Shown in pieces: positions 1-64,000 of a stretch of 64,000 bases of DNA. The translations under genes and the position numbers were made by a program. Within the stretch, counting starts at the first letter, position 1. Each line of letters starts with the position of its first letter. The notes under the pieces were generated by a model. The model did not search any database, was not told the DNA's origin, and was given only the letters and a program-made list of their open reading frames with translations. Source of the DNA: a virus (taxonomy: Duplodnaviria > Caudoviricetes); the IMG/VR virus record IMGVR_UViG_3300028593_000003; one strand, written 5' to 3'.

Positions 1-304
1 TTCCATTCCCAGTTTCGATATTTTCCTGTTCAATGATGTCAGGAATATAGCCGTGGGATGACAATATCGGTTGCGCCTTCGGGTTCGTTATTCTGATGAT
101 CGATCTTCTCTGATTGTATGTGAGGAAATTCTTGGCAAGTTTTGAGGATTTCTCACCCTCGATGATAAAAATATACACCCTCGAATATCTCTTCAAGGCA
201 TCTTCAATAATTTTTTGGTGGGCTTTCGTAGGTGGTGACATTCTACCTATGAAAATTCCCACCGCTTTTGATTTCTGTTCCGTAAGGAATGTGGAAAATT
301 TCAT
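1..304 (-). CDS. Cytidylyltransferase-like (HxGH-type nucleotidyltransferase), partial, runs off the window edge
   Basis: Not in the ORF track. Manual translation gives MKFSTFLTEQKSKAVGIFIGRMSPPTKAHQKIIE..., with a GRxxPPTxxH motif. ATG at 304 overlaps the upstream TGA (TGATG). Confidence 0.75.
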   Translation of the reverse strand, partial: MKFSTFLTEQKSKAVGIFIGRMSPPTKAHQKIIEDALKRYSRVYIFIIEGEKSSKLAKNFLTYNQRRSIIRITNPKAQPILSSHGYIPDIIEQENIETGNG

Positions 305-552
305 CAGCTGTGAACCCAAAATCCTCTTTTCTGCAATCCGGCCACTATCTGCTGGAAGAGCTTATATCTGTCATTCGGATTGCTCTCCATCTTACTTACC
401 ATATGGGAAATATCGCTGTAGAAAATATCTCCGGCAATAGTCTTTCCCCCCTTTTCCATCGGGTGTGCCCGTGTTCTGGCAATCTTGTTTACCAAGATTT
501 CTACATCTTGAGGTTTCGTTTTGAATTCTTTCAAATATTTTTGAAGTCTCAT
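304..552 (-). CDS. Small hypothetical protein with YLxE leader
   Basis: Starts MRLQKYLKE; coupled to both neighbours. Confidence 0.6.
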   Translation of the reverse strand: MRLQKYLKEFKTKPQDVEILVNKIARTRAHPMEKGGKTIAGDIFYSDISHMVSKMESNPNDRYKLFQQIVAGLQKRGFWVHS

Positions 553-875
553 TTATTCAACCTCTTGTTTATCTTCTGCCTCATTGCTTCCAAGTTTGTA
601 ATATTATCTACCTTCGTAATCAGGTCATTGGCCACTTTTATGAGAAGTTTCAAATTACTTTGAACTTCAGGTATATAATCCAAATTCATTTCGTACATCA
701 TCCCTGAAGCGCTTGACCAATTACTTTGAATTTCATCGAAGGCATCCTGTAAATCATCCAATACATTTTCTATCTCATCTTCCAGCTTATCAATTCTCTT
801 ATCAAGGTCTTTTAGCTTCGGGTCGCGGGCCGCGGCCTCTCGCAAATATTCCCCAATTTTCTTCTCTATACTCAT
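549..875 (-). CDS. Helical hypothetical protein with YLxE leader
   Basis: Starts MSIEKKIGEYLRE; coiled-coil-like body. Confidence 0.65.
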   Translation of the reverse strand: MSIEKKIGEYLREAAARDPKLKDLDKRIDKLEDEIENVLDDLQDAFDEIQSNWSSASGMMYEMNLDYIPEVQSNLKLLIKVANDLITKVDNITNLEAMRQKINKRLNK

Positions 876-1201
876 CTCTTCATTCCCTCCAAATCTCTGG
901 CAAGCGTGCTTCTCTCATCCTTCGCCGCATAGTCCATATTATAATTCATCTGCTTGATTATTTCCTTTGGTATACCAAGTTCCTCTCCCTTCTTGGTATT
1001 CACATCTTTCTTTATTCTTACATATCTGTCAAAATTCTTGAGAGCTTCTGCTGGATTGTCTTTATATGCCTCAAAAATCTTTTTCCTCTGAAGCTCAAGA
1101 TCTTGAATGGATGTCTTGATGAGATGCTTACCTCCCTCAAGCCAGTCCTCATCTTTTTTTGTTCCCTTGAAGATTTTGGATATCATTTCTATTGCTTTCA
1201 T
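872..1201 (-). CDS. Hypothetical protein
   Basis: Likely start MKAIEM at 1201 (TAATG overlap) rather than 1249. Confidence 0.55.
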   Translation of the reverse strand: MKAIEMISKIFKGTKKDEDWLEGGKHLIKTSIQDLELQRKKIFEAYKDNPAEALKNFDRYVRIKKDVNTKKGEELGIPKEIIKQMNYNMDYAAKDERSTLARDLEGMKR

Positions 1202-1554
1202 TATAAACTCAAACTCCCCGATTTGGCAAGATATACGGTCATTGCCCATACTTGGGCCCTTTTATCTTCCGGAACATCTCTCAAATCTCCTGTATATTTT
1301 AATTCCTGGCTTACATATTTTTTAATTATTGGCTCCTCATTAGGGCTCTTGTCAAGTATCTTTATATATTCTGCCCATAGTTTATTATCGACATCCCCCA
1401 GTATAGACGATAATCTCTTCGCATCATCAATATTTTTTGCGGAGGCTATCTTGAACATAAACTTTGTCAGATCCCACAGCCCGGCGGCCTCCATCAAATT
1501 CATCGGTTCTTTTATATAGAGATATTTTTCAATAAGTCTATCTTCTTTTTTCAT
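1201..1554 (-). CDS. Hypothetical protein with IEKYL leader
   Basis: Starts MKKEDRLIEKYLYIKE; tightly packed operon. Confidence 0.6.
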   Translation of the reverse strand: MKKEDRLIEKYLYIKEPMNLMEAAGLWDLTKFMFKIASAKNIDDAKRLSSILGDVDNKLWAEYIKILDKSPNEEPIIKKYVSQELKYTGDLRDVPEDKRAQVWAMTVYLAKSGSLSL

Positions 1555-1817
1555 ACATTTGTCCTCTGTATTACTTTTTCATTCGGAGATTTTCCCCAAT
1601 ATGGATTTTCTTTCGCTTTCTCAATCAGATCATCTGGTGGCTCTTCATTGAGAAGTTGCGGGTGAAAGAGTATTCTATATTGTGGTCTTTTCTTCTCATC
1701 AAAATACGCAACAAGGGCAGACCAGCTGTTGATTTCCTGTATCACTACACCTTTCAACATAACCTTCTTGTTGATTTGTGCCCTTCCTACAACATAATCT
1801 CCGCTTTCAAGTTTCAT
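1551..1817 (-). CDS. Hypothetical protein
   Basis: 88-aa ORF with 4-nt overlaps at both ends. Confidence 0.55.
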   Translation of the reverse strand: MKLESGDYVVGRAQINKKVMLKGVVIQEINSWSALVAYFDEKKRPQYRILFHPQLLNEEPPDDLIEKAKENPYWGKSPNEKVIQRTNV

Positions 1818-2218
1818 TTCTTTTTCCCCGTCCTTGTTAAAGCGTCCAAATCTTCTTCCCTGATTTTTCCAAGGATGAAATAAAGATATTTTTTCTCATC
1901 ATCGTCCAGGCGTCTTTCAACCGCCCTTTTTATGTTATAAGATAGCATTGAATAATCCGCCCACGCGCCCTGTTTTTGAGTATATTTTTCAGCATATTTT
2001 TTGAGAAGGCCTTGAAATGTCTCATCCGCCCTCAATTTTTCCACAATCTCCTCCCCCCTTTTACTGTAAAAATAATTCTGGACTTTGACTTTTATCCTTT
2101 GATAAATATCTTGCGCCTCTCTTGAAATGGCGAGACCGAGCAGTCCTCCCATTACTATTGATAGTAGATATACGAAAGTTGGGTCTGCCTGTTCCGTCAA
2201 GTAATTTTTAAGCCTCAT
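1814..2218 (-). CDS. Hypothetical protein, YLxE leader followed by a transmembrane helix
   Basis: MRLKNYLTE then FVYLLSIVMGGLLGLAI. Confidence 0.65.
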   Translation of the reverse strand: MRLKNYLTEQADPTFVYLLSIVMGGLLGLAISREAQDIYQRIKVKVQNYFYSKRGEEIVEKLRADETFQGLLKKYAEKYTQKQGAWADYSMLSYNIKRAVERRLDDDEKKYLYFILGKIREEDLDALTRTGKKK

Positions 2219-2544
2219 TTCTTTATTTTCTCCACCGCCTGTTTTATTTTTGAGATTTTTGCCACATCTTCGGAAAACCAGATGAGCCTGTCAAATAGTG
2301 GCTGTTCGTTATCATATCCACCATTCTCTCGTTCCCTTATCCAATCCCAAAATTCGTTTTCTTCATCAGCAATAGTCACCAAGGCATTGAATGATAATCT
2401 TTTCAGGTTCTTTTCGAAGTTGTCATAAACCATTTGAATATCATCTTCGGCATCATCCAGTAGCTTTTTGATTTCTTCCCATTCAGGTTGCTTTTGATAT
2501 GTCCACTCTTTCAAGTATTTTTCAAGCTTCTTATCTATTTGCAT
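2215..2544 (-). CDS. Helical hypothetical protein with YLxE leader
   Basis: Starts MQIDKKLEKYLKE. Confidence 0.65.
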   Translation of the reverse strand: MQIDKKLEKYLKEWTYQKQPEWEEIKKLLDDAEDDIQMVYDNFEKNLKRLSFNALVTIADEENEFWDWIRERENGGYDNEQPLFDRLIWFSEDVAKISKIKQAVEKIKK

Positions 2545-2776
2545 CGTAATCTCTCCTCAATTTCATCAGATCTTTTCTGATGCTCCGAATTGTATCTTCT
2601 ATACTTTTACGAGAAAATCCGGCGCCAAGGGATTTCATATTATCTTCTATATCATCAAGAAGTTTTGGTAACCTTTTCTCACACCATTTTTTATAATATA
2701 GGAGCAATTCTTCGTGATATTCGGGATCAATATTTTCAGTCAAATACTTTTCGATTTTATCATCTATTCTTTTCAT
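2531..2776 (-). CDS. Hypothetical protein with YLxE leader
   Basis: Likely start MKRIDDKIEKYLTE at 2776. Confidence 0.6.
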   Translation of the reverse strand: MKRIDDKIEKYLTENIDPEYHEELLLYYKKWCEKRLPKLLDDIEDNMKSLGAGFSRKSIEDTIRSIRKDLMKLRRDYDANR

Positions 2777-3144
2777 TTGACATACCATCCATATTTTTTC
2801 TTGATGAATTTGGCGTGCTCATCCATCTCACTTACGAGCTCACTTACCAGATCCTCTGATATATATTGTAGAAGCTGATCTTGAACAAAAACAATAAGCT
2901 TTGCATAAAAGGTTTGGAAACATCTTTTCTGCCCAACCGGATCATCTTTGTATATTTCCATACAAGTATTCTCAGCATATTCATCCATTGCATTCAATGT
3001 TTTTGAAACAGTTTCTTTGAAAGCCTCCTCAGCTCTTTTCTGTGCAGCCTTGAGTTGTCCTCTCAATGGATTAAACCTGCTATCAATTGCCTCAGAAATA
3101 TTTTCGTTCAAATATCTATCAATCTTCTCGTCAATCGTTTTCAT
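2773..3144 (-). CDS. Hypothetical protein with YLxE leader
   Basis: Likely start MKTIDEKIDRYLNE at 3144. Confidence 0.65.
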   Translation of the reverse strand: MKTIDEKIDRYLNENISEAIDSRFNPLRGQLKAAQKRAEEAFKETVSKTLNAMDEYAENTCMEIYKDDPVGQKRCFQTFYAKLIVFVQDQLLQYISEDLVSELVSEMDEHAKFIKKKYGWYVK

Positions 3145-3145
3145 T

Positions 3146-3427
3146 TCAATACTCCTCATAATTTGGGCAAATTCCCTGTGGGTCTACATCCAATCCCGCG
3201 TGGATTGGAATGGGAATATCATATTCTTTAGCAATAATACTCATATTTTGTTCATTTCTACAAGTCATTTCAAGATAATAGTCACAGGTTCCACAACATT
3301 TTTGTTTCGTCATTTTATACCCAATGGCTTTCAGATCGAGTTTTGAAAGATCAATTCTTCCCTTTGGAGAATGATATATTGTGGCGTCTGTCAGATACAT
3401 ATCAATCTTCTCTTCAATCGTTTTCAT
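3146..3427 (-). CDS. Small 4-Cys protein (HiPIP-like Cys pattern) with leader
   Basis: MKTIEEKIDMYLTD; CxxC...C...VxxxGxCxxY. Confidence 0.6.
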   Translation of the reverse strand: MKTIEEKIDMYLTDATIYHSPKGRIDLSKLDLKAIGYKMTKQKCCGTCDYYLEMTCRNEQNMSIIAKEYDIPIPIHAGLDVDPQGICPNYEEY

Positions 3428-3831
3428 TATACTTTCTCCTGTAGTAACCTTATTAACTTCTCCAAGACATACTGTGCCTTATAGGGCATATCCGATACGA
3501 CACCGTGGGTCTTATTATTGATATCAATAGCAACACTTCTTGCTAGTTCTTTTGCAATCTTGTCAAGTTCTGGATAGTGGCCAAAAAGAGTTTTCTGGAT
3601 TTGCTTGTCAGCACTTCTCAATGCTGCCAAATCTTCCTTGTATCCCTCTTTCAATGAAGGGAAAACACGCTCTTTATTTTTGGGATGCCACATAGAATGA
3701 CCGTGACAATATCCCCCATCTCCTCTGGCTCCACCCCTTGTCCTTGTTCTCGCCCTTATCATCTTCTTACCACAAACAGGACATACCTCGTTTTGCTCAC
3801 CGATATATTTCTGGATTACTTTGTCTATCAT
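3427..3831 (-). CDS. Hypothetical protein with leader and CPxCG knuckle
   Basis: MIDKVIQKYIGE; CPVCG...C-H. Confidence 0.6.
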   Translation of the reverse strand: MIDKVIQKYIGEQNEVCPVCGKKMIRARTRTRGGARGDGGYCHGHSMWHPKNKERVFPSLKEGYKEDLAALRSADKQIQKTLFGHYPELDKIAKELARSVAIDINNKTHGVVSDMPYKAQYVLEKLIRLLQEKV

Positions 3832-3837
3832 TTTTTA

Positions 3838-4461
3838 TCAATACCCATAGATTTTCGTATCAATATCGTCGTAACTATCAATTGTATTGGATTGCTCCTC
3901 AATCCAAGTATTATCACCGTATGCAGAAATGGGTTTACTTGTGACTGCGATATCCTCCGCACTCTCACTCTGCTCAGAATATCTGAATGGCCTCAAAATC
4001 AGAACCCATATCATTTTCTTGAGCTGGAATGCTTTATCATCATCATCAACGTGGCAAACTTCGAAAGCACGGTCAGCCATCTGATACCAGGCAATATGAA
4101 CAGCATCACCAATTTTGGGATTTACTGTCTTGCTCACATCCCTTCTCCAAGTATTCATCGGGATATGTGCTGTAATGACATCACCACCGACCATTCCGAA
4201 AGATGACCACAAATTCGGCTCGTCTGCCACTTCGTAAATTATTCGTGTCGTTTTCGGATCCTCATATGCCGTGCTCGTATGTTCACCATATAATGTGTCA
4301 TATTCAATAGCATTTGACCGGATGTAATAATTTATCTGGACACCGGCAATGTCTGTATATTCCATAATCAGGCTTTCCGCGAGCATATGCTCTTGATTGC
4401 CCTCTATGTCATATAAATTCCATTGAGGTTTCTGTATACCAGTTCTATTGGATTTGTTCAT
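3838..4461 (-). CDS. gp14: Neck / head-closure protein (T4 gp14-like)
   Basis: E..I...G....YYxR...DxLYGE pattern, GD..I..W, FEV..V; directly follows the gp13-like gene. Confidence 0.75.
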   Translation of the reverse strand: MNKSNRTGIQKPQWNLYDIEGNQEHMLAESLIMEYTDIAGVQINYYIRSNAIEYDTLYGEHTSTAYEDPKTTRIIYEVADEPNLWSSFGMVGGDVITAHIPMNTWRRDVSKTVNPKIGDAVHIAWYQMADRAFEVCHVDDDDKAFQLKKMIWVLILRPFRYSEQSESAEDIAVTSKPISAYGDNTWIEEQSNTIDSYDDIDTKIYGY

Positions 4462-4465
4462 TTAT

Positions 4466-5263
4466 TTACCCGATATATATTCCGTACCCTTCCCACGCTT
4501 CTTCTGACCGTAGTTGTTCTTCCAATTTATCCATTTCTGTTTGTGCCTCAGAAAGCAAAGTATCACCGTCAAGAGAAAGTCCTGTCTGACCTATACTTGT
4601 GAAATTTGCAAATTTTGATCTTATCCTTCCCAATGTTTGTTTACAAAGCGCGGTTGAATAGTCAAATACCCACATATTGTCATACAAATCATCTTCCGTT
4701 CCTTCCAGTACATAAGCCCTCACAAGGATAAAGCCGGGAGAGTCTATCCAAACATCATTATAATATACTGTGCCACCTGATGGTGGTGGGGGTTGTATTT
4801 CAAGTATGTTTGAATGTCTATGATATGTAAAGTTGTAAGAATCGAAAACATATCGTCTTATAGTGTCAAGGAAATCTCTTGCTATGTGGTAAGACACCAA
4901 TGTATATCCAGAACCCCCACCTCTCATCAGTAACATATCGTACATACCCGCATTATACAGGTAATTTTCAACTGTGAAAAGTGTATGAATTGAGCCCGTG
5001 GTTTTTGTATCATATGAAAGAACTTCTGTAACATCTCCTGGCAGTTCATATTCTGTGACCCCGGCTGACAGAGCTACGGTAAAATATCTTTCAATAACAC
5101 CCTGTCCTACTGCCCATTTGATAAATCTTTGGCGAGCATAGTCTATATGGTCTGATATCTGGGCATCGTCCAGTTCCACCTTTATTACAGGATAACCGAG
5201 TCTCCTTTTTATTTTTTCTATCAATTCAGATTTTTTGATTGGTCTATATGGTTTCAGAGGCAT
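4466..5263 (-). CDS. gp13: Neck / head-tail adaptor protein (T4 gp13-like)
   Basis: RRLGYPVIKVELDDAQI, W..DY..AL.K..LG..RSKF, LDGD.L..EA. Confidence 0.85.
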   Translation of the reverse strand: MPLKPYRPIKKSELIEKIKRRLGYPVIKVELDDAQISDHIDYARQRFIKWAVGQGVIERYFTVALSAGVTEYELPGDVTEVLSYDTKTTGSIHTLFTVENYLYNAGMYDMLLMRGGGSGYTLVSYHIARDFLDTIRRYVFDSYNFTYHRHSNILEIQPPPPSGGTVYYNDVWIDSPGFILVRAYVLEGTEDDLYDNMWVFDYSTALCKQTLGRIRSKFANFTSIGQTGLSLDGDTLLSEAQTEMDKLEEQLRSEEAWEGYGIYIG

Positions 5264-5264
5264 T

Positions 5265-5492
5265 TTATTCTCCAGCTTCTATTTTATCTTCAATATCCTT
5301 CTTCATAGCCACCAGTATTTCTATGGCATCATCAATAAAAGTAAATGCCATTTTATCATTATAATTCAGATATGATCCTTCAAGTGCCCTCAACATATCC
5401 ATTATTCTATGAATATCAACTGGCACCTTTGCTAACGGATGTCTACTCCCAATGTCATCCTTCAATAATTTACTCATCTTGTTTCTATCCAT
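5265..5492 (-). CDS. Hypothetical protein
   Basis: Short ORF filling the operon; start may be MSKLL at 5477. Confidence 0.5.
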   Translation of the reverse strand: MDRNKMSKLLKDDIGSRHPLAKVPVDIHRIMDMLRALEGSYLNYNDKMAFTFIDDAIEILVAMKKDIEDKIEAGE

Positions 5493-5863
5493 TCATCCTG
5501 TACTGCATCCCAAAAGGGTTCAACCATTGGATTACCTATTTTCTGATGGGGTGTGACATATTTTGCCACCAATTCTTGATATTTATCCTTGAAAAATTTA
5601 TCAACTGTTCTGGATGGTATTCCCCATGCGCCTTCTGCGGCATCGCTTGCCTCGTCAAGTTCCTTTACTACATCGGCAACTGCTTTTCTGTAAATCTTGT
5701 CTATTTTTTCCTGTGCAATCATCACTTGATCCTCTGCCCGTTCAATTGCATCATCCATAATATTATCAATTGTATTATAAATTACTTGCCATTCGGCTCT
5801 TGCCCTTCTGGCTTCCATATCGGCCTCTTTCAGATACTTTGTAATTTTCTTATCCACGCTCAT
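5474..5863 (-). CDS. Helical hypothetical protein with YLxE leader
   Basis: Starts MSVDKKITKYLKE-A. Confidence 0.65.
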   Translation of the reverse strand: MSVDKKITKYLKEADMEARRARAEWQVIYNTIDNIMDDAIERAEDQVMIAQEKIDKIYRKAVADVVKELDEASDAAEGAWGIPSRTVDKFFKDKYQELVAKYVTPHQKIGNPMVEPFWDAVQDEWIETR

Positions 5864-6045
5864 TTTTCCTCCAACAATTCCTTGATTTCTTCCAGAAGTT
5901 CTATCGTATTTTCGACAATTTGCTGGGTCAAAACAATGTTACCTCTTCCAAACGCCCTGTCTGCATTGACTACGCCCTGCATAACCTGCACAAGTTTTGG
6001 TGGTATGTTATTATATCTGGACATTTCATTTCCCCCGAAAGACAC
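5860..6045 (-). CDS. Hypothetical protein
   Basis: Short ORF directly downstream of a TATAAATA late promoter. Confidence 0.5.
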   Translation of the reverse strand: MSFGGNEMSRYNNIPPKLVQVMQGVVNADRAFGRGNIVLTQQIVENTIELLEEIKELLEEK

Positions 6046-6058
6046 TATAATTCTCTAT

Positions 6059-6066
6059 TATTTATA
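6059..6066 (-). promoter_or_regulatory. T4-type late promoter TATAAATA
   Basis: Exact motif in the gap after terL, upstream of the neck/small-ORF operon. Confidence 0.7.
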
Positions 6067-6068
6067 TT

Positions 6069-7616
6069 TTATTCAAGTAATTTTCCAGTATTGGTAAGCC
6101 AGCTCCAATCCTCTGCAACGGGTTCAATATCACTCAAAACGCCCCAAACATCGTCCTCTATCTCTGTCTTTTTTATCTCGAAAGATTCTTCCAGCATATC
6201 CAATGAAGTGAAATAACAGGCCCAGTACAGGGATGTAATAAGGTCATCTGGCATATCTTTCCCGAAAAACTTACCTTCTTTCTCTATAAATGTGGATATC
6301 TGGTCAATTGTGTCATAGTCAACCAAAGATAAACTACCATCTTCCACCAGTTTCTTCATCAGAATGACAGCCTTTGGCTTTGTTCTCCTATCCGCTCTTA
6401 TTCCCAAATCCTTCATCTTTGCACCGGAATTGACAAGGCCAGGGTTTTCGTACTCCCACCATAGCCTTGAAACAACTGTAGAGCCCTCAGCATTGTTCTC
6501 CGCCATAACAAAAGCCGAGTTGTAATATATCGCCGTCCTATTTACAATGTCAGCAAATGTATAAACATCAATATAATTATCATTGAACACGGCGACCTGC
6601 TCAAGTTTGATTGGCTTGACTTGGACTATTTTCAATACTTGCATCGTGGAATAGTTTTCACCAGTACCCTTTGCAGTATCCACTCCGATGACATATGTTG
6701 CCTTTTCTATCGGTTTTTCATATATTTTCAACTTTCCATTTGACTGTTCGAGAACCGGCTGTACACATTTATCATACAATCCCTCGATAACATCGGAATC
6801 AATAACTGTATTGGTGGAACCGAGAAATTCAACATCATATTCCTGAGCAAATTTCTGTTTGCCCAGATTTTTTCTCTGGTCACTTGCCCATTTCTTGTCT
6901 CTGCCCGGAACATCTCTCCAAGTTGACCTGATGGGAATAAATGTATTCTCCTGTCTTTCGGCCTGTGTGTAAAGCCTGTGATAGAGATTGAACATACCAT
7001 TTGGTGTGGAAATAATTACAACTCTCGATTCTGTCGAGGCCGCGATGGTGGGCAAGTTGGATGCCCAGAACTCTTCTGCCTTATGCTTCTGAACAAAGGC
7101 AAACTCATCGAGTATCAGTAGGTTGATGGTTCTACCACGGAAAGAATCCGGAGATGTGGCTGCCACCATAATTTTTGAGCCGTTATCAAAGTTTACGAAT
7201 GTTTTGGAATATTCCTGTACGCCGGGCTTCATCCAGACCGGAAGCTCCTCGTACATTATTTTCAATCGGGAAAGAATATCAATAGCTGATATCTGTTTAT
7301 TGGACGCGATGCCAATAGTCTTATCCTCATTGAACGCGGCATACCAGAGAGCATAAGCACACACAGTAGTCGTTTTACCACTCTGTCTGCTCCAAAGACC
7401 AATGACAAATCTCTCATCCTGTAATATTCTCAATATTTTTTTCTGATAAGGATAGGGCTCGAAATTGATTCTCCCCCTGTCTGGATGTACGATTTTTATA
7501 TATTTCAAGAATTGCCATATATCTTGGGAACATTTTGACAGCTCGACAACCTCTTCGGGAGAATAAGAATACTCTTGAAGAGGCCTCTTTACAAAATCAT
7601 CGTATCTGACTGGCAC
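6069..7616 (-). CDS. gp17: Terminase large subunit (T4 gp17-like)
   Basis: Walker A SRQSGKTT, FRG..INLLILDEFAF, ISTPNG, nuclease GVDTAKG and DD motifs; GTG start. Confidence 0.95.
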   Translation of the reverse strand: MPVRYDDFVKRPLQEYSYSPEEVVELSKCSQDIWQFLKYIKIVHPDRGRINFEPYPYQKKILRILQDERFVIGLWSRQSGKTTTVCAYALWYAAFNEDKTIGIASNKQISAIDILSRLKIMYEELPVWMKPGVQEYSKTFVNFDNGSKIMVAATSPDSFRGRTINLLILDEFAFVQKHKAEEFWASNLPTIAASTESRVVIISTPNGMFNLYHRLYTQAERQENTFIPIRSTWRDVPGRDKKWASDQRKNLGKQKFAQEYDVEFLGSTNTVIDSDVIEGLYDKCVQPVLEQSNGKLKIYEKPIEKATYVIGVDTAKGTGENYSTMQVLKIVQVKPIKLEQVAVFNDNYIDVYTFADIVNRTAIYYNSAFVMAENNAEGSTVVSRLWWEYENPGLVNSGAKMKDLGIRADRRTKPKAVILMKKLVEDGSLSLVDYDTIDQISTFIEKEGKFFGKDMPDDLITSLYWACYFTSLDMLEESFEIKKTEIEDDVWGVLSDIEPVAEDWSWLTNTGKLLE

Positions 7617-7618
7617 GC

Positions 7619-7662
7619 AAGAAAACCCCCATAAAACATACTTTCATATGTATTTATGGGGG
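7619..7662 (-). terminator. Hairpin plus U-tract after spoVR that contains a late promoter and the terL Shine-Dalgarno
   Basis: Arms 7626-7640 and 7647-7662 (15 bp, 1-nt bulge) followed by TTTTCTT on the minus strand; CATAAATA at 7651-7658. Confidence 0.65.
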
Positions 7663-7686
7663 CGAAACAATAAAAAGGGGAAACTG

Positions 7687-9270
7687 TTATAAAATCGGAG
7701 CTAAGTCCGTCATATCAAAGTGAAAAGCCTGAAATGGGTTCTCAAAGTCCATAGAACCGGAAGAAGGCTGAGTTTCAGAACCGTCCTCTGTATAAAACAA
7801 TTCCTTGTCTTTACCAGTTTTCTTATCCTTTGTACAAGTTTTCAATGTCGCGGGCCTTCCCCACAGGTAATAAATATGTTTCAATGTTTCCTGTGTATAT
7901 TTCTTATTGAGGGGAATACCGTTATATCTGTGAACAAGCTGGAGATGGCCGTCCTTATCAAGATTTCCATTTACAATCTCAATTTTTGGAATACCACTAT
8001 TCGCGAAACTATTGATAATCAATTGTCTGACTTGTTCCGCTGTATGGCTTGTCCTCACATAGTCAATTGAGGCCACGGTTTCCTGTATCTGGTAAATATA
8101 AAGGTCAAGTCTATCAATCAAATCGACTGTGAGAAAATCTTGCATAAAGAACCAATCGGTATAGCTCCTCATAACCTCAAACATTTTCTCCCGGCCTCTC
8201 ATTTCCTTTGTATCCCAACTCTCCTTGGTTTTGACATCGGTACAATTCTCGTAATCCGTACCATATCTGCCCTTGTTCCATCTCTCTTCAATTTCCTTCC
8301 ACATTTCGGAACCAATCAAGTATGGGTTCATTCCCATCTTGTTTGTGGCTTTTACCAAGGAATTGCTGTAGTTATACTGTCCGTGTTCTTCAGCAGTAAG
8401 TAATTTTTCATCAAAAAGACGGTTCATAAAGATGTCGTGCCAATATGCCGCCCATCCTTCGTTCATATATTTTGTCTTGGAATATGGCCAGAAATATTGT
8501 CCTTCCATTCTCAAGATTTCCAGAATGTCTTTCTGCCAATCTTCCAGTATACGGGAATTGTCGATAATGAACCTCAATATATCTTCCGTGGGTTCTATCG
8601 GTGTAGTAGCCAATATTTTTCTCCACACACGGTTATTATAAACCTCACAGTCCTCGACTTTTCGTTCTTTTGTATCAATAAGAATATCACCGTAGGCGGC
8701 TTTGGAAGGAAGTTTCTTTTTCTTTATTTGCTCAAAGACCCTTCTCTTTCTCTCCATCTCCGTTTCAGTCTCAAATGGAGAAGAGTGCCATTGGAGTGCG
8801 TGTCCGGCATCCTCTGTTCTTTCCACCTCGTCCAGACCGTATATTCTTTCATAGTCATTGAACCTCTTCTGGGCGGCGGCCAACACTTCAACAATGTCCT
8901 CACGGGAGTTTCTGTACCACTTGCTTTCCGTAAAGAAATTGACATGCGCATAGACGTGCGCCATAACCAGAACTTGAACAGACAAAGTATTGGAGTTCAT
9001 CAAGAAGGCTCTGGATGGATTATCGTGAACAACCAGCTCAAGAGGAAGGTTCGGGTCTGCCGTGTCGAATACAGTTTTCAGTCTTTCATAATCCCTACCG
9101 TATTTCCAGTTGGAAATATTTGTGGGGGCCCTATACGCCAAAATCTCCATCATTTTCTGTGGAGGCACCACATCAAACTCAACCGGAAGGCATTTCATTC
9201 CATACTCTTCAACGAGCTGTTTGATCCTATCTTCAATTTTTATCAATCTCTGAAGGTCACTCTTTTTCAT
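7687..9270 (-). CDS. spoVR: SpoVR/YcgB family protein
   Basis: W.YG..YE, ELV..DNP..AFLM, MAHVYAH.NFF, TK.MNEGWA.YWH, NPY..G. Confidence 0.92.
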   Translation of the reverse strand: MKKSDLQRLIKIEDRIKQLVEEYGMKCLPVEFDVVPPQKMMEILAYRAPTNISNWKYGRDYERLKTVFDTADPNLPLELVVHDNPSRAFLMNSNTLSVQVLVMAHVYAHVNFFTESKWYRNSREDIVEVLAAAQKRFNDYERIYGLDEVERTEDAGHALQWHSSPFETETEMERKRRVFEQIKKKKLPSKAAYGDILIDTKERKVEDCEVYNNRVWRKILATTPIEPTEDILRFIIDNSRILEDWQKDILEILRMEGQYFWPYSKTKYMNEGWAAYWHDIFMNRLFDEKLLTAEEHGQYNYSNSLVKATNKMGMNPYLIGSEMWKEIEERWNKGRYGTDYENCTDVKTKESWDTKEMRGREKMFEVMRSYTDWFFMQDFLTVDLIDRLDLYIYQIQETVASIDYVRTSHTAEQVRQLIINSFANSGIPKIEIVNGNLDKDGHLQLVHRYNGIPLNKKYTQETLKHIYYLWGRPATLKTCTKDKKTGKDKELFYTEDGSETQPSSGSMDFENPFQAFHFDMTDLAPIL

Positions 9271-10589
9271 TATTTTTTATCCTTCTTTTTCTCAAATAGC
9301 ATATGTTTGAGCGCTGGATATATGTGCTCTTTCCCCTTTATAATACAGGCCAGAAAGTGCTTTTCATCGTCCTTATAGAAATTGGTTCCGGCCTCTGTTT
9401 CAATCTTGAAATTGAAAGTGTTGGTATACTTCTCCATCAAATTCCCGTGTGGTGCGTGAAAATATCCTTGAGAAGAAATATGAATTTCACAGTATCCCAG
9501 CATATTGATTTTCTTCTCAAGAAGTGCCTTGGTGGATTGCATTGTAGCATCGGGGTCAAAATCCTCACCATCGGAAACATATACTACATATACATTCCAT
9601 TGGTCAAGAGGATATTCCCTTTCAACCAATTCCTTCGCAAGGTCAAAAGCCGTGTGACAATAGGTTCCCCCACTCTCACCTTTTTTGAAGAAAGTCTCTT
9701 CATCTACCAGAGAGGCCATTGTATGATGAGCAATAAATCTTATTTGAACGTGATTGTAGGATTTCTTCAAGAACTCGACCATCCAGAACAACATTGAACG
9801 AGCAAGATATTTTTTCTCGGGCGTCATCGAACCGGAAGTATCCATCATAGCAACAACAACCGCATTACTATGAATTTCAAATTCTTGATCCATTTGCTTG
9901 AACCTCAAATCCTCATCTTCAATAAAGAGGGATTGGACATCAGCATCAGGATTGACCTTATTGTTTTTTACGAGTTCAATAGCAATTACCAAGTCACCAT
10001 AGGCTGTCGCAAGAGCCTTGTAAGCTGTTTCCTCATCACAGGATGTCGCCTCCATAATTTCGGCGGCATAAATTGCCATCCTTTTTATGGATTCTTTGAT
10101 TGTTCTTCTCTTGTGTATTCGGGGATGAATGCCCACTTTGGAAATAGTTTCAAATTTCCATCCTGAAGGAACAAGTAACTCCGCCTTGGTTTTTTCTTCA
10201 ATATATGGAAGCCCCAAATCTTCAAACATAATGTTGATAAGATAATCTATATCAACTTCTGTTTCCATATAATCTTCACCACGAACATTACCGGCCTTTT
10301 CGCCGTTTTTTCCCTTCTTCGGCCTGCGGCCTATAATATCTCCCGCCTTACCTTTTCCCTGACCAACACCACCAGAAGTTCCGGTACTACCATAAACGAA
10401 GCGATAATCCCTCAATCCCTTGACGGGAACACGCACAGTTTTACCGTGCTTTTGAGTAATTATAGATTCCTCGGCAATAATATCTTTTATATTTTTTCTG
10501 ATTGTATCTTCGATTTTCTCGCGGTGCCGGGCGGCATCTTTCCTACCTTTCGAAGATAAATCCCAATTTTCATGCGAAATAATAGCCAT
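9270..10589 (-). CDS. yeaH: YeaH/YhbH (DUF444) vWA-domain protein
   Basis: D..RH, GVGQG.G..GD, DLRF, MMDTSGSM MIDAS motif, ESGGT, SDG(E)D. Confidence 0.92.
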   Translation of the reverse strand: MAIISHENWDLSSKGRKDAARHREKIEDTIRKNIKDIIAEESIITQKHGKTVRVPVKGLRDYRFVYGSTGTSGGVGQGKGKAGDIIGRRPKKGKNGEKAGNVRGEDYMETEVDIDYLINIMFEDLGLPYIEEKTKAELLVPSGWKFETISKVGIHPRIHKRRTIKESIKRMAIYAAEIMEATSCDEETAYKALATAYGDLVIAIELVKNNKVNPDADVQSLFIEDEDLRFKQMDQEFEIHSNAVVVAMMDTSGSMTPEKKYLARSMLFWMVEFLKKSYNHVQIRFIAHHTMASLVDEETFFKKGESGGTYCHTAFDLAKELVEREYPLDQWNVYVVYVSDGEDFDPDATMQSTKALLEKKINMLGYCEIHISSQGYFHAPHGNLMEKYTNTFNFKIETEAGTNFYKDDEKHFLACIIKGKEHIYPALKHMLFEKKKDKK

Positions 10590-10611
10590 ATTGAAACCCC
10601 TTTTTATTATG

Positions 10612-10641
10612 TGGCGGTGGCAGAGAAATCTGCCACCGCCA
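10612..10641. promoter_or_regulatory. Perfect 13-bp GC-rich hairpin between prkA and yeaH, no U-tract
   Basis: TGGCGGTGGCAGA-GAAA-TCTGCCACCGCCA. Confidence 0.6.
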
Positions 10642-10677
10642 TCTCCCGAAGCATCTCACACCGATTTGGAGGAGATA

Positions 10678-12636
10678 TTACTCTTCCTTGCGAAGGATTT
10701 CTCCCACGAAGGAAAGAAGAATGTTAGCACACTCTGGACAGTATCCGCGGTTGGTAAGATTTTTGACGGCGGACTTTCTCTTCATCTGTGTTCTCTTGTC
10801 CGTTGCAGACTTATCAGCAAGGGTAAGAGACACAACATTTTTGAGATCGCTCATCAGTTTCTTTTCAATCGCGATACGAAGAGGATCATAGGTCTTGAAG
10901 GTGAATAGTTCACCCTTCTCAAGCTGGGCGGATTTGTAAACGAATATACCGTTTCGAAATTCCGTTTTGGAATTGACAGGAATACCAATATACTCTTCGA
11001 TCTGCCTCATCAATTTCTCATCGGGATCACTATATTCACCCGTAATCGAGTCTTGGATTTTCTCCTTACGGCAGAAAGCGTCCGCATTACGAATATAGTT
11101 CTCGAAGAGAGATTGTGCCTGTTCCTCATAGGCGGAGAGGAACGCCATATTTACTTCCTTCTTGGCGATATCCTTGAACTCGGCACTTACAGATTCTTTT
11201 TCACCGAGAAGAAGTGTAAGATACTTTTTCGCTTCCTCTTCCGTGATACCAATCTGGTGCTCGAAATTGGAACGAAGTGCTCTGATAATGTCAATAGGAT
11301 TGACACACTTCTTTTCCTCTTTCTGCCCGAGGGCGATGTTGAGGGCGTTGATGATGAATCTTGGAGAAATACCCTTCATTCCCTCACCCTGCTCCCTACC
11401 TTCCATACGAAGAGCCTTCACATCAATTTCCTGTTTCTTCAGCTCTTCTGTGATTTCCCCATTGTAAATCCTCATCTTCTGGACGATAGAGGAAACCTTA
11501 TTGGATGGCGCCAATCTTGTCAAAATGGCAAACTGGGCGGCGACCTTCAAAGTATTTGGTGCAATATGTATTCCACGAAAATCAGATTCACGAATCATCT
11601 TCTCGTAGATTTTTATCTCGTCATCCACACGGAGGTTCCAAGGAACAACAATAGGATACATTCTATCGTGGAGAGCCTCGTTCTTCTTCTCTGATCGGAA
11701 TGCATCATATTCCGTCTGGTTCGTGTGGGCTAAAATCAATGTATCAATGTACATTTGTGGGAAGCCCGGTGCTTTGATCATCTGTTCCTGAGCAGCAGTA
11801 ATCAATACATAGTGGAACTTCACATCAGCCTTCAATAACTCGATGTACTCAATCACTCCACCATTAGCGACCTGCAACTCACCGTTGAACTGATATGCCC
11901 TTGGGTCTGTTTCACCATACCTTGTCATCTTGGACATATTGACACGGCCGATAAGCTCGGAAATATCCTGAGATTTCGGATCGGATGGCTGGAATGTTCC
12001 AATACCAACTCGCTTCTGCTCCGAAAACTGGATAGTCGTGACAGGAACCTCTTCCCATTTGATATGACCATCTTCTGCAAGATAGCTTTCCTCAACCATC
12101 TGCTGGCAAGCAGGGCAGAGTGTTCCCTCAACTTTTACGCCGAGCATCTCTTCCCATTTTGGGCGGTCATCAAGAGGAATGAGATGTAGAGGTTCTTCGT
12201 GGATAGGGCATCCCTTGATTGTATATTTCGGTGTCCTATCTCTTTCCAGACCCCTCTTGATGAGGGCGGAAATTGTGGACTTACCCGAAGCCACGGGGCC
12301 CACCATAATAAGGATCCTCTTACCAGTTTCGGTTCTTCGTGCGGCAGCCTTGAGAAACTTCATAATATCGTGGAGTGCCTCAAGGGTTCCATAAATCTTG
12401 TTGTCAAAAAATTTGTAGCGCACCAGATCTTCATAACCTCTGATTTTGAGGGTATTGTCTACATCTTCTGTACCATACCTCATAATCATATTGAAAATCC
12501 TGCCCGGTGCAAAGTTGGCAATATCCGGATTATTCTTTACCATATAAAGGTAATCCAAACATTTTCCTTCCCATTGGGCGACTTTGCGGTCTTTGCGCTG
12601 ATCTAATATGATGCTTCGGAAATCTTTATTCATCAT
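10678..12636 (-). CDS. prkA: PrkA/YeaG AAA+ ATPase (annotated serine kinase)
   Basis: GPVASGKS Walker A, GCPIHEEPLHL, PSDPKSQDISELIG, ANGG.IEYIE, HTN..EY, GEGM.GISPRF. Confidence 0.95.
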   Translation of the reverse strand: MMNKDFRSIILDQRKDRKVAQWEGKCLDYLYMVKNNPDIANFAPGRIFNMIMRYGTEDVDNTLKIRGYEDLVRYKFFDNKIYGTLEALHDIMKFLKAAARRTETGKRILIMVGPVASGKSTISALIKRGLERDRTPKYTIKGCPIHEEPLHLIPLDDRPKWEEMLGVKVEGTLCPACQQMVEESYLAEDGHIKWEEVPVTTIQFSEQKRVGIGTFQPSDPKSQDISELIGRVNMSKMTRYGETDPRAYQFNGELQVANGGVIEYIELLKADVKFHYVLITAAQEQMIKAPGFPQMYIDTLILAHTNQTEYDAFRSEKKNEALHDRMYPIVVPWNLRVDDEIKIYEKMIRESDFRGIHIAPNTLKVAAQFAILTRLAPSNKVSSIVQKMRIYNGEITEELKKQEIDVKALRMEGREQGEGMKGISPRFIINALNIALGQKEEKKCVNPIDIIRALRSNFEHQIGITEEEAKKYLTLLLGEKESVSAEFKDIAKKEVNMAFLSAYEEQAQSLFENYIRNADAFCRKEKIQDSITGEYSDPDEKLMRQIEEYIGIPVNSKTEFRNGIFVYKSAQLEKGELFTFKTYDPLRIAIEKKLMSDLKNVVSLTLADKSATDKRTQMKRKSAVKNLTNRGYCPECANILLSFVGEILRKEE

Positions 12637-13111
12637 TATTCGCCTCCATCTGTGTTTTTGCTTCTATCTTTTTAACATCTTGTCCGTCTTTGAGATATTT
12701 CAGGATTGTCTCCCTATCAGTAATAACCAATCTATCCCTACCCGCCGGTTGTTGCCCGGCAAGTAATCTACTTTTTATATCAAGTTCTTTTTCTTTTAAT
12801 TTTAACACATCTCGTTTAATCTGTAAACTATCTATATTTGACTTATTTATCATAATTTGAGTTGAGGCTTGAGTTACTGAATTTATTATCAAACTCGCCA
12901 CTTCAACAAGTCTCGCTGAAAAATTACCGTTCTTCAATTCCGCTTCGATCTGGTCGAGAATGAAATTGGCTTTGGTAATGTTTTTTCTCAAAATCTGTTC
13001 CGGTTCTTCTTGACCACCTTCTTGAGTTTGTGCCTTATTCAATTCATTTTGAACATCCACGACCTCAATGTCAAGAATTTCCTCAAGATTTTTTCTATGT
13101 AATTCTGGCAT
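12626..13111 (-). CDS. gp16: Terminase small subunit (T4 gp16-like)
   Basis: Size, helical core with AR..EV...LI, C-terminal ..ITDRE.IL; late promoter upstream; co-oriented with terL. Confidence 0.6.
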   Translation of the reverse strand: MPELHRKNLEEILDIEVVDVQNELNKAQTQEGGQEEPEQILRKNITKANFILDQIEAELKNGNFSARLVEVASLIINSVTQASTQIMINKSNIDSLQIKRDVLKLKEKELDIKSRLLAGQQPAGRDRLVITDRETILKYLKDGQDVKKIEAKTQMEANNDE

Positions 13112-13140
13112 AATGTCACTCTCCTACATTTATATGCCTA

Positions 13141-13148
13141 TATTTATA
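13141..13148 (-). promoter_or_regulatory. T4-type late promoter TATAAATA
   Basis: Exact motif 30 nt upstream of terS. Confidence 0.7.
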
Positions 13149-13156
13149 TCTATAAG

Positions 13157-13185
13157 ATTATATCATTTTTTTACTATTATGTAAA
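13157..13185 (-). promoter_or_regulatory. Sigma70-type early promoter TTTACA-N17-TATAAT
   Basis: -35 at 13180-13185, -10 at 13157-13162, 17-bp spacer; same form as the pair at 60728-60791. Confidence 0.7.
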
Positions 13186-13200
13186 TAGTAAATTTTAATC

Positions 13201-13231
13201 AAAAAAAACCCCCTCTACGAGAGAGGGGGTT
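13201..13231 (-). terminator. Rho-independent terminator of the major capsid gene
   Basis: AACCCCCTCT-loop-AGAGGGGGTT running into a T8 tract on the minus strand. Confidence 0.85.
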
Positions 13232-13256
13232 CAGTTTTGTCATCTCCTAATTTACA

Positions 13257-14429
13257 TTAGGATGGTAGACCGCTGATATCAACCTTCTTGTAGTAGAGGT
13301 TACTACCGAAGATGTGCTGGTGGATAGCATATCTGCTCATCAAACCAACGGTTGGATGGAAGGACTGCTCAAAGATAGTCTTTGATACCATCAGCTGAAT
13401 GTATGGAAGGTAAATAATACCTGCATCATACTCTGATGGGCCCTTGTAACCAACTGTCATATAGTCGGATGCGGCAAATGTGTCTCTGTAGACCGTAATA
13501 CGGCCATCAAGAGAACCCATCTTGGAGATACCCGCTACGAGAGTATTCATATCGCCGTCAGTTGGGTGAATAACGAAACTTGAAAGACCTTCGAATGCGG
13601 CACAAGTATATGGGGATGCCAGTACGAAATTACCAGCTCCTCTACGAGTGTCAATCGCGATCTTGTTGGCTCTACGAACAACCACGTTGTAGAGGTTTCT
13701 GTATTTCTCAGATTCCCATCTTCCATCCGCGGATGCTGAATATGACCAAGTTGTGGTTTCCGCAATACCGTTCACGACATTGACGATCTCTCTGTCAATT
13801 TCCGCCGTAATTTCGTATGCAAGAATGTCCATCATCTCCTCTTCGAGATCAAGACCGTGCATTGCTTTGAGGTCTTGTGCAACTTCAAGTGACCATCTGC
13901 TTCTCAATTTTCTTGTCTTGGCTTCTACCTGTGCCTTTTCAACCGTGAGGTTTACTTCGTTGATGGGGGTTCCCGCACCAACACCGAGGCCGACATCACC
14001 AGTAACATTAGAACCGAGAATTTCACCAGCAGATGTGATGTAAGATCCAGAATAGGTAGTATCCATCGTATTATAACCGAGCTCCGTACCAGGCGCTCCA
14101 GCATAATTTGATGCACCACCGGCTCTGAATCTGAGCGCGAACGCCAGCCCTACCGGGCCTGTGAGTGGCTGAACACCAACGATATCGTGGGCAATCAGCT
14201 CAGGGAAAGTACGTCTTACCATCGGAACGGCAATCTGATGAAAATCACCGGAAATCGCATAGGGCGATCCACGGCCGACTTCTGACCAGTTTCCTGCTTC
14301 CGTGAGGTACTTATATTCGTTCTCGAGCATAAGAGCCGTAGCTTTTTTGATCTTCTGAGAGCGAATTTTATTTCCCTCGGCGAGAACCTTATCCCATTTC
14401 TCAATCAACTGCTTTGTTTGTTCTCTCAT
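13257..14429 (-). CDS. gp23: Major capsid protein (T4 gp23-like)
   Basis: VRR.FP.LIA.DI.GVQP..GP.GL.FALR, AKTRKL...WS.E.AQDL.A.HG.D, EI.AEIDREI, RRG.GN, YLPY; candidate maturation site YKYLTE/A. Confidence 0.97.
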   Translation of the reverse strand: MREQTKQLIEKWDKVLAEGNKIRSQKIKKATALMLENEYKYLTEAGNWSEVGRGSPYAISGDFHQIAVPMVRRTFPELIAHDIVGVQPLTGPVGLAFALRFRAGGASNYAGAPGTELGYNTMDTTYSGSYITSAGEILGSNVTGDVGLGVGAGTPINEVNLTVEKAQVEAKTRKLRSRWSLEVAQDLKAMHGLDLEEEMMDILAYEITAEIDREIVNVVNGIAETTTWSYSASADGRWESEKYRNLYNVVVRRANKIAIDTRRGAGNFVLASPYTCAAFEGLSSFVIHPTDGDMNTLVAGISKMGSLDGRITVYRDTFAASDYMTVGYKGPSEYDAGIIYLPYIQLMVSKTIFEQSFHPTVGLMSRYAIHQHIFGSNLYYKKVDISGLPS

Positions 14430-14453
14430 TTCAGAATCTTCCTCCTATAAAAT

Positions 14454-15362
14454 TTAGAATTTATTCTCTTTCAGAATGGTGACAACTCCCTTCAGATACT
14501 TGCTAAAAGGATCGTCACTTTCCTCGACCGGCTTTCCTTCCTGATCTTCGACCTCGATTTTGCCTTGACCCATATCCTCCGCTGGAGTTGGTTCATCAGC
14601 ATCTTTCATCTTGGCGCCGCAGGATGGGCAGGCCATTGCGGAGCACGCACCTTTTGTGGTTGCGTGAGAACCGCAGGATGGGCAAACACAATCATTTGTC
14701 TTTGCCTCTGCATCAGGCTCCTGGCTGCCTGGCTTTAGACCAAATTCGGCATCCGGTGCTTCCTGTTCGAGAATGGTGTCAACAACAATCTGGAACTTTC
14801 TGTCGATTTCTGTTTTCTCATTCAGATCGCCCAGAAGGTCGAGAACCTTTCTCCTCTGTGCCTCTGTGAGGCCGTCACACTTCTTTCTCAAATAGAGATG
14901 AGATGCAAGAGCACGGGCATCTTCTTCTGCCTGAATTCTCTTTGAAGTTTCTTTGTTGAGTTCATCTTTCAGTTTGATGATCTCTTCTTTTGCTTCGCGG
15001 AGAAGGCCTTTGATTTCCTCATTCAGAACTCCCTCATCAATAGCAAGTCTTACTTTGAATTCCTGAATGACTTCATCATAAAGTTCGCCCTTCTTTGCAT
15101 ATTCCACAACTTTATCAGGCAACTTGAGTTCTTCTTCAAGAACGGTATCTACAAAATTGGAAAACTTTGATGTGATATCGCCTTTATATTCCTCAAACTT
15201 GCCCTCGTATTCCTCGATGAGTTTCTCAGATTCTTCCTTGACAAGCTTGTCTGCTCTCTCACGGGATTTTACATCCACGATGGCTTCCAGCTTCTCTTTT
15301 ACGGCTGAAATCTGTGACTCTTCGAGTTTCTCAATACCGAGCACTTTCAAGATTTCTTCCAT
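14454..15362 (-). CDS. gp22: Prohead core scaffold protein (T4 gp22-like) with a Cys-rich insert
   Basis: Acidic coiled coil, GLTEAQ motif, position directly upstream of gp23. Confidence 0.75.
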   Translation of the reverse strand: MEEILKVLGIEKLEESQISAVKEKLEAIVDVKSRERADKLVKEESEKLIEEYEGKFEEYKGDITSKFSNFVDTVLEEELKLPDKVVEYAKKGELYDEVIQEFKVRLAIDEGVLNEEIKGLLREAKEEIIKLKDELNKETSKRIQAEEDARALASHLYLRKKCDGLTEAQRRKVLDLLGDLNEKTEIDRKFQIVVDTILEQEAPDAEFGLKPGSQEPDAEAKTNDCVCPSCGSHATTKGACSAMACPSCGAKMKDADEPTPAEDMGQGKIEVEDQEGKPVEESDDPFSKYLKGVVTILKENKF

Positions 15363-15379
15363 CTACTCTTCCTCCTGTA

Positions 15380-15787
15380 TTATTTTTTACTCTTAGACTC
15401 AGAGAGTCTTTTAAGTCTTTTCTTTGGTTTCTTCGATTCGACAACTTCATCTTCGATATCTGCATATTCGTCTGCTATGGTATCATCAACCACTTCATCG
15501 TCTACTACATCCATTTCGGATGTATCGTCATCAAGATGTGTCTCATCGAAATTCCAATCTCTATCTGTCAGTTCGAATGGAGGTTCGAAGGCCGAGAGAA
15601 TTTCCTCTCTGATCCTTTTGCCTTCAGCATCAAGAACATTTGGGTCAAGGCTATAGATGAAATTTCCCATCCTATCGAGAAGCTCGTCCATATCAAAGCT
15701 TTCTTTCAAACATCGTTTTGGATCTCTCTTGCGAAGCCTCTTTTGATCTTTCGCAAGAAACTCATCAATTCTATCAAGAATAGACAT
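15380..15787 (-). CDS. Acidic prohead-core/internal protein candidate
   Basis: GGAGG RBS before MSILDRIDEFL; Asp/Glu-rich with several xxE sites; lies in the head module. Confidence 0.5.
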   Translation of the reverse strand: MSILDRIDEFLAKDQKRLRKRDPKRCLKESFDMDELLDRMGNFIYSLDPNVLDAEGKRIREEILSAFEPPFELTDRDWNFDETHLDDDTSEMDVVDDEVVDDTIADEYADIEDEVVESKKPKKRLKRLSESKSKK

Positions 15788-15882
15788 ACTTTCCTCCATT
15801 TGGAATTATTTATCGGTTTTTTGATTGTTTTGAACAGATTGGTTAAAACACAGGATTATCAAGGGTTTTCAGTTACAGTTTT

Positions 15883-16131
15883 TTATTTTGGTGTATATTT
15901 TTTACATACGCCGTTCAATGATACCCAAAATGTAAGTGTTCCATATTTTCTGGATATTCTTATATTTTGTGGATTTACACATCTATTTTTAAATTTGCCT
16001 ATATCAATGTGAAGGCAGGTTGCACAGACATCGATTTTTCTCTCCTGATATCCGGCCTCGAAATATTGTTCATCTTCATAGGTAGTCTCTTTTTCCGCCA
16101 AATATTTTTCCACCACTCTCTCTATTTCCAT
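15883..16131 (-). CDS. Small 4-Cys protein (HiPIP-like Cys pattern) with YLxE leader
   Basis: MEIERVVEKYLAE; CATC...C...VSLNGVCKKY; paralog of 3146..3427. Confidence 0.6.
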   Translation of the reverse strand: MEIERVVEKYLAEKETTYEDEQYFEAGYQERKIDVCATCLHIDIGKFKNRCVNPQNIRISRKYGTLTFWVSLNGVCKKYTPK

Positions 16132-16170
16132 TTCAAGCGTGTGCCTTCCCTACTATTTTTTGCTCCTGTT

Positions 16171-16415
16171 TTATTTTTTCAACTTACTTCTGAGCGACGC
16201 TAATTCTTCCTGTGCAAGTTTTAGATTGGTCTTAATAAGACTTAGATGACTATCGGCATACTCATCCGCCTGTTTATCATCTTTTATACTCTTCCAATGT
16301 TCCTCGGCTTTTTGATATACTACTTTTTTCCTTTCTATCTTTTTTTGAAGCTCAATAATTTTCTTTTTGATGGGTTCATTCTGTTTGGCCTTCTTCTCAT
16401 CCGTTCTCCAATACC
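16171..16415 (-). pseudogene. 3' part of a 103-aa coiled-coil gene interrupted by IS607
   Basis: Joins in frame to 18501..18569 across the GG core (..QKER/YWRTDEKK..). Confidence 0.7.
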
Positions 16416-17653
16416 TACCAGAATCTACCATGAGATTCTGCGCTTGGTTCCTGCTTCAAAGAGGCTGCCAACGATACTGCTGTTGGTCTTATATCACTCT
16501 CCACAGGCGTAACTTTCCGAGGAACTCTCGGTAGTTTTGCTGCTAAATTCTTGAGATTGATGGCTGCGTTTAGGTCGCGGTCATGTATTGCACCACAGTC
16601 GCAAGTCCACTCCCTATCTGATAACTTCAACTCCGAGTTGATGCAACCACAATGCCTGCATAGACGCGAAGATGGGAAAAATCTGTCGGCGACTATCAAT
16701 TCGGAGCCGTACCAAACTGTCTTGTATTCCAGTTGCCTGCGAAACTCAGCAAATCCAACATCGCTGATTGCCTGTGCCAAGCAATGATTTGCCAACATCC
16801 CAGATACATTTAGGTCTTCAAGCACAACTACACTTGGACGTTCATTATCGGGTTTGGTTTTCGCAACGATAACAGACGTTGATTTGTGTAGTGTGTCACG
16901 GCGTATGTTGGCTATCCGTTGATGCGCTTTGGCAACTTTCTTCCGTGTCTTTTCTCGATTCTTTCCACCTTTCTTTCGGCGCGACAGTTCGCGTTGAAGC
17001 CGCCTGAGTTTAGCCTGTGCCTTCTTTAATGGCTTCGGATTCTCGAATCTCTGCCCATCAGAAACCACAGCCAATTCCTTAACGCCCAAATCAACGCCTA
17101 TGGGTTCTCCGATTGCCTGGGTAGCCTCAATCTCTTGTTTGCATTGAACACTTACAAACCATCGCCCTGCCGATTCTGAAACGGTGACAGATAAAATATG
17201 GATGCCATCAGCCGGGATGTAGCCGTGTTCTTTTAGCCTGAGCCAGCCAATACGAGGAAGTTTAATGTGTGTCTCAGTGATGTGAATTGCGCCAGTCAGT
17301 CTAAAACTTCCAATACCATTCTTGCGACTTTTGAACCTTGGGAAGCCCGGTTTTTTTTCATTCTTCACACGGCGGAAGAAGTTTTGATATGCCTTGTCCA
17401 AATCGCGCAGGGCTTCTTGTGGAGCAGCTTTTGAAACTTCGTAAAGCCAGGGGAAATCTGTCTTTTTCAATGCGTTCAACTGCCGGTGTTGCTCTATAGC
17501 ATTGCTGGACTTACCGGTTTCCTCATATTCCTGCTTTCGTCTTGCAAGTCCCCAGTTCCAAGCAAAGCGAGCAGCGCCCGCATGTTTCAGCAATGCAGTT
17601 CGTTGAACATTGTTGGGGTCAAGCTCGGTTTTGTAGGCTCTAAGAATTTCCAT
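16415..17653 (-). CDS. tnpB: RNA-guided endonuclease TnpB
   Basis: Likely start MEILRAYKTEL; HTH, PRFKSRK, RuvC GVDLG / VLEDL / DRDLNAA, zinc finger CRHC..CDC; stop coincides with the IS end. Confidence 0.93.
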   Translation of the reverse strand: MEILRAYKTELDPNNVQRTALLKHAGAARFAWNWGLARRKQEYEETGKSSNAIEQHRQLNALKKTDFPWLYEVSKAAPQEALRDLDKAYQNFFRRVKNEKKPGFPRFKSRKNGIGSFRLTGAIHITETHIKLPRIGWLRLKEHGYIPADGIHILSVTVSESAGRWFVSVQCKQEIEATQAIGEPIGVDLGVKELAVVSDGQRFENPKPLKKAQAKLRRLQRELSRRKKGGKNREKTRKKVAKAHQRIANIRRDTLHKSTSVIVAKTKPDNERPSVVVLEDLNVSGMLANHCLAQAISDVGFAEFRRQLEYKTVWYGSELIVADRFFPSSRLCRHCGCINSELKLSDREWTCDCGAIHDRDLNAAINLKNLAAKLPRVPRKVTPVESDIRPTAVSLAASLKQEPSAESHGRFW

Positions 17654-18266
17654 CAGTCTTTTTCTTCCTACGTTCTGCACTTCTGCGACCATAGATTTTT
17701 GCGCTGAATGACGAAAGCAATGAAAGCATATCCTCGACCAACTCAGCCTCGTAGGATTTTGGCAATACTTCTTCACACCATTCTACGGCAACACCGTGAC
17801 TCTCAAATAGTCTGACAAAGATTGAGAAATTGAAACGAGCCAATCTATCCTTGTGTTCAATGACAACTCGATTGATTTTCTGCTCGATAGCCAAGTCAAA
17901 TAACCTGTGCAACTTTGGGCGGCTGTCGTTCATGCCTGATAGCGTTTCCTCAAAAACATAGCCAACTCGATATTGTTTGTTGGCACAGTATTCAAGCACT
18001 CGCAACTTTTGGCGTTCTAAGTCGCCTTTCTGTTTCTGGTCGTGGCTGCTGACACGGGTATAAACCGCAACACAATCATTTGGCGGATTGTCTTCTGATA
18101 CTACACCTTGAAGTTGCTCAATATCTTCAATGCGGTATCTCCGATGTCCGCCCTTTGTACGTTCTGCTTTCAATGCGCCAGAATCGTCCCACGCTCGGAG
18201 CGTAGAGATTCCGACACCCAAAAGTTCAGCGGCTTTCGCTATCCCGATTAGTCTCTTGCTCGTCAT
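17640..18266 (-). CDS. tnpA: IS607 serine-recombinase transposase TnpA
   Basis: MerR-type HTH (AAELLGV..STLR.W..GGHRRY), catalytic YTRVSS, DLERQ, EHKDRLARF, KIYGRRS; likely start at 18266. Confidence 0.93.
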   Translation of the reverse strand: MTSKRLIGIAKAAELLGVGISTLRAWDDSGALKAERTKGGHRRYRIEDIEQLQGVVSEDNPPNDCVAVYTRVSSHDQKQKGDLERQKLRVLEYCANKQYRVGYVFEETLSGMNDSRPKLHRLFDLAIEQKINRVVIEHKDRLARFNFSIFVRLFESHGVAVEWCEEVLPKSYEAELVEDMLSLLSSFSAKIYGRRSAERRKKKTDGNS

Positions 18267-18423
18267 CCAGTTCCTTCTCGAAAAGTTCTCGCCAATGGTC
18301 GTAGATGCGCTGAAATTCCTCATTGGTGGGAACTTCATCGAGTTCAAACGGGTGTTGGTAAACCCGCCCGTCGTCAAGTTCAAACTCAGTCTTGGTTACT
18401 CGTGTGACCATCGCTCGTTTCAT
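18226..18423 (-). CDS. 65-aa acidic passenger ORF inside IS607
   Basis: First ORF after the element promoter; GGAGGTG RBS; overlaps the tnpA 5' end by 41 nt. Confidence 0.6.
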   Translation of the reverse strand: MKRAMVTRVTKTEFELDDGRVYQHPFELDEVPTNEEFQRIYDHWRELFEKELDDEQETNRDSESR

Positions 18424-18435
18424 CCTTCACCTCCA

Positions 18436-18464
18436 ATTATACTAAAAGATTTTGGTAGTGTCAA
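18436..18464 (-). promoter_or_regulatory. Consensus sigma70 promoter TTGACA-N17-TATAAT in the IS607 left end
   Basis: -35 at 18459-18464, -10 at 18436-18441. Confidence 0.8.
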
Positions 18465-18500
18465 GTAGATTATAGTAGATTATCTACTAACTGTTCCTAC

Positions 18501-18569
18501 CCTTTCTTTTTGGCTTAGGCCAAAAATTTCACCAAGATATCTTTCCATTATCAAATCTACTTTATCCAT
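18501..18569 (-). pseudogene. 5' part of the IS607-interrupted gene (carries a YLxE leader)
   Basis: MDKVDLIMERYLGEIFGLSQKER; ATG overlaps the upstream stop (TAATG). Confidence 0.7.
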
Positions 18570-19003
18570 TATATGTTTCTCCCTGTTGTGAACTTTACTT
18601 TATACTCAAAAAGGTCTTTCAATGTGCTGAGACTTTTCCAGAGATAGGTATAGGCCTCATGTATTGTTTCGTATTCCTCATCATCAAAAAAACCATCCCG
18701 CCACATTGCTTTCAACGAATTGAGGTTCCTTTCCATTTCATTGTCAAACTTTCTTATACTGGAAACCATATTGGCCAATGCCATCGGGGCGCTTGCCTCA
18801 TTCATCTCATATTGTTTCGATTCTGGAAATGTGACATCGCCGGTGAAGGTGGTTTCAACGGAACCGCTGATATACTTGTCCATCAGTTGATAGGCCTTTT
18901 TGGTTTTCTTCTTGGCCTGATAAAACTCCGGAAACTTTTTCCTGAGCATATCGTCAATTTTCTCTTCCTTGCCCATTTTTCCACCCTCTATTTCCGTGTT
19001 CAT
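18569..19003 (-). CDS. Hypothetical head-module protein
   Basis: Coupled to gp21; internal MDKYI and MNE/A sites. Confidence 0.55.
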   Translation of the reverse strand: MNTEIEGGKMGKEEKIDDMLRKKFPEFYQAKKKTKKAYQLMDKYISGSVETTFTGDVTFPESKQYEMNEASAPMALANMVSSIRKFDNEMERNLNSLKAMWRDGFFDDEEYETIHEAYTYLWKSLSTLKDLFEYKVKFTTGRNI

Positions 19004-19638
19004 TACTTCATCCCCCTCTCGATATCAGCAATAACTTGCCAGATTTTCTTGTAATACTCTTTCTGCGCCTCTTTCAGGGAGATTTTTGGCTGCTCGATAA
19101 CAGGCTCTTCGACAACCTTTTCCTTTTTTGGTGGTTCAAAGTCCTGGCCTTCATAGATACCATTTACCCAAGACGGGTGATTGGACGGGTCTGTAACCAT
19201 ATCCCAAGTGATGAGATAAAAGTCCTCATTGACATAACCATTCTCATTGACGGAACCGAGGCCTCTGGAAGAAATACCCATTCTGCCTTCTTTGATAAGG
19301 GTCTTGGCAATATTTCCCATCGGAGTATCAAGAACTTTTGACCTCCCGATTACATTCGGGCCATCCCAATCAAGCTTTTCAGTCAGAATGGCAATCTTGT
19401 CAGGATTGATTTCAGGATTTGGTGGGTGACCAAGTTCGCCCCAAAGGCTCCTGTTCGTCAATCTCTCTTCCAGCTTGCCAATTTCTCTTTCGAGAATATC
19501 TTTGGAATATATCCTCTTGTTGTTGTTCTCTTGATCGGCTGTGCTGTAGATGCCAGTAATGTAAAGAGATTTCCCTTTCTGTTCAGACTCCTCCACAATA
19601 AACTCAATATTGTGGGAGAGCTCGGTAATAAGCTTCAT
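19003..19638 (-). CDS. gp21: Prohead protease (T4 gp21-like)
   Basis: MKLITE, N.N.RIY, GELGHP, TPMG, GISSRGLGS, WDMVTDPS. Confidence 0.95.
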   Translation of the reverse strand: MKLITELSHNIEFIVEESEQKGKSLYITGIYSTADQENNNKRIYSKDILEREIGKLEERLTNRSLWGELGHPPNPEINPDKIAILTEKLDWDGPNVIGRSKVLDTPMGNIAKTLIKEGRMGISSRGLGSVNENGYVNEDFYLITWDMVTDPSNHPSWVNGIYEGQDFEPPKKEKVVEEPVIEQPKISLKEAQKEYYKKIWQVIADIERGMK

Positions 19639-19677
19639 TTTCTTTTCCTCCCAGTTTCTTTACACGAACAAATAAAA

Positions 19678-20028
19678 TTACTCGTTCCCGGCACCAACTG
19701 TTTTCAGAATACGGATAGGTGTGGTCTTGATGACATTGATGACCTGCGCAATTCTCTGATTGTTGGGGAATTTCGTTACAAGTTCGTGTGCGAGAGACAT
19801 TGCTTTCGCAAACTTTGCTGGTGTATTTGCCATTGTGAGATAGTATTTCAATCTCTTGAGGCCCTGTGTAATACTGCCGGCATCCCTTGTTGGATCGTAG
19901 GTGCCTGGTACTGAACTGGCTACAGGCGGATAAAGTTTTTGATCACCGGCTGAAAATTCCTGTGGCTCCGGTTCATCAAAAACTCCTTCCTTCAAATACA
20001 TATCAATTTTTTCCTCGATCTTTTTCAT
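19678..20028 (-). CDS. Hypothetical protein with YLxE leader
   Basis: Starts MKKIEEKIDMYLKE-G. Confidence 0.6.
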   Translation of the reverse strand: MKKIEEKIDMYLKEGVFDEPEPQEFSAGDQKLYPPVASSVPGTYDPTRDAGSITQGLKRLKYYLTMANTPAKFAKAMSLAHELVTKFPNNQRIAQVINVIKTTPIRILKTVGAGNE

Positions 20029-20210
20029 TTCTTCTTCTTGTCCTCCGCTGGTTTTTGTTTCGGTTTCTCTATATCTTTTGACAAGCCGAGCTTGTTCTTC
20101 AGATATTCATTCTTTGCCTGCTTGACAACATCCTTTACTACCTCTTTGGCAGTAATAAAATCGTCATTCTCAAAAGAATCCAAAGCTTTTTTAACGTCTT
20201 TTTCGTCCAT
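20025..20210 (-). CDS. Small prohead core protein candidate (gp67-like position)
   Basis: GGAG RBS before MDEKDVKKALDSFENDDFITAK; lies between portal and protease. Confidence 0.45.
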   Translation of the reverse strand: MDEKDVKKALDSFENDDFITAKEVVKDVVKQAKNEYLKNKLGLSKDIEKPKQKPAEDKKKK

Positions 20211-20220
20211 AACACACTCC

Positions 20221-20475
20221 TTATTTTTTGGCTGCCTTTTCTCTTTCTCTTTCAGCCTTTGCTTTTTCCTGATAACTCTCGATTCTCTTCTGCAGAGTTT
20301 CGATGTGGGCCTGTCCTCTTTTACGGATTTGCTCTTTCCTGTCAGGATCGTCCGTATCCTCCACAGCCCGACTGACCAGTTCACGGGTATCCCGTATCTG
20401 TTTTCTCAAAAGGCTAATAGTATCCGAGTAATCAGCTTCCATAAGATATCTTTTCATAACTCTGTTAACTTCCAT
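20221..20475 (-). CDS. Small coiled-coil protein with YLxE leader
   Basis: GAGGTG RBS; MEVNRVMKRYLME-A. Confidence 0.6.
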   Translation of the reverse strand: MEVNRVMKRYLMEADYSDTISLLRKQIRDTRELVSRAVEDTDDPDRKEQIRKRGQAHIETLQKRIESYQEKAKAEREREKAAKK

Positions 20476-20492
20476 CAGACACACCTCTGATA

Positions 20493-20510
20493 TATTTATA
20501 ATTATTTATA
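20493..20510 (-). promoter_or_regulatory. Tandem T4-type late promoters
   Basis: TATAAATA at 20493-20500 and 20503-20510. Confidence 0.7.
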
Positions 20511-20517
20511 TATTTTA

Positions 20518-23013
20518 TCAGTCTTTTCTCCTGTTTATAAAATCTATTGACATTTGAATAATATATTTGAACATCTCATTCAATTTTGTATCTTGGTGAG
20601 ATTCCAGCTGCAAACAAGTTTGAAAATCCTTGTGAAACTGAATTGTATCTTGAACTGTCGAGCCTTTACCTCCCTTTGGTCGCAGCGTTTGAACACCTAT
20701 CAAAAACTCTTTACCTTCCCTATCAATTCCATAGATGTTTGCATATCCTGAAGATGATAATCCCCTCACTTTTTTTCCTTCCGTATCGAAATCATCATCA
20801 TCTTCAACATCGGTGCTACTACATTTGACTTCTGAAACTCTTATATGCTTCCAGAAATCCTGCTTATCTTTCTTTGTTTTCAAACCAAGACATTTGGAAA
20901 AGGTTTCTGTATTCCCCACAGTCGCAGTATCACCATCTGTCAATCCGGTTATTGTTCTGGTAACCTCCTGACCGTTTACTATTCTCGTAAATCTTTCAAC
21001 CTGCTTTTCCTTACCTTTTTCTTTAACCGTGACCATCTTCCTTTCCCACGGATTACCCTGTTCATCGTATCTTATTCTACTATTATTTTTCCCCATATTC
21101 AATTCAAAATACTTTGCTGGTATTCCACCAACATTGTGCCCGGAAACAATATGACCGTGAAACCTGTCTATAAACAATTTGGAAAAATATTCGTCGCCTT
21201 TACCTTTGAGGGCTTTATTCATTTCTTTTCTCGCCTCATTTTGTAGCATATGCTGTTCCTGATATTTCCCGGCCATAGCCTTTTCATCAAATGGCGCAAT
21301 TCTGCTTGCAACTTTACTCATTTCTTTTGAAACATCAATTGTATCGTCCACTACACTTGCTTTCAATTCATTAACATATGAGAGAAGTATTTTTTTCTCC
21401 TCTTCATCAGTCAATGGTGGTTTATATGTTCCTGTTTTACTATTAAAAGTCCGGCCTTTTATAGGTGTATCACCTTCATAATATCTCTTGACTATCGAAT
21501 TCCAATATTTTGCTGGTTCATCTCCTGTACTTGATTTTTTTATTTCATCTATGAGCTTTTTTCTTTCATTTGGTTTCAAAGCTCTCTGATAAAGTTTATC
21601 ATATTCTTTGCTGATGACCCCCTCTACTTCTGACTGTTTTTCCTCCAATCTCTTGACAAGTCTATCACAGGCTTTCTTGTAGGCATTATATTCTTTTGCT
21701 GAGATTTTTCCATCGTTCAAATCCTCTTCCGCATAAGATAACATTTTTTTGACATTCGATACTGGGCTTGAATTTCCTTGGATATCAGATGTGGATGTCT
21801 TATTGGATGTATGAAGAATAACTGCCTTTGGAGGCTTCTGTGAATGATCTATAAGAACTGACATTGTATCAGTAGGATTATCTCCAGCACCTCCTCCCAA
21901 AATGACAGATTTATATTTGTTAAATGATACACCATTTACTTCCACTACTCCCATCTTATCGAGAAAATCAACTGTGTTTTGTAAAGATTCTTTACTCCCC
22001 CAAACGTGAGAAACTGTAGTGGTCTTTGGATTAAATCCATCCTCTTTCATTACTCTTTTTATTCTTCTATGTTCGGCTTTTGCAGAAATGGCCGCGGCAT
22101 ACGCCGCTTTTTGACTTAATTCCTCTCCATTTTTATAAACAACATCCGTATCTTTTATCTCTTTCCATAGTTTTTGATAAAGTTGGTTTACATTCATATT
22201 TGGATTTTGATGGAGATAAGAAAGACAAGTTCCAATACTCGTTTCATTGATAAATGATGATTTATTGCCCGGAGCCTTTGTTCTTCCTTCATATGCCCCC
22301 TTCTTTGCGTCACCATCAATTATATCAATTATAGAGCGATCCATACCACCCTTTTCTTTCAGGGTTTTCAAAACTTTCTCTTGTTTTTTGGTCGCCTTTT
22401 CCTTCTCAACCTTTTCAACTTTTGCGGCGTATTTTTTGTAAACATCTTCTGACCAAGCTGGGGCGCCGGTTTCTCCACCTTCTCCAAATTGGTCGTGGAA
22501 ATTGTGAAGAAATTTCGATAGCTCTTCTTGTTCCATCCCCTTTAATAAACTATCAAACTTTTTTGTTTTCTCTTGATCTGTTTCTTTGGATTTGACAATG
22601 GAAGAAAATTCTTTATTTTTTATTTTCTTTATCGCGTCTTTCTGGTGATCTGTGATTCCCGCCGGAGACACGGCCTCTTTAGGTTTTTCCTTTTCTTTTC
22701 CAAGTTCCTCTTCGTGTTTTGTCTCTATTTTTTTCGCCTTTGAATCTTTTTGTTTGAGTGGAGCCCCAAGATGGCTCGCATATACTCCTTCTGGATATCT
22801 ATCAAGTATATAATTCTGCTCGCCGGCAGACCATTTATTCCATCTTGCTATTTGTTCCGGTGTAATTTCCTTTTTCTTTTTATCGCTTGGCTTTTCTTTT
22901 GCCGTTGTTTTTTCTTTCGGCTTCAACACACTTACAGGCGCCTTTGACTTTGGCTTTGTGGCCTCAAAAAAAATATCAGAAATATTTTCTTTTACGAAGT
23001 TTCTAAATTTCAT
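20518..23013 (-). CDS. 831-aa Lys-rich hypothetical protein with leader, downstream of portal
   Basis: MKFRNFVKE; low-complexity N-terminus; no family recognised. Confidence 0.7.
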   Translation of the reverse strand: MKFRNFVKENISDIFFEATKPKSKAPVSVLKPKEKTTAKEKPSDKKKKEITPEQIARWNKWSAGEQNYILDRYPEGVYASHLGAPLKQKDSKAKKIETKHEEELGKEKEKPKEAVSPAGITDHQKDAIKKIKNKEFSSIVKSKETDQEKTKKFDSLLKGMEQEELSKFLHNFHDQFGEGGETGAPAWSEDVYKKYAAKVEKVEKEKATKKQEKVLKTLKEKGGMDRSIIDIIDGDAKKGAYEGRTKAPGNKSSFINETSIGTCLSYLHQNPNMNVNQLYQKLWKEIKDTDVVYKNGEELSQKAAYAAAISAKAEHRRIKRVMKEDGFNPKTTTVSHVWGSKESLQNTVDFLDKMGVVEVNGVSFNKYKSVILGGGAGDNPTDTMSVLIDHSQKPPKAVILHTSNKTSTSDIQGNSSPVSNVKKMLSYAEEDLNDGKISAKEYNAYKKACDRLVKRLEEKQSEVEGVISKEYDKLYQRALKPNERKKLIDEIKKSSTGDEPAKYWNSIVKRYYEGDTPIKGRTFNSKTGTYKPPLTDEEEKKILLSYVNELKASVVDDTIDVSKEMSKVASRIAPFDEKAMAGKYQEQHMLQNEARKEMNKALKGKGDEYFSKLFIDRFHGHIVSGHNVGGIPAKYFELNMGKNNSRIRYDEQGNPWERKMVTVKEKGKEKQVERFTRIVNGQEVTRTITGLTDGDTATVGNTETFSKCLGLKTKKDKQDFWKHIRVSEVKCSSTDVEDDDDFDTEGKKVRGLSSSGYANIYGIDREGKEFLIGVQTLRPKGGKGSTVQDTIQFHKDFQTCLQLESHQDTKLNEMFKYIIQMSIDFINRRKD

Positions 23014-24690
23014 TTATTCGGTTTCTCCCGGCGCTGGTAAAGGGCCAGCTGTTTCAATTTCTCCCTCTCCACCCGTTTCTTCTTCACCACCAAATTCCTC
23101 TTCACCACCAAATTCTTCTTCACCACCCATACCGGGCTCTTCTGGTGGTTGGAACAACTTGTCTTTTTCTTTCAGGCACTTTATATTCTCATCAATCTCA
23201 GCATCTGTCCAACCAAGATATTTTTTCATCAGGAAGTATTTGGAAAACTCCTGATTTCCAGCAAGGGCATTATAATTGGAATGGCGAACTTCAACAAATC
23301 CCTGTTCCAGAGACTCTTTGTAGTGGGAAGGTGGAACCATATTGATTGTAATCATATCCTTTTCCACACCGTACTGTTTCTTCAAACCCTTGAATGACAA
23401 GTGCATTAAAAACAGTTCTTTGAGTTCATCACAGAACCTTCTCTGATGTTTCTCAAGAAATTTTGCCCATTTTACTTCGTCACGGGAAATTTCACCAGTA
23501 TGGGAACCACCAACAACAATTTCTGCCTCTCTCTTTTCCTGACCCGCTGTAACACGGGAAGCTGGGTATTTCAATGCTCGATATAACTTTCGAGCGAAAT
23601 AATAAATGTCATCCAGTTCGGAGAAACCAGCTGGATTACCACCTACAGTTTCAATGGACGATCCTCTTCCATCCGCGGACTGTGGGAGAAAGAAATTTTC
23701 CAGAATGGAAAGAACTTCTGGCTCCTGTGAGAGTTGCCCTGTCTGTGGATCATAGGTCTGTCTCTTGATGAATTTCGTCTTTATCTTCTCGACAAATTTC
23801 ATCGCCTTGTCTTTAGGCATATTACCAGTATCAATCTTGAAAACAAATCTCTCCGGCGCCCTGATAATACGGTAAATGATTACCGATGTTTCCAGAAGTT
23901 TCAGCTGGTTATATGGAACACGGGCCTTTTCAAGGTAACCAAAAACTTCGCCCTTTGTCCTACCATAAATTCCATAGTTGACGTATCCGATCTGCTCGGG
24001 ATTGAACACTATAACCTTGGGGTCTTTTTCTGCTTCATCCCTCGTTGATGGTCTTTTTACATTTGGTGCGAGATACTGATAGTAATAAAGAATATTGCCG
24101 TCTCTTGGATCATAAACATAATCCATTGTTTCGGACGGAAGTTTTTTGATTGTCTGGATGCCCTGACTTGGCTTATTTTTATTGATAACCCTTTCATAAT
24201 ATACTCTGCCATCAATATAATATGTTCTCATAAGATCATCAATAACTTTATCTATATCTATTCTTCTATAAAAAAGTTCGTCAAATTCTTTATAGATATT
24301 TTTTATGACATTTTTATTTCCTGCCAGTTTTTCATCAAGTATAGCTAAACTAAAAATCTTATTCTCATTATCTGTCAAAGTGGATTCATTTACAGCGTCC
24401 TCGATGACATCCCCGATTTCGGGATATTCTGCCATTCTTCTGTATTCAAGTATTTTTGCGACCTCGGACTCAAAAACCTTGTTTATGTATCGGTTATAAA
24501 AGGTATTCAGGTTACCATAACCAAGGGAACCATAACCGGATATGAGAAGATAGTCCTCAACACCCTCTCCTCTTACAGCATCCGCTTCTGCGTGTGTGGG
24601 AAGATCACCTTTTCCCACAAACACTTTCATGGATTCATCCAACCTTACATCTTCATCTTTTTTACCAAATAAACGGTCATACCACGCCAT
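23014..24690 (-). CDS. gp20: Portal protein (T4 gp20-like)
   Basis: YR.MA..PEI, YIDGR, NQLKLLE...IIYRI.RAPER.VF.IDTGNMP, E.FFLP, YF..KLY.AL..P.SR, ISRDE.K. Confidence 0.96.
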   Translation of the reverse strand: MAWYDRLFGKKDEDVRLDESMKVFVGKGDLPTHAEADAVRGEGVEDYLLISGYGSLGYGNLNTFYNRYINKVFESEVAKILEYRRMAEYPEIGDVIEDAVNESTLTDNENKIFSLAILDEKLAGNKNVIKNIYKEFDELFYRRIDIDKVIDDLMRTYYIDGRVYYERVINKNKPSQGIQTIKKLPSETMDYVYDPRDGNILYYYQYLAPNVKRPSTRDEAEKDPKVIVFNPEQIGYVNYGIYGRTKGEVFGYLEKARVPYNQLKLLETSVIIYRIIRAPERFVFKIDTGNMPKDKAMKFVEKIKTKFIKRQTYDPQTGQLSQEPEVLSILENFFLPQSADGRGSSIETVGGNPAGFSELDDIYYFARKLYRALKYPASRVTAGQEKREAEIVVGGSHTGEISRDEVKWAKFLEKHQRRFCDELKELFLMHLSFKGLKKQYGVEKDMITINMVPPSHYKESLEQGFVEVRHSNYNALAGNQEFSKYFLMKKYLGWTDAEIDENIKCLKEKDKLFQPPEEPGMGGEEEFGGEEEFGGEEETGGEGEIETAGPLPAPGETE

Positions 24691-25090
24691 CAGATTTCTC
24701 CTCTATCAAAGCCTTATCCTGTTCTTCCTGCTTCTTCAATTCCATAACTCTTATCTGTCTTTGTCTTTCTTCAACAAATTTTGTCAGATCAACCCCGATA
24801 TTTCTTCCTATAACGTGAGCGACAACCTCAGTCCAAACTGTTTCGTTTCTCAAATGTTCCTGCGCTTTTTCCACTCCGACAAGACGATTACTCAACTCCT
24901 GTATCAATATCATTGTCCGTATCGGTGCACAATCTGCTACAAGTATTGGTGTCTGATCTCCATCGAGTGGGTTGGGTTTCCACCAACTTTCAATGAAATT
25001 TGGACATTTTCTCACTTCCCCGAATAATTCATACATCCCACAAACAGCCTTTCCTGTTTTCTCATCTATTGGGTTACAAGTTCCTTTCAT
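24677..25090 (-). CDS. Cys-containing hypothetical protein next to a fibre gene
   Basis: 137-aa ORF coupled to portal. Confidence 0.55.
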   Translation of the reverse strand: MKGTCNPIDEKTGKAVCGMYELFGEVRKCPNFIESWWKPNPLDGDQTPILVADCAPIRTMILIQELSNRLVGVEKAQEHLRNETVWTEVVAHVIGRNIGVDLTKFVEERQRQIRVMELKKQEEQDKALIEEKSDGVV

Positions 25091-25093
25091 AAA

Positions 25094-25891
25094 TTAATCC
25101 TTTTCAACAATTATTCCTACATTTGCTAACATTCTCCAGCTTGATACATCCGATTTAGCACCGAGTGTATGTGTATGTGATCCAGCTAATCCGGTATCAC
25201 CGTGAGAGTGTGGTTGACTACCTCCGGTTGCATTTGTATATGGGGAATAGTCCTGCATACCTACACTTGCACTAAAATTGAGAACACCATATCCACCACA
25301 AACTCTGCCCATATAGTGAGTGTGACTTGGCATTTCATCAACCGTCAATGTGTGAGATGGTGTCGTATGTTGATGATCTGATTGTGTAGATATTGTGTGG
25401 TTATGACCAGCAAGTGTCCATGTTCCTCTCTGGACACCACCGGAAACATTATATGCTTCCGTTCCTCCCTTTACAGCAAGAAGAGCATCGGATGTACCCG
25501 CCACAATTGTCCATCCTGTGGGGGCTGTGTCCTCATAAATCCATAATTTTCTACCGGAAGTCAAGAAATTATTCAAATTGGAGATAAGAACATTGGTTGC
25601 CGTATTTAATCCTATAGTGATATTATCGCCACTCGTAGTTATGGTCGTATTGTTACCTTCAACCAATGTAAGAGTATCATCGACATCATCAGCTTCAACG
25701 GTAGTCTGTCCAGCAACAGCAATTTTCTGAAATATGTAGATCGGCATCCATTGAGAATTATCTGCATAATAGAGGATACCGCTTGTCGTATTATAGACCA
25801 ATCTACCGATAAAAGAGGCTTCCCAAGTAGGAAGCGTGGAAAGTCTTTCACACCAGACTTTTCCCTGAGTGTCTATTTCGTGAAATTTCAT
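25094..25891 (-). CDS. Short fibre / collar-like virion protein
   Basis: Shared N-terminal LP.W...GRLVY module; AP.GW, LTVDEMPSHTH and HxH repeats. Confidence 0.7.
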   Translation of the reverse strand: MKFHEIDTQGKVWCERLSTLPTWEASFIGRLVYNTTSGILYYADNSQWMPIYIFQKIAVAGQTTVEADDVDDTLTLVEGNNTTITTSGDNITIGLNTATNVLISNLNNFLTSGRKLWIYEDTAPTGWTIVAGTSDALLAVKGGTEAYNVSGGVQRGTWTLAGHNHTISTQSDHQHTTPSHTLTVDEMPSHTHYMGRVCGGYGVLNFSASVGMQDYSPYTNATGGSQPHSHGDTGLAGSHTHTLGAKSDVSSWRMLANVGIIVEKD

Positions 25892-25926
25892 TTCTTATCC
25901 CCCGATAATATAGTATATTTCTCTTA

Positions 25927-25934
25927 TATTTATA
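25927..25934 (-). promoter_or_regulatory. T4-type late promoter TATAAATA
   Basis: Exact motif upstream of the fibre-portal operon. Confidence 0.7.
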
Positions 25935-25938
25935 AAAA

Positions 25939-28900
25939 TCATAGTATTTTATCAATACTTTCTATAATAACATCGGGAGCAATGGTTCTCGAACATTCAT
26001 ATTTTTTATTTCTTGGGCACCACAACCAATTTCCCCTGTCATATGGATGCTTTATATCATTATAACAACCTCTGCAAACACCTTCAGGCGGAACAATTCT
26101 TATGCAATCCTTCATTTCAGACCATGGCTCTGAGAAACCAGAAATAAGTATAGTTGGAATATTCAATGCCCATGAAAGCCAAGATAGACCTGACCCCACA
26201 CCAATGAAAAGTTTCGAATTGTAGATATTATTGATTGTTTGTTGAATTGTTGAATTTGTCCTGTCAACAATACCGGATAATTGAGTTGTCTCCTTGCTCA
26301 CAACCATTACATCATATCCCTTTTCTTTTATATAATTGATGATTATTTGCCAGCCCAGAGGATAATGCCATCTTTTACAGAGTAGGGTTGAGTGCTCAGA
26401 AATTGTAACATATGGCTTTTTCACATTTTTCTTCTCTGCTGTTATCTTCGGTTTTATCTCTTCATAATCAAGACCAAGATAGTCCGTAGCAACTTTCTGT
26501 AATGGAACCAATCTCCAATTGTTTTTGTTTGAATGATAGTCATTATCCCTACATCCCACGGTATAGAAAATATTGGGTTTCAATGCGCCCGGCTCCACAA
26601 ATCTCAAATCGGGATATTCCTTCTCAAATATTTTATTCCAGAATGTTGACACATAAAAGTCCTTACACCCATGTTTTTCTTTGAAAACTTTAGCATATGG
26701 AAACCAAGCTAATGTATCGCCCAGTGCTTTACTGTCAAAATATACAAGAACTTTATCATTTACAAAATCCGGCTCAAATATTTTATAAGGAGCTTCATTC
26801 TTATCAATTAAAATGTTCCAATTTACATAATATCTTGCATTTGGAGCGACCCAATGATTTGGCCTTATTGTGCCTCTATGTATAATCAGATCGACATCTT
26901 TATCAGTAAATGTTACTCTATATTCAGCATCACTTTTGCCGATAATTTCAACTTTTACCCCATCAATATATGTTACCTTTATCAAATCTTCCTGCTCTAT
27001 CCATCCCTTATCATCAAACGAGTTCCATTTCCTACATACTAATCTTCCGTCTTTGAACTTGAAATTAGTCTTTGTATAATCCTTACCTGCTTCTCTATCC
27101 ACTATTTTATGTGACCATTTTCTTGTTTTGGTGTTCACTAAAAATTCAACAACTCGGCCGTCTATAGTTTCAGATAAAAATGTTCTCTCATCCGGTTCTT
27201 TATCTCCCTGATCGACCAGATTTCTATTCTTGATGATTTTATATTTCATGTCATCTTTGGTGAATAGAAAAATATCATCTGGCTTCGAATGTGCCTCAAA
27301 ATAATTATATAACCAATTTTCGAAAATGAGATCAATTCTGATTTTCGTTTTTTCTGACGCTTCTGCAATCAATTTATTATAGTCAGACCACGATGAAATA
27401 TCCATCAATCTCTCATTCATCCACTTAATGTCAAATGAAAAAAGATTAGCGATTATTCCATATGTAGGATCAATGCCCGGAACCTTCCGTGGATTTTGTT
27501 CTTCATCATATATAAAACCAACCATTTTATATTTTTCTAATTTTTTTCTGGCTTCTACAAGATAAAGATCGAGGTCTATATCAATATCAAACTCAATAAA
27601 ATGCGCTATATCATATTGAGAGAGAAGCCTGACAGCATTTACCATAGAGGAATAACAAGCAGCTCCATGATATTTTGTTTCGTACTGTGAAACAATTTTC
27701 ACTTCCTCGTTCTGAAACCAATAATTCAGGTTCCACCCATCACTCATAATATTGTTAGCATCATAAATGTAATAGTTTACCATCTTCTGTATTTCTACAG
27801 AAATTGGATAATGAGATACAAGAAGAACGGGAAATCCCCTTTCCTGTATTTCCTCTATCATTCCTTTTGTGAGTTCCTCTTTCTCGGGCAAGTCGGGGTA
27901 AGTGTCAATGATGAAAATTTCTTTTGGTTCTTTTTTTGTTGCCTCCATAAGGATGCATTGCTGGTCATGCGACCAGACATTTCTCATTTTTATATCTCTA
28001 AAGCCGGCTTCTCTCAATAAAGTTTCCAACCTATGTTTCGTAAAGCCGATTTTATGTTGTTCACCCTCGTTTGTCTGTAACCCAAAAATTGTATCAAGAT
28101 GAAAATCCCATTTTTCATCTTCTGGTTTATCAAGCCAAGTTTTCACGACCCATTCAAAATCAGGAACTTCAAATACGAGTTTGCCATTCATATCCAATAC
28201 ACGATAACATTCTTTGAGAACAGCAGGCACTTCATATCTATTGAAATGCTCCAATAAATGTGACGAATAAACTTCCTCAAATGTATTATCGTTATAGGGG
28301 ATATCCTGAGCGTCAAAATTTATATCAGCTTTTTTATCAAATTTATCTGCATTGATATAACCTATTCTAATTCTATCGCCACAACCTAAATTTAATTTTT
28401 TTGTTTCAACTTTTCTGCCTTTTGTTTTACCGGAACCAAACTCTTCTAATATAACAAGTGCCTTATCAACTGCCTTTTCCCAAGTAAAATCTCTTCGTAT
28501 TATTTCAGATTGTTTGAGTGCTTTTTCTTTACAGATTGTGTAATTTTCGTATACCTCTCTCATCACCCGCTTCAGATGATCAAAATCTGGTTCTGCCCAT
28601 TCGCCCGGTGTGTCCTTCTGCATAAAAACATTTTCGGGGGCTCTCAATTCTTTTATGTTTACCAGATTGGAAGCATCTTTACAGAACTCAAGTTGTGCGC
28701 CCCAATTTGAAGCAATTGTAGGAATGCCTGTAGCGATACCCTGAATGAGAGGGAGATTCCATCCCTCAGACCTTGCACAAGTCACAAGACAATGACAGGA
28801 ACGAAGATAAGAAAGATAAAGATCATCACTTTCTGGAAGCCCTGTCACGATTTTTATTCGTGGATCAATAAGTTTATGTCCTTTCAATCTTTCTTGCGTC

Positions 28901-30096
28901 GAGCCGTATTCGTCCTGTTTGAAAGGATTTTCAACTTGACATATAATATCCACCGGCTCATCATTCTTGAACTCTTCAATGAAGGCCCTCAAAATTTCTG
29001 TGGTTGCTTTCCTGTAATCCCATCGGCCGCAAAGAAGAAATTTGAACCTATCATCCTTCAATACTTTTATTGGTGGATCGCCGGGGCAGAAAAGATTTCC
29101 ATTCACTCCCTCTGGAACCACAAATATCTTGTCTGCTGGATATCCCTGTTCTATCGTACACCATCTCTGCCAATGTGTCGGAACCCACAACATATCATAT
29201 TCAAGTAACTTGTGAAAAAACTGTTCCGGTTGTCTCGTACTCTCCCATACATTATACGCAACTTTTGGCCCATCATAGTTCTCGTAGAAGTAATAATGAT
29301 TTGTTTCCATCAAGATGATGTTTATGGGCCTGTGATAATACGCTCTATTGAGAGGCAACCCTACTTTATATGGTGGTTGGTTCCAAGTCTGCTCAATAAT
29401 CATATTCTTCTGTTTATCAGAGAGATGTGACAAGTCGGGAGTATAGGCAAAATTCCTTATTCTCACCGTAAGATGATCTGCTAATCTTGTAAAAAATTCT
29501 CTTGCATGGGATGCATATCCTGTATGTGGAACAAAACTACAATGACCAAGAACAAGGTCAAATGGAAAGGGTTTATCAAGTTTTACTAATGGTATATCTT
29601 TCATCTTTTCACCTTTTACACCATAAAATAATATCCCCTTTTCGGGGTCATCTTCTACAATAATATTTTCCATATCGGAAAAAATCTCTTTGAAATTATC
29701 TCCGGTAAATCTCCAATAATCATCAGGCCAATCGTGAATGGGGAAACCGGGCGCTCTTGTAGTAATAATAAGTTTGCCGCCTATACGGAGAACAGACTTC
29801 ATATTCTCTATGGCGGCCTTCCAATTTTGAATATGTTCAAGAACCTCTGTGCAAATTACGATATCAAATCTGTTCTTGCCATACTTTTTTACAAGATGTT
29901 GAACATCACATATTTCATCAACACCTTTACCCTCGACTATATCCGTTCCAATATATCTCTTTGGTTTATATCTCTCTACATAATACCTTGCAGAACCATT
30001 GAAATCGAGAGAACCAACTTCAAGAATGGATTTACCGGATATATCTTCTGGCCTCAAACATTTTTCTACAAAAAACAGGCAGGCTGAATTGCACAT
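25939..30096 (-). CDS. Multidomain glycosylation enzyme: SAM methyltransferase + GT4 glycosyltransferase + second methyltransferase + AAH/TibC-like O-heptosyltransferase domain
   Basis: ILEVGS / EVLEH; GYASHA, GRWDYRK, SEGWNLP; LNLGCG / HLLEH; LGDTLAWFPY, FIG..SGLSWL.WA, CxxC..WCP..EC. Confidence 0.85.
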   Translation of the reverse strand: MCNSACLFFVEKCLRPEDISGKSILEVGSLDFNGSARYYVERYKPKRYIGTDIVEGKGVDEICDVQHLVKKYGKNRFDIVICTEVLEHIQNWKAAIENMKSVLRIGGKLIITTRAPGFPIHDWPDDYWRFTGDNFKEIFSDMENIIVEDDPEKGILFYGVKGEKMKDIPLVKLDKPFPFDLVLGHCSFVPHTGYASHAREFFTRLADHLTVRIRNFAYTPDLSHLSDKQKNMIIEQTWNQPPYKVGLPLNRAYYHRPINIILMETNHYYFYENYDGPKVAYNVWESTRQPEQFFHKLLEYDMLWVPTHWQRWCTIEQGYPADKIFVVPEGVNGNLFCPGDPPIKVLKDDRFKFLLCGRWDYRKATTEILRAFIEEFKNDEPVDIICQVENPFKQDEYGSTQERLKGHKLIDPRIKIVTGLPESDDLYLSYLRSCHCLVTCARSEGWNLPLIQGIATGIPTIASNWGAQLEFCKDASNLVNIKELRAPENVFMQKDTPGEWAEPDFDHLKRVMREVYENYTICKEKALKQSEIIRRDFTWEKAVDKALVILEEFGSGKTKGRKVETKKLNLGCGDRIRIGYINADKFDKKADINFDAQDIPYNDNTFEEVYSSHLLEHFNRYEVPAVLKECYRVLDMNGKLVFEVPDFEWVVKTWLDKPEDEKWDFHLDTIFGLQTNEGEQHKIGFTKHRLETLLREAGFRDIKMRNVWSHDQQCILMEATKKEPKEIFIIDTYPDLPEKEELTKGMIEEIQERGFPVLLVSHYPISVEIQKMVNYYIYDANNIMSDGWNLNYWFQNEEVKIVSQYETKYHGAACYSSMVNAVRLLSQYDIAHFIEFDIDIDLDLYLVEARKKLEKYKMVGFIYDEEQNPRKVPGIDPTYGIIANLFSFDIKWMNERLMDISSWSDYNKLIAEASEKTKIRIDLIFENWLYNYFEAHSKPDDIFLFTKDDMKYKIIKNRNLVDQGDKEPDERTFLSETIDGRVVEFLVNTKTRKWSHKIVDREAGKDYTKTNFKFKDGRLVCRKWNSFDDKGWIEQEDLIKVTYIDGVKVEIIGKSDAEYRVTFTDKDVDLIIHRGTIRPNHWVAPNARYYVNWNILIDKNEAPYKIFEPDFVNDKVLVYFDSKALGDTLAWFPYAKVFKEKHGCKDFYVSTFWNKIFEKEYPDLRFVEPGALKPNIFYTVGCRDNDYHSNKNNWRLVPLQKVATDYLGLDYEEIKPKITAEKKNVKKPYVTISEHSTLLCKRWHYPLGWQIIINYIKEKGYDVMVVSKETTQLSGIVDRTNSTIQQTINNIYNSKLFIGVGSGLSWLSWALNIPTILISGFSEPWSEMKDCIRIVPPEGVCRGCYNDIKHPYDRGNWLWCPRNKKYECSRTIAPDVIIESIDKIL

Positions 30097-30510
30097 TTAT
30101 AATAATAGTCCGATAAGTATTCCTACCCCAATCAATCCAGCATATTCCATTATCTGATACATCATATTGGGTTTGGATTGTTTCAATTGTTTCTCGTAGG
30201 CTTCTCCCTGTGATTTGATGGTGTCCTGTAAAACTTCAACTGTTTTCTTTGATGCTTCCAATTGTTGTTGTTGAAGATCAACGATCTCCCTCATCAGTTT
30301 TACTTGTTTATACAGTTCAGCGTTCTGATCCTTGAGTACCTGAAGCTCTTCCTTCATAATATTGGCTCTCTCAAGTTCGACAACTATCTTTGCTGCATTT
30401 TCCTCTGATAAACAGACTTCTTCTGCAAAAGAAACATTAGCGAACAGGAGGATACCCAAGATCAGTAAGCCTGCGCTTAGTTTCCGCAACACTTGTGGGT
30501 GTCTGAACAT
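30097..30510 (-). CDS. Spanin-like protein (signal peptide, coiled coil, C-terminal TM)
   Basis: Overlaps the upstream i-spanin-like ORF in the lysis cassette; no clear lipobox. Confidence 0.45.
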   Translation of the reverse strand: MFRHPQVLRKLSAGLLILGILLFANVSFAEEVCLSEENAAKIVVELERANIMKEELQVLKDQNAELYKQVKLMREIVDLQQQQLEASKKTVEVLQDTIKSQGEAYEKQLKQSKPNMMYQIMEYAGLIGVGILIGLLL

Positions 30511-30793
30511 TTTGATACTTTGCCTCCAATTCTTTTACTTTAGTACGAAGCTTCTTCGCCTCTGCTTGTGATTTGTTCAATTGAATCCTGTAGCTCTCAA
30601 TCTGAGCTTCCTTATTCTTCAATTCCTCATCGTATTGATCTTTTATTTCCTGTGACCTATCAGTAAAGATTCCCTGAAGAAGGCCGGGAACCGCTCCCCA
30701 ATGTTTATAAGCATAGGCCCCACCAGTAATCAATCCAATCACAGCTACAAAGATTATCAATACCGTTTTGAACTTTACTATAAAATTCCACAT
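30437..30793 (-). CDS. i-spanin-like protein
   Basis: N-terminal TM plus coiled coil, directly after the endolysin. Confidence 0.5.
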   Translation of the reverse strand: MWNFIVKFKTVLIIFVAVIGLITGGAYAYKHWGAVPGLLQGIFTDRSQEIKDQYDEELKNKEAQIESYRIQLNKSQAEAKKLRTKVKELEAKYQNVQTPTSVAETKRRLTDLGYPPVR

Positions 30794-30802
30794 AAAAACC
30801 TC

Positions 30803-31402
30803 TTACCAAAATTTCATTCGGTCAATATTCTGACCTCTGTATTTTTTCCCGTAATTATAAACTTTTATGGAGTAATCGTAATTCACTTCACAAAAACTCA
30901 GATATCCCCACTTGAACTGGACACCTCCTCTTTTACAGGCGTTTCTCATATCCACCCATTGTTCGTTTCCGGCTCTCTTATATTCCTTCTTGAGATTTCC
31001 CCATCCACCATTATACGCCTGATATGTCAACCACAATTTCTTTCCTTCACCAAAGTTCTGACGATGAAGGTATGACATATAAAATGCCTGCATCTTTATC
31101 GCATGTTCAGGATTGTACGGGTCAAGGTCATATTCACCCATCAATTTCCTGACATACTTTGTCGTTGCTGGCATAAACTGTGCGACACCCTGACCCGCAT
31201 CAAATGCTGTCACCTTTGTCCTGCAACAACTTTCCTGTCTCAATTGTCCAAGTCCATACCACCACGGATATTGCAAACCAAAATACCTGATGTGTTGTGC
31301 TCTCACATCCGGTACAAAATCATCGCACCTGTCAAGTGACAATGAATTAGCTGGAAGTAGTATCAGTACCAGTATTATCAGTAATTTTAAGAGATTTTGC
31401 AT
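30803..31402 (-). CDS. Endolysin, lytic transglycosylase (SLT) with signal peptide
   Basis: QES, AGQGVAQFMPAT, AYNGG motifs; hydrophobic N-terminus. Confidence 0.85.
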   Translation of the reverse strand: MQNLLKLLIILVLILLPANSLSLDRCDDFVPDVRAQHIRYFGLQYPWWYGLGQLRQESCCRTKVTAFDAGQGVAQFMPATTKYVRKLMGEYDLDPYNPEHAIKMQAFYMSYLHRQNFGEGKKLWLTYQAYNGGWGNLKKEYKRAGNEQWVDMRNACKRGGVQFKWGYLSFCEVNYDYSIKVYNYGKKYRGQNIDRMKFW

Positions 31403-31658
31403 CTACAACATACTCCACGGTTTTCTTTACCGACCATATTCCAAAAGAGGCGGAAAAGAACCATATCATAATATGCTGGAGAGCAAGGATACCCTGTCTG
31501 ATTTCCTTGTCTATTATACCACATATTATGAGTATAAGGAAGGTAAATGTTATCAAAGCATTGATAAATCCACCTCTTATGGTCTTTTCCTTTTTGTCGA
31601 GAATATAGTCTATCATCAGCCGCCTCTTGCCCATGCGAAGATTATGATCAAATACCAA
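31347..31658 (-). CDS. Two-TM membrane protein (holin/antiholin candidate)
   Basis: Two hydrophobic helices; directly upstream of the endolysin. Confidence 0.5.
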   Translation of the reverse strand: MVFDHNLRMGKRRLMIDYILDKKEKTIRGGFINALITFTFLILIICGIIDKEIRQGILALQHIMIWFFSASFGIWSVKKTVEYVVDAKSLKITDNTGTDTTSS

Positions 31659-31954
31659 CCGATAATCATCAATTTTTTATATGGGTCTGTCTCCTCGCTA
31701 AAGTCGATATATTTCCAGAGTATCTTTCTTGTAATGTGTGCGTGAAGAATACCGGCTGAAATGAACATCAACTTGCCGAGGAAAATGCTGATAAGGCCGA
31801 TTTTCGGGTTATCCGAAATGAGTTCAGATGATGGAATAAAATAAAGAAGAAGAATAATAGAAAGAAGAGCCAGAGTATCAAGACCCGTTCTTTTCAGATT
31901 AAACCAGAAATTACTCCAAAAACTGAAACCATTACCATTTTCACCATTCGCCAT
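31616..31954 (-). CDS. Three-TM holin candidate
   Basis: Three hydrophobic segments; first gene of the lysis cassette; GGAGGTG RBS. Confidence 0.55.
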   Translation of the reverse strand: MANGENGNGFSFWSNFWFNLKRTGLDTLALLSIILLLYFIPSSELISDNPKIGLISIFLGKLMFISAGILHAHITRKILWKYIDFSEETDPYKKLMIIGWYLIIIFAWARGG

Positions 31955-31974
31955 ATTTTCACCTCCTTACATAT

Positions 31975-33213
31975 TTATTTTATTACTTTGTTCTTCATAT
32001 AGACCAACGGGATTACCTGTGGGGGTTGCCCCGTATAATCTGTAAACTCAATTTTCAATTTCGGGGCATATGCGTATTTACCCACATAATATGGACTGTC
32101 TCCAGCAAGTGATGTCACTTGTAAAGTAGTATTCGGAACCGATACATAAGTTTCAAAGCCCATCAACATAATTGCGTTTCCCTGTCTGTAGCCAAGTTTA
32201 TTGATAGCTTCTTGGAGTGGTTCCGTAAAACCGGATGCCATCAAATACCAAGTCCAGGCAACCATATCTGTAGTCCACGCAATATTGTGATACTTGGTTG
32301 TCTTGACGAGGGCGGCCCAGGCATCTTCATCTCCGTTAGGCGGAGAAATTGCATTATTGATGTAATTTGCATATATATCGTAACTTACATCGAGGGTCTG
32401 TGATACTGATGTACTGAATTGATATAGATTAGCTGATGTAATTATAGACCTTCTCGGAATATCACAGTTCGGAAATCTCAATCCCCAATCCCAAAAAAAG
32501 GGTTGCCCAAAATAGGTGCTTGCCCCCCAAGGAAGAAAACCATAGCTTGAAGGTGGAACCTCAAGATCATCAACGGCCGGGTTTGTCGGACATCTCCACG
32601 CCGACATAATATCGGTTGTTGATTGTGCCTGACCATACCATTTGTTCTCGACTGTAAATGTAATAACCAAGACCGGGGTTTTCCCCGCTCCACCAGCGGT
32701 TCCTTGTATTGTGCGATAAACTCCACTATCAGAACCATTGTCCTGAATACCAATCAGTATAAAATCACCTTCAGACCATCCCGCACCGGAAATCTTTTCC
32801 TGTACAAGTGATGTTATAGAAGGAGTATTTCTTTTTGCAGTAAGGCTCGGGCCCGAGCCGGCAAAAGCCTCCACATTGTTCCACGCGACTGTAGTGTCGC
32901 TCCAGACTATAGTATCATATTCAACGTGATTTGTGGGGGCCGTAGATGTATATCTCGCTACTTTTATAATTGCATTACAGGTATGTACTGTAACTGAATT
33001 GCCTCCCAAAAGTGTTATATACGCACTGTTTATTGTGGCTCCCTGTGGAATGTAAATGGGCCCAAATCTTATGAAGGCATCGTAAGTATACAAACCGCCT
33101 GGCCAGCCAACGGATGCCTGGCCCGCAGTAAATGAGTTTAAACTCCACGCATATCCTATATTGGCATTTTTATAATCAATACCAAAACTCAATGTAGAGG
33201 TAATAGACGCCAT
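31975..33213 (-). CDS. Virion protein with two tandem DNRLRE-like beta-sandwich domains
   Basis: IP.GATI.SA.. and IP..SII.SA.L, QE.I...G(W/Y)..G, P.L.I.FT repeated twice. Confidence 0.55.
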   Translation of the reverse strand: MASITSTLSFGIDYKNANIGYAWSLNSFTAGQASVGWPGGLYTYDAFIRFGPIYIPQGATINSAYITLLGGNSVTVHTCNAIIKVARYTSTAPTNHVEYDTIVWSDTTVAWNNVEAFAGSGPSLTAKRNTPSITSLVQEKISGAGWSEGDFILIGIQDNGSDSGVYRTIQGTAGGAGKTPVLVITFTVENKWYGQAQSTTDIMSAWRCPTNPAVDDLEVPPSSYGFLPWGASTYFGQPFFWDWGLRFPNCDIPRRSIITSANLYQFSTSVSQTLDVSYDIYANYINNAISPPNGDEDAWAALVKTTKYHNIAWTTDMVAWTWYLMASGFTEPLQEAINKLGYRQGNAIMLMGFETYVSVPNTTLQVTSLAGDSPYYVGKYAYAPKLKIEFTDYTGQPPQVIPLVYMKNKVIK

Positions 33214-33222
33214 AAAAACCTC

Positions 33223-34947
33223 TTATGCCTTGGTGAATGTGAGAGCAACGGACAATCCATATGCAGGAGTTGGGTCGTGAACAGTATCCACATCAATGAA
33301 TATCAGGTCACCCGTGGCAACATCATCATTACTTGCATTTATTACACCATCTCTTGCATAGTATTCACCGGAACCCACCGTGACAGGAGTTGACAACATA
33401 TCAACCTCGGAGCCAGACCTTCTTCTCCTTATCTGTATATCCATATCGGGCTCAAATGTTCCCGTGCCCGGTGTAGCAACAGATGCAATTACATCCGTCA
33501 ATTCATATCCGTTCAGGTCGAGAGGAATAACAAATCCTGTATATCCAGCACCGGATGCACATTGAGTATCAGAATCGAAAATAGGAACGGTGGTAAGAGC
33601 CAGAGACTCACCTGAAGTACCGGATGAACCGGATGTTCCTGCTTGTCCAGATGAACCAGATGAACCGGAGGAACCCGATGAGCCTGAAGAACCTGATGAG
33701 CCGGAAGTTCCAGACGAGCCCGATGTGCCCGATGTTCCATATGCGGTATACGAAATCACAATTCTCTCATCATCAGAGAATGTTCCATTCCCTGAGATGT
33801 ATGTAACTTCAATCCCCTTTGTATCTTCGGCTGTGGATGAATACTGTATGGTTAATTTTGGTGCATCACCTGCGCCGTAACCATCATATGATCTTGGAAC
33901 ATAGTGATGAAATGCTGCTAAAGCAGGCCCATTATTATAAAACATCAATTGTAAAGCTTGGCCAGATGCCCAGCCCGGCCTATTCACAATCTCTTGAATA
34001 ATATTTGATATATCAATTGTATTATAAGTCTGGCCCGTTGTCCAAGTGCCGGGGGATGACCAATCACCATATTCTGTTGTCTGTACCAGAGCGTGAAATT
34101 GTGTGTAGTTTGTTGGAGCCACAGCATTGTCAACATCGTTTCCATAAATGAGTATTGGTTGGCTATTATTATTATCTTGATATGCTTTGAATGTAACATA
34201 TGCGGCCAAAATAGATGACCCATTAGGAATAGTAACATTCTGCCATCTTACATTCGTATTGGCTGCTCCACAATGATAACCAAATCCAAGCCAATTCGCG
34301 GAGGCATAATATGTAGATATCAATTCATCCGTATGACCATCATCCGCTCCCGTGGCCACTTGAAATGTCGGTGTTCCATCAGTAACTTCCCCATCTACAT
34401 CGTAGACAGCGAATGTTGACGAATCATATTCAGAAAATACTCTTACTCTTCCGGGCACATTGTCTATAATATCCTGTATCCAATCTTCAACATCCACACT
34501 ATCATTGTTTGTCTTGTTTATATAAATTGCTGTAGACGCTGATGGTTCGGCAGTATTAAATCTGAGATAACCTGAATCAGTATCTCCACCGGATGTTTCT
34601 GTATCAAAATAATATGGTTGGCTATCTCCACCAAATAGACCTGATGAGCCACTTGTTCCCGATGAGCCACTTGTTCCCGAAGAACCGGATATTCCAGAAC
34701 TTCCTGATGTTCCAGAGCCACTCGTTCCACTTGAACCGGAAGTTCCACTTGAACCGGAAGTTCCACTTCCACCTCCACCAGTTCCCACTTCAAGCCAGTC
34801 AGCATCCGTTCCATAATAGAGTTTATCATCGGCCTCATTATAGACAAGTCTACCGTAATCATCGTCCGTCCACGCCGGAAGAGTTATCAACTTTTCAAGA
34901 ATAAGTTTTCCCTGAAAATCTTTACCGTAACTTTTTGTTCTTGCCAT
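33223..34947 (-). CDS. Fibre protein with G-T-S/G-S-S collagen-like tracts
   Basis: Shared N-terminal module, two Gly-X-Y tracts, internal DNRLRE-like domain. Confidence 0.7.
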   Translation of the reverse strand: MARTKSYGKDFQGKLILEKLITLPAWTDDDYGRLVYNEADDKLYYGTDADWLEVGTGGGGSGTSGSSGTSGSSGTSGSGTSGSSGISGSSGTSGSSGTSGSSGLFGGDSQPYYFDTETSGGDTDSGYLRFNTAEPSASTAIYINKTNNDSVDVEDWIQDIIDNVPGRVRVFSEYDSSTFAVYDVDGEVTDGTPTFQVATGADDGHTDELISTYYASANWLGFGYHCGAANTNVRWQNVTIPNGSSILAAYVTFKAYQDNNNSQPILIYGNDVDNAVAPTNYTQFHALVQTTEYGDWSSPGTWTTGQTYNTIDISNIIQEIVNRPGWASGQALQLMFYNNGPALAAFHHYVPRSYDGYGAGDAPKLTIQYSSTAEDTKGIEVTYISGNGTFSDDERIVISYTAYGTSGTSGSSGTSGSSGSSGSSGSSGSSGSSGQAGTSGSSGTSGESLALTTVPIFDSDTQCASGAGYTGFVIPLDLNGYELTDVIASVATPGTGTFEPDMDIQIRRRRSGSEVDMLSTPVTVGSGEYYARDGVINASNDDVATGDLIFIDVDTVHDPTPAYGLSVALTFTKA

Positions 34948-34961
34948 TTATGTTTCCTCTA

Positions 34962-35534
34962 TTATGATTTCGTGCAAATAATTCCTACTGCAGCATATGG
35001 CCTGTATGTGCTTGCAACACCGGAGGATGTTGTAACACCAGATGCTGAGCTGCTTGTTAATGTTCTGTTATATACCATATAATCAACCCATTCCGCATGA
35101 CCACGGCCGACTGCAAGTTGACCATTACCGACTATATTAGCATGCGGCCATCCAGCATCGCCCGGTATTACTACTGAATGTGTGTGATCCGACACAGTAT
35201 GTGTATGACCGGGCTGTGACCAAGTTCCTGCAAGGCTACCACCGGCAATATTATATGCCCCTGTTCCACCTTTCACACCCAAAAGGGTATCTGCCACGGA
35301 ACCATCTATCGTCCATCCAGCCGGGGCTGTATTCTGATAAAAATACATCTTCACACCGGAAACAATACCGGAAGATATGGATACCAGAACCCAATCCGCA
35401 GATGTTCCATAATAAAGACCGTCAATTGATTGGTCATAAACCAATCTACCTTCATCCTCCGAAGTCCAAGCCGGGAGAGATGCCACTCTCTGGACAAGAA
35501 CCGGGCCCTTGCCGTCAAATCCGTAAGAATCCAT
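34962..35534 (-). CDS. Short fibre / collar-like protein, paralog of 25094..25891
   Basis: LPAW...GRLVY; TAP.GWT...LL.VKGG..AYN..GG...GTW...GH.H. Confidence 0.7.
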   Translation of the reverse strand: MDSYGFDGKGPVLVQRVASLPAWTSEDEGRLVYDQSIDGLYYGTSADWVLVSISSGIVSGVKMYFYQNTAPAGWTIDGSVADTLLGVKGGTGAYNIAGGSLAGTWSQPGHTHTVSDHTHSVVIPGDAGWPHANIVGNGQLAVGRGHAEWVDYMVYNRTLTSSSASGVTTSSGVASTYRPYAAVGIICTKS

Positions 35535-35555
35535 CTATATTTCCTCTTTTGTTAC

Positions 35556-35741
35556 TTATTTTTTCTTTGGCCTTTTATCTGACATTTCTTCCAGACGCGT
35601 CTTGAACTTTTCAAGGCCTTCTTTCTGCTTGAGAAGCATAGCTTTCTCATCGTCTTTGGCGGTAAGGAGCTTCTCCTCCACCATCTTCAATCTCTTCTCT
35701 ATCATCTGTGCTCTCATATCAAATATTCTGTCAATTCCCAT
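35556..35741 (-). CDS. Small coiled-coil protein
   Basis: GGAGG RBS; CATAAATA at 35772-35779 upstream. Confidence 0.5.
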   Translation of the reverse strand: MGIDRIFDMRAQMIEKRLKMVEEKLLTAKDDEKAMLLKQKEGLEKFKTRLEEMSDKRPKKK

Positions 35742-35774
35742 TTTGTACCTCCAAAATATGTTACTCTATAGTAT

Positions 35775-37241
35775 TTATGTAATATTTGAAAATCTTGTGA
35801 TACTTGAAGCTTGTGCTCCGGTTGAAAAATCCACCTTTAGCTTCGCAAAATCTGTGTATCTGTAATAAACATCCGCATCACCCGTGTCTACTGCGATTGT
35901 GACGGAGTTGAACCAAATCCTACCAAGGCCCAGAACATTCGGTCTTGTCCAAAAAGTAACTGTGGCAGAGGAAGAACCATAACTTGTATCGGATGTTCCA
36001 AAAGCCTCCAGAGCATACATCAATGACGAAATATACCCGAAATTGAACAAACTCTGGCCTGAACCATTGTCATTGTTTATAATCCCCACTCCTGCCAAAT
36101 TTATTCCGTATGTGTTTCTGTGGGAAATCGCCTTATCTCCCCTTGTTTTCCAATCCGTTTTGGTTTCATATCCACCTGAACCGGAAAATGCCGTGGTGTT
36201 TATCGGAAAACTTTCTAGCAGATACCAATCTGTAGTAATCAATGTAGAGGCAGACAGGCCGGCGTTCCAAGTTGAATTTGGATAGCTCGGATCATTTTCA
36301 GTTCCAATAATGTGATCCATATTCCATGCATTGACAAAACAGATATTGGAATATGTTCTTCCGTGAACATAATTTACTTTCTGGTTGAAATTGTCTCTCG
36401 GTATTCCGTGATCATATCCGCATTCATCCATAAAGATACCGTGAACCTGCATATCGTTCCATTGATCTGTCTTTGTCTGGAAATTCGCGTATGTCTGGTT
36501 ACAAGTTACATATCCAAATATTTTTGTCTGTGGGTTCAGAACTTTTATCCTGTTTATAATTGTATGTGCATTTTCGTGGTCACCGTGGGATGGGTCTTGA
36601 ATACCGTCACCAAAGATAATCAAATTATATCTCGCCATATCCTGTGCAACTTTCTCATTATCCCAGCTGTTTATTGCGTAATTGAATGAATTTGTCCACC
36701 CATAATAAATCAACAAATTCAGCGGCGCTTGGTATCCATATGACTTTATCTCTCTCCTGTGCCATCCCGTGTCACCGTGTATTACTTCCAGATTGAGAGT
36801 TCTTCCGAGATGCTCGACTTCCCTTCCACTCTCACCAAGTAATGGCTGAAATCCTTCTTCATATAATGGGTCGCCAGGAGCATTGTAAAACTCCTTCAAC
36901 ATCGTGAGAATGTCCATAAAGAGATTGGTAGCTTTTTTTCCCGTTGGTGTATCAGTAACAATCTCCGGTGTAAACTCTATAACTTCAGAACCATCTATCA
37001 AGAAAGCATTGTCATCAAATCTTGTCCTGAAGTATGCTTCTCCCTCAAGAGCGTTGGTATAGAACTTGGAACCGTCGCCTACCTGTAGATAACCATTCCT
37101 GATGGCTGTCAATGTATTATCGCTATTGATGAATGTATCCTGCCTACCTTCCGTGTTGAACTCCTGCCCGGAACTTATTGTTTTCCCCACATCAGATAAC
37201 AAAATAGAATTGTCAGTTACATTCTTCAAAATCTTTATCAT
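35775..37241 (-). CDS. Virion-associated protein with a glycoside-hydrolase-like TIM barrel (spherulin-4/GH114-like)
   Basis: KIFGYV, VHGIFMDE, FVNAW, YLLES pattern; within the structural module. Confidence 0.55.
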   Translation of the reverse strand: MIKILKNVTDNSILLSDVGKTISSGQEFNTEGRQDTFINSDNTLTAIRNGYLQVGDGSKFYTNALEGEAYFRTRFDDNAFLIDGSEVIEFTPEIVTDTPTGKKATNLFMDILTMLKEFYNAPGDPLYEEGFQPLLGESGREVEHLGRTLNLEVIHGDTGWHRREIKSYGYQAPLNLLIYYGWTNSFNYAINSWDNEKVAQDMARYNLIIFGDGIQDPSHGDHENAHTIINRIKVLNPQTKIFGYVTCNQTYANFQTKTDQWNDMQVHGIFMDECGYDHGIPRDNFNQKVNYVHGRTYSNICFVNAWNMDHIIGTENDPSYPNSTWNAGLSASTLITTDWYLLESFPINTTAFSGSGGYETKTDWKTRGDKAISHRNTYGINLAGVGIINNDNGSGQSLFNFGYISSLMYALEAFGTSDTSYGSSSATVTFWTRPNVLGLGRIWFNSVTIAVDTGDADVYYRYTDFAKLKVDFSTGAQASSITRFSNIT

Positions 37242-37925
37242 TTATTGCCTCCAAGCAACTTCCAAAACGACGATGGGATTGGACACCGCACCATCATCAC
37301 CCTCACAATGAACTTTCAACTGGTCACCGGCTGTCAAATTGATATTGCTACTCATATTTTCATATACGAGGCTGCTCAACGAAAAACTGGACAGTTCCAC
37401 ATCTCCACTCTGGATTTTGAAACCTTTTGAATTATTTCCACCGCTTGCCCTACAGGAAACTCCGGTTATAACAGCATTTTTGGGCATCTGATATGCCGTA
37501 GTTGAACCATAGACTGTCATAATTTTCAGATATTCATTATCAGCATCACCATCAAAAGCAAAAATATATGTCATCCTATATAATGTTCTCCATTTGCTTC
37601 GATCATCATCCCAAATATATCTCAAATTATCATTTGTATTCAGCCAGGTCATCGTCTTATCCGATGGTGGCGTGTCCTCTTCAAAAATAATCTCAATCTT
37701 CGTATTGAATACTGGGATTTCGTCATTATTTGATACAATGTCATCCAATTTTGTTTTATCTCCGGCTGATAACTCAACATCCCAAGTAATCTTCAACTCT
37801 TGAGAAGCTTCACTCCAATTGCAATACTGGATATTTTTATTGGACATATCGGAACTTGCAACATCATTATGAATACCGTCCATATATGGCTTCACACTTA
37901 TATCTGAATATGTATATGTAAACAT
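37242..37925 (-). CDS. Putative structural protein
   Basis: Beta-rich; P......W.NT....YIWD...KW module; within the fibre operon. Confidence 0.55.
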   Translation of the reverse strand: MFTYTYSDISVKPYMDGIHNDVASSDMSNKNIQYCNWSEASQELKITWDVELSAGDKTKLDDIVSNNDEIPVFNTKIEIIFEEDTPPSDKTMTWLNTNDNLRYIWDDDRSKWRTLYRMTYIFAFDGDADNEYLKIMTVYGSTTAYQMPKNAVITGVSCRASGGNNSKGFKIQSGDVELSSFSLSSLVYENMSSNINLTAGDQLKVHCEGDDGAVSNPIVVLEVAWRQ

Positions 37926-38752
37926 TATGATCTCCTCATTATGAATATTCTTGCTCGCCTAATCATCGCCGTACCAACACCACCAACTCTTGCATATTTT
38001 ATATTGAACGCGTATGATGAAGAAGCCACAAGGGCGTTGTTCTTGAAACTTGAATATACTCTATATTCATTGGCAGACGATGGTGAATAATATGATACAT
38101 TGATTTCAGTACCATCTCTGTCAAATTCAAGCACAGTTGATTTAGCCGCATTGGTATTTGCCACCTCGGCCGAGAAGAAAATAATGTAATTTCCTGAAGC
38201 CGTGGGTGTATAATTGAGTGTCAATTTTGTTTGTAATGCTGTATCAGTTGTTGTGCTTTCAGTTTCATCTTCTGCATAATCATTTGTGCTATATCCACTC
38301 GTTCCTGATGAACCAGAAGTGCCAGAAGAACCGCTTGTTCCACTTGAACCGCTCGTACCTGATGAGCCAGAACTACCCGATGTTCCACTCGAACCGCTGG
38401 TTCCTGATGATCCACTACTACCTGAAGTTCCACTTGAACCTGAAGTGCCACTTGAGCCCGATGTTCCAGAGCTTCCTGATGTTCCACTACTTCCCGATGT
38501 TCCAGAGGAACCAGAGGTGCCAGAACTGCCAGATGTTCCAGACCCGGCACCCGATGTGCCAGATGTTCCGGACGAACCCGATGTTCCACCGGCTCCTGTC
38601 GCAGCAATCCAACCAGTATCACCACCAACATAAAGAATATTGTTGGGATCATCCCACACAAGCCTACCTTCATCTTCCGGTGTCCAAGCCGGCATTACAC
38701 TCACTTTCTGTATTGTTACTTTGCCTTTTCCTGTAAATCCGTATGTTCTCAT
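37925..38752 (-). CDS. Fibre protein with a long (G-T-S/G-S-S)n tract
   Basis: Shared N-terminal module, about 100 aa of Gly-X-Y, C-terminal beta domain. Confidence 0.7.
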   Translation of the reverse strand: MRTYGFTGKGKVTIQKVSVMPAWTPEDEGRLVWDDPNNILYVGGDTGWIAATGAGGTSGSSGTSGTSGAGSGTSGSSGTSGSSGTSGSSGTSGSSGTSGSSGTSGSSGTSGSSGSSGTSGSSGTSGSSGSSGTSGSSGTSGSSGTSGSSGTSGYSTNDYAEDETESTTTDTALQTKLTLNYTPTASGNYIIFFSAEVANTNAAKSTVLEFDRDGTEINVSYYSPSSANEYRVYSSFKNNALVASSSYAFNIKYARVGGVGTAMIRRARIFIMRRS

Positions 38753-38762
38753 TCTTTACCTA

Positions 38763-41700
38763 TCAAAGTTTGATAATATAATTCATCGTTATATATGGTT
38801 GCATATTGTTATGTGCCACACCACCACCCGTATAGCCTGTATTTGTGGGATAAGCCGCATATTGATTTACACCGCCACCTATTATTGAATTAAAGCCAGA
38901 CCATAATGGTTGATTATATGTATGGGTATGACTTGGCATTTCAGCGGTAGAAAGGGTATGATTTTCTTCTCCACCACTTCCCGCGATAAGATCGGCCGAG
39001 GCGGCAGTTACTCTATTTGCAGAACTTCCACCCATATTGTCTTTACCAAGTGGCACTCTGCCTCTCAAGTCAGGAAGCGGCATCCTCTTGTTTGCAGCAA
39101 AATCTGTGGCCGCAGTTACACCCCTTGTCGTTGGAGACCCCGCACTATCTTGAATTACAAGTTCTGTATTTGTAGTTGAGTTCCAGAGAAGTTCAAACAA
39201 TGTCTGTGTATCTGCATTTGCTCTTCCAGTTGCGCCAGAAGAAACACTACCGATTGTCTTACCATCAGAGAGAAGCCATCCAGTTGGCGCCACCGTTCCG
39301 ATATATGGGAACAGAACGCCTGTCGGTGTCAAATCACCTGAGACACCACTTGTTCCGGATGTTCCAGAACTACCATATGTTCCGATTGTTCCAACTCCAC
39401 CAACGACAGAGCAGATACCGGAAACCGGAGTAGAAAATGTTATCTCGATATTGTTCTCGTCAATGAACTCTATACTCTGTGGCTCAATATAAAAATCATC
39501 ACTCGTGCATTGGACATTGACATATTTTACACCGAGATTGTGGGTAATATCCCATGCGGTTACCGGAGAGGAGAATGTATATATCAGTTCCCCAACAACC
39601 AGACCACCACCGGAAGAAATAAATGCGTGACCCGATACTGCCTCAGAGAATGTTATCGTAAGATTATTCTCATCATCAAATTTGATACTGTCAGGAAGTA
39701 TAGTATACGCATCACCATCGGTAACTTCAACAACACAGTATTGACAATTCAAAATATGGTTGATAGACCAAGTTGATGCCGGTACTGTTTGGGTGTGAAG
39801 ATATCCTCTACCACTTGTACCGGATGTTCCTGCTGTTCCACTCGTTCCACTTGTTCCTGTTTGCCCTCTATTACCGATACCGAGAACAACTTCATCCTCA
39901 TCGTTCAATGTTCCGTGACCAACAAGATATGCCACATTGAATTTGTAATATCCGGCAGCCGATGTTGGTGCACTCAAAAGTAAATAGTCGTGAAAAATCT
40001 CCACACTATTCTGGTTCATTATTCTGACAGCATTGCTATCGACAAGACTTGCAATCCAAGCCTCGACATCCACGGCAAATCTATTCAGAGTGTCAACATA
40101 AATGTATGTTGCGAGTGACGGGTCTGAATTGTTCAATTTGATATGCCCGCTTGGTGGGTCACTATCTGTAGTGTTATCATCAAACCAGTACAAATGTGCA
40201 TTTGCACCAAGACCTGCGAGACCGGATGTTCCGGAAGTTCCCGCATCACCCGTTGGAACAAAACCAATCTGAAGGTCATCATCTTCCCTGAATGCACCGG
40301 AAACTGCCGGTGAACTTGAGGCAATCAGACCAACGTGAAGTTTCCTGTATTGTGGGTCAATATCAGTCGTTCCGTTTATTTCAAAGTATACATAATCACT
40401 TTCATCGTGATCTCTCCAAATCTTGACATAACCCTTTGACCACAATGATGTACTGTCATCCATCAAGTCAATCCAAGAAGTCAAATCCTGACCATATCTG
40501 TCCATAAGGTCGATATAAATCCTTGTGACTGATGAAAATGTTGTGCTGTTAAACTTCAGATGGCCGATATTCGGGTCACCGTCTGAAGTATCGTCCTCAA
40601 ATCTGTATGGTATACCCCAGGCAGCCGAGAAACCACTTGTTCCACTTGAACCGGATGTTCCACTTTCTCCGCTTGAGCCCGATGTTCCCGAGCTTCCCGA
40701 TGTTCCATCAGCCCCATCAAATCCGGAAGTGCCGGAAGTTCCGTCTATACCGGAAGTTCCTGCTGTTCCCGATGTGCCGGAAGTGCCATCAATACCCGAT
40801 GTGCCCGATGTTCCGGATGTTGCTGATGTTCCTGATGTTCCCGCCGTTCCACTTGAACCGGACGAACCGGATGTTCCTGATGTTCCCGCCGTTCCACTTG
40901 AACCGGAGCTTCCACTTGAACCGGATGAACCGGAAATACCAGAGGTTCCGTCTATACCAGAGGTTCCAGAACTTCCTGATGTTCCCCAACCTGATGTACC
41001 GGAAGAACCCGAGCTTCCCGATGAACCACTACTGCCGGAAGAGCCACTTGAACCGGAACTACCACTTGAACCGGAACTACCACTCGTTCCCGCCGTTCCA
41101 GAAGTTCCAGAAGTTCCTGAAGTTCCTGAAGTACCGGAACTTCCGCTCATTCCCGATGTACCAGAGGTTCCACTTGAACCACTTGATCCACTTGTTCCAC
41201 TCGTACCCGATGTTCCAGAGGTTCCATCATCTCCGGTTGGTGTCATCGTGAGAACGATTTTCTCACCGGAGCTGAAAAGAGCACCGCTGAAACCAACACA
41301 GGATACCCAAAATCTCTTGTACCCTGAGCGGGCTGTCAATCCAGTTATGTTGTAAAGAACAAACTTCGTTGGATTGGCTTCTGAAAAAATCTTGATAAGT
41401 GAATTGTTGTTTGATAGTGTAAAAATATCAAGCCAATCTTCAAGATTTGCACCATTATCATCCCAAAAACTTACATTGATACGGGATACAGATGTATAAG
41501 CCGTATTATTGAAGAGGAGTTTACCGGATGTTGGGTCTGCATCGGATGTTGACGAATTGAATGAGTAAAGGGCGCTTGCTCCACCGAACAAACCATCAGC
41601 ACCGGAAGTACCTGATGAGCCCGATGTTCCCGCAGAACCGGCAAGGCCCGATGTTCCTGAAGTTCCACTTGAACCGCTTGAACCGGACGAACCTGATGTT

Positions 41701-42938
41701 CCTGAGCTTCCAGATGTTCCACTTGTTCCGGCTGTTCCCGATGTTCCTGAAGTGCCGGAAGTTCCTACTGCACCACCACCACTTACGAAAGTCGCGCTTC
41801 CCGAAACTGGAATATCGAATGTCAATATTACATTGTCATCATCGACATAGAGAACATCTCCGGGCTCAATACCATACCCATCGCCGTTCATTACTGCTAC
41901 GGCAACTGGTTGTACTCCAAGGCCGTGATAGATAGACCATCCAGTAGACGGTACTGATTGTGTATAAGTAAACGCACCACCGATAGCAGATACACCCGAT
42001 GTTCCTGTTCCCGCAATAATTCTTGCGTGACCAGAAACTTCTTCAGAGAATGTAATCCAGAGATTGTTACTGTCCTCAAAAAGTATACCGGATGGGATGA
42101 TATACATATCATCTTCATCAGCCACTTCGACAATTACATACTGCTCTCCGAGGTTATGTGTGACATACCACGCTGAGGATGGTACTGATTGTGTATGAAG
42201 ATATCCGCCCGGGAATGTAGTTTCGCCGGAAGTTCCTGATGAGCCGGATGTTCCATCTATACCTGATGTACCGGAACTGCCACTTGTACCGGATGAACCG
42301 GATGTTCCATCACCTGATGTACCGGAGCTTCCACTTGTACCGGAGCCCGCAACAATCTTGGCTTGGCCAGCAATATCTGATGGAAATGTAATTACAAGAT
42401 TGTTACTGTCAATATACTGAATTTCAGAAGGAATAATAAAAAGGTCGCTATCGTCTGAAACCTCGACAACAACATATTTATCACCGAGATTGTGTGTTAC
42501 AGACCAGGCAGAAGAAGCGACAGATTGAGTAAAGAGATACCCGCCGGGGTATGTTGTTTCGCCGGAAGTACCGGAACTGCCCGAGGTGCCAGCTGGGCCT
42601 GTAAGACCCATAGCACCGGATGTTCCTGATGTTCCTGATGTTCCTGATGACCCATCAATACCCCGCCTGAAAATATCAATATTCTCATAACGGGTTTCAC
42701 CAACGACAATATCGAATTTCTGTGTGGTGACATAATCACCATCATCTACATAGAAATTGAAAAGGCCGTAAGCATCGGATTCCAGTTGTGGAGCAATTTG
42801 AATTGCCGTTCCACCAGTTTGCTCGAGATAGACCTTGGCCGCTGTCGTGGTTCCGGCCAAGTATACGGAAACATCAACTCCTTCCAATACATTTCCGTAA
42901 CTATCTCTCGACCTACCAATAAAATGATATCTTGCCAT
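38763..42938 (-). CDS. 1391-aa modular fibre protein with GTS collagen-like tracts and a C-terminal tail-collar domain
   Basis: Five W.(V/I).H.L repeats, three D.DP..G...(F/L)N domains, APTGWLLSDG..LPDLRGR..MPSHTH..HNNMQPY collar. Confidence 0.8.
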   Translation of the reverse strand: MARYHFIGRSRDSYGNVLEGVDVSVYLAGTTTAAKVYLEQTGGTAIQIAPQLESDAYGLFNFYVDDGDYVTTQKFDIVVGETRYENIDIFRRGIDGSSGTSGTSGTSGAMGLTGPAGTSGSSGTSGETTYPGGYLFTQSVASSAWSVTHNLGDKYVVVEVSDDSDLFIIPSEIQYIDSNNLVITFPSDIAGQAKIVAGSGTSGSSGTSGDGTSGSSGTSGSSGTSGIDGTSGSSGTSGETTFPGGYLHTQSVPSSAWYVTHNLGEQYVIVEVADEDDMYIIPSGILFEDSNNLWITFSEEVSGHARIIAGTGTSGVSAIGGAFTYTQSVPSTGWSIYHGLGVQPVAVAVMNGDGYGIEPGDVLYVDDDNVILTFDIPVSGSATFVSGGGAVGTSGTSGTSGTAGTSGTSGSSGTSGSSGSSGSSGTSGTSGLAGSAGTSGSSGTSGADGLFGGASALYSFNSSTSDADPTSGKLLFNNTAYTSVSRINVSFWDDNGANLEDWLDIFTLSNNNSLIKIFSEANPTKFVLYNITGLTARSGYKRFWVSCVGFSGALFSSGEKIVLTMTPTGDDGTSGTSGTSGTSGSSGSSGTSGTSGMSGSSGTSGTSGTSGTSGTAGTSGSSGSSGSSGSSGSSGSSGSSGSSGSSGTSGWGTSGSSGTSGIDGTSGISGSSGSSGSSGSSGTAGTSGTSGSSGSSGTAGTSGTSATSGTSGTSGIDGTSGTSGTAGTSGIDGTSGTSGFDGADGTSGSSGTSGSSGESGTSGSSGTSGFSAAWGIPYRFEDDTSDGDPNIGHLKFNSTTFSSVTRIYIDLMDRYGQDLTSWIDLMDDSTSLWSKGYVKIWRDHDESDYVYFEINGTTDIDPQYRKLHVGLIASSSPAVSGAFREDDDLQIGFVPTGDAGTSGTSGLAGLGANAHLYWFDDNTTDSDPPSGHIKLNNSDPSLATYIYVDTLNRFAVDVEAWIASLVDSNAVRIMNQNSVEIFHDYLLLSAPTSAAGYYKFNVAYLVGHGTLNDEDEVVLGIGNRGQTGTSGTSGTAGTSGTSGRGYLHTQTVPASTWSINHILNCQYCVVEVTDGDAYTILPDSIKFDDENNLTITFSEAVSGHAFISSGGGLVVGELIYTFSSPVTAWDITHNLGVKYVNVQCTSDDFYIEPQSIEFIDENNIEITFSTPVSGICSVVGGVGTIGTYGSSGTSGTSGVSGDLTPTGVLFPYIGTVAPTGWLLSDGKTIGSVSSGATGRANADTQTLFELLWNSTTNTELVIQDSAGSPTTRGVTAATDFAANKRMPLPDLRGRVPLGKDNMGGSSANRVTAASADLIAGSGGEENHTLSTAEMPSHTHTYNQPLWSGFNSIIGGGVNQYAAYPTNTGYTGGGVAHNNMQPYITMNYIIKL

Positions 42939-43078
42939 TAGAATATATCCCCAATTCCCTGAGCGCTAATGAAATCCACCAATACTTTATACATTGGATG
43001 GTTGTCATCGAAGCTTCTTATTTCGTAATTCAAACACAATGAGACATTCTCAAATGTATAAAAAAAGTTATAGCTCAT
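42938..43078 (-). CDS. 46-aa small ORF, not in the ORF track
   Basis: MSYNFFYTFENVSLCLNYEIRSFDDNHPMYKVLVDFISAQGIGDIF; fills the gap exactly, with a TAATG overlap to the fibre gene. Confidence 0.5.
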   Translation of the reverse strand: MSYNFFYTFENVSLCLNYEIRSFDDNHPMYKVLVDFISAQGIGDIF

Positions 43079-43373
43079 TTACCACCACCCTTGTCTTGTG
43101 ATAAAAGGTATAGGTGCTCGTAGCTGTTTTTACAATTCTCCAAATAACATCGTACTCGCTGGGAGTTGCTGTTACAATCGGAGTAAGTAAAAAGTATATC
43201 TTGTAACCATCTACCATAGCCTGGCCTTCCGTCCAGACGGTACGACCAGTATAAATGTCCACAACTTTCGCGTAAGCCGCATCAGGAAATACGGGGTCAT
43301 CATTCTGATCCCTCACAAGTATCTCTATAGCTCTTGTCTCGTTTTGATTTACCGTAAGGTAAGTTTGGCTCAT
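43068..43373 (-). CDS. Small Ig-like structural protein candidate
   Basis: Beta-strand pattern; structural operon. Confidence 0.45.
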   Translation of the reverse strand: MSQTYLTVNQNETRAIEILVRDQNDDPVFPDAAYAKVVDIYTGRTVWTEGQAMVDGYKIYFLLTPIVTATPSEYDVIWRIVKTATSTYTFYHKTRVVVNEL

Positions 43374-43768
43374 TCCTCAAATTCTATAAAGTTTTCCAGA
43401 AACGGGAAATCAGCCGGAGCGAGAACTCCCGCTGGCAAACTGTCCAGTTTTATTTTTATCTTGTCCAGACCGAGTTCAACATCAATATCCAGCAAGTCAA
43501 TCATATCCTTGTTGAAGTCTTGGATGTTTTCCGGTGGAACACTATACTGATTATTTTCAATTTTTGGTTTTCCGTTATCGTCCTTAGCACAATGGTTCTC
43601 GATAACCCTCTGTTTCGCCTCACTATAGAGCCTGAACTGCTCGTCCAGAGCCTTTGTGAGCTTCGCAATCTGATAACTTGTTTTCACCGGAAGCTCTCTT
43701 GATTTGATAAGATTTACGAGAATGTCCGTCCTTGACAACGCTTCCAACACCGAATTTTTGATAACCAT
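43370..43768 (-). CDS. DUF1617-like phage protein
   Basis: LPVK.SY.IAK, Y.E.K..VI...C.KD..G, F...M..LL. Confidence 0.55.
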   Translation of the reverse strand: MVIKNSVLEALSRTDILVNLIKSRELPVKTSYQIAKLTKALDEQFRLYSEAKQRVIENHCAKDDNGKPKIENNQYSVPPENIQDFNKDMIDLLDIDVELGLDKIKIKLDSLPAGVLAPADFPFLENFIEFEE

Positions 43769-43819
43769 AAAAAACCTCCTACAGTTTTATTCAATAGATA
43801 TTTATGAAAATATCTATGT

Positions 43820-43827
43820 TATTTATA
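43820..43827 (-). promoter_or_regulatory. T4-type late promoter TATAAATA
   Basis: Exact motif; a CATAAATA variant lies at 43799-43806. Confidence 0.7.
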
Positions 43828-43832
43828 TCCTT

Positions 43833-45848
43833 TTACCAACCCGAAGCAATTGTTCTCCACCCGCCATCACCGTACACTTTGACAGTATTATCAAAAGTAT
43901 TGATACAAATTAATCCCTCATAACCATAAGCCGGGTCACCAGTATCCGTCTTGGTAATTACACCGACAACCTCAAATGTTTTTGCACCACCGATATTCTT
44001 CTCAAGGTAAAGTGTTCCTTGGAACAAGTTCTTTGAACTATAACCGGCAGAATAGAGATTGTATCTAACCGATCCCAACAATGTACCGCCCATAGGGCAG
44101 GGAATTGCGGTGTGATCTTCAATATAAATACCGTACAGATTAGAAACTGTATATGTACTGTTTATCGGGGGCCCCTCCCAAAACCATAATTCTGGAGCAC
44201 AAACTTTAATTCCATAAAATGTTCCAATAGTAACCGCATTAGAAGCATCACTACCACACTCTAATAGTGCTTCCGTAGTAATAAAGGCTGCTTCGGTTAA
44301 ATTAATCACGCCGCCGTAGATGGCGCCTATGTCAAATACATAACGAGAACCTTTTAAGAGAGATGCAGTCAGAGTATTATTACTATAAGCTGTCATACCA
44401 CAACCCACACTAAGGCCCTGGCCATCAGAGGTACAATCGTCAAAACGCGCAGATACATTTGCTGACACCTCTAAAGCACTATTCCAATTACTACCATAAG
44501 TACAATCTCGTACTTGAGTGTTAAAAACGCCGGCACAAGCGCTCGGATTTATACAATTATTCAATCCACAATGGGATTCAATACCATAGAGTTTGCTTTC
44601 TTCGTTTTCTCCAACCCCCTGACCGTCAGCAGACAAAGTTATTTTTATGCCATATTGAGTTGTATCCGGTGTAGTGGCTTCGGTTGTAATATTAAGTGCG
44701 CACAGTTCGTCACTATAGCCACCGTGGTCAATACCCCCGCCATCAGTTCTTGTAGCACTAAGAGCAAAAATTTCACGGTTTTCAGATTCTCCCGTTGCAC
44801 CACTCCAACTCAATGCAAGTTTGCCCAGTATATTGTCATAGGTAAAATTATTTGTGCCACCAATAACACCAGAATCATTGAATAGAACCTGATTGTCAGA
44901 ACCGGAAATTGAAATGAAACCAGTTGAAACATCCAAGTTACCACCGATTTCAACATCACCCTCAAATTTATTCTTTGATGTTGCACCGGCAGAATAGAGA
45001 TTGTAGTGACTTCCGGTAACAGGTCTTACACTATGATCATCAATATAAAGACCGTAGTTGTCTCCTATTGTTTCTACTGCCCCCACATCCGCTGCTGGGT
45101 TCAATGAAATTTTAATTCCGTATGTTTCTAATACAGTATATGTACCATCAAAGGCAAATCCACCGTGAATTGCCTCTACACCTATTTCGCTTGTTACAGT
45201 AGCGGTCACCGGCGCTATAACCATACCTTGAGCAGTAGCTTGAATACCAATTAATTCACCACTTGCATCTCCTGTGTCTGCTAATAACCACGCCCCAAAA
45301 AGGTTCTGAATAACCGCGTCAGTAGCATCATACCCCAAAGCACCAATCATATTTCGGGAACGGGTCGCGAGTTCTGCCCCGCTAGTTTGAGCATAAACTG
45401 ATATACCTGCAACAGAACCAGTTCCCTTCGCGGAAAATACTGCGGCCTGAGTATCACCATAGCCAATAGAATTAGTATCTATCACATTATGAGAAATAAC
45501 CTGAAGTTTTGATGTAGAATAACGATATTCCGTAAGAGTATCAGACCCGGCCCATATAAACCCCTCAAAGAAATTCTTTGAATCTGTACCTATGGAAAGA
45601 ATATTGTAGCTATTTCCTGAAATAGAAAGCGTATTGGTAGATTTATCAAATGTCAGATTCTCATTCGCACCCATCGTGCCAACATCATTGAACTGGATTT
45701 GTTTATCTGCTCCGGCGGCTTCTGGTGTTGCAGCGGCATCCCAAGATAATCCACCCAAACCATCGTTGAATAAATAGCCTGGTGCATCGGCCGGAAAAGC
45801 GGCCCCGCCACCAGCTAATGATTTACCAAAAGGTGTTCCAAAATTCAT
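43833..45848 (-). CDS. Fibre/spike-like protein with an internal tandem duplication
   Basis: G.D.Q..FND.G and YG.YI.DH..YNLYSAG..SKN.F.G each occur twice. Confidence 0.6.
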   Translation of the reverse strand: MNFGTPFGKSLAGGGAAFPADAPGYLFNDGLGGLSWDAAATPEAAGADKQIQFNDVGTMGANENLTFDKSTNTLSISGNSYNILSIGTDSKNFFEGFIWAGSDTLTEYRYSTSKLQVISHNVIDTNSIGYGDTQAAVFSAKGTGSVAGISVYAQTSGAELATRSRNMIGALGYDATDAVIQNLFGAWLLADTGDASGELIGIQATAQGMVIAPVTATVTSEIGVEAIHGGFAFDGTYTVLETYGIKISLNPAADVGAVETIGDNYGLYIDDHSVRPVTGSHYNLYSAGATSKNKFEGDVEIGGNLDVSTGFISISGSDNQVLFNDSGVIGGTNNFTYDNILGKLALSWSGATGESENREIFALSATRTDGGGIDHGGYSDELCALNITTEATTPDTTQYGIKITLSADGQGVGENEESKLYGIESHCGLNNCINPSACAGVFNTQVRDCTYGSNWNSALEVSANVSARFDDCTSDGQGLSVGCGMTAYSNNTLTASLLKGSRYVFDIGAIYGGVINLTEAAFITTEALLECGSDASNAVTIGTFYGIKVCAPELWFWEGPPINSTYTVSNLYGIYIEDHTAIPCPMGGTLLGSVRYNLYSAGYSSKNLFQGTLYLEKNIGGAKTFEVVGVITKTDTGDPAYGYEGLICINTFDNTVKVYGDGGWRTIASGW

Positions 45849-45863
45849 ATTTCTAATCCTCCG

Positions 45864-46184
45864 TTAAAATTCGGGCGTAATCACAAATGCACCTGGCACA
45901 CCACTTGCGGCACTAATATATCTGAAATTGAGTATATTGTCTCTACCAACGACCCTGAAGGCATCACCGTCTGACATAATATGTCCTATACCACTCGCCC
46001 CCTGTGTGGGTGTTTCCTTCCATGCAATTCTTATACTTGCGGTTTCACAGGTAATGAGAACCGATACCGATGGATTGCCATCTCCGTCAACAATTGCCGC
46101 GGATGGGAAAGCTGTTGCCGTATCCGTAGAAGCAACACGCATTGTTGGCCCATATACTCCCGTCATTGAAAAATCTCTTTCCAT
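45864..46184 (-). CDS. Small beta-rich structural protein candidate
   Basis: GGAGG RBS; 106 aa. Confidence 0.5.
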   Translation of the reverse strand: MERDFSMTGVYGPTMRVASTDTATAFPSAAIVDGDGNPSVSVLITCETASIRIAWKETPTQGASGIGHIMSDGDAFRVVGRDNILNFRYISAASGVPGAFVITPEF

Positions 46185-46196
46185 ATTTCTCCTCCG

Positions 46197-46691
46197 TTAT
46201 AACCCAAATCTTCTTTGTTCTGCTTTGAGCCACTTCATTCCTTTCTGTTTGGCTCTTGTTATTCTCGATGAAAAATCTTTTCGCCAAGTTCCGATGATGG
46301 CGACCTGCATTTCATCACCACGAAATTCCTTGGCATCCCTGATATATCCCGCGCCGAGGATGTATCTTCTTATGGCTATAACCATCCAAGGCCATCTCTT
46401 CTTTATCAATTTCCAAGTCAGAAGAATGTGGCCGTGATTTTTCTCCAATGTGTCCATCCACACCTTGGCAAAAATCTTCCTCTGGTTTCGAGGGATATAG
46501 GTAAAATTGATGCCCTGAATATAATTGTGCATCTTTCTCGTCTTGGGATGAATACCACGAATAGCGTTGATACAGATTATGGTTGGTTCGGGATCATTTT
46601 CATAATTCAGATATTTGAACCTGTAAATGTGACCCGATTTGAAAGAAACCCTTCCTTCCCTTACACTATATACTTTGTTCAATTGTGGCAT
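46197..46691 (-). CDS. DNA end protector-like protein (T4 gp2-like)
   Basis: G.IY.F.Y, D..P.I, GINF.Y(I/L)P, IRRY; adjacent to gp4. Confidence 0.6.
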   Translation of the reverse strand: MPQLNKVYSVREGRVSFKSGHIYRFKYLNYENDPEPTIICINAIRGIHPKTRKMHNYIQGINFTYIPRNQRKIFAKVWMDTLEKNHGHILLTWKLIKKRWPWMVIAIRRYILGAGYIRDAKEFRGDEMQVAIIGTWRKDFSSRITRAKQKGMKWLKAEQRRFGL

Positions 46692-46693
46692 TT

Positions 46694-47152
46694 TTACCTA
46701 CCAAACAATTCCTTTTCAGTAAATATTTTAAACTCGTAACCCCGTTTTCTACAGAACTCCGAGGCGGCAGACCATTTGGCCTGATTTCTTGAGTAGGTTA
46801 TCTGTTCATATATTTTTGTCTTGACAGATTTATTGCCCTTGCTCTTTGGGGGAATGGTTTCCCTGTGAGGCTTTATTTCAACAACATAGATAACTTCCTT
46901 TTTGTTTTTATCCAGAACTCTTAGCATAAAATCCGGATAATATCGTCTGTGTTTCTTGTTTACAGGATCAAAATACGGTATCTCGATGCCCTCGGAAGCC
47001 CAAGTTATGACACTTGGATTTACATCACACCATTGGGCGAATTTCCTTTCCCATTCACTTCTTATAAGTATCGGCCATTTCCCCTTGTACTTCTCCGGAA
47101 ATTTGGGTTGAAATGCCGAAGTCTTATCTGTAATATGATGTTTTATGAACAA
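46694..47152 (-). CDS. gp4: Head completion nuclease (T4 gp4-like)
   Basis: P.KY.G, RS.WE..F..WCD.NP.V..W.SE...IPY, RRYYPDF, EIKP, N.AKW.AA, TEKEL. Confidence 0.9.
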   Translation of the reverse strand: MFIKHHITDKTSAFQPKFPEKYKGKWPILIRSEWERKFAQWCDVNPSVITWASEGIEIPYFDPVNKKHRRYYPDFMLRVLDKNKKEVIYVVEIKPHRETIPPKSKGNKSVKTKIYEQITYSRNQAKWSAASEFCRKRGYEFKIFTEKELFGR

Positions 47153-47154
47153 AA

Positions 47155-47349
47155 CTAATCCCTGTATGTATCCCTGTACCGTTCCAATGATTTTTGGAGC
47201 GCTTCTTTTCTTTTTCTCAATGCTTCTTTTGTATTTTTATCTTCCGTGCTCTGGATTTGTTTTTCCAAATCCTGTATCTGTTTTTTTAACCTTATTCTCG
47301 CATTTATTGTCTGTGTATCATCTTCAGAGAGAAATTCGTAAAGTCTCAT
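47155..47349 (-). CDS. Small coiled-coil protein with FLxE leader
   Basis: MRLYEFLSE; resembles 20221..20475. Confidence 0.6.
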   Translation of the reverse strand: MRLYEFLSEDDTQTINARIRLKKQIQDLEKQIQSTEDKNTKEALRKRKEALQKSLERYRDTYRD

Positions 47350-47768
47350 TTTTCTTCCTTTTCATACTCTTCCGCTTCTTCCTTGGTCTTGTGAACCGTT
47401 CCCGGCGGATGATGTGGAGGAGCATATAAACTGTAAAGCTTCAATTTCTTCGTGGAGGATGTATTCACAACATTGTGATATGTTCCCTGTCTGATAAGAA
47501 TTGAACTGCCATCTTTTATCGGGATTTCCTCTTTATTATTTACAACTACTTTTCCCTCTCCCTCATCAATACGGAAGAACTGGTCTGTATCATTGTGAAC
47601 CTCATTCCCGATTTCACTATTGGGCTCAATGGCCATCAGAACAAGTTGAAGATGTTTTCCTGTATACAGAACTTTTCGGAAATAATTATTTTCAACAGTT
47701 TCATCTTCAATATCTCTCACATCAAATGGTTTTTGCTCTTCTTCTTTCAGATAATCTTTGAATTTCAT
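47346..47768 (-). CDS. Cupin-domain protein with YLxE leader
   Basis: MKFKDYLKEEE; N.YFRKVLYTG.HLQLVLM, IG.EVH..DQFFRI.EG.G, HNV.N, LYSLYAPP.H. Confidence 0.85.
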   Translation of the reverse strand: MKFKDYLKEEEQKPFDVRDIEDETVENNYFRKVLYTGKHLQLVLMAIEPNSEIGNEVHNDTDQFFRIDEGEGKVVVNNKEEIPIKDGSSILIRQGTYHNVVNTSSTKKLKLYSLYAPPHHPPGTVHKTKEEAEEYEKEEK

Positions 47769-47781
47769 TATTTCCCCCAAT

Positions 47782-47967
47782 TTATCTCGTCAGTTTATCG
47801 AATGCAAGGCCGATCTTATGCCAGTCAATCCAACCATCTCCACCTCTATTCATCACCATTTGGTTCAGAATAAAATCATAGGCCCCATCTTCTCCATATT
47901 CGGCAAGAAGATTTTCTGCTTCCTGTCTATAATTTATCGCCTCGGTCAAATAATTTTTAAATTTCAT
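47782..47967 (-). CDS. Small protein with YLxE leader
   Basis: MKFKNYLTE-A. Confidence 0.55.
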   Translation of the reverse strand: MKFKNYLTEAINYRQEAENLLAEYGEDGAYDFILNQMVMNRGGDGWIDWHKIGLAFDKLTR

Positions 47968-48341
47968 TATGCCGGCTCCGTATCATATGACCCACATTTC
48001 GGGCATTTTACTTCGTAGGTACTTGGCCCAATTTTTTTCTTGAATGTCTTACCACATTCCATACACTTCATATTAGTGGGTGGGCCTGTCATTCTTCTTG
48101 AAGAACCAGAACCGGGCTGTCCGGGCCAGCGATGGGCTGGGCCGCGCTGAGACATAAAATGCTCAGAGACAAGATATTTGTCAATTAGCCTGTCTATACT
48201 CTCATTCTTTTCTGTATTCTGTTCCCACATTGAATAACAAATTGCCGCGGCCTCGTCCTGCTCGTGGCCTTCACCTTTCAGAATTGGAATACAACGGGCA
48301 ATATATTCGTCTTTTTTTTCTCCTGCTTCCGGTTTCGGCAT
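47967..48341 (-). CDS. Two-module protein: PKP..E...YI.RC..AIC..W head domain plus zinc ribbon
   Basis: GGAGG RBS before MPKP; internal IDRLIDKYLVSE; CMECG..CPKCGS. Confidence 0.6.
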   Translation of the reverse strand: MPKPEAGEKKDEYIARCIPILKGEGHEQDEAAAICYSMWEQNTEKNESIDRLIDKYLVSEHFMSQRGPAHRWPGQPGSGSSRRMTGPPTNMKCMECGKTFKKKIGPSTYEVKCPKCGSYDTEPA

Positions 48342-48342
48342 A

Positions 48343-48636
48343 TTATCCTCCAAATTTACCCAGCTCTTTTCTTGCCATCTTTTCAAATTCATCTGGTTCC
48401 AGATATTCATCTACATTGACCAGATTTATATGTTTTGAGGTTGTCCGACTATATTTTTCCGCCGTGGCATATGTTCTGTCGTTTGCTTCAAACGCTACAA
48501 GTGTCTCGTATGAAAAATACAGTACGGTTTCCCCGACATTTACTCTCACGAAATTCGGGGCCATCTGCTTCAAATGTGCCAAGCCTGGCGCAGAGGCCTC
48601 TGTCAGAACATCCCTGTCTTTTATAATTTTTCCCAT
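48343..48636 (-). CDS. Conserved-looking small phage protein
   Basis: VLTE/A; FSYET.VA, YSRTTSKH.N. Confidence 0.55.
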   Translation of the reverse strand: MGKIIKDRDVLTEASAPGLAHLKQMAPNFVRVNVGETVLYFSYETLVAFEANDRTYATAEKYSRTTSKHINLVNVDEYLEPDEFEKMARKELGKFGG

Positions 48637-48637
48637 A

Positions 48638-48931
48638 TTAATCCTCTTCTTTCTTTTCTTTGCCGAATTTTTTCCTCAAAAGGTCTTTCGCGTGCTCAAG
48701 GGCACTTTTCCTGGCATCGGAAATCTTGTCACCGGCCCTATTGATATAAAAATTGAGCCTGCTCATAGCCTGTTTCAAATCATCACTCTGCGAATGAAGA
48801 ACTTTCGCGATGTTCTCGGCGCTCGATGTGAAAAGACCTTCCGGTGGCTCCCATTTGGTTGACACCTCACCTGACCATAATTTCTCATTGACAAGGAAAA
48901 GGTCAATTCTTTCTAAAAGGTCGCGTTTCAT
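48638..48931 (-). CDS. DUF3175-like protein with leader
   Basis: WS.EV, GLF, AMS.L.FYINRAG, LE.AK..LR..FG. Confidence 0.65.
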   Translation of the reverse strand: MKRDLLERIDLFLVNEKLWSGEVSTKWEPPEGLFTSSAENIAKVLHSQSDDLKQAMSRLNFYINRAGDKISDARKSALEHAKDLLRKKFGKEKKEED

Positions 48932-49278
48932 TGTATTCCTCCCGTTTTATCTAGCTGTTCCTTTACTTTCTCTCGTTCTCTGATAACATTGTTATAATCT
49001 TCCCGTAAATCCTGATCACTTGGATATTTCTTCATCAGGATTTTGAGATTGACCATCTGATCTGTAAGGGTCGTGTATCTCTGTTGCAATCTGTCTCTTT
49101 GATAATCCTGTTTGAATTGCTGAAAGGTTTGAACTGTTTGCTGCTCCATTTGCGCCAGTTCTTTACTCCTCGCATATCTGCTATCAAGACCAAAAAGTGA
49201 ACTTACAAGACCAAGAATAATACCCATTGTTATAAGTATATTTTTCACATTTATCTCTGGCATATAATCCACCCCCAT
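48928..49278 (-). CDS. Membrane-anchored coiled-coil protein
   Basis: N-terminal TM; late promoter upstream. Confidence 0.55.
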   Translation of the reverse strand: MGVDYMPEINVKNILITMGIILGLVSSLFGLDSRYARSKELAQMEQQTVQTFQQFKQDYQRDRLQQRYTTLTDQMVNLKILMKKYPSDQDLREDYNNVIREREKVKEQLDKTGGIQ

Positions 49279-49291
49279 ACTTTGTCAATAG

Positions 49292-49325
49292 TATTTATAT
49301 TTATTTACTGTCTTTCCTATAAATA
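49292..49325. promoter_or_regulatory. Divergent pair of T4-type late promoters
   Basis: TATAAATA on minus at 49292-49299 and on plus at 49318-49325. Confidence 0.7.
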
Positions 49326-49360
49326 ATACTGAATATTCGTCATTCGGGCGGTGGAGGTTT

Positions 49361-50335
49361 ATGGGAAACGATATTTGTCAGAAAACCGTAGATTATTTGA
49401 ACTATGTTATTGATTTCCTACCTGATATCATTTTCGCGATTGATTTGGACGGCAAAGTCATTGCGTGGAACAAGCAGATGGAAATATTTGCCGGAAAAAG
49501 GAAAACAGATGTAATGGGTCTTGGTAGAGAAGCATATTCGACGCCATTTTACGGTTATGACAGGAAACTTCTCATTGATCTGGTATTTTCCGAGGATACG
49601 GAAACAGAAAATACATATGACAAGTTTTGCAGAAAAAGCGACGGAACAGTTGAGGGGTATATATATATCCCATATCTGAATAGATATATGTGGGGTATGG
49701 CATCCCCCATAAAAGACGCTGAGGGGGATATCATCGGTGCCGTTGAATCTATAAGGGATGTTACTGATGTGGTTGACACAAGAAAAATGGTTAATCTCTC
49801 AAGTAAACTTATTGATCATATACCGGAATTGGTCTGGGCAAAGGATATAAACAATAGATATCTGTTTGCAAATAAGAAGTTTATGGATGTTTTACAGATA
49901 TCGGATAAAGACATAAGAGGAATAAAATCCTCTGACTTGTTTGGTGAAACAAAATTTGAAGTTTCTGATGATAGAGTAAAGGAACTTGGAACGCAAGAAT
50001 ATGTAGATAGTGTAAAAATACCCACCGGAGAAACCATTTGGTTGAAAATATGCAAGATGCCCTTCTTTGATGATAAAAATAGACTTATAGGAACTATAGG
50101 GAGTGCCAGAGATATAACGAAGAAAATAAAAATTACTGAGGAGAGAGATGTAGAAATTAACCGCCTAAAAAAGACCGTTGAAGAAGAAATAGAAAGCTGG
50201 AAAAAAGAAAACGAAGAGAAACACAAAGAGCTATCCATCAAAATATCCCAATCAATAACAATATTAAAAAATCTACAGCTAAGCAACGGTGTAATAACCC
50301 CATTGGAAAGTAAGAAAGAGGAGCTAATATTTTAA
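49361..50335 (+). CDS. Stand-alone double PAS/PAC sensor protein
   Basis: IDFLPD..FAID..G.VIAWN..ME, PFYG..R..LIDLV, GAVESIRDVT; second PAS IP..VWAKD...RY..AN..GTIG.ARDIT; no kinase or other output domain. Confidence 0.85.
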   Translation: MGNDICQKTVDYLNYVIDFLPDIIFAIDLDGKVIAWNKQMEIFAGKRKTDVMGLGREAYSTPFYGYDRKLLIDLVFSEDTETENTYDKFCRKSDGTVEGYIYIPYLNRYMWGMASPIKDAEGDIIGAVESIRDVTDVVDTRKMVNLSSKLIDHIPELVWAKDINNRYLFANKKFMDVLQISDKDIRGIKSSDLFGETKFEVSDDRVKELGTQEYVDSVKIPTGETIWLKICKMPFFDDKNRLIGTIGSARDITKKIKITEERDVEINRLKKTVEEEIESWKKENEEKHKELSIKISQSITILKNLQLSNGVITPLESKKEELIF

Positions 50336-50877
50336 TGTCCGAAGAAAGATTAATTCCCGAAACAATAGTCAAGCTATTATTTGACCAGATAAAAAGTTCT
50401 GCTGACACCAATACATCTTCCATTCAGAAACTTGGTGATGCGATCAATGAAATTACCAAGGTTCAATCTTCTCTCGCAACAAAAAAAGACCTTATAGATG
50501 AGATAAAAGGTCTTGATGGAAAGGAGAGTGAGAGATTAAAATATCTGATTCAGAAAATAGAGAAAACAGAGGAAATACTGGGAACAAGAGTAAATGGTGT
50601 AGGAAGGAAAGTTGAGGATGAAGAAGATTCCATAAATAAAATAGAAATTATAGAAAAGAAAGTTGATGGTATAGAAAAAAAGGTAGACGATATATCATCA
50701 AAAATAAAGACGATGATAACAGTTGTCATCGTTTCCTTTGCATTGCTACTGGGTGTTTTTTATTTTGTAAAAAGTGCAACCGATGTTTCTGTCAGAAATG
50801 CAATTGAGGGGGCTGTAAAAGAGATAATCACCACAAGACCATCCAATATATATCCACCATCGCCCGGAGGAAGATAA
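50335..50877 (+). CDS. Coiled-coil protein with a C-terminal transmembrane helix
   Basis: TAATG-coupled to the PAS gene; TM MITVVIVSFALLLGVFYFV. Confidence 0.6.
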   Translation: MSEERLIPETIVKLLFDQIKSSADTNTSSIQKLGDAINEITKVQSSLATKKDLIDEIKGLDGKESERLKYLIQKIEKTEEILGTRVNGVGRKVEDEEDSINKIEIIEKKVDGIEKKVDDISSKIKTMITVVIVSFALLLGVFYFVKSATDVSVRNAIEGAVKEIITTRPSNIYPPSPGGR

Positions 50878-50878
50878 G

Positions 50879-51247
50879 ATGAGGTTGTTGAATTTCTTGA
50901 AGAGTATTGAGGAACAGGATGGCGGTATGGTTGGTGCGACTACAACCGCAAGTATCGCCCAATATCCTGTCAGGCTCGGTATTGGAATTACCAGAAGGGA
51001 AGCCACCAAAAATTGGAGAAGATGGAAAAAGAAAAGGAAAAAAGTCGAGGAGCAGGAAGCCAGTATCGGGATGCCTGGTGGTTGGGGTTCGGCTGGTGGG
51101 TCACCCACAACAAAACAAATATTACAGGATCCTGTAAAGCACGATTACGGTATGACAAGAAGGGAAGCCACCAAAAATTGGCGCAGACGCAAAAAAAGGA
51201 TGAAGGAATTATTCCAAAATGGCACATCTCATTCAATATCTGATTGA
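50879..51247 (+). CDS. Basic protein with leader and a two-copy internal repeat
   Basis: MRLLNFLKSIEE; TRREATKNWRR occurs twice. Confidence 0.55.
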   Translation: MRLLNFLKSIEEQDGGMVGATTTASIAQYPVRLGIGITRREATKNWRRWKKKRKKVEEQEASIGMPGGWGSAGGSPTTKQILQDPVKHDYGMTRREATKNWRRRKKRMKELFQNGTSHSISD

Positions 51248-52583
51248 ACAGAATATAGACAAAGTAAGATTTGTAGTTCTTACTGGCAGAAAACCAAATG
51301 GTGAAAATGAACTGATCAGGACGGCCAGAGTTATCAAGGAAACTTGTGATAAAAAAGGTGTGCCCTGTTATGTCGTATTTGCTGAGGATGGATATATTTC
51401 CAGAAAGAACGGAAAAGTTTATATCCACAATATTGAAGATGATAAGGGTTTCGAAATCAATTCTCAAGACACGGTTGTTATCGTGAGAGGAAGCGTCACC
51501 AAGTCACAATCAAGCCTTGACCTTCTTTCCCAAATCGAGAGACATAATATCTTTTGTGTAAATCACAGATTGACACTTGAACAATGTGCTGACAAGTACA
51601 GAACAGCTCTCGTACTTGCGGATGCGGGAGTGTCAACGCCCAAAACAGCCATTGTCAATAACGAAAAGGGTCTGGAAATCGCGTTCAAGAAAATGGGAAG
51701 AAGGTTCCCTGTCATTCTCAAGACATTGACTGGCTCAAAAGGCGTCGGTGTATTTGTCGCAGACAGCTGGGAAGGATTGAAATCAACCCTGCAAGCCATC
51801 TGGAAAATAAATCATAGTGTTGAAATCATTATGCAGAGATTTCTTGAGGCTGACTATGATCTCCGTGTTCACGTTCTTGGAGATAAAGTCATCGCGGCAA
51901 TGAAGAGGAAAAAAATAAAGGGAGATTTCCGCTCCAACTATTCTCTCGGCGGTAAAGTCGAAAAAGTGGAGTTACAGGATGACGAAATTGAACTCGCCAT
52001 CGCGGCCTCGAAAGCCGTGGGGGCGACTTGGTGTGGTGTCGATATAATGAGAAACAAGAAGGACAAAAAGCTTTTTGTCCTCGAAGTCAATTCATCGCCC
52101 GGCACAGAGGGGATTGAAAAGGCCACGGGAAAATCGGTTGTAACAAAGGTGGTCAATTACCTTCTGGACAAAAGAAACTGGTCGAGAAGGCCAATAGAGT
52201 GTGGCTACCTTGAGACAATGGAACTGGAAGGCATCGGGCCCGTAGAAGCCAAACTTGATACAGGTAACGGCTCTTTCTGTGTCATTCACGCCGAGGAATA
52301 TGAGGTGGATGGAAATAAAGTTACTTGGCTATTCAACGGAAAGGAAATCACAAGTGAACTTGAAAGTGAAAGAACCATCAAGGTTGGTGGACTGAAAACT
52401 GGAACAGTAGACAGGCCGGTAATCTGGTTGGATGTCAAATTCAGAGGTGAAACTTACAGGATGAGATTTGCCCTGAATTACAGGGGTGACAGAAAGACTT
52501 ATCTATTGATGAATAGAAACTTCATTCGTAAGGCAAATCTGATAATCAATCCTCGCAGAAAGCATGTGTTCACGAAAGATTAG
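51219..52583 (+). CDS. rimK: RimK-family ATP-grasp ligase fused to a RimB-like (DTG) protease domain
   Basis: DK..T...L...GV..PKT, FPVILK..GSKG.GV, D.RV.V, FRSN.S.GG, GVDI, LEVNSSPG; C-terminal AKLDTGN..RP.I. Confidence 0.88.
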   Translation: MAHLIQYLIEQNIDKVRFVVLTGRKPNGENELIRTARVIKETCDKKGVPCYVVFAEDGYISRKNGKVYIHNIEDDKGFEINSQDTVVIVRGSVTKSQSSLDLLSQIERHNIFCVNHRLTLEQCADKYRTALVLADAGVSTPKTAIVNNEKGLEIAFKKMGRRFPVILKTLTGSKGVGVFVADSWEGLKSTLQAIWKINHSVEIIMQRFLEADYDLRVHVLGDKVIAAMKRKKIKGDFRSNYSLGGKVEKVELQDDEIELAIAASKAVGATWCGVDIMRNKKDKKLFVLEVNSSPGTEGIEKATGKSVVTKVVNYLLDKRNWSRRPIECGYLETMELEGIGPVEAKLDTGNGSFCVIHAEEYEVDGNKVTWLFNGKEITSELESERTIKVGGLKTGTVDRPVIWLDVKFRGETYRMRFALNYRGDRKTYLLMNRNFIRKANLIINPRRKHVFTKD

Positions 52584-53188
52584 CTCAACCTTTTCACAAT
52601 ACCGTCACACATTCCAAGTTTTATTGCTTCCTCCGGACGCAGATATTTATTCCTGTCAATCAGTTTCGTAACATCTTCTGCCGACAATTTACATCTTGAA
52701 GCAATTTCCTCAATCATCTGGCCCTGTAGAAACTTTATCTCTTCTGTATCAATGACCACATCGGCAAGTGTTCCCCCGTGCCAGGAACTTATCTGATGGA
52801 ACATCAATCTGGAATGTGGGGTCATAAACCTTCTTCCCTTCTTACCGTTTATGAAAATAAAGGCGGCCGCCGACATTGCTTTTCCTATACAGATTGTCCT
52901 GATAGGGGATACAATGATGTTCATCATATCCGTTACGGAAAACATACTATCAACTTCACCACCGTAACAGTCAAGTATCAATGTAATCTCTTTCAATGGG
53001 GCATCAGATTGATAATCCAACAATCTTTCATTTATATCTTTTGCCAGATTTTCGTCAAGGTTCCCCACGATATAGATAATCCTGTCCATTCTCTTGGCTG
53101 TTTTCGGGGGCCCCATCTCCTTCATTATCTCCTGTGGATCAATAATAAAATGAACTTCCTGTGATTCTTTCTTTGTTTTCCTCTTCAT
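52580..53188 (-). CDS. clpP: ClpP-like protease subunit
   Basis: GGEV, TICIG.AMSAA (Ser), RLMFHQ (His), EEA..LG..D. Confidence 0.85.
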   Translation of the reverse strand: MKRKTKKESQEVHFIIDPQEIMKEMGPPKTAKRMDRIIYIVGNLDENLAKDINERLLDYQSDAPLKEITLILDCYGGEVDSMFSVTDMMNIIVSPIRTICIGKAMSAAAFIFINGKKGRRFMTPHSRLMFHQISSWHGGTLADVVIDTEEIKFLQGQMIEEIASRCKLSAEDVTKLIDRNKYLRPEEAIKLGMCDGIVKRLS

Positions 53189-53190
53189 CT

Positions 53191-54066
53191 CTACTCACCA
53201 AAAAATAAATTCAAGCCCTCACCAGCTGAGCCAGAAAGTAATTCCTTTTTATTCATAGGTTCCAGTAAAATCTCAATCTTGGACAAGAAGTATTTATCCA
53301 GCATTTTGTCGTAATCTATCTGGACAACCTTGTCAAATTCGTGGGGCCATCTCAAAAAGGATATGACATCCAGACCCAAGGCATTTCTCTTGAGATACAC
53401 AACCTTGGCCTTTGCCCCGCTATAAATGTCCTCATACTTTTTTTCAAGTTTGAGGTGCTTGAGTAATTTCCTGTAATTATTTATGCCTCTCAAATGGAAT
53501 GGAGTTCCCTTCTCAATCTCTCCATCTGCTTTCACAAATTTCTCTATATCACTTGCTCCGATGTTGACTGAAATCTCTTCCGGATAAACCCCCTTCAATT
53601 CCTTCTTGTACTGCTCTATCTTTTTCAGGATGTTCTCATCCGTTTCGCCGCGGAGGATCATCTCCATCACATCTTTCAATCTCGGCCTGATGGCCTCCGG
53701 TGTGTCAGACCGGATAATTTCCAGACCAGTAACCTTTATCTTGTCAACTGGGGCACCCTCTTCATTGACAGACCAGTAACCATACTTCTTCTTCTTCACG
53801 AAGAGAGCTGTCTTAGCCACGATTTCCTGTTTGAACTTTATCCTGAAATCGGTAACTGCGGAGTTATACATTTTCCTCTGGACTTCCCGATAACAAGTCT
53901 CGTTCACATAATTTTCTATAATCGAGCCCAGTTCAAGTATCATCTTTATAGCAACATCATCACTATATCTCGATACATCAATTCCATTATCAGAAAGGAA
54001 TTTGCCCGTCGAAATAAACAGGGAATCAGTATCAGCGTATAAAACATAATCAGTTTTCTTTATCAT
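53191..54066 (-). CDS. gp43: Family-B DNA polymerase, C-terminal fragment (motif C + thumb)
   Basis: YADTDS, FKQE, KKKKYG, KVTGLE..RSDTP; likely start MIKKTDYVLY at 54066. Confidence 0.9.
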   Translation of the reverse strand: MIKKTDYVLYADTDSLFISTGKFLSDNGIDVSRYSDDVAIKMILELGSIIENYVNETCYREVQRKMYNSAVTDFRIKFKQEIVAKTALFVKKKKYGYWSVNEEGAPVDKIKVTGLEIIRSDTPEAIRPRLKDVMEMILRGETDENILKKIEQYKKELKGVYPEEISVNIGASDIEKFVKADGEIEKGTPFHLRGINNYRKLLKHLKLEKKYEDIYSGAKAKVVYLKRNALGLDVISFLRWPHEFDKVVQIDYDKMLDKYFLSKIEILLEPMNKKELLSGSAGEGLNLFFGE

Positions 54067-54661
54067 AAAAACATTTCCAACCCCTGTGATGTTTTCTCTT
54101 TCCCACAGCAACCGAGGACATCAAGGTTTGTTGTAAGTTATGTTTTTTACAAAAATCTATCAATCCTTTTATTCTATATTCAATGCCGGCCGGTGAAATG
54201 ATGATATACTTTTTACTATTCCAATGTAATTCCCCACATCCTGGCTTGCATTTATCTATCCACCATTGGGGTAATTTTTTACCCCTCGTTGGGTGGGGGC
54301 CCCTCTTCTTTGTTTCGCTAATTTTTTTCTTCACATCATCGGGCCGTGATTTACCGAAAAATGGGTGCCTTTCGCCCGGCATCCAACCATCACCGCCTTC
54401 AGTACAATTATATCCCAATTCTATTGCCCTCGTTTCCTTTATAAAGGAAATTTCCTTTTCGTTTAGCTCATCAACTTTCCCTTTCCAAAGGACTTCAACA
54501 TCAAAATTTTCCCAGCCATACTTATCAATGGCCCTTGTAAGTGGAGTTATATTTCTACGATCTTTTTTATGTGATGACATTCTTTTTTCGAGGCTTGTTA
54601 CAGTTTTTCCAATATAAAATTTACCATTTATTTTATTTGTAATTTTATAAATTATTGACAT
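54050..54661 (-). CDS. GIY-YIG homing endonuclease with NUMOD-type C-terminus
   Basis: IIYKITN..NGK.YIGKT, R...H, E...I, GYN...GG; HPFFGK..KKKISE. Confidence 0.88.
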   Translation of the reverse strand: MSIIYKITNKINGKFYIGKTVTSLEKRMSSHKKDRRNITPLTRAIDKYGWENFDVEVLWKGKVDELNEKEISFIKETRAIELGYNCTEGGDGWMPGERHPFFGKSRPDDVKKKISETKKRGPHPTRGKKLPQWWIDKCKPGCGELHWNSKKYIIISPAGIEYRIKGLIDFCKKHNLQQTLMSSVAVGKRKHHRGWKCFYDKEN

Positions 54662-54694
54662 ACAAGAAACCAAAATGTATATATGCTATATAAT

Positions 54695-56452
54695 CTATTT
54701 ATATTTTTCGAGAAAAGACTTCAATTTTACATCTTTATCTGGATTATTCAGGAAATCATTTACATACCTCTCCCCGGCCTTGATGGTTTGTCTACCACAG
54801 GATGTAATTGCCTCTGATATGTTCACATTGAAATAACGGGAATAGGGAACACTCGTAACACCAAAAACTGCATTGAGTAGGATTTTGAGTGCGTTCTGTA
54901 GTGAATCGAATTGATTTATCCTCTCGTCTGCCCTCTTTTTGTTATCATCCCTCAATTCGGATAAAGATTTTTTCATCTTTATCATATTGTTCTTGATGTC
55001 GCGCCTCTTATTGAAAACATCCTTTTCAATCTGGGCGAGCACGCCGGGAGTCTTTGTCGAAAATACCGAACCACAAGGAGCGATACTTATCAACTTCTTT
55101 TCGATGGCTGTATTGAAGGCCTCAAGTCTCTTACCTGAAAATGTTATCTTTTTCCCGTCCTTGAGAAGATTGAAATCGGGAAAACTTCTCTGTCTCACAT
55201 ATTGAATGACGGTATCCTCTGTCATATCGAGCACCCTGCCATAATATGTTTCCGGTGACATATTCAATGTGATTATAGCCGTGGGATAAGATGAAGCAAT
55301 ATCCAAATCAACAACCCACTCGTATTTACCTTGTTGTGGTTCCTTGACATATGCCGCCTCAAATGGTTCCTGCTGACCCCCAATGAATTTCGGGGCACAC
55401 AATCCATTTCTCCTGTAATGTGTCAACAACAAGCCTTCAATGAGCTGCGTCATCACATCATAGTATTTCATCGGGCTTTTTGTGAGAAGTGAAAGTGCTT
55501 GAACCTGACCTATGTAATTCAATTTTCTGTCAAGCTGGAAAACACGAAGAGAGTCCGTTATATTGTAATCCACAAATAAATCCCAATCCTTCTCACACAA
55601 TTCCCTGATATCCTTGTACTGTGAATAGTCTACCTTGCCTTTCTCCAATTCATATTTGGAAACAAAATCGAGAGAATATCTTTCAAGTTTTACGGGGGAA
55701 TACCATTTATAAAGGTCAATATAATCGAGTATGGTCAGGCCGGAGATGTTTATGTTCATCATTCCACTCTTCGATTCCCATATTTGAACATCGCTAATTG
55801 GGGATATCCTCATAAACATTCGTGGGTCATCGAATATTCTTTTGGCCCTGTTTATGAGATAAGGAATGTCAAAATTTGATATAGACCAACCGGAGATAAC
55901 ATCGCAGGGAAATTTGTGGAAGAAATTCAGTACCCTTGTCAAGAGGGATTTCTCATTTTCACACTTGATATACCTCACATACTTTTCCTTGGAAAACTTC
56001 CCATTCCTGTAATCCCTCAAGCCAAATACAGTTGTAGTATCTGTATCACTATCATAAATGGATGTGAGACAAATCGGGTCACGGGCATCTTCCGGATGAG
56101 GAAACCCAACTTTGTTATCAACTTCCATATCGAAGAAATACTTCTTGAGTTTTGGAACCTCAATTTCATTTTCCGGTATACCATAATATCTCTCGGCAAG
56201 AAATTGGATTTCGGGTCTTACCCTGTCCTCAAATATATTGTCCTTGCCCTTCAGGTAGGCAAAGTAATCCGAATAAGATCGGAACAGCCTTTTGGTAACG
56301 GGTTGGCCGTCTATTGTCTTTACATCACCCTTTTCATACGGGAAAAACACATATGGAACCCAAGGAATTTCTGTATAAAAATTTTCACCTTTGAGTTGTT
56401 CCCAAAGGTGAATAGTGGATGATTTTGTATTGTAATATACATTCTTGAACAT
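54695..56452 (-). CDS. gp43: Family-B DNA polymerase, N-terminal fragment (exonuclease, motifs A and B)
   Basis: FDME, GW...FDIPY, YNITD, DLDIASSYP, ALKILLNAVFG. Confidence 0.93.
   Translation of the reverse strand: MFKNVYYNTKSSTIHLWEQLKGENFYTEIPWVPYVFFPYEKGDVKTIDGQPVTKRLFRSYSDYFAYLKGKDNIFEDRVRPEIQFLAERYYGIPENEIEVPKLKKYFFDMEVDNKVGFPHPEDARDPICLTSIYDSDTDTTTVFGLRDYRNGKFSKEKYVRYIKCENEKSLLTRVLNFFHKFPCDVISGWSISNFDIPYLINRAKRIFDDPRMFMRISPISDVQIWESKSGMMNINISGLTILDYIDLYKWYSPVKLERYSLDFVSKYELEKGKVDYSQYKDIRELCEKDWDLFVDYNITDSLRVFQLDRKLNYIGQVQALSLLTKSPMKYYDVMTQLIEGLLLTHYRRNGLCAPKFIGGQQEPFEAAYVKEPQQGKYEWVVDLDIASSYPTAIITLNMSPETYYGRVLDMTEDTVIQYVRQRSFPDFNLLKDGKKITFSGKRLEAFNTAIEKKLISIAPCGSVFSTKTPGVLAQIEKDVFNKRRDIKNNMIKMKKSLSELRDDNKKRADERINQFDSLQNALKILLNAVFGVTSVPYSRYFNVNISEAITSCGRQTIKAGERYVNDFLNNPDKDVKLKSFLEKYK
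54696..54703 (-). promoter_or_regulatory. T4-type late promoter overlapping the stop of the polymerase N-fragment
   Basis: TATAAATA(G) 35 nt upstream of the endonuclease ATG. Confidence 0.6.
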
Positions 56453-56904
56453 TATTCAATCTCGTATAACGATATCCTCTCGGCATTCAGGCCTGCAGTC
56501 GCTTTGCCACTTCTCTTCCCAGCTGTCGTGGAAGTTTTCGCTATACCAAAACCTGATAAAGTTGAGAGGCCTTCACCCGCCATAATAATATCCGTATAAA
56601 ACTTTACCAGCTGGGGTTGTGTCAATTCCCTGTCAAGATATTTCTTGATGTTCGTTATTTGTCTCTTGACCCGCGCCTCCCCTTTTACGTCCATCAATTC
56701 CTCGACCATCAAAAGTGTTTCCTGTATCCAATGACGAATAGTTTCCGCCGATACAAATTGTATTTTTGGATACCAGATAGATAGTGTTGATGAAAGGACA
56801 GATTTCAAGTCATCACAAGTGGTATAAAAATTTCCATTCAATATAATTCTGATATTCTCTTTTCTTTTTGCCATAAAATCACCCATTCTTTTTCTGAAAT
56901 ACAA
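56452..56904 (-). CDS. Hypothetical protein
   Basis: Coupled to the polymerase start. Confidence 0.55.
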   Translation of the reverse strand: MYFRKRMGDFMAKRKENIRIILNGNFYTTCDDLKSVLSSTLSIWYPKIQFVSAETIRHWIQETLLMVEELMDVKGEARVKRQITNIKKYLDRELTQPQLVKFYTDIIMAGEGLSTLSGFGIAKTSTTAGKRSGKATAGLNAERISLYEIE

Positions 56905-58216
56905 ATACTGGCTCGTATTTGTTCACTCTACCTTCACATCTTACAGTATTCATTGTACCACGGGCAGAGATATCCTCAAGGTTGTTATCTCGTCCTATAG
57001 TAAATCTCATTAGCATATGTATCATATCACGATTTTGAAACCCAACACTCTCTGCCAAGGACGCGGAATCCTCTTCCATTTTGAGATATTTATTTTTCGC
57101 CAATTTTATGTTTGCAATATTCCAGACAAAGAAACCACCGGGCATCAGAAATTCGTGGACATTCTGCATTGTCTTTTTCAAGAAACCATTCTTCCACGCT
57201 TCGTAGGAATTGAATTTCTTATATGACTGTGCATCATCATCACTATATCTTTCCCGATTGAAATATGGTGGTGAGGTATAAGCCAAAACCGCCTTACCTT
57301 TGTACTTTTCAAATAGGTCTGTTTTATCAAAATCCTCGGAACCCGAGCAAATTGGATACACTTCGGCGGTGCAGGAAGGGTCAATGAATTTCTTCCAGAA
57401 CTTTTCTATCATCCCATACCTCTCGTATATCGCCGAGTTGGGGTCTGTTCCTATATATACACACCTTTTATTTCTTAGCTGGGAAGAAGCCGAAAGAAAT
57501 GAAATCAATCTACCGCCCCACCCCATTGACGGGTCAAAGACAATTATCTCTTCCTCCTCTACACAGGGAGACATCTTCAACATAAAATGTTGATATATCC
57601 ATTTTGCCACGGGGCATCTTATATTTGAAACTGGCTGTGTTCCGGAACCCATTCTGATTGATTGTTTGAGAGTGGGCCAGACGGGTTTATTCGGGTTGTC
57701 TCTCCATCCATTGAGTTTATCTTTCCACAACATCCTCTTCATCTTCTTCATATAGACTTGTTTATCTCTCAACAAGTCTATTACAGATGGTGTCTGCTGA
57801 TTTATTCCACGGGTAATGGGAACATCCATCATTTCTGGAAACCAATGGTCTATAACAGTTGACCAGGCGTTGTACCCCTTGAGGATTTTCTTGCCATCCT
57901 CTTCAAAATATATGTCAGGTTTATTCGGGTTGAGCCCGTGAAACTTTCTCAATCTGGTAATTATTTCTTCAAGAGAGGCGGAGCCTGCACCAACCGGATA
58001 ATGTTCCTTCTCATACTTCTCCAAAAAGAAAATACGCAGTTTTTCTGCGTACTTTTCAAATTCCTTTTCAGACATATCCCTGACTATTGGCCACAATGGG
58101 TTCAATTCATCAGGAACTTCAAGTGTCGTATACAATGGAAGGAAATCACAGTCCTCAATTTTATCTTCCTTCACATCAAAAAATGTTTCAATCATTATAT
58201 CCTCTGAATTTCTCAA
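56879..58216 (-). CDS. DNA amino-methyltransferase (N4-C/N6-A type)
   Basis: FDPSMGWGGRL SAM-binding motif, GTDPN, TSPPY catalytic motif. Confidence 0.8.
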   Translation of the reverse strand: MRNSEDIMIETFFDVKEDKIEDCDFLPLYTTLEVPDELNPLWPIVRDMSEKEFEKYAEKLRIFFLEKYEKEHYPVGAGSASLEEIITRLRKFHGLNPNKPDIYFEEDGKKILKGYNAWSTVIDHWFPEMMDVPITRGINQQTPSVIDLLRDKQVYMKKMKRMLWKDKLNGWRDNPNKPVWPTLKQSIRMGSGTQPVSNIRCPVAKWIYQHFMLKMSPCVEEEEIIVFDPSMGWGGRLISFLSASSQLRNKRCVYIGTDPNSAIYERYGMIEKFWKKFIDPSCTAEVYPICSGSEDFDKTDLFEKYKGKAVLAYTSPPYFNRERYSDDDAQSYKKFNSYEAWKNGFLKKTMQNVHEFLMPGGFFVWNIANIKLAKNKYLKMEEDSASLAESVGFQNRDMIHMLMRFTIGRDNNLEDISARGTMNTVRCEGRVNKYEPVFVFQKKNG

Positions 58217-58760
58217 TACTCTCTTTCAATAGTTGTTCGCCCTTCGACGGATTATAAATCGTAAAGGCCGGGTGAACAGAAATCACCACGGGGCAATCAA
58301 ATTCCCTGCTGTGTACTTCTTTTCCACTATGTTTCATTATATCACTTTCGCCCAGAATTGTAAACAGGGCGTACCCACCCAAAATCAATATGGCCCGCGG
58401 TTTCAAAACCTTCAAATATTTTCTTATCCACGGCCAGCATTGTTCCATCTGTTCATTCGATGGTTTTCCATTCTTATTTCCCACCACAGGCCTGCAATTT
58501 ACGGAATTGATAATCAGGAAATCCTCTCTGGAAAGGCCGTTTCTTTTCATTGCATCCCAAAGGATATTTCCGGCCTTTCCGACAAAAGGTGAGTTCTCAC
58601 GGACTTCATCGAAGCCCGGAGCCTCACCTATTATCGCAAAACGGGAGGAAGATACCCAATAGGGTTTCGCCCCACCATTCTGAAAGAGAGAACATTTTTT
58701 ACACTCCCCGATCATATTGTCGAGAAGCGACAACATTCGTAGTTGTTTTTTATCCATCAA
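58188..58760 (-). CDS. Uracil-DNA glycosylase, family 4
   Basis: CxxCxL, GEAPG..E...PFVG.AG, N.V.CRP, HPA. Confidence 0.9.
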   Translation of the reverse strand: MMDKKQLRMLSLLDNMIGECKKCSLFQNGGAKPYWVSSSRFAIIGEAPGFDEVRENSPFVGKAGNILWDAMKRNGLSREDFLIINSVNCRPVVGNKNGKPSNEQMEQCWPWIRKYLKVLKPRAILILGGYALFTILGESDIMKHSGKEVHSREFDCPVVISVHPAFTIYNPSKGEQLLKESIEKFRGYND

Positions 58761-58959
58761 GTATCATCACCAATACAGCACAAAATATGAGAAACACAAG
58801 ACCAAGAACGGGCGGAACCCAAATCGGAGCAAATATCCACCACCAAGACCACCCAATAAAACCCAAGACTTTGAGGGTTATCAAAAATATTGTCAATAAA
58901 ACAAAAGGCCACATACTCAAACTTCTCCTTTCTCTTTTTTCCCACCATCGTTTTTTCAT
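58750..58959 (-). CDS. Small membrane protein
   Basis: LK.LG.I.WSWWW...PIW. Confidence 0.6.
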   Translation of the reverse strand: MKKRWWEKRERRSLSMWPFVLLTIFLITLKVLGFIGWSWWWIFAPIWVPPVLGLVFLIFCAVLVMILDG

Positions 58960-60335
58960 CGCCTGCTCCTCTGGCCTCTTTCCTGACCAATCAGGACGGC
59001 TTTTCTTTCATCACCAGTTTCCTTCGCGTCCTCCAACCACAGTTCAAGCTCGGAAGTATCGTACATCTTCAATGTGCGAGTATCGTAATAAAATTTGTCC
59101 ACTTCCCCAACTCGACCACCAATCCTGTTCTTCACAATCTTATAATGCAGTTCACTCTCATAAATCAGTTTCTCGTCATCCACGCCGTAGATTGCCATAA
59201 AATCTGCGGTTGCCGGAACCCCCATACTTTCTGCGATATAGACAAAATCAACTTCATCAAAAGCAATCATCGAGCCTTCCCTGTTCAATTGTGAAACAGA
59301 AACAACCGGACATTCAAACTGGAATGACATCGCTCTACATTCCTCGGCTATCCTCTTGACATCAGAATAGAGATTGTCTTTACCTGAATAGGTGGGTTTC
59401 ATTATATTGATATAGTCGAGGTAGATGATATCTGGTTTCACACCCCTGATAATCCATTCCCTTATCAACCTTTTTATATCCTGAACAGAGGCCTCGCCGG
59501 TTGGAAATTGTTTGATGACGAGTTTTCCTCGTTGAGGGGTTTCACTCTTTATCTTTCTCAATCTGGATATCAATTGGCTCTTCATCGCCTCAAGAGTATA
59601 TATCTTGTTGATATCAAGGTTACTGAAGATACTGTCAAATCTTTGTGCGAAAGCATCCTCTGACATTTCCAATGTACAGAGAAATACATTATGACCGTGA
59701 AGAACTTGGCGGGCAGCAATATTGGCAAGGGTATTTGATTTGAACCCGTGAACACGGGCCACAATTACCGAAAATGTAAATGGTGGGAACCCACCATTGA
59801 GATACTCATCGAATTGGGGAAAATATGTTCTTATCCTGTTTGAGGATGTAGTGAAAATCCTCTTCAATCTTTCCCCGAGCATTTCAAAATAGTCAAGACC
59901 GATATCTATCCTCAAATCTTTCGCCAGGGCAGCCTCGACCAGTTCTCTTATCTTTCCTCTCTCTTCTATCTTTCCACTATTGATAACATCAACGGAATCG
60001 AGAATGGCTCTCTTGACGGCTTTATCCTTGAGATATTCATTCGATTCCTTGAGAAGATAATCCCAGTTCTTCGCGATATCGAAATCAATAGCGTCCATCT
60101 CGGAGAATATTTCCCGAATCTCATCATCGTGATGAGAAAGGGAACCCCTGATGGCATCCCTCGGTGGGATTTTGTCATACTGCTCCAGATGAGACTTCAG
60201 AAAAGTGAAAATCTCCGATATTACGGGATCATCAAAATACTCTGTTCGAAATGTGGATGTAATAGTCGCAAGAAATCCCTTGTCAACCATACAACCTTTC
60301 AATATGACTTTTTCAAGAAATCTCGAATCCATCAA
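58956..60335 (-). CDS. gp41: Replicative helicase (T4 gp41 / DnaB-like)
   Basis: TLEMSE...QRFD, IKQFPT, IYLDYI, AEE.R, SQLNR, AES.G...TADF, KNR.GG. Confidence 0.9.
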   Translation of the reverse strand: MMDSRFLEKVILKGCMVDKGFLATITSTFRTEYFDDPVISEIFTFLKSHLEQYDKIPPRDAIRGSLSHHDDEIREIFSEMDAIDFDIAKNWDYLLKESNEYLKDKAVKRAILDSVDVINSGKIEERGKIRELVEAALAKDLRIDIGLDYFEMLGERLKRIFTTSSNRIRTYFPQFDEYLNGGFPPFTFSVIVARVHGFKSNTLANIAARQVLHGHNVFLCTLEMSEDAFAQRFDSIFSNLDINKIYTLEAMKSQLISRLRKIKSETPQRGKLVIKQFPTGEASVQDIKRLIREWIIRGVKPDIIYLDYINIMKPTYSGKDNLYSDVKRIAEECRAMSFQFECPVVSVSQLNREGSMIAFDEVDFVYIAESMGVPATADFMAIYGVDDEKLIYESELHYKIVKNRIGGRVGEVDKFYYDTRTLKMYDTSELELWLEDAKETGDERKAVLIGQERGQRSRR

Positions 60336-60700
60336 TTCACCTGCTCGAATTGGCTACACTTATATATTATCTGATCTTTGGACATTTGACAATTATGCTT
60401 ACAAAGATTACAGAGGCTCTTATTTTTTTCGAGAGAAATTGGATAGACCTTTTCATAAGATTTGGGTAAAATGAAAAGTTTTTCCACATCAAGCTCGTCC
60501 AATATTTCCTTTGCAACGGTGCTCGCTCTGCCTTGCAATCTCAAATATTGTTTGAGAGTAAGATAATTTTTGATATTTGGAACATCATCAACCTTGGTGA
60601 TTTTTTTCAAAAAATTGAATTTGTTCTTCCTCAAAATTCCAAGGTTCCAGCTTCCATCCGTATCCTTTACAACGGCCATTGCTTTTATGTTTATACTCAT
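60332..60700 (-). CDS. Hypothetical protein with a C-terminal Cys cluster
   Basis: GGAGG RBS before MSINIK; CNLCKHNC..C. Confidence 0.55.
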   Translation of the reverse strand: MSINIKAMAVVKDTDGSWNLGILRKNKFNFLKKITKVDDVPNIKNYLTLKQYLRLQGRASTVAKEILDELDVEKLFILPKSYEKVYPISLEKNKSLCNLCKHNCQMSKDQIIYKCSQFEQVN

Positions 60701-60727
60701 AAAACGCCTCCACATTTTATCTACTGT

Positions 60728-60801
60728 ATTATACCACAATTTGGCTTGATTGTAAATAGAAGTTTACACTTGAAATACAATATGTTATAATAGTATAAAT
60801 A
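60728..60801. promoter_or_regulatory. Back-to-back TTTACA-N17-TATAAT promoters plus a late promoter
   Basis: Minus: -35 at 60751-60756, -10 at 60728-60733 with TG extension. Plus: -35 at 60763-60768, -10 at 60786-60791. TATAAATA at 60794-60801. Confidence 0.75.
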
Positions 60802-60821
60802 CATATACAAGAGGATCTTCA

Positions 60822-61271
60822 ATGAATAATAACAATGATTTGGCCCAAGGTGAAGTTGTAGAAAGGGATAAAATCTGGAAAGAATTATATAATTTACACC
60901 CGATAGACAAGCAAGTCCAGTTTTCAGAACTCGATATACAGGAAAAAATCCGAAATCAACCATTTCTTTTACTCCAATATAATGACCTCTATTACAAGGA
61001 AAGGGCCCGGATGGATAAAATGTTGGAAGTTGTAGATAAAATACAGGGTACAAGATATGACTTCTACAAATTCAATTACGATAAAGAGCTGACAAAATAC
61101 GAAATAGAAAAGTTTTATCTTCCAAAAGACCCCACCCTCCTGAAAGCAAAGGAAAAACTGAGAAAACAACAATGGAGAGTTGACTTCTACAAAATGTGTT
61201 CTGATGCCATAAACAATCAAGGTTGGCAATTCAAATCGTATATGGAGGCCCTGAAACAGGGCCTTATGTGA
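60822..61271 (+). CDS. uvsY: Recombination mediator UvsY-like protein
   Basis: Helical; RY.FY, K.EI..YL..D, I...GWQ.K; upstream of uvsW. Confidence 0.65.
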   Translation: MNNNNDLAQGEVVERDKIWKELYNLHPIDKQVQFSELDIQEKIRNQPFLLLQYNDLYYKERARMDKMLEVVDKIQGTRYDFYKFNYDKELTKYEIEKFYLPKDPTLLKAKEKLRKQQWRVDFYKMCSDAINNQGWQFKSYMEALKQGLM

Positions 61272-61304
61272 TCATTATATCAATAAATATCAAAAAAGTA
61301 AACA

Positions 61305-61931
61305 ATGATAATTTATAAAGTAAGTAACAAAAAAACTGGTAAATCATATATTGGAAAAACAATTCTATCTATTTCCAAAAGGATTTCAAATCATCTGAAT
61401 GAAGCCCAAAGAAATAAAAAGAGATATGTATTTCATAATGCGCTAATAAAGTATGGTATAGACAATTTCAACATTGAAGTATTATGTCATTGCTCAAATA
61501 AAGATAATCTCAGTAAAATGGAGACATTCTATATTCAATATTATAATACGCACTATCTCGATGGATATGGTTATAATATGTCTTATGGTGGAGATGGACA
61601 AATTGGGCATATACATACAAAAGAAACAAGAAGAAAAATGAGTTTAGCACAAAAAGAAAGACATAAAAAATTTGGGCATCCATTGTCGGGTAAACATTTG
61701 ACAGAAAAGCATAAACATAGGCTTTCATTATTCTGGAAAGGAAAAGAAAGAAAAAAATGGACAGCCGAGCAAAAAAGAAAGGCCTCTGAATTTTGGAAAG
61801 GGAAAAGATCGGGTAAAAATAACTCGATGTATGGTAGAAAAAGAATTTTTTCTGATGAAACCAAAAAGAAAATAAGTGAGGCTGTGAAACTAGCGTGGCA
61901 AAAAAGAAAAGAAAATGGTTACAATTTGTAA
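61305..61931 (+). CDS. Free-standing GIY-YIG homing endonuclease with NUMOD3 repeats
   Basis: MIIYKV.N..TGK.YIGKT, GYN..YGG, H..ETRRKMS, MYG, ETKKKISE. Confidence 0.88.
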   Translation: MIIYKVSNKKTGKSYIGKTILSISKRISNHLNEAQRNKKRYVFHNALIKYGIDNFNIEVLCHCSNKDNLSKMETFYIQYYNTHYLDGYGYNMSYGGDGQIGHIHTKETRRKMSLAQKERHKKFGHPLSGKHLTEKHKHRLSLFWKGKERKKWTAEQKRKASEFWKGKRSGKNNSMYGRKRIFSDETKKKISEAVKLAWQKRKENGYNL

Positions 61932-63360
61932 ACACGACTTTCTGAACATCCAAATAAACACGGAAGATTACAAATATCTCCGAGAAGTGAGAGACTTCTT
62001 CTCAGCATATGTCGAAGGGTATCAATTTATGCCCTCCTTCACCCACGGTGGATGGGATGGAAGAGTTTCAATGTTGAACCTCTCCAACAAAACAATCCCC
62101 TATGGTCTATTGACAGACTTCATAAAGTTCCACAAAAAATATCATTCAGAGACAGAATTGAAAATAGAACAAGATGTTCTCAATTTCTTCCGTGGGAAGA
62201 ATGTTGATCCTGTATATGACTTGTCTCTCCAACCCCATTACTATCAGGATGATTGTATCAGGACTGCCCTCAAGTATAAACGGGGAATAATAAGGTCAGC
62301 CACAGCAAGTGGAAAGTCTCTTATCATATCCTACATAATCAAAACCCTGTTCGAAAACAACCTTTCAAAAAAGGTTCTCATCATTGTTCCCACAATTTCT
62401 CTGGTAGAGCAGTTTTATGGTGACCTCTTGGAATATGGTTATTTCAAAAAAGAAGTCTTGGGAAGGGTTTATGAGAAATGTAAGGAGTTTGACAGGAAGG
62501 TTGTCATTTCCACCTGGCAGACATTGAGCCGAAATCACAAATTACTTCCCCAATTCGATTGTCTGATATGTGATGAAACACACGGAGCCAAGGCACACGA
62601 AATCAAGAAAATCCTCAGCAAATGCACACAAGCGGATTACCGCTGGGGATTTACTGGTACACTTCCCACACCAAAAATCGACATATGGAATGTCAAGTCA
62701 TACCTTGGCCCGATATTGAGAGAGTATGGTGCTGGTCAGCTTGGGGATGAGGGATATATCAGCAAATGTAATGTCAAGTTTGTTGGAATACATTACAAGG
62801 GGAACTATAAGGGAACCTATGAGGAAATCAAAGATGCCATTTTCAGAAATCATTTCAGGCTGAATACCATCAGGGATATCATCAAATCCGTGGACAAAAA
62901 TATCCTCGTACTGGTTGCCAGAGTAGAAAAGGAGGGGATATTGCTGAAGCAGTATCTTGAAAAAAACCCAGTTGACAGCAGGGAAATTGTATTTCTGTAC
63001 GGAAAAACAAAGGTCGAGGACAGGGAATATTGGAGAAAGGAATGTGAAAGAAGAAACGATATCATTCTGATCGCGACTTATGGTATATTCCAGATGGGTG
63101 TCAACATTCCATCATTGAAGTATGTCATTCTCGCCAGCCCGTTCAAAAGCAAAATCAGGGTTCTTCAATCAATTGGTAGAAGTTTGAGAAAACACGCGGA
63201 TAAACTGGACGGGGCCTATGTATTCGATATTTTCGACAACTGTAAATATCTGAGAGACCACGGTATAAAAAGAGAACGACATTATATATCTGAGGGGTTC
63301 AAGGTCGAAGATATCCCTCTTGAAGAAGGATCATCATTTTTTCCCACCGAAAACCAGTAG
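61915..63360 (+). CDS. uvsW: UvsW DNA helicase
   Basis: GWDG, YQ, ATASGKS, VPT..LV.Q, STWQ, DETH, TGT, GVNIP.L, LQSIGR.LR. Confidence 0.93.
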   Translation: MVTICKHDFLNIQINTEDYKYLREVRDFFSAYVEGYQFMPSFTHGGWDGRVSMLNLSNKTIPYGLLTDFIKFHKKYHSETELKIEQDVLNFFRGKNVDPVYDLSLQPHYYQDDCIRTALKYKRGIIRSATASGKSLIISYIIKTLFENNLSKKVLIIVPTISLVEQFYGDLLEYGYFKKEVLGRVYEKCKEFDRKVVISTWQTLSRNHKLLPQFDCLICDETHGAKAHEIKKILSKCTQADYRWGFTGTLPTPKIDIWNVKSYLGPILREYGAGQLGDEGYISKCNVKFVGIHYKGNYKGTYEEIKDAIFRNHFRLNTIRDIIKSVDKNILVLVARVEKEGILLKQYLEKNPVDSREIVFLYGKTKVEDREYWRKECERRNDIILIATYGIFQMGVNIPSLKYVILASPFKSKIRVLQSIGRSLRKHADKLDGAYVFDIFDNCKYLRDHGIKRERHYISEGFKVEDIPLEEGSSFFPTENQ

Positions 63361-63999
63361 ATGTGATTTTCCCAAATTACTTTTCATCATCGAAGAAAAA
63401 TAATCCTTGTATTTTTTTATGTATTTGTTGATATCCGGTTGATGCTTGTTTATATGATCTTTTTTTTCTGGTTTGCCGAGCAGAACATCTGACGGAAATG
63501 AAATAATCATTACACCCTCCTTATTCAATACGCTCACAAAATCATCTACCAATCTGAAAGCATTTTTTCCTTCAAGGTGTTCCAATGTTTCAATACAGAG
63601 AATTACATCCACCTTCGGCACTTTTGTTTTTATATCGTCCTGCTCAAGGTCGAGACAAAAAGTATGACACCCAAAATCAAATAGCCTCTCAAGTTTGTCT
63701 TTGGCTATATCAACACAATAATAGTTCTTTGGATTGACCCCCTTTTGAAACAGGAAATAATCGGCAACATTATGACCATCACCGGAGGCACAATCAAGCC
63801 AGTTTCCCCCATTGAAATACTTATTCGGAACAAGAAAAGATAGATGAATTGCCTTGCTATCTTCCAGATTTGCCCTACTTCTTTTATTGAGGATGAGAGC
63901 CTCCATACATAATTTTTTTATCTCCTCATTATCCGTCAGGTCATATATCTTTTTTACCTTTTCTGATATTGTTCCTCTCACATTGATTTTTTCTTTCAT
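63334..63999 (-). CDS. Class I SAM-dependent methyltransferase
   Basis: LDCASGDG, VDI, ETLEHL, G..IISFP; start lies at the window edge and may be further upstream. Confidence 0.75.
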   Translation of the reverse strand: MKEKINVRGTISEKVKKIYDLTDNEEIKKLCMEALILNKRSRANLEDSKAIHLSFLVPNKYFNGGNWLDCASGDGHNVADYFLFQKGVNPKNYYCVDIAKDKLERLFDFGCHTFCLDLEQDDIKTKVPKVDVILCIETLEHLEGKNAFRLVDDFVSVLNKEGVMIISFPSDVLLGKPEKKDHINKHQPDINKYIKKYKDYFSSMMKSNLGKSHLLVFGGKK

Positions 64000-64000
64000 T

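Follow-up and report, generated by a model that had tools for sequence, protein, structure and literature searches.

The internal proteins of phage T4 are the classic proteins injected with phage DNA, one of them (IPI) being an anti-restriction factor, and the injected internal proteins known to date are only a handful and hard to spot by sequence. Their capsid-targeting sequence (CTS) was reportedly the subject of work by Mullaney and Black in 1996. The CTS is carried by IPII and IPIII (and by the IPI and Alt propeptides) and is removed by gp21 (reviewed in PMC9026906 and PMC3012670), the catalytic residues of which are H85 and S140 (PMC12991175). Residues 4, 7, 8, and 10 of the CTS have been mapped for targeting or processing, and an Asp at the final Glu position permits targeting but blocks cleavage (PMC9026906). 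In phiKZ, 201phi2-1, and SPN3US, a prohead protease related to gp21 processes many head proteins on the C-terminal side of Glu, and the inner-body proteins of such giant phages are thought to be delivered with the DNA, their propeptide being inferred to target the prohead (PMC5694885, PMC7411985). Petrov et al. 2010 (PMC2993671) holds nothing on CTS-type tags, and a literature search, beyond whose reach most subscription journals lay, found no published large CTS-tagged set in a T4-related phage.

Judged from its sequence, the leader system of the viral DNA analysed here (a stretch of 64,000 nucleotides from an uncultured T4-like phage, referred to as the window) represents a variant of the T4 CTS system on a much larger scale, and approximately 20 unrelated tagged proteins probably end up packaged in the phage head, the fate of a handful of proteins in T4. 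The 84 genes called in the window (with a codon-usage score applied) were scored for the motif [FYW][LIVM].E ending inside the first 22 residues, with the expectation taken from how often the motif occurs internally in these proteins. The [FYW]-[LIVM]-x-E motif was found near the N-terminus in 21 of the 84 genes (25%), compared to 3.2 expected (binomial P=3.9e-12), and three of these 21 (i.e., gp21, 46694-46927, and 48928-49278) are non-members. Curation yielded approximately 19–20 tags (i.e., seven short-form, nine long-form, two long-form variants without the Glu, and one 29-codon stub), next to three loose leader variants (15380-15799, 48638-48931, and 50879-51247). The original prediction had counted about 24 leader-bearing ORFs; the leader proved real and enriched, and every leader quoted there was recovered in the gene calls. 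The curated tagged genes are the following:

1..304, minus strand: N-terminus of a HIGH-type nucleotidyltransferase with a short-form tag (M-K-F-x-x-F-L-x-E); PF01467 from residue 17, gene continuing past the window edge
304..552, minus strand: short-form tagged gene, 82 aa (gene call and leader)
549..875, minus strand: long-form tagged gene, 108 aa (gene call and leader)
1201..1554, minus strand: long-form variant without Glu at +3 (Y-L-Y-I-K-E), 117 aa (gene call and leader)
1814..2218, minus strand: short-form tagged gene, 134 aa, with a TM-like hydrophobic segment right behind the tag (gene call and leader)
2215..2544, minus strand: long-form tagged gene, 109 aa (gene call and leader)
2531..2776, minus strand: long-form tagged gene, 81 aa; tag DNA belongs to repeat family D1
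2773..3144, minus strand: long-form tagged gene, 123 aa, with tag DNA serving as the reference copy for repeat D1
3146..3427, minus strand: long-form tag with Asp replacing Glu, 93 aa; tag DNA 89% identical to the 2773-3144 tag
3427..3831, minus strand: long-form tagged gene (…K-Y-I-G-E), 134 aa, N-terminal part Cys-rich (gene call and leader)
5474..5863, minus strand: long-form tagged gene, 129 aa, flanked by TerL and a gp13-like gene (gene call and leader)
15883..16131, minus strand: long-form tagged gene, 82 aa, four Cys (gene call and leader)
18480..18569, minus strand: stub of 29 codons carrying a long-form tag; the IS607-like element 16415-18383 follows directly downstream
19678..20028, minus strand: long-form tagged gene, 116 aa, with gp21 directly downstream (gene call and leader)
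20221..20475, minus strand: long-form tagged gene, 84 aa, preceded immediately by two TATAAATA boxes (20493-20510)
20518..23013, minus strand: short-form tagged basic protein, 831 aa, directly after the portal gene (gene call and leader)
47155..47349, minus strand: short-form tagged gene, 64 aa (gene call and leader)
47346..47768, minus strand: short-form tagged cupin, 140 aa; Cupin_2, the tag being an N-terminal add-on
47782..47967, minus strand: short-form tagged gene, 61 aa (gene call and leader)

The short form reads M-K/R-F/L-x-x-Y-L-x-E and the long form M-x-x-I-D/E-x-K-I-x-x-Y-L-x-E, the long form becoming the short one when one helical turn (with I at –7, D/E at –6, and K at –4) is taken out. 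Their Glu sits at residue 9–10 (short form) or 12–14 (long form) in the 19 genes, i.e., at the extreme N-terminus. Across these 19 leaders, column –3 is I/L/F in 16, column 0 is Tyr in 16 and Phe in three, column +1 is Leu in 16, Ile in two, and Val in one, and column +3 is Glu in 18 and Asp in one, in agreement with the gp21 consensus (L/I)-x-E; the exceptions to this ending are 3146-3427 (Asp) and 1201-1554 (Y-L-Y-I-K-E). What is conserved is the protein sequence, and only as far as the Glu. The Leu codons are mixed (TTG, CTG, CTT, and CTC), the DNA upstream of the tags is unrelated, and the mature parts of the tagged proteins are mutually unrelated as well (BLASTP).

Columns –3, 0, +1, and +3 correspond to residues 4, 7, 8, and 10 of the T4 CTS, and both systems place an N-terminal peptide of approximately 10 residues on unrelated, fast-evolving proteins and end it in L/I-x-E, the consensus of the S77 protease of the same genome, with the same motif in the capsid protein. 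In contrast to the three to four CTS proteins and approximately ten gp21 substrates in all of T4, however, there are approximately 20 tagged genes per 64 kb here, clustered at gp14–gp15 and gp20–gp22, with a second, longer form and with tags on recognisable enzymes of cellular origin. The ejection proteins of the giant phages differ further in that their propeptides are mostly >100 residues long with multiple sites (PMC5694885), whereas the leaders here are uniformly 9–14 residues with one site, and the S77 protease is closely related to gp21.

The head genes to which the leader was compared, together with one loose variant located among them, are:

13257..14429, minus strand: major capsid protein gp23; residues 41-45 (nt 14295-14309) form the predicted maturation site Y-L-T-E/A
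14454..15362, minus strand: scaffold protein gp22, enriched in L/I-x-E sites
15380..15799, minus strand: acidic protein, 139 aa, with a loose leader variant (…R-I-D-E-F-L-A-K-D)
19003..19638, minus strand: prohead protease gp21 (S77), PF03420, 94.3 bits against a cut-off of 27
23014..24690, minus strand: portal protein gp20, untagged

As had been predicted, the major capsid protein carries the same motif as the leaders, in the form of Y-K-Y-L-T-E/A at residues 39–45, the counterpart of which in T4 gp23 is F-L-T-E/A (T4 sequences taken from NC_000866). Both sites align within a few residues, and Y-L-T-E/A is situated 27 residues ahead of the conserved P-M-V-R-R block and is kept as Y-L-x-E/[AST]-G in relatives with a portal identity of approximately 56% or more. 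It is probably the maturation site cut by the head protease; a second conserved candidate site (V-L-A-E/G) is located at residues 15–19. The protease itself is 41% identical to T4 gp21 over the core, with conserved catalytic His and Ser (aligned to T4 H85 and S140). The gp20-gp21-gp22 interval, where T4 has gp67 and gp68, is filled by tagged genes. Megablast of the head region against GenBank phages gave no match. While 19678..20028 is the sole well-conserved tagged gene (93% to relative G001), the 831-aa protein shares only approximately 35% identity with its G001 counterpart, had no Pfam or PHROG match, and retrieved viral hypotheticals only in an atlas search. The 15380..15799 protein is likely a core protein, and the 18480..18569 stub was apparently truncated by the IS607-like element, with no significant match to an intact homologue linking it and ORF 16171-16431 as halves of one gene.

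With an identical pipeline, which recovered ipII, ipIII, and inh of T4 as positives, the tagged fraction was 25% in the window versus 3% in T4 (OR 11, P=1.8e-8), and 1.9% of the genes of five reference T4-like phages pooled were motif-positive. In relatives of the window, 8/72, 18/120, and 25/380 genes were tagged (7–15%), and when a single tag was used to seed IMG/VR loci, 12.8% of their remaining genes proved to be tagged too. An S77 protease was encoded on six of ten larger tag-seeded contigs (including three of four at 90% or more completeness), a sample that has no matched control. At the level of single genes, both the 352-aa G001 orthologue and the 584-aa G002 orthologue of 1..304 retain its tag, and G001 likewise keeps the Y-L-Y-I-K-E variant in its orthologue of 1201..1554. 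The alignment of 549..875 with its G002 homologue begins at residue 23, the leader being absent, and the C-terminal domain of the 3427..3831 protein is standalone and untagged in G002. Since some orthologues of tagged genes have lost the Glu or the entire leader, the tag is not obligatory for every family, and in G005 no tagged gene was found inside 10 kb of the portal. The TM-like segment behind the tag of 1814..2218 is awkward for capsid cargo.

The cupin is where the tag can be compared with cellular proteins, a check that had been proposed earlier and that came out as anticipated. Cellular cupin homologues (on contigs of 0.37–1.1 Mb) have no counterpart of the approximately 18-residue N-terminal extension, phage copies bear either the short or the long tag, and in the AlphaFold model the tag is a low-confidence helix outside the cupin fold. 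The tag is separable from the fold to which it is attached, and the attached proteins are mutually unrelated. Two further enzymes had been named as cargo:

51219..52583, plus strand: RimK and Zn-protease fusion whose N-terminus resembles the leader (Glu at 10), by domain match
48638..48931, minus strand: DUF3175 protein with a loose leader-like start, by domain match

The domain calls of the original prediction (CTP_transf_like, Cupin_2, RimK+Zn_protease, and DUF3175) were all correct, and the cytidylyltransferase-type gene and the cupin are indeed tagged. RimK and DUF3175, however, are doubtful cargo, because the RimK orthologue in G005 has a different N-terminus in which the tag is not kept, and the start of the DUF3175 protein lacks the motif.

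Tags were absent from all 14 genes of the replication block (52580-64000), compared to 19 of 70 tagged elsewhere (P=0.03), and no fibre, neck, terminase, or lysis-type gene within the window carries one, in line with the expected absence of the leader from replication, fibre, and lysis genes. The argument that tagged genes lie downstream of late promoters did not hold up: TATAAATA is near 7/14 tagged and 37/70 untagged genes, which does not discriminate, and its proximity separated tagged from untagged genes neither in the window nor in G001 or G002, with a modest excess in G005 only. This argument is uninformative because nearly the whole window is late.

The leader is likely this lineage's version of the T4 CTS, by which proteins would bind the core, become enclosed, and be released in the head through gp21-type cleavage after the Glu. 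This reading is favoured because of the T4-like residue spacing, the identity with the capsid site, the intact S77 protease, the untagged cellular homologues, the occupied gp67/gp68 slot, and the approximately tenfold enrichment over T4-like phages. All sequence tests that could be run favour this capsid-targeting and gp21-propeptide reading, but the original prediction reached further than they do on packaging, cleavage, and above all injection, as well as on the RimK and DUF3175 cargo and the late-promoter argument. Specifically, the leader would form a 9–14-residue N-terminal amphipathic helix, hydrophobic at –7, –3, 0, and +1 and with Glu at +3, that binds the scaffolding core during prohead assembly so that the attached protein is enclosed. 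Once the shell is complete, the gp21-type serine protease (19003-19638) would cleave behind the Glu, recognising the Y-L-x-E motif that presumably also directs its maturation of the capsid protein, and free the mature protein inside the head, to be retained in the virion and delivered with the DNA. The tag is portable, having been added onto captured cellular enzymes and many small, fast-evolving proteins, with interchangeable short and long forms and with a few tags recently copied as DNA between neighbouring genes.

Chance, paralogy, and a DNA-level regulatory element were rejected as origins of the leader, given the synonymous-site scrambling, the capsid-site match, and the addition to a cellular-type cupin. 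Some small long-form proteins may nevertheless be core or scaffold components that are degraded instead of delivered. In its broader version, this explanation has the tag target the prohead while many of the proteins (especially the 81–134-aa long-form ones beside gp21 and gp22) are gp67/gp68-like core parts, degraded and expelled at maturation. The long form is indeed confined to small proteins, several of its genes occupy the gp67/gp68 position (as in T4, small proteins are encoded between portal and protease), and approximately seven mature parts are acidic, as in T4 core proteins. Moreover, the depletion of internal sites expected of surviving cargo (21 L/I-x-E in the mature parts of the window versus 33 expected, P=0.011) did not recur in G001 or G002 and reappeared only weakly in G005. 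However, most small tagged proteins have 0–2 internal L/I-x-E sites versus 12 in gp22, and the T4 pair is cut by gp21 at several internal sites and is conserved without a CTS-type leader, in contrast to the uniform leader and few internal sites here. Core parts should also be conserved, yet tagged genes share approximately 35–52% identity with relatives versus 82–94% for core genes, and their arrays turn over; a cupin or nucleotidyltransferase would make no sense as scaffold. We therefore regard this broader version as unlikely.

Far less probable still is that the peptide has no targeting role and that the genes share an N-terminus because cassettes were shuffled (with the conserved 5' end as a recombination substrate) or because they descend from one duplicated gene. 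Three neighbouring tags (repeat family D1) do share 74–89% DNA identity across 38 nt, and the tagged arrays are tightly packed and differ in content between relatives, but synonymous sites are scrambled in most tags, the peptide motif is still present where portal identity has fallen to 51% and also occurs on unrelated IMG/VR contigs, and the tag matches the capsid-protein cleavage site and has been added to a cupin of cellular origin. We give equally little credence to an N-terminal signal unrelated to the head (membrane association, other late assembly, a degron, or translation-initiation context), even though the leader is a short helix of amphipathic character, a TM-like segment occurs in one member, and translation is commonly enhanced by Lys codons behind the ATG. 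In the leader, charged residues alternate with hydrophobic ones without a hydrophobic run, and the Sec- or Tat-type core (approximately seven or more hydrophobic residues after a basic N-region) is absent; translation context would leave unexplained why Y-L-x-E stays invariant at a set distance while its codons vary, and the capsid-site identity and the S77 protease in this genome and most larger tag-bearing contigs checked would have to be coincidences. To our knowledge, no T4-type tail or membrane assembly uses such a tag.

Should the leader function as the CTS does, a quarter of the window's genes and hundreds on other viral contigs would become candidate injected proteins, among them the cupin, the nucleotidyltransferase, and the 831-aa basic protein. 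The tag would then open a direct route to mining first-strike effectors from metagenomes and supply naturally occurring alternatives for targeting foreign proteins into T4-type capsids; it would also be relevant to host sensors watching prohead protease activity (PMC12991175). More tentatively, and somewhat short of probable, many uncultured T4-type phages, including this clade and several 290–390-kb jumbo phages, might use a modular 9–14-residue tag to turn captured enzymes and small proteins into head-packaged, protease-released cargo codelivered with the DNA, twenty or more per genome. In that event the tag would allow injected effectors, many of which are probably anti-defence proteins, to be catalogued from sequence alone in unculturable phages.

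Finally, the N-terminus of gp21 itself reads M-K-L-I-T-E/L, which is possibly its own autoprocessing site.

The motif [FYW]-[LIVM]-x-E, with its last residue at position 22 or earlier, was found in 21 of the 84 genes called in the window, against 3.2 expected from its frequency in the interior of the same proteins (P=3.9e-12). After removal of three non-members from these 21 regex matches and addition of variants, the curated set comprised seven short-form tags (i.e., M-K/R-F/L-x-x-Y-L-x-E), nine long-form tags (i.e., M-x-x-I-D/E-x-K-I-x-x-Y-L-x-E), two long-form variants without the Glu and one truncated stub, beyond which stand three loose variants and one doubtful case (a RimK fusion). Given these counts, the original prediction of about 24 tagged ORFs was a fair one, and every leader it quoted was found in the window. 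When aligned on the aromatic residue (column 0), the leaders carried I/V at –7, D/E at –6, K/R at –4, I/L/F at –3, Y (16) or F (3) at 0, L (16), I or V at +1, and E (18) or D (1) at +3, with no conservation from +4 on. Since the short form corresponds to the long form with its Met shifted to –5, the two represent one motif of two lengths, in which the hydrophobic positions are spaced i, i+4, i+7 and i+8 (an amphipathic-helix pattern). On a related phage fragment (L105, 130-797), two genes directly upstream of a long-leader cupin begin with leader-like variants ending in I-L-G-E and I-L-N-E, so that the aromatic position can be aliphatic in some lineages and the tag regex undercounts.

Selection on the leaders acts at the protein level. 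Leu +1 is encoded by TTG, CTG, CTT or CTC across the leaders, and the DNA upstream of the tagged genes is unrelated among them. DNA identity of 74-89% was found only among three neighboring tags (2740-2777, 3108-3145 and 3391-3428), which points to a few recent local copies. The mature parts (i.e., the proteins after the Glu) showed no significant mutual similarity, except for one marginal pair.

The source phage is a divergent T4-like myophage. No GenBank phage matched the window at the DNA level, and among described "far-T4" phages no capsid protein exceeds 36% identity to that of the window. One window protein recurs exactly on a public 142,965-bp contig, suggesting a genome of ~143 kb. Most window genes lie on the minus strand and are arranged as follows.

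Gene order of the window in transcription order, with the replication block listed last
Fibres and tail protein: first, before portal gp20
23014-24690, minus strand: portal gp20, after the fibre and tail genes
20518-23013, minus strand: 831-aa protein, next after portal gp20
20493-20510: two TATAAATA boxes, between the 831-aa gene and three small genes
Three small genes: between these boxes and gp21
19003-19638, minus strand: prohead protease gp21 (PF03420)
144-aa gene and then a 29-codon stub (18480-18569): following gp21
16415-18383: IS607-like insertion (serine recombinase and TnpB), after the stub
Three small genes: between the insertion and gp22
14454-15362, minus strand: scaffold gp22
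13257-14429, minus strand: capsid protein gp23, after gp22
12626-13111: 161-aa gene, after gp23
PrkA/putative DUF444/SpoVR block: between the 161-aa gene and the large terminase
Large terminase: after the PrkA block
5265-6024: three small genes, after the large terminase
gp13-like and gp14-like neck genes: after the genes at 5265-6024
Array of twelve small genes: after the neck genes, up to the window edge
52580-64000: replication block

The IS607-like element, located between gp21 and gp22, combines a MerR-HTH serine recombinase with an overlapping TnpB (OrfB_IS605 and Cas12f-like TNB domains), and has apparently truncated a long-form tagged gene, of which the 29-codon stub is left; ORF 16171-16431 was considered together with the element and the stub. 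The close relative G001 (a 65-kb IMG/VR record) has neither the element nor this gene. The region 7687-12636 encodes a full-length PrkA (AAA and kinase C-terminal domain), a 439-aa protein (9270-10589) taken to be a putative DUF444/YeaH-like member, and SpoVR, all three untagged and 88-94% conserved in G001 and 64-82% in the 101-kb relative G002. The DNA polymerase (53191-56452) apparently occupies two ORFs separated by a GIY-YIG homing-endonuclease-like gene (54050-54661), and another GIY-YIG-like ORF is located at 61305-61931.

Tagged genes made up 19 of the 70 genes outside the replication block and none of the 14 inside it (P=0.03), and 17 of the 45 genes of at most 150 aa. Tags were absent from all fibre, neck, terminase, portal and lysis-type genes in the window. 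The long form was restricted to proteins of 81-134 aa, and the short form was also present on the 831-aa protein, a cupin and a nucleotidyltransferase. Two further enzymes had been proposed as tagged cargo: the RimK fusion does have a leader-like start, but this is not kept in its orthologue in G005 (a 236-kb relative, 98% complete) and the case is doubtful, while the DUF3175 protein starts without the motif. The argument that tagged genes follow late promoters is uninformative for the window, since nearly the whole of it is late and such promoters did not separate tagged from untagged genes; in G005, 4 of 17 tagged genes had their own TATAAATA vs. 21 of 363 untagged genes (P=0.02). Five residues past the predicted cut, the short-form protein at 1814-2218 enters a strongly hydrophobic stretch of 19 residues (mean Kyte-Doolittle 2.0), and a capsid tag on such a membrane-type protein was unexpected.

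In T4, gp21 cleaves after L/I-x-E and strips nine N-terminal residues off itself, and the first 10 residues of internal protein IPIII are enough for packaging; within this capsid targeting sequence (CTS), residues 4 and 7 serve mainly for targeting and residues 8 and 10 for processing, with Asp at position 10 allowing targeting but blocking cleavage (reviewed in PMC9026906, PMC9958956). In the T4 genome sequence, the leaders of ipII and ipIII carry Y4, F7, I8 and E10, a spacing equal to that of columns –3, 0, +1 and +3 of the window leaders. The window tag that ends in Asp (gene 3146-3427) is predicted to escape cleavage. The predicted maturation site of the window capsid protein, Y-L-T-E/A, compares with F-L-T-E/A in T4 gp23, and since phmmer aligned its residue 50 with T4 residue 78, its Glu44 lies at most a few residues from T4 Glu65. 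This site reads Y-L-x-E/[AST]-G in most relatives with a portal ~56% or more identical, and has moved to a nearby M-N-E in more distant ones. Over the core, the window protease shares 41% identity with T4 gp21 and has kept the counterparts of T4 H85 and S140. Its N-terminus, conserved in relatives, reads M-K-L-I-T-E/L (resembling the M-E-L-I-T-E/L propeptide of T4 Alt), which may be an autoprocessing site, and then F-I-V-E/E at residues 13-17.

The leaders are probably a greatly expanded form of the T4 CTS, occurring in two lengths, that would be cut by the gp21-type protease. That the tagged proteins are retained in the virion and injected is a more tentative proposal, at or slightly below an even chance, and some of the small long-form proteins may be core components that are degraded instead. 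The window mature parts had fewer internal L/I-x-E sites than expected (21 vs. 33, P=0.011) and gp22 had more (12 vs. 7.2); among relatives, such depletion was absent in G001 and G002, and weak and non-significant in G005.

For the cupin (47346-47768), which has thousands of homologues, the tag is an N-terminal add-on. As the original prediction had called for, homologues on cellular contigs (0.37-1.1 Mb) lack the leader, starting at the conserved domain without the ~18 N-terminal residues; the short leader is found on phage-type copies, and the long leader on one (P0008, on a fragment syntenic with the window). AlphaFold models the cupin with a mean pLDDT of 90.6, in which residues 3-9 are a short low-confidence helix and residues 10-19 a linker, with a confident barrel from ~20. 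In the nucleotidyltransferase, the predicted cut after Glu9 would leave four residues ahead of the first Rossmann-like strand.

At 51-87% portal identity, 38 IMG/VR loci carried both tag forms, nearly always on the strand of the portal gene. Tags were carried by 8 of 72 genes in G001, 18 of 120 in G002 and 25 of 380 in G005, those of G002 occupying the two hot spots of the window (gp20-gp22 and after gp14). Core genes were 82-94% identical between the window and G001 vs. ~35-52% for tagged orthologues (one at 74%), with as sole exception the tagged gene directly upstream of gp21 (93%). The two arrays share their content only in part, the Glu or the leader has been lost in some orthologues of tagged genes, and two domains of tagged genes occur untagged elsewhere. 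More widely, a back-translated seed for M-K-F-K-x-Y-L-x-E matched more than 115 viral contigs; among the matches listed, 59 of 86 seeds were the start of a called gene, and 113 of 884 other genes on the seeded loci (12.8%) had a leader. Within the seeded contigs alone, with no matched control, PF03420 was found in 6 of the 10 larger ones, including 3 of the 4 at least 90% complete; PF03420-negative contigs with several tags were all incomplete, and in the single complete negative contig the seed was not in any gene. This kind of system is already known; new are its scale, the long form, the tags on captured enzymes, the fast turnover and the wide spread among uncultured phages.

With the same gene-calling and tag pipeline, tags were found in 7 of 237 genes in T4 (150 kb of the genome; including ipII, ipIII and the head protein Inh), 7 of 187 in C48C1 (five looking genuine), 0 of 194 in HTVC008M, 3 of 251 in Moby and 4 of 233 in ACP17, i.e., 1.9% together vs. 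25% in the window (OR 11 vs. T4, P=1.8e-8). Since the capsid-protein site of all five reads [FY]-L-x-E, the specificity of the protease is old and the tag expansion lineage-specific. In C48C1 (OQ984149, a described member of the Kyanoviridae with capsid-protein site F-L-T-E/T), ~5 clustered genes at about 57-68 kb start with x-F-K-x-Y/F-L/I-x-E, making the tag testable by virion proteomics if this phage is available in culture. T4 gene 61.1 (NC_000866, 18966-19130), a 54-aa hypothetical in the early region, starts with M-K-T-F-K-E-F-I-K-E, a near-perfect CTS like those of ipI, ipII and ipIII.
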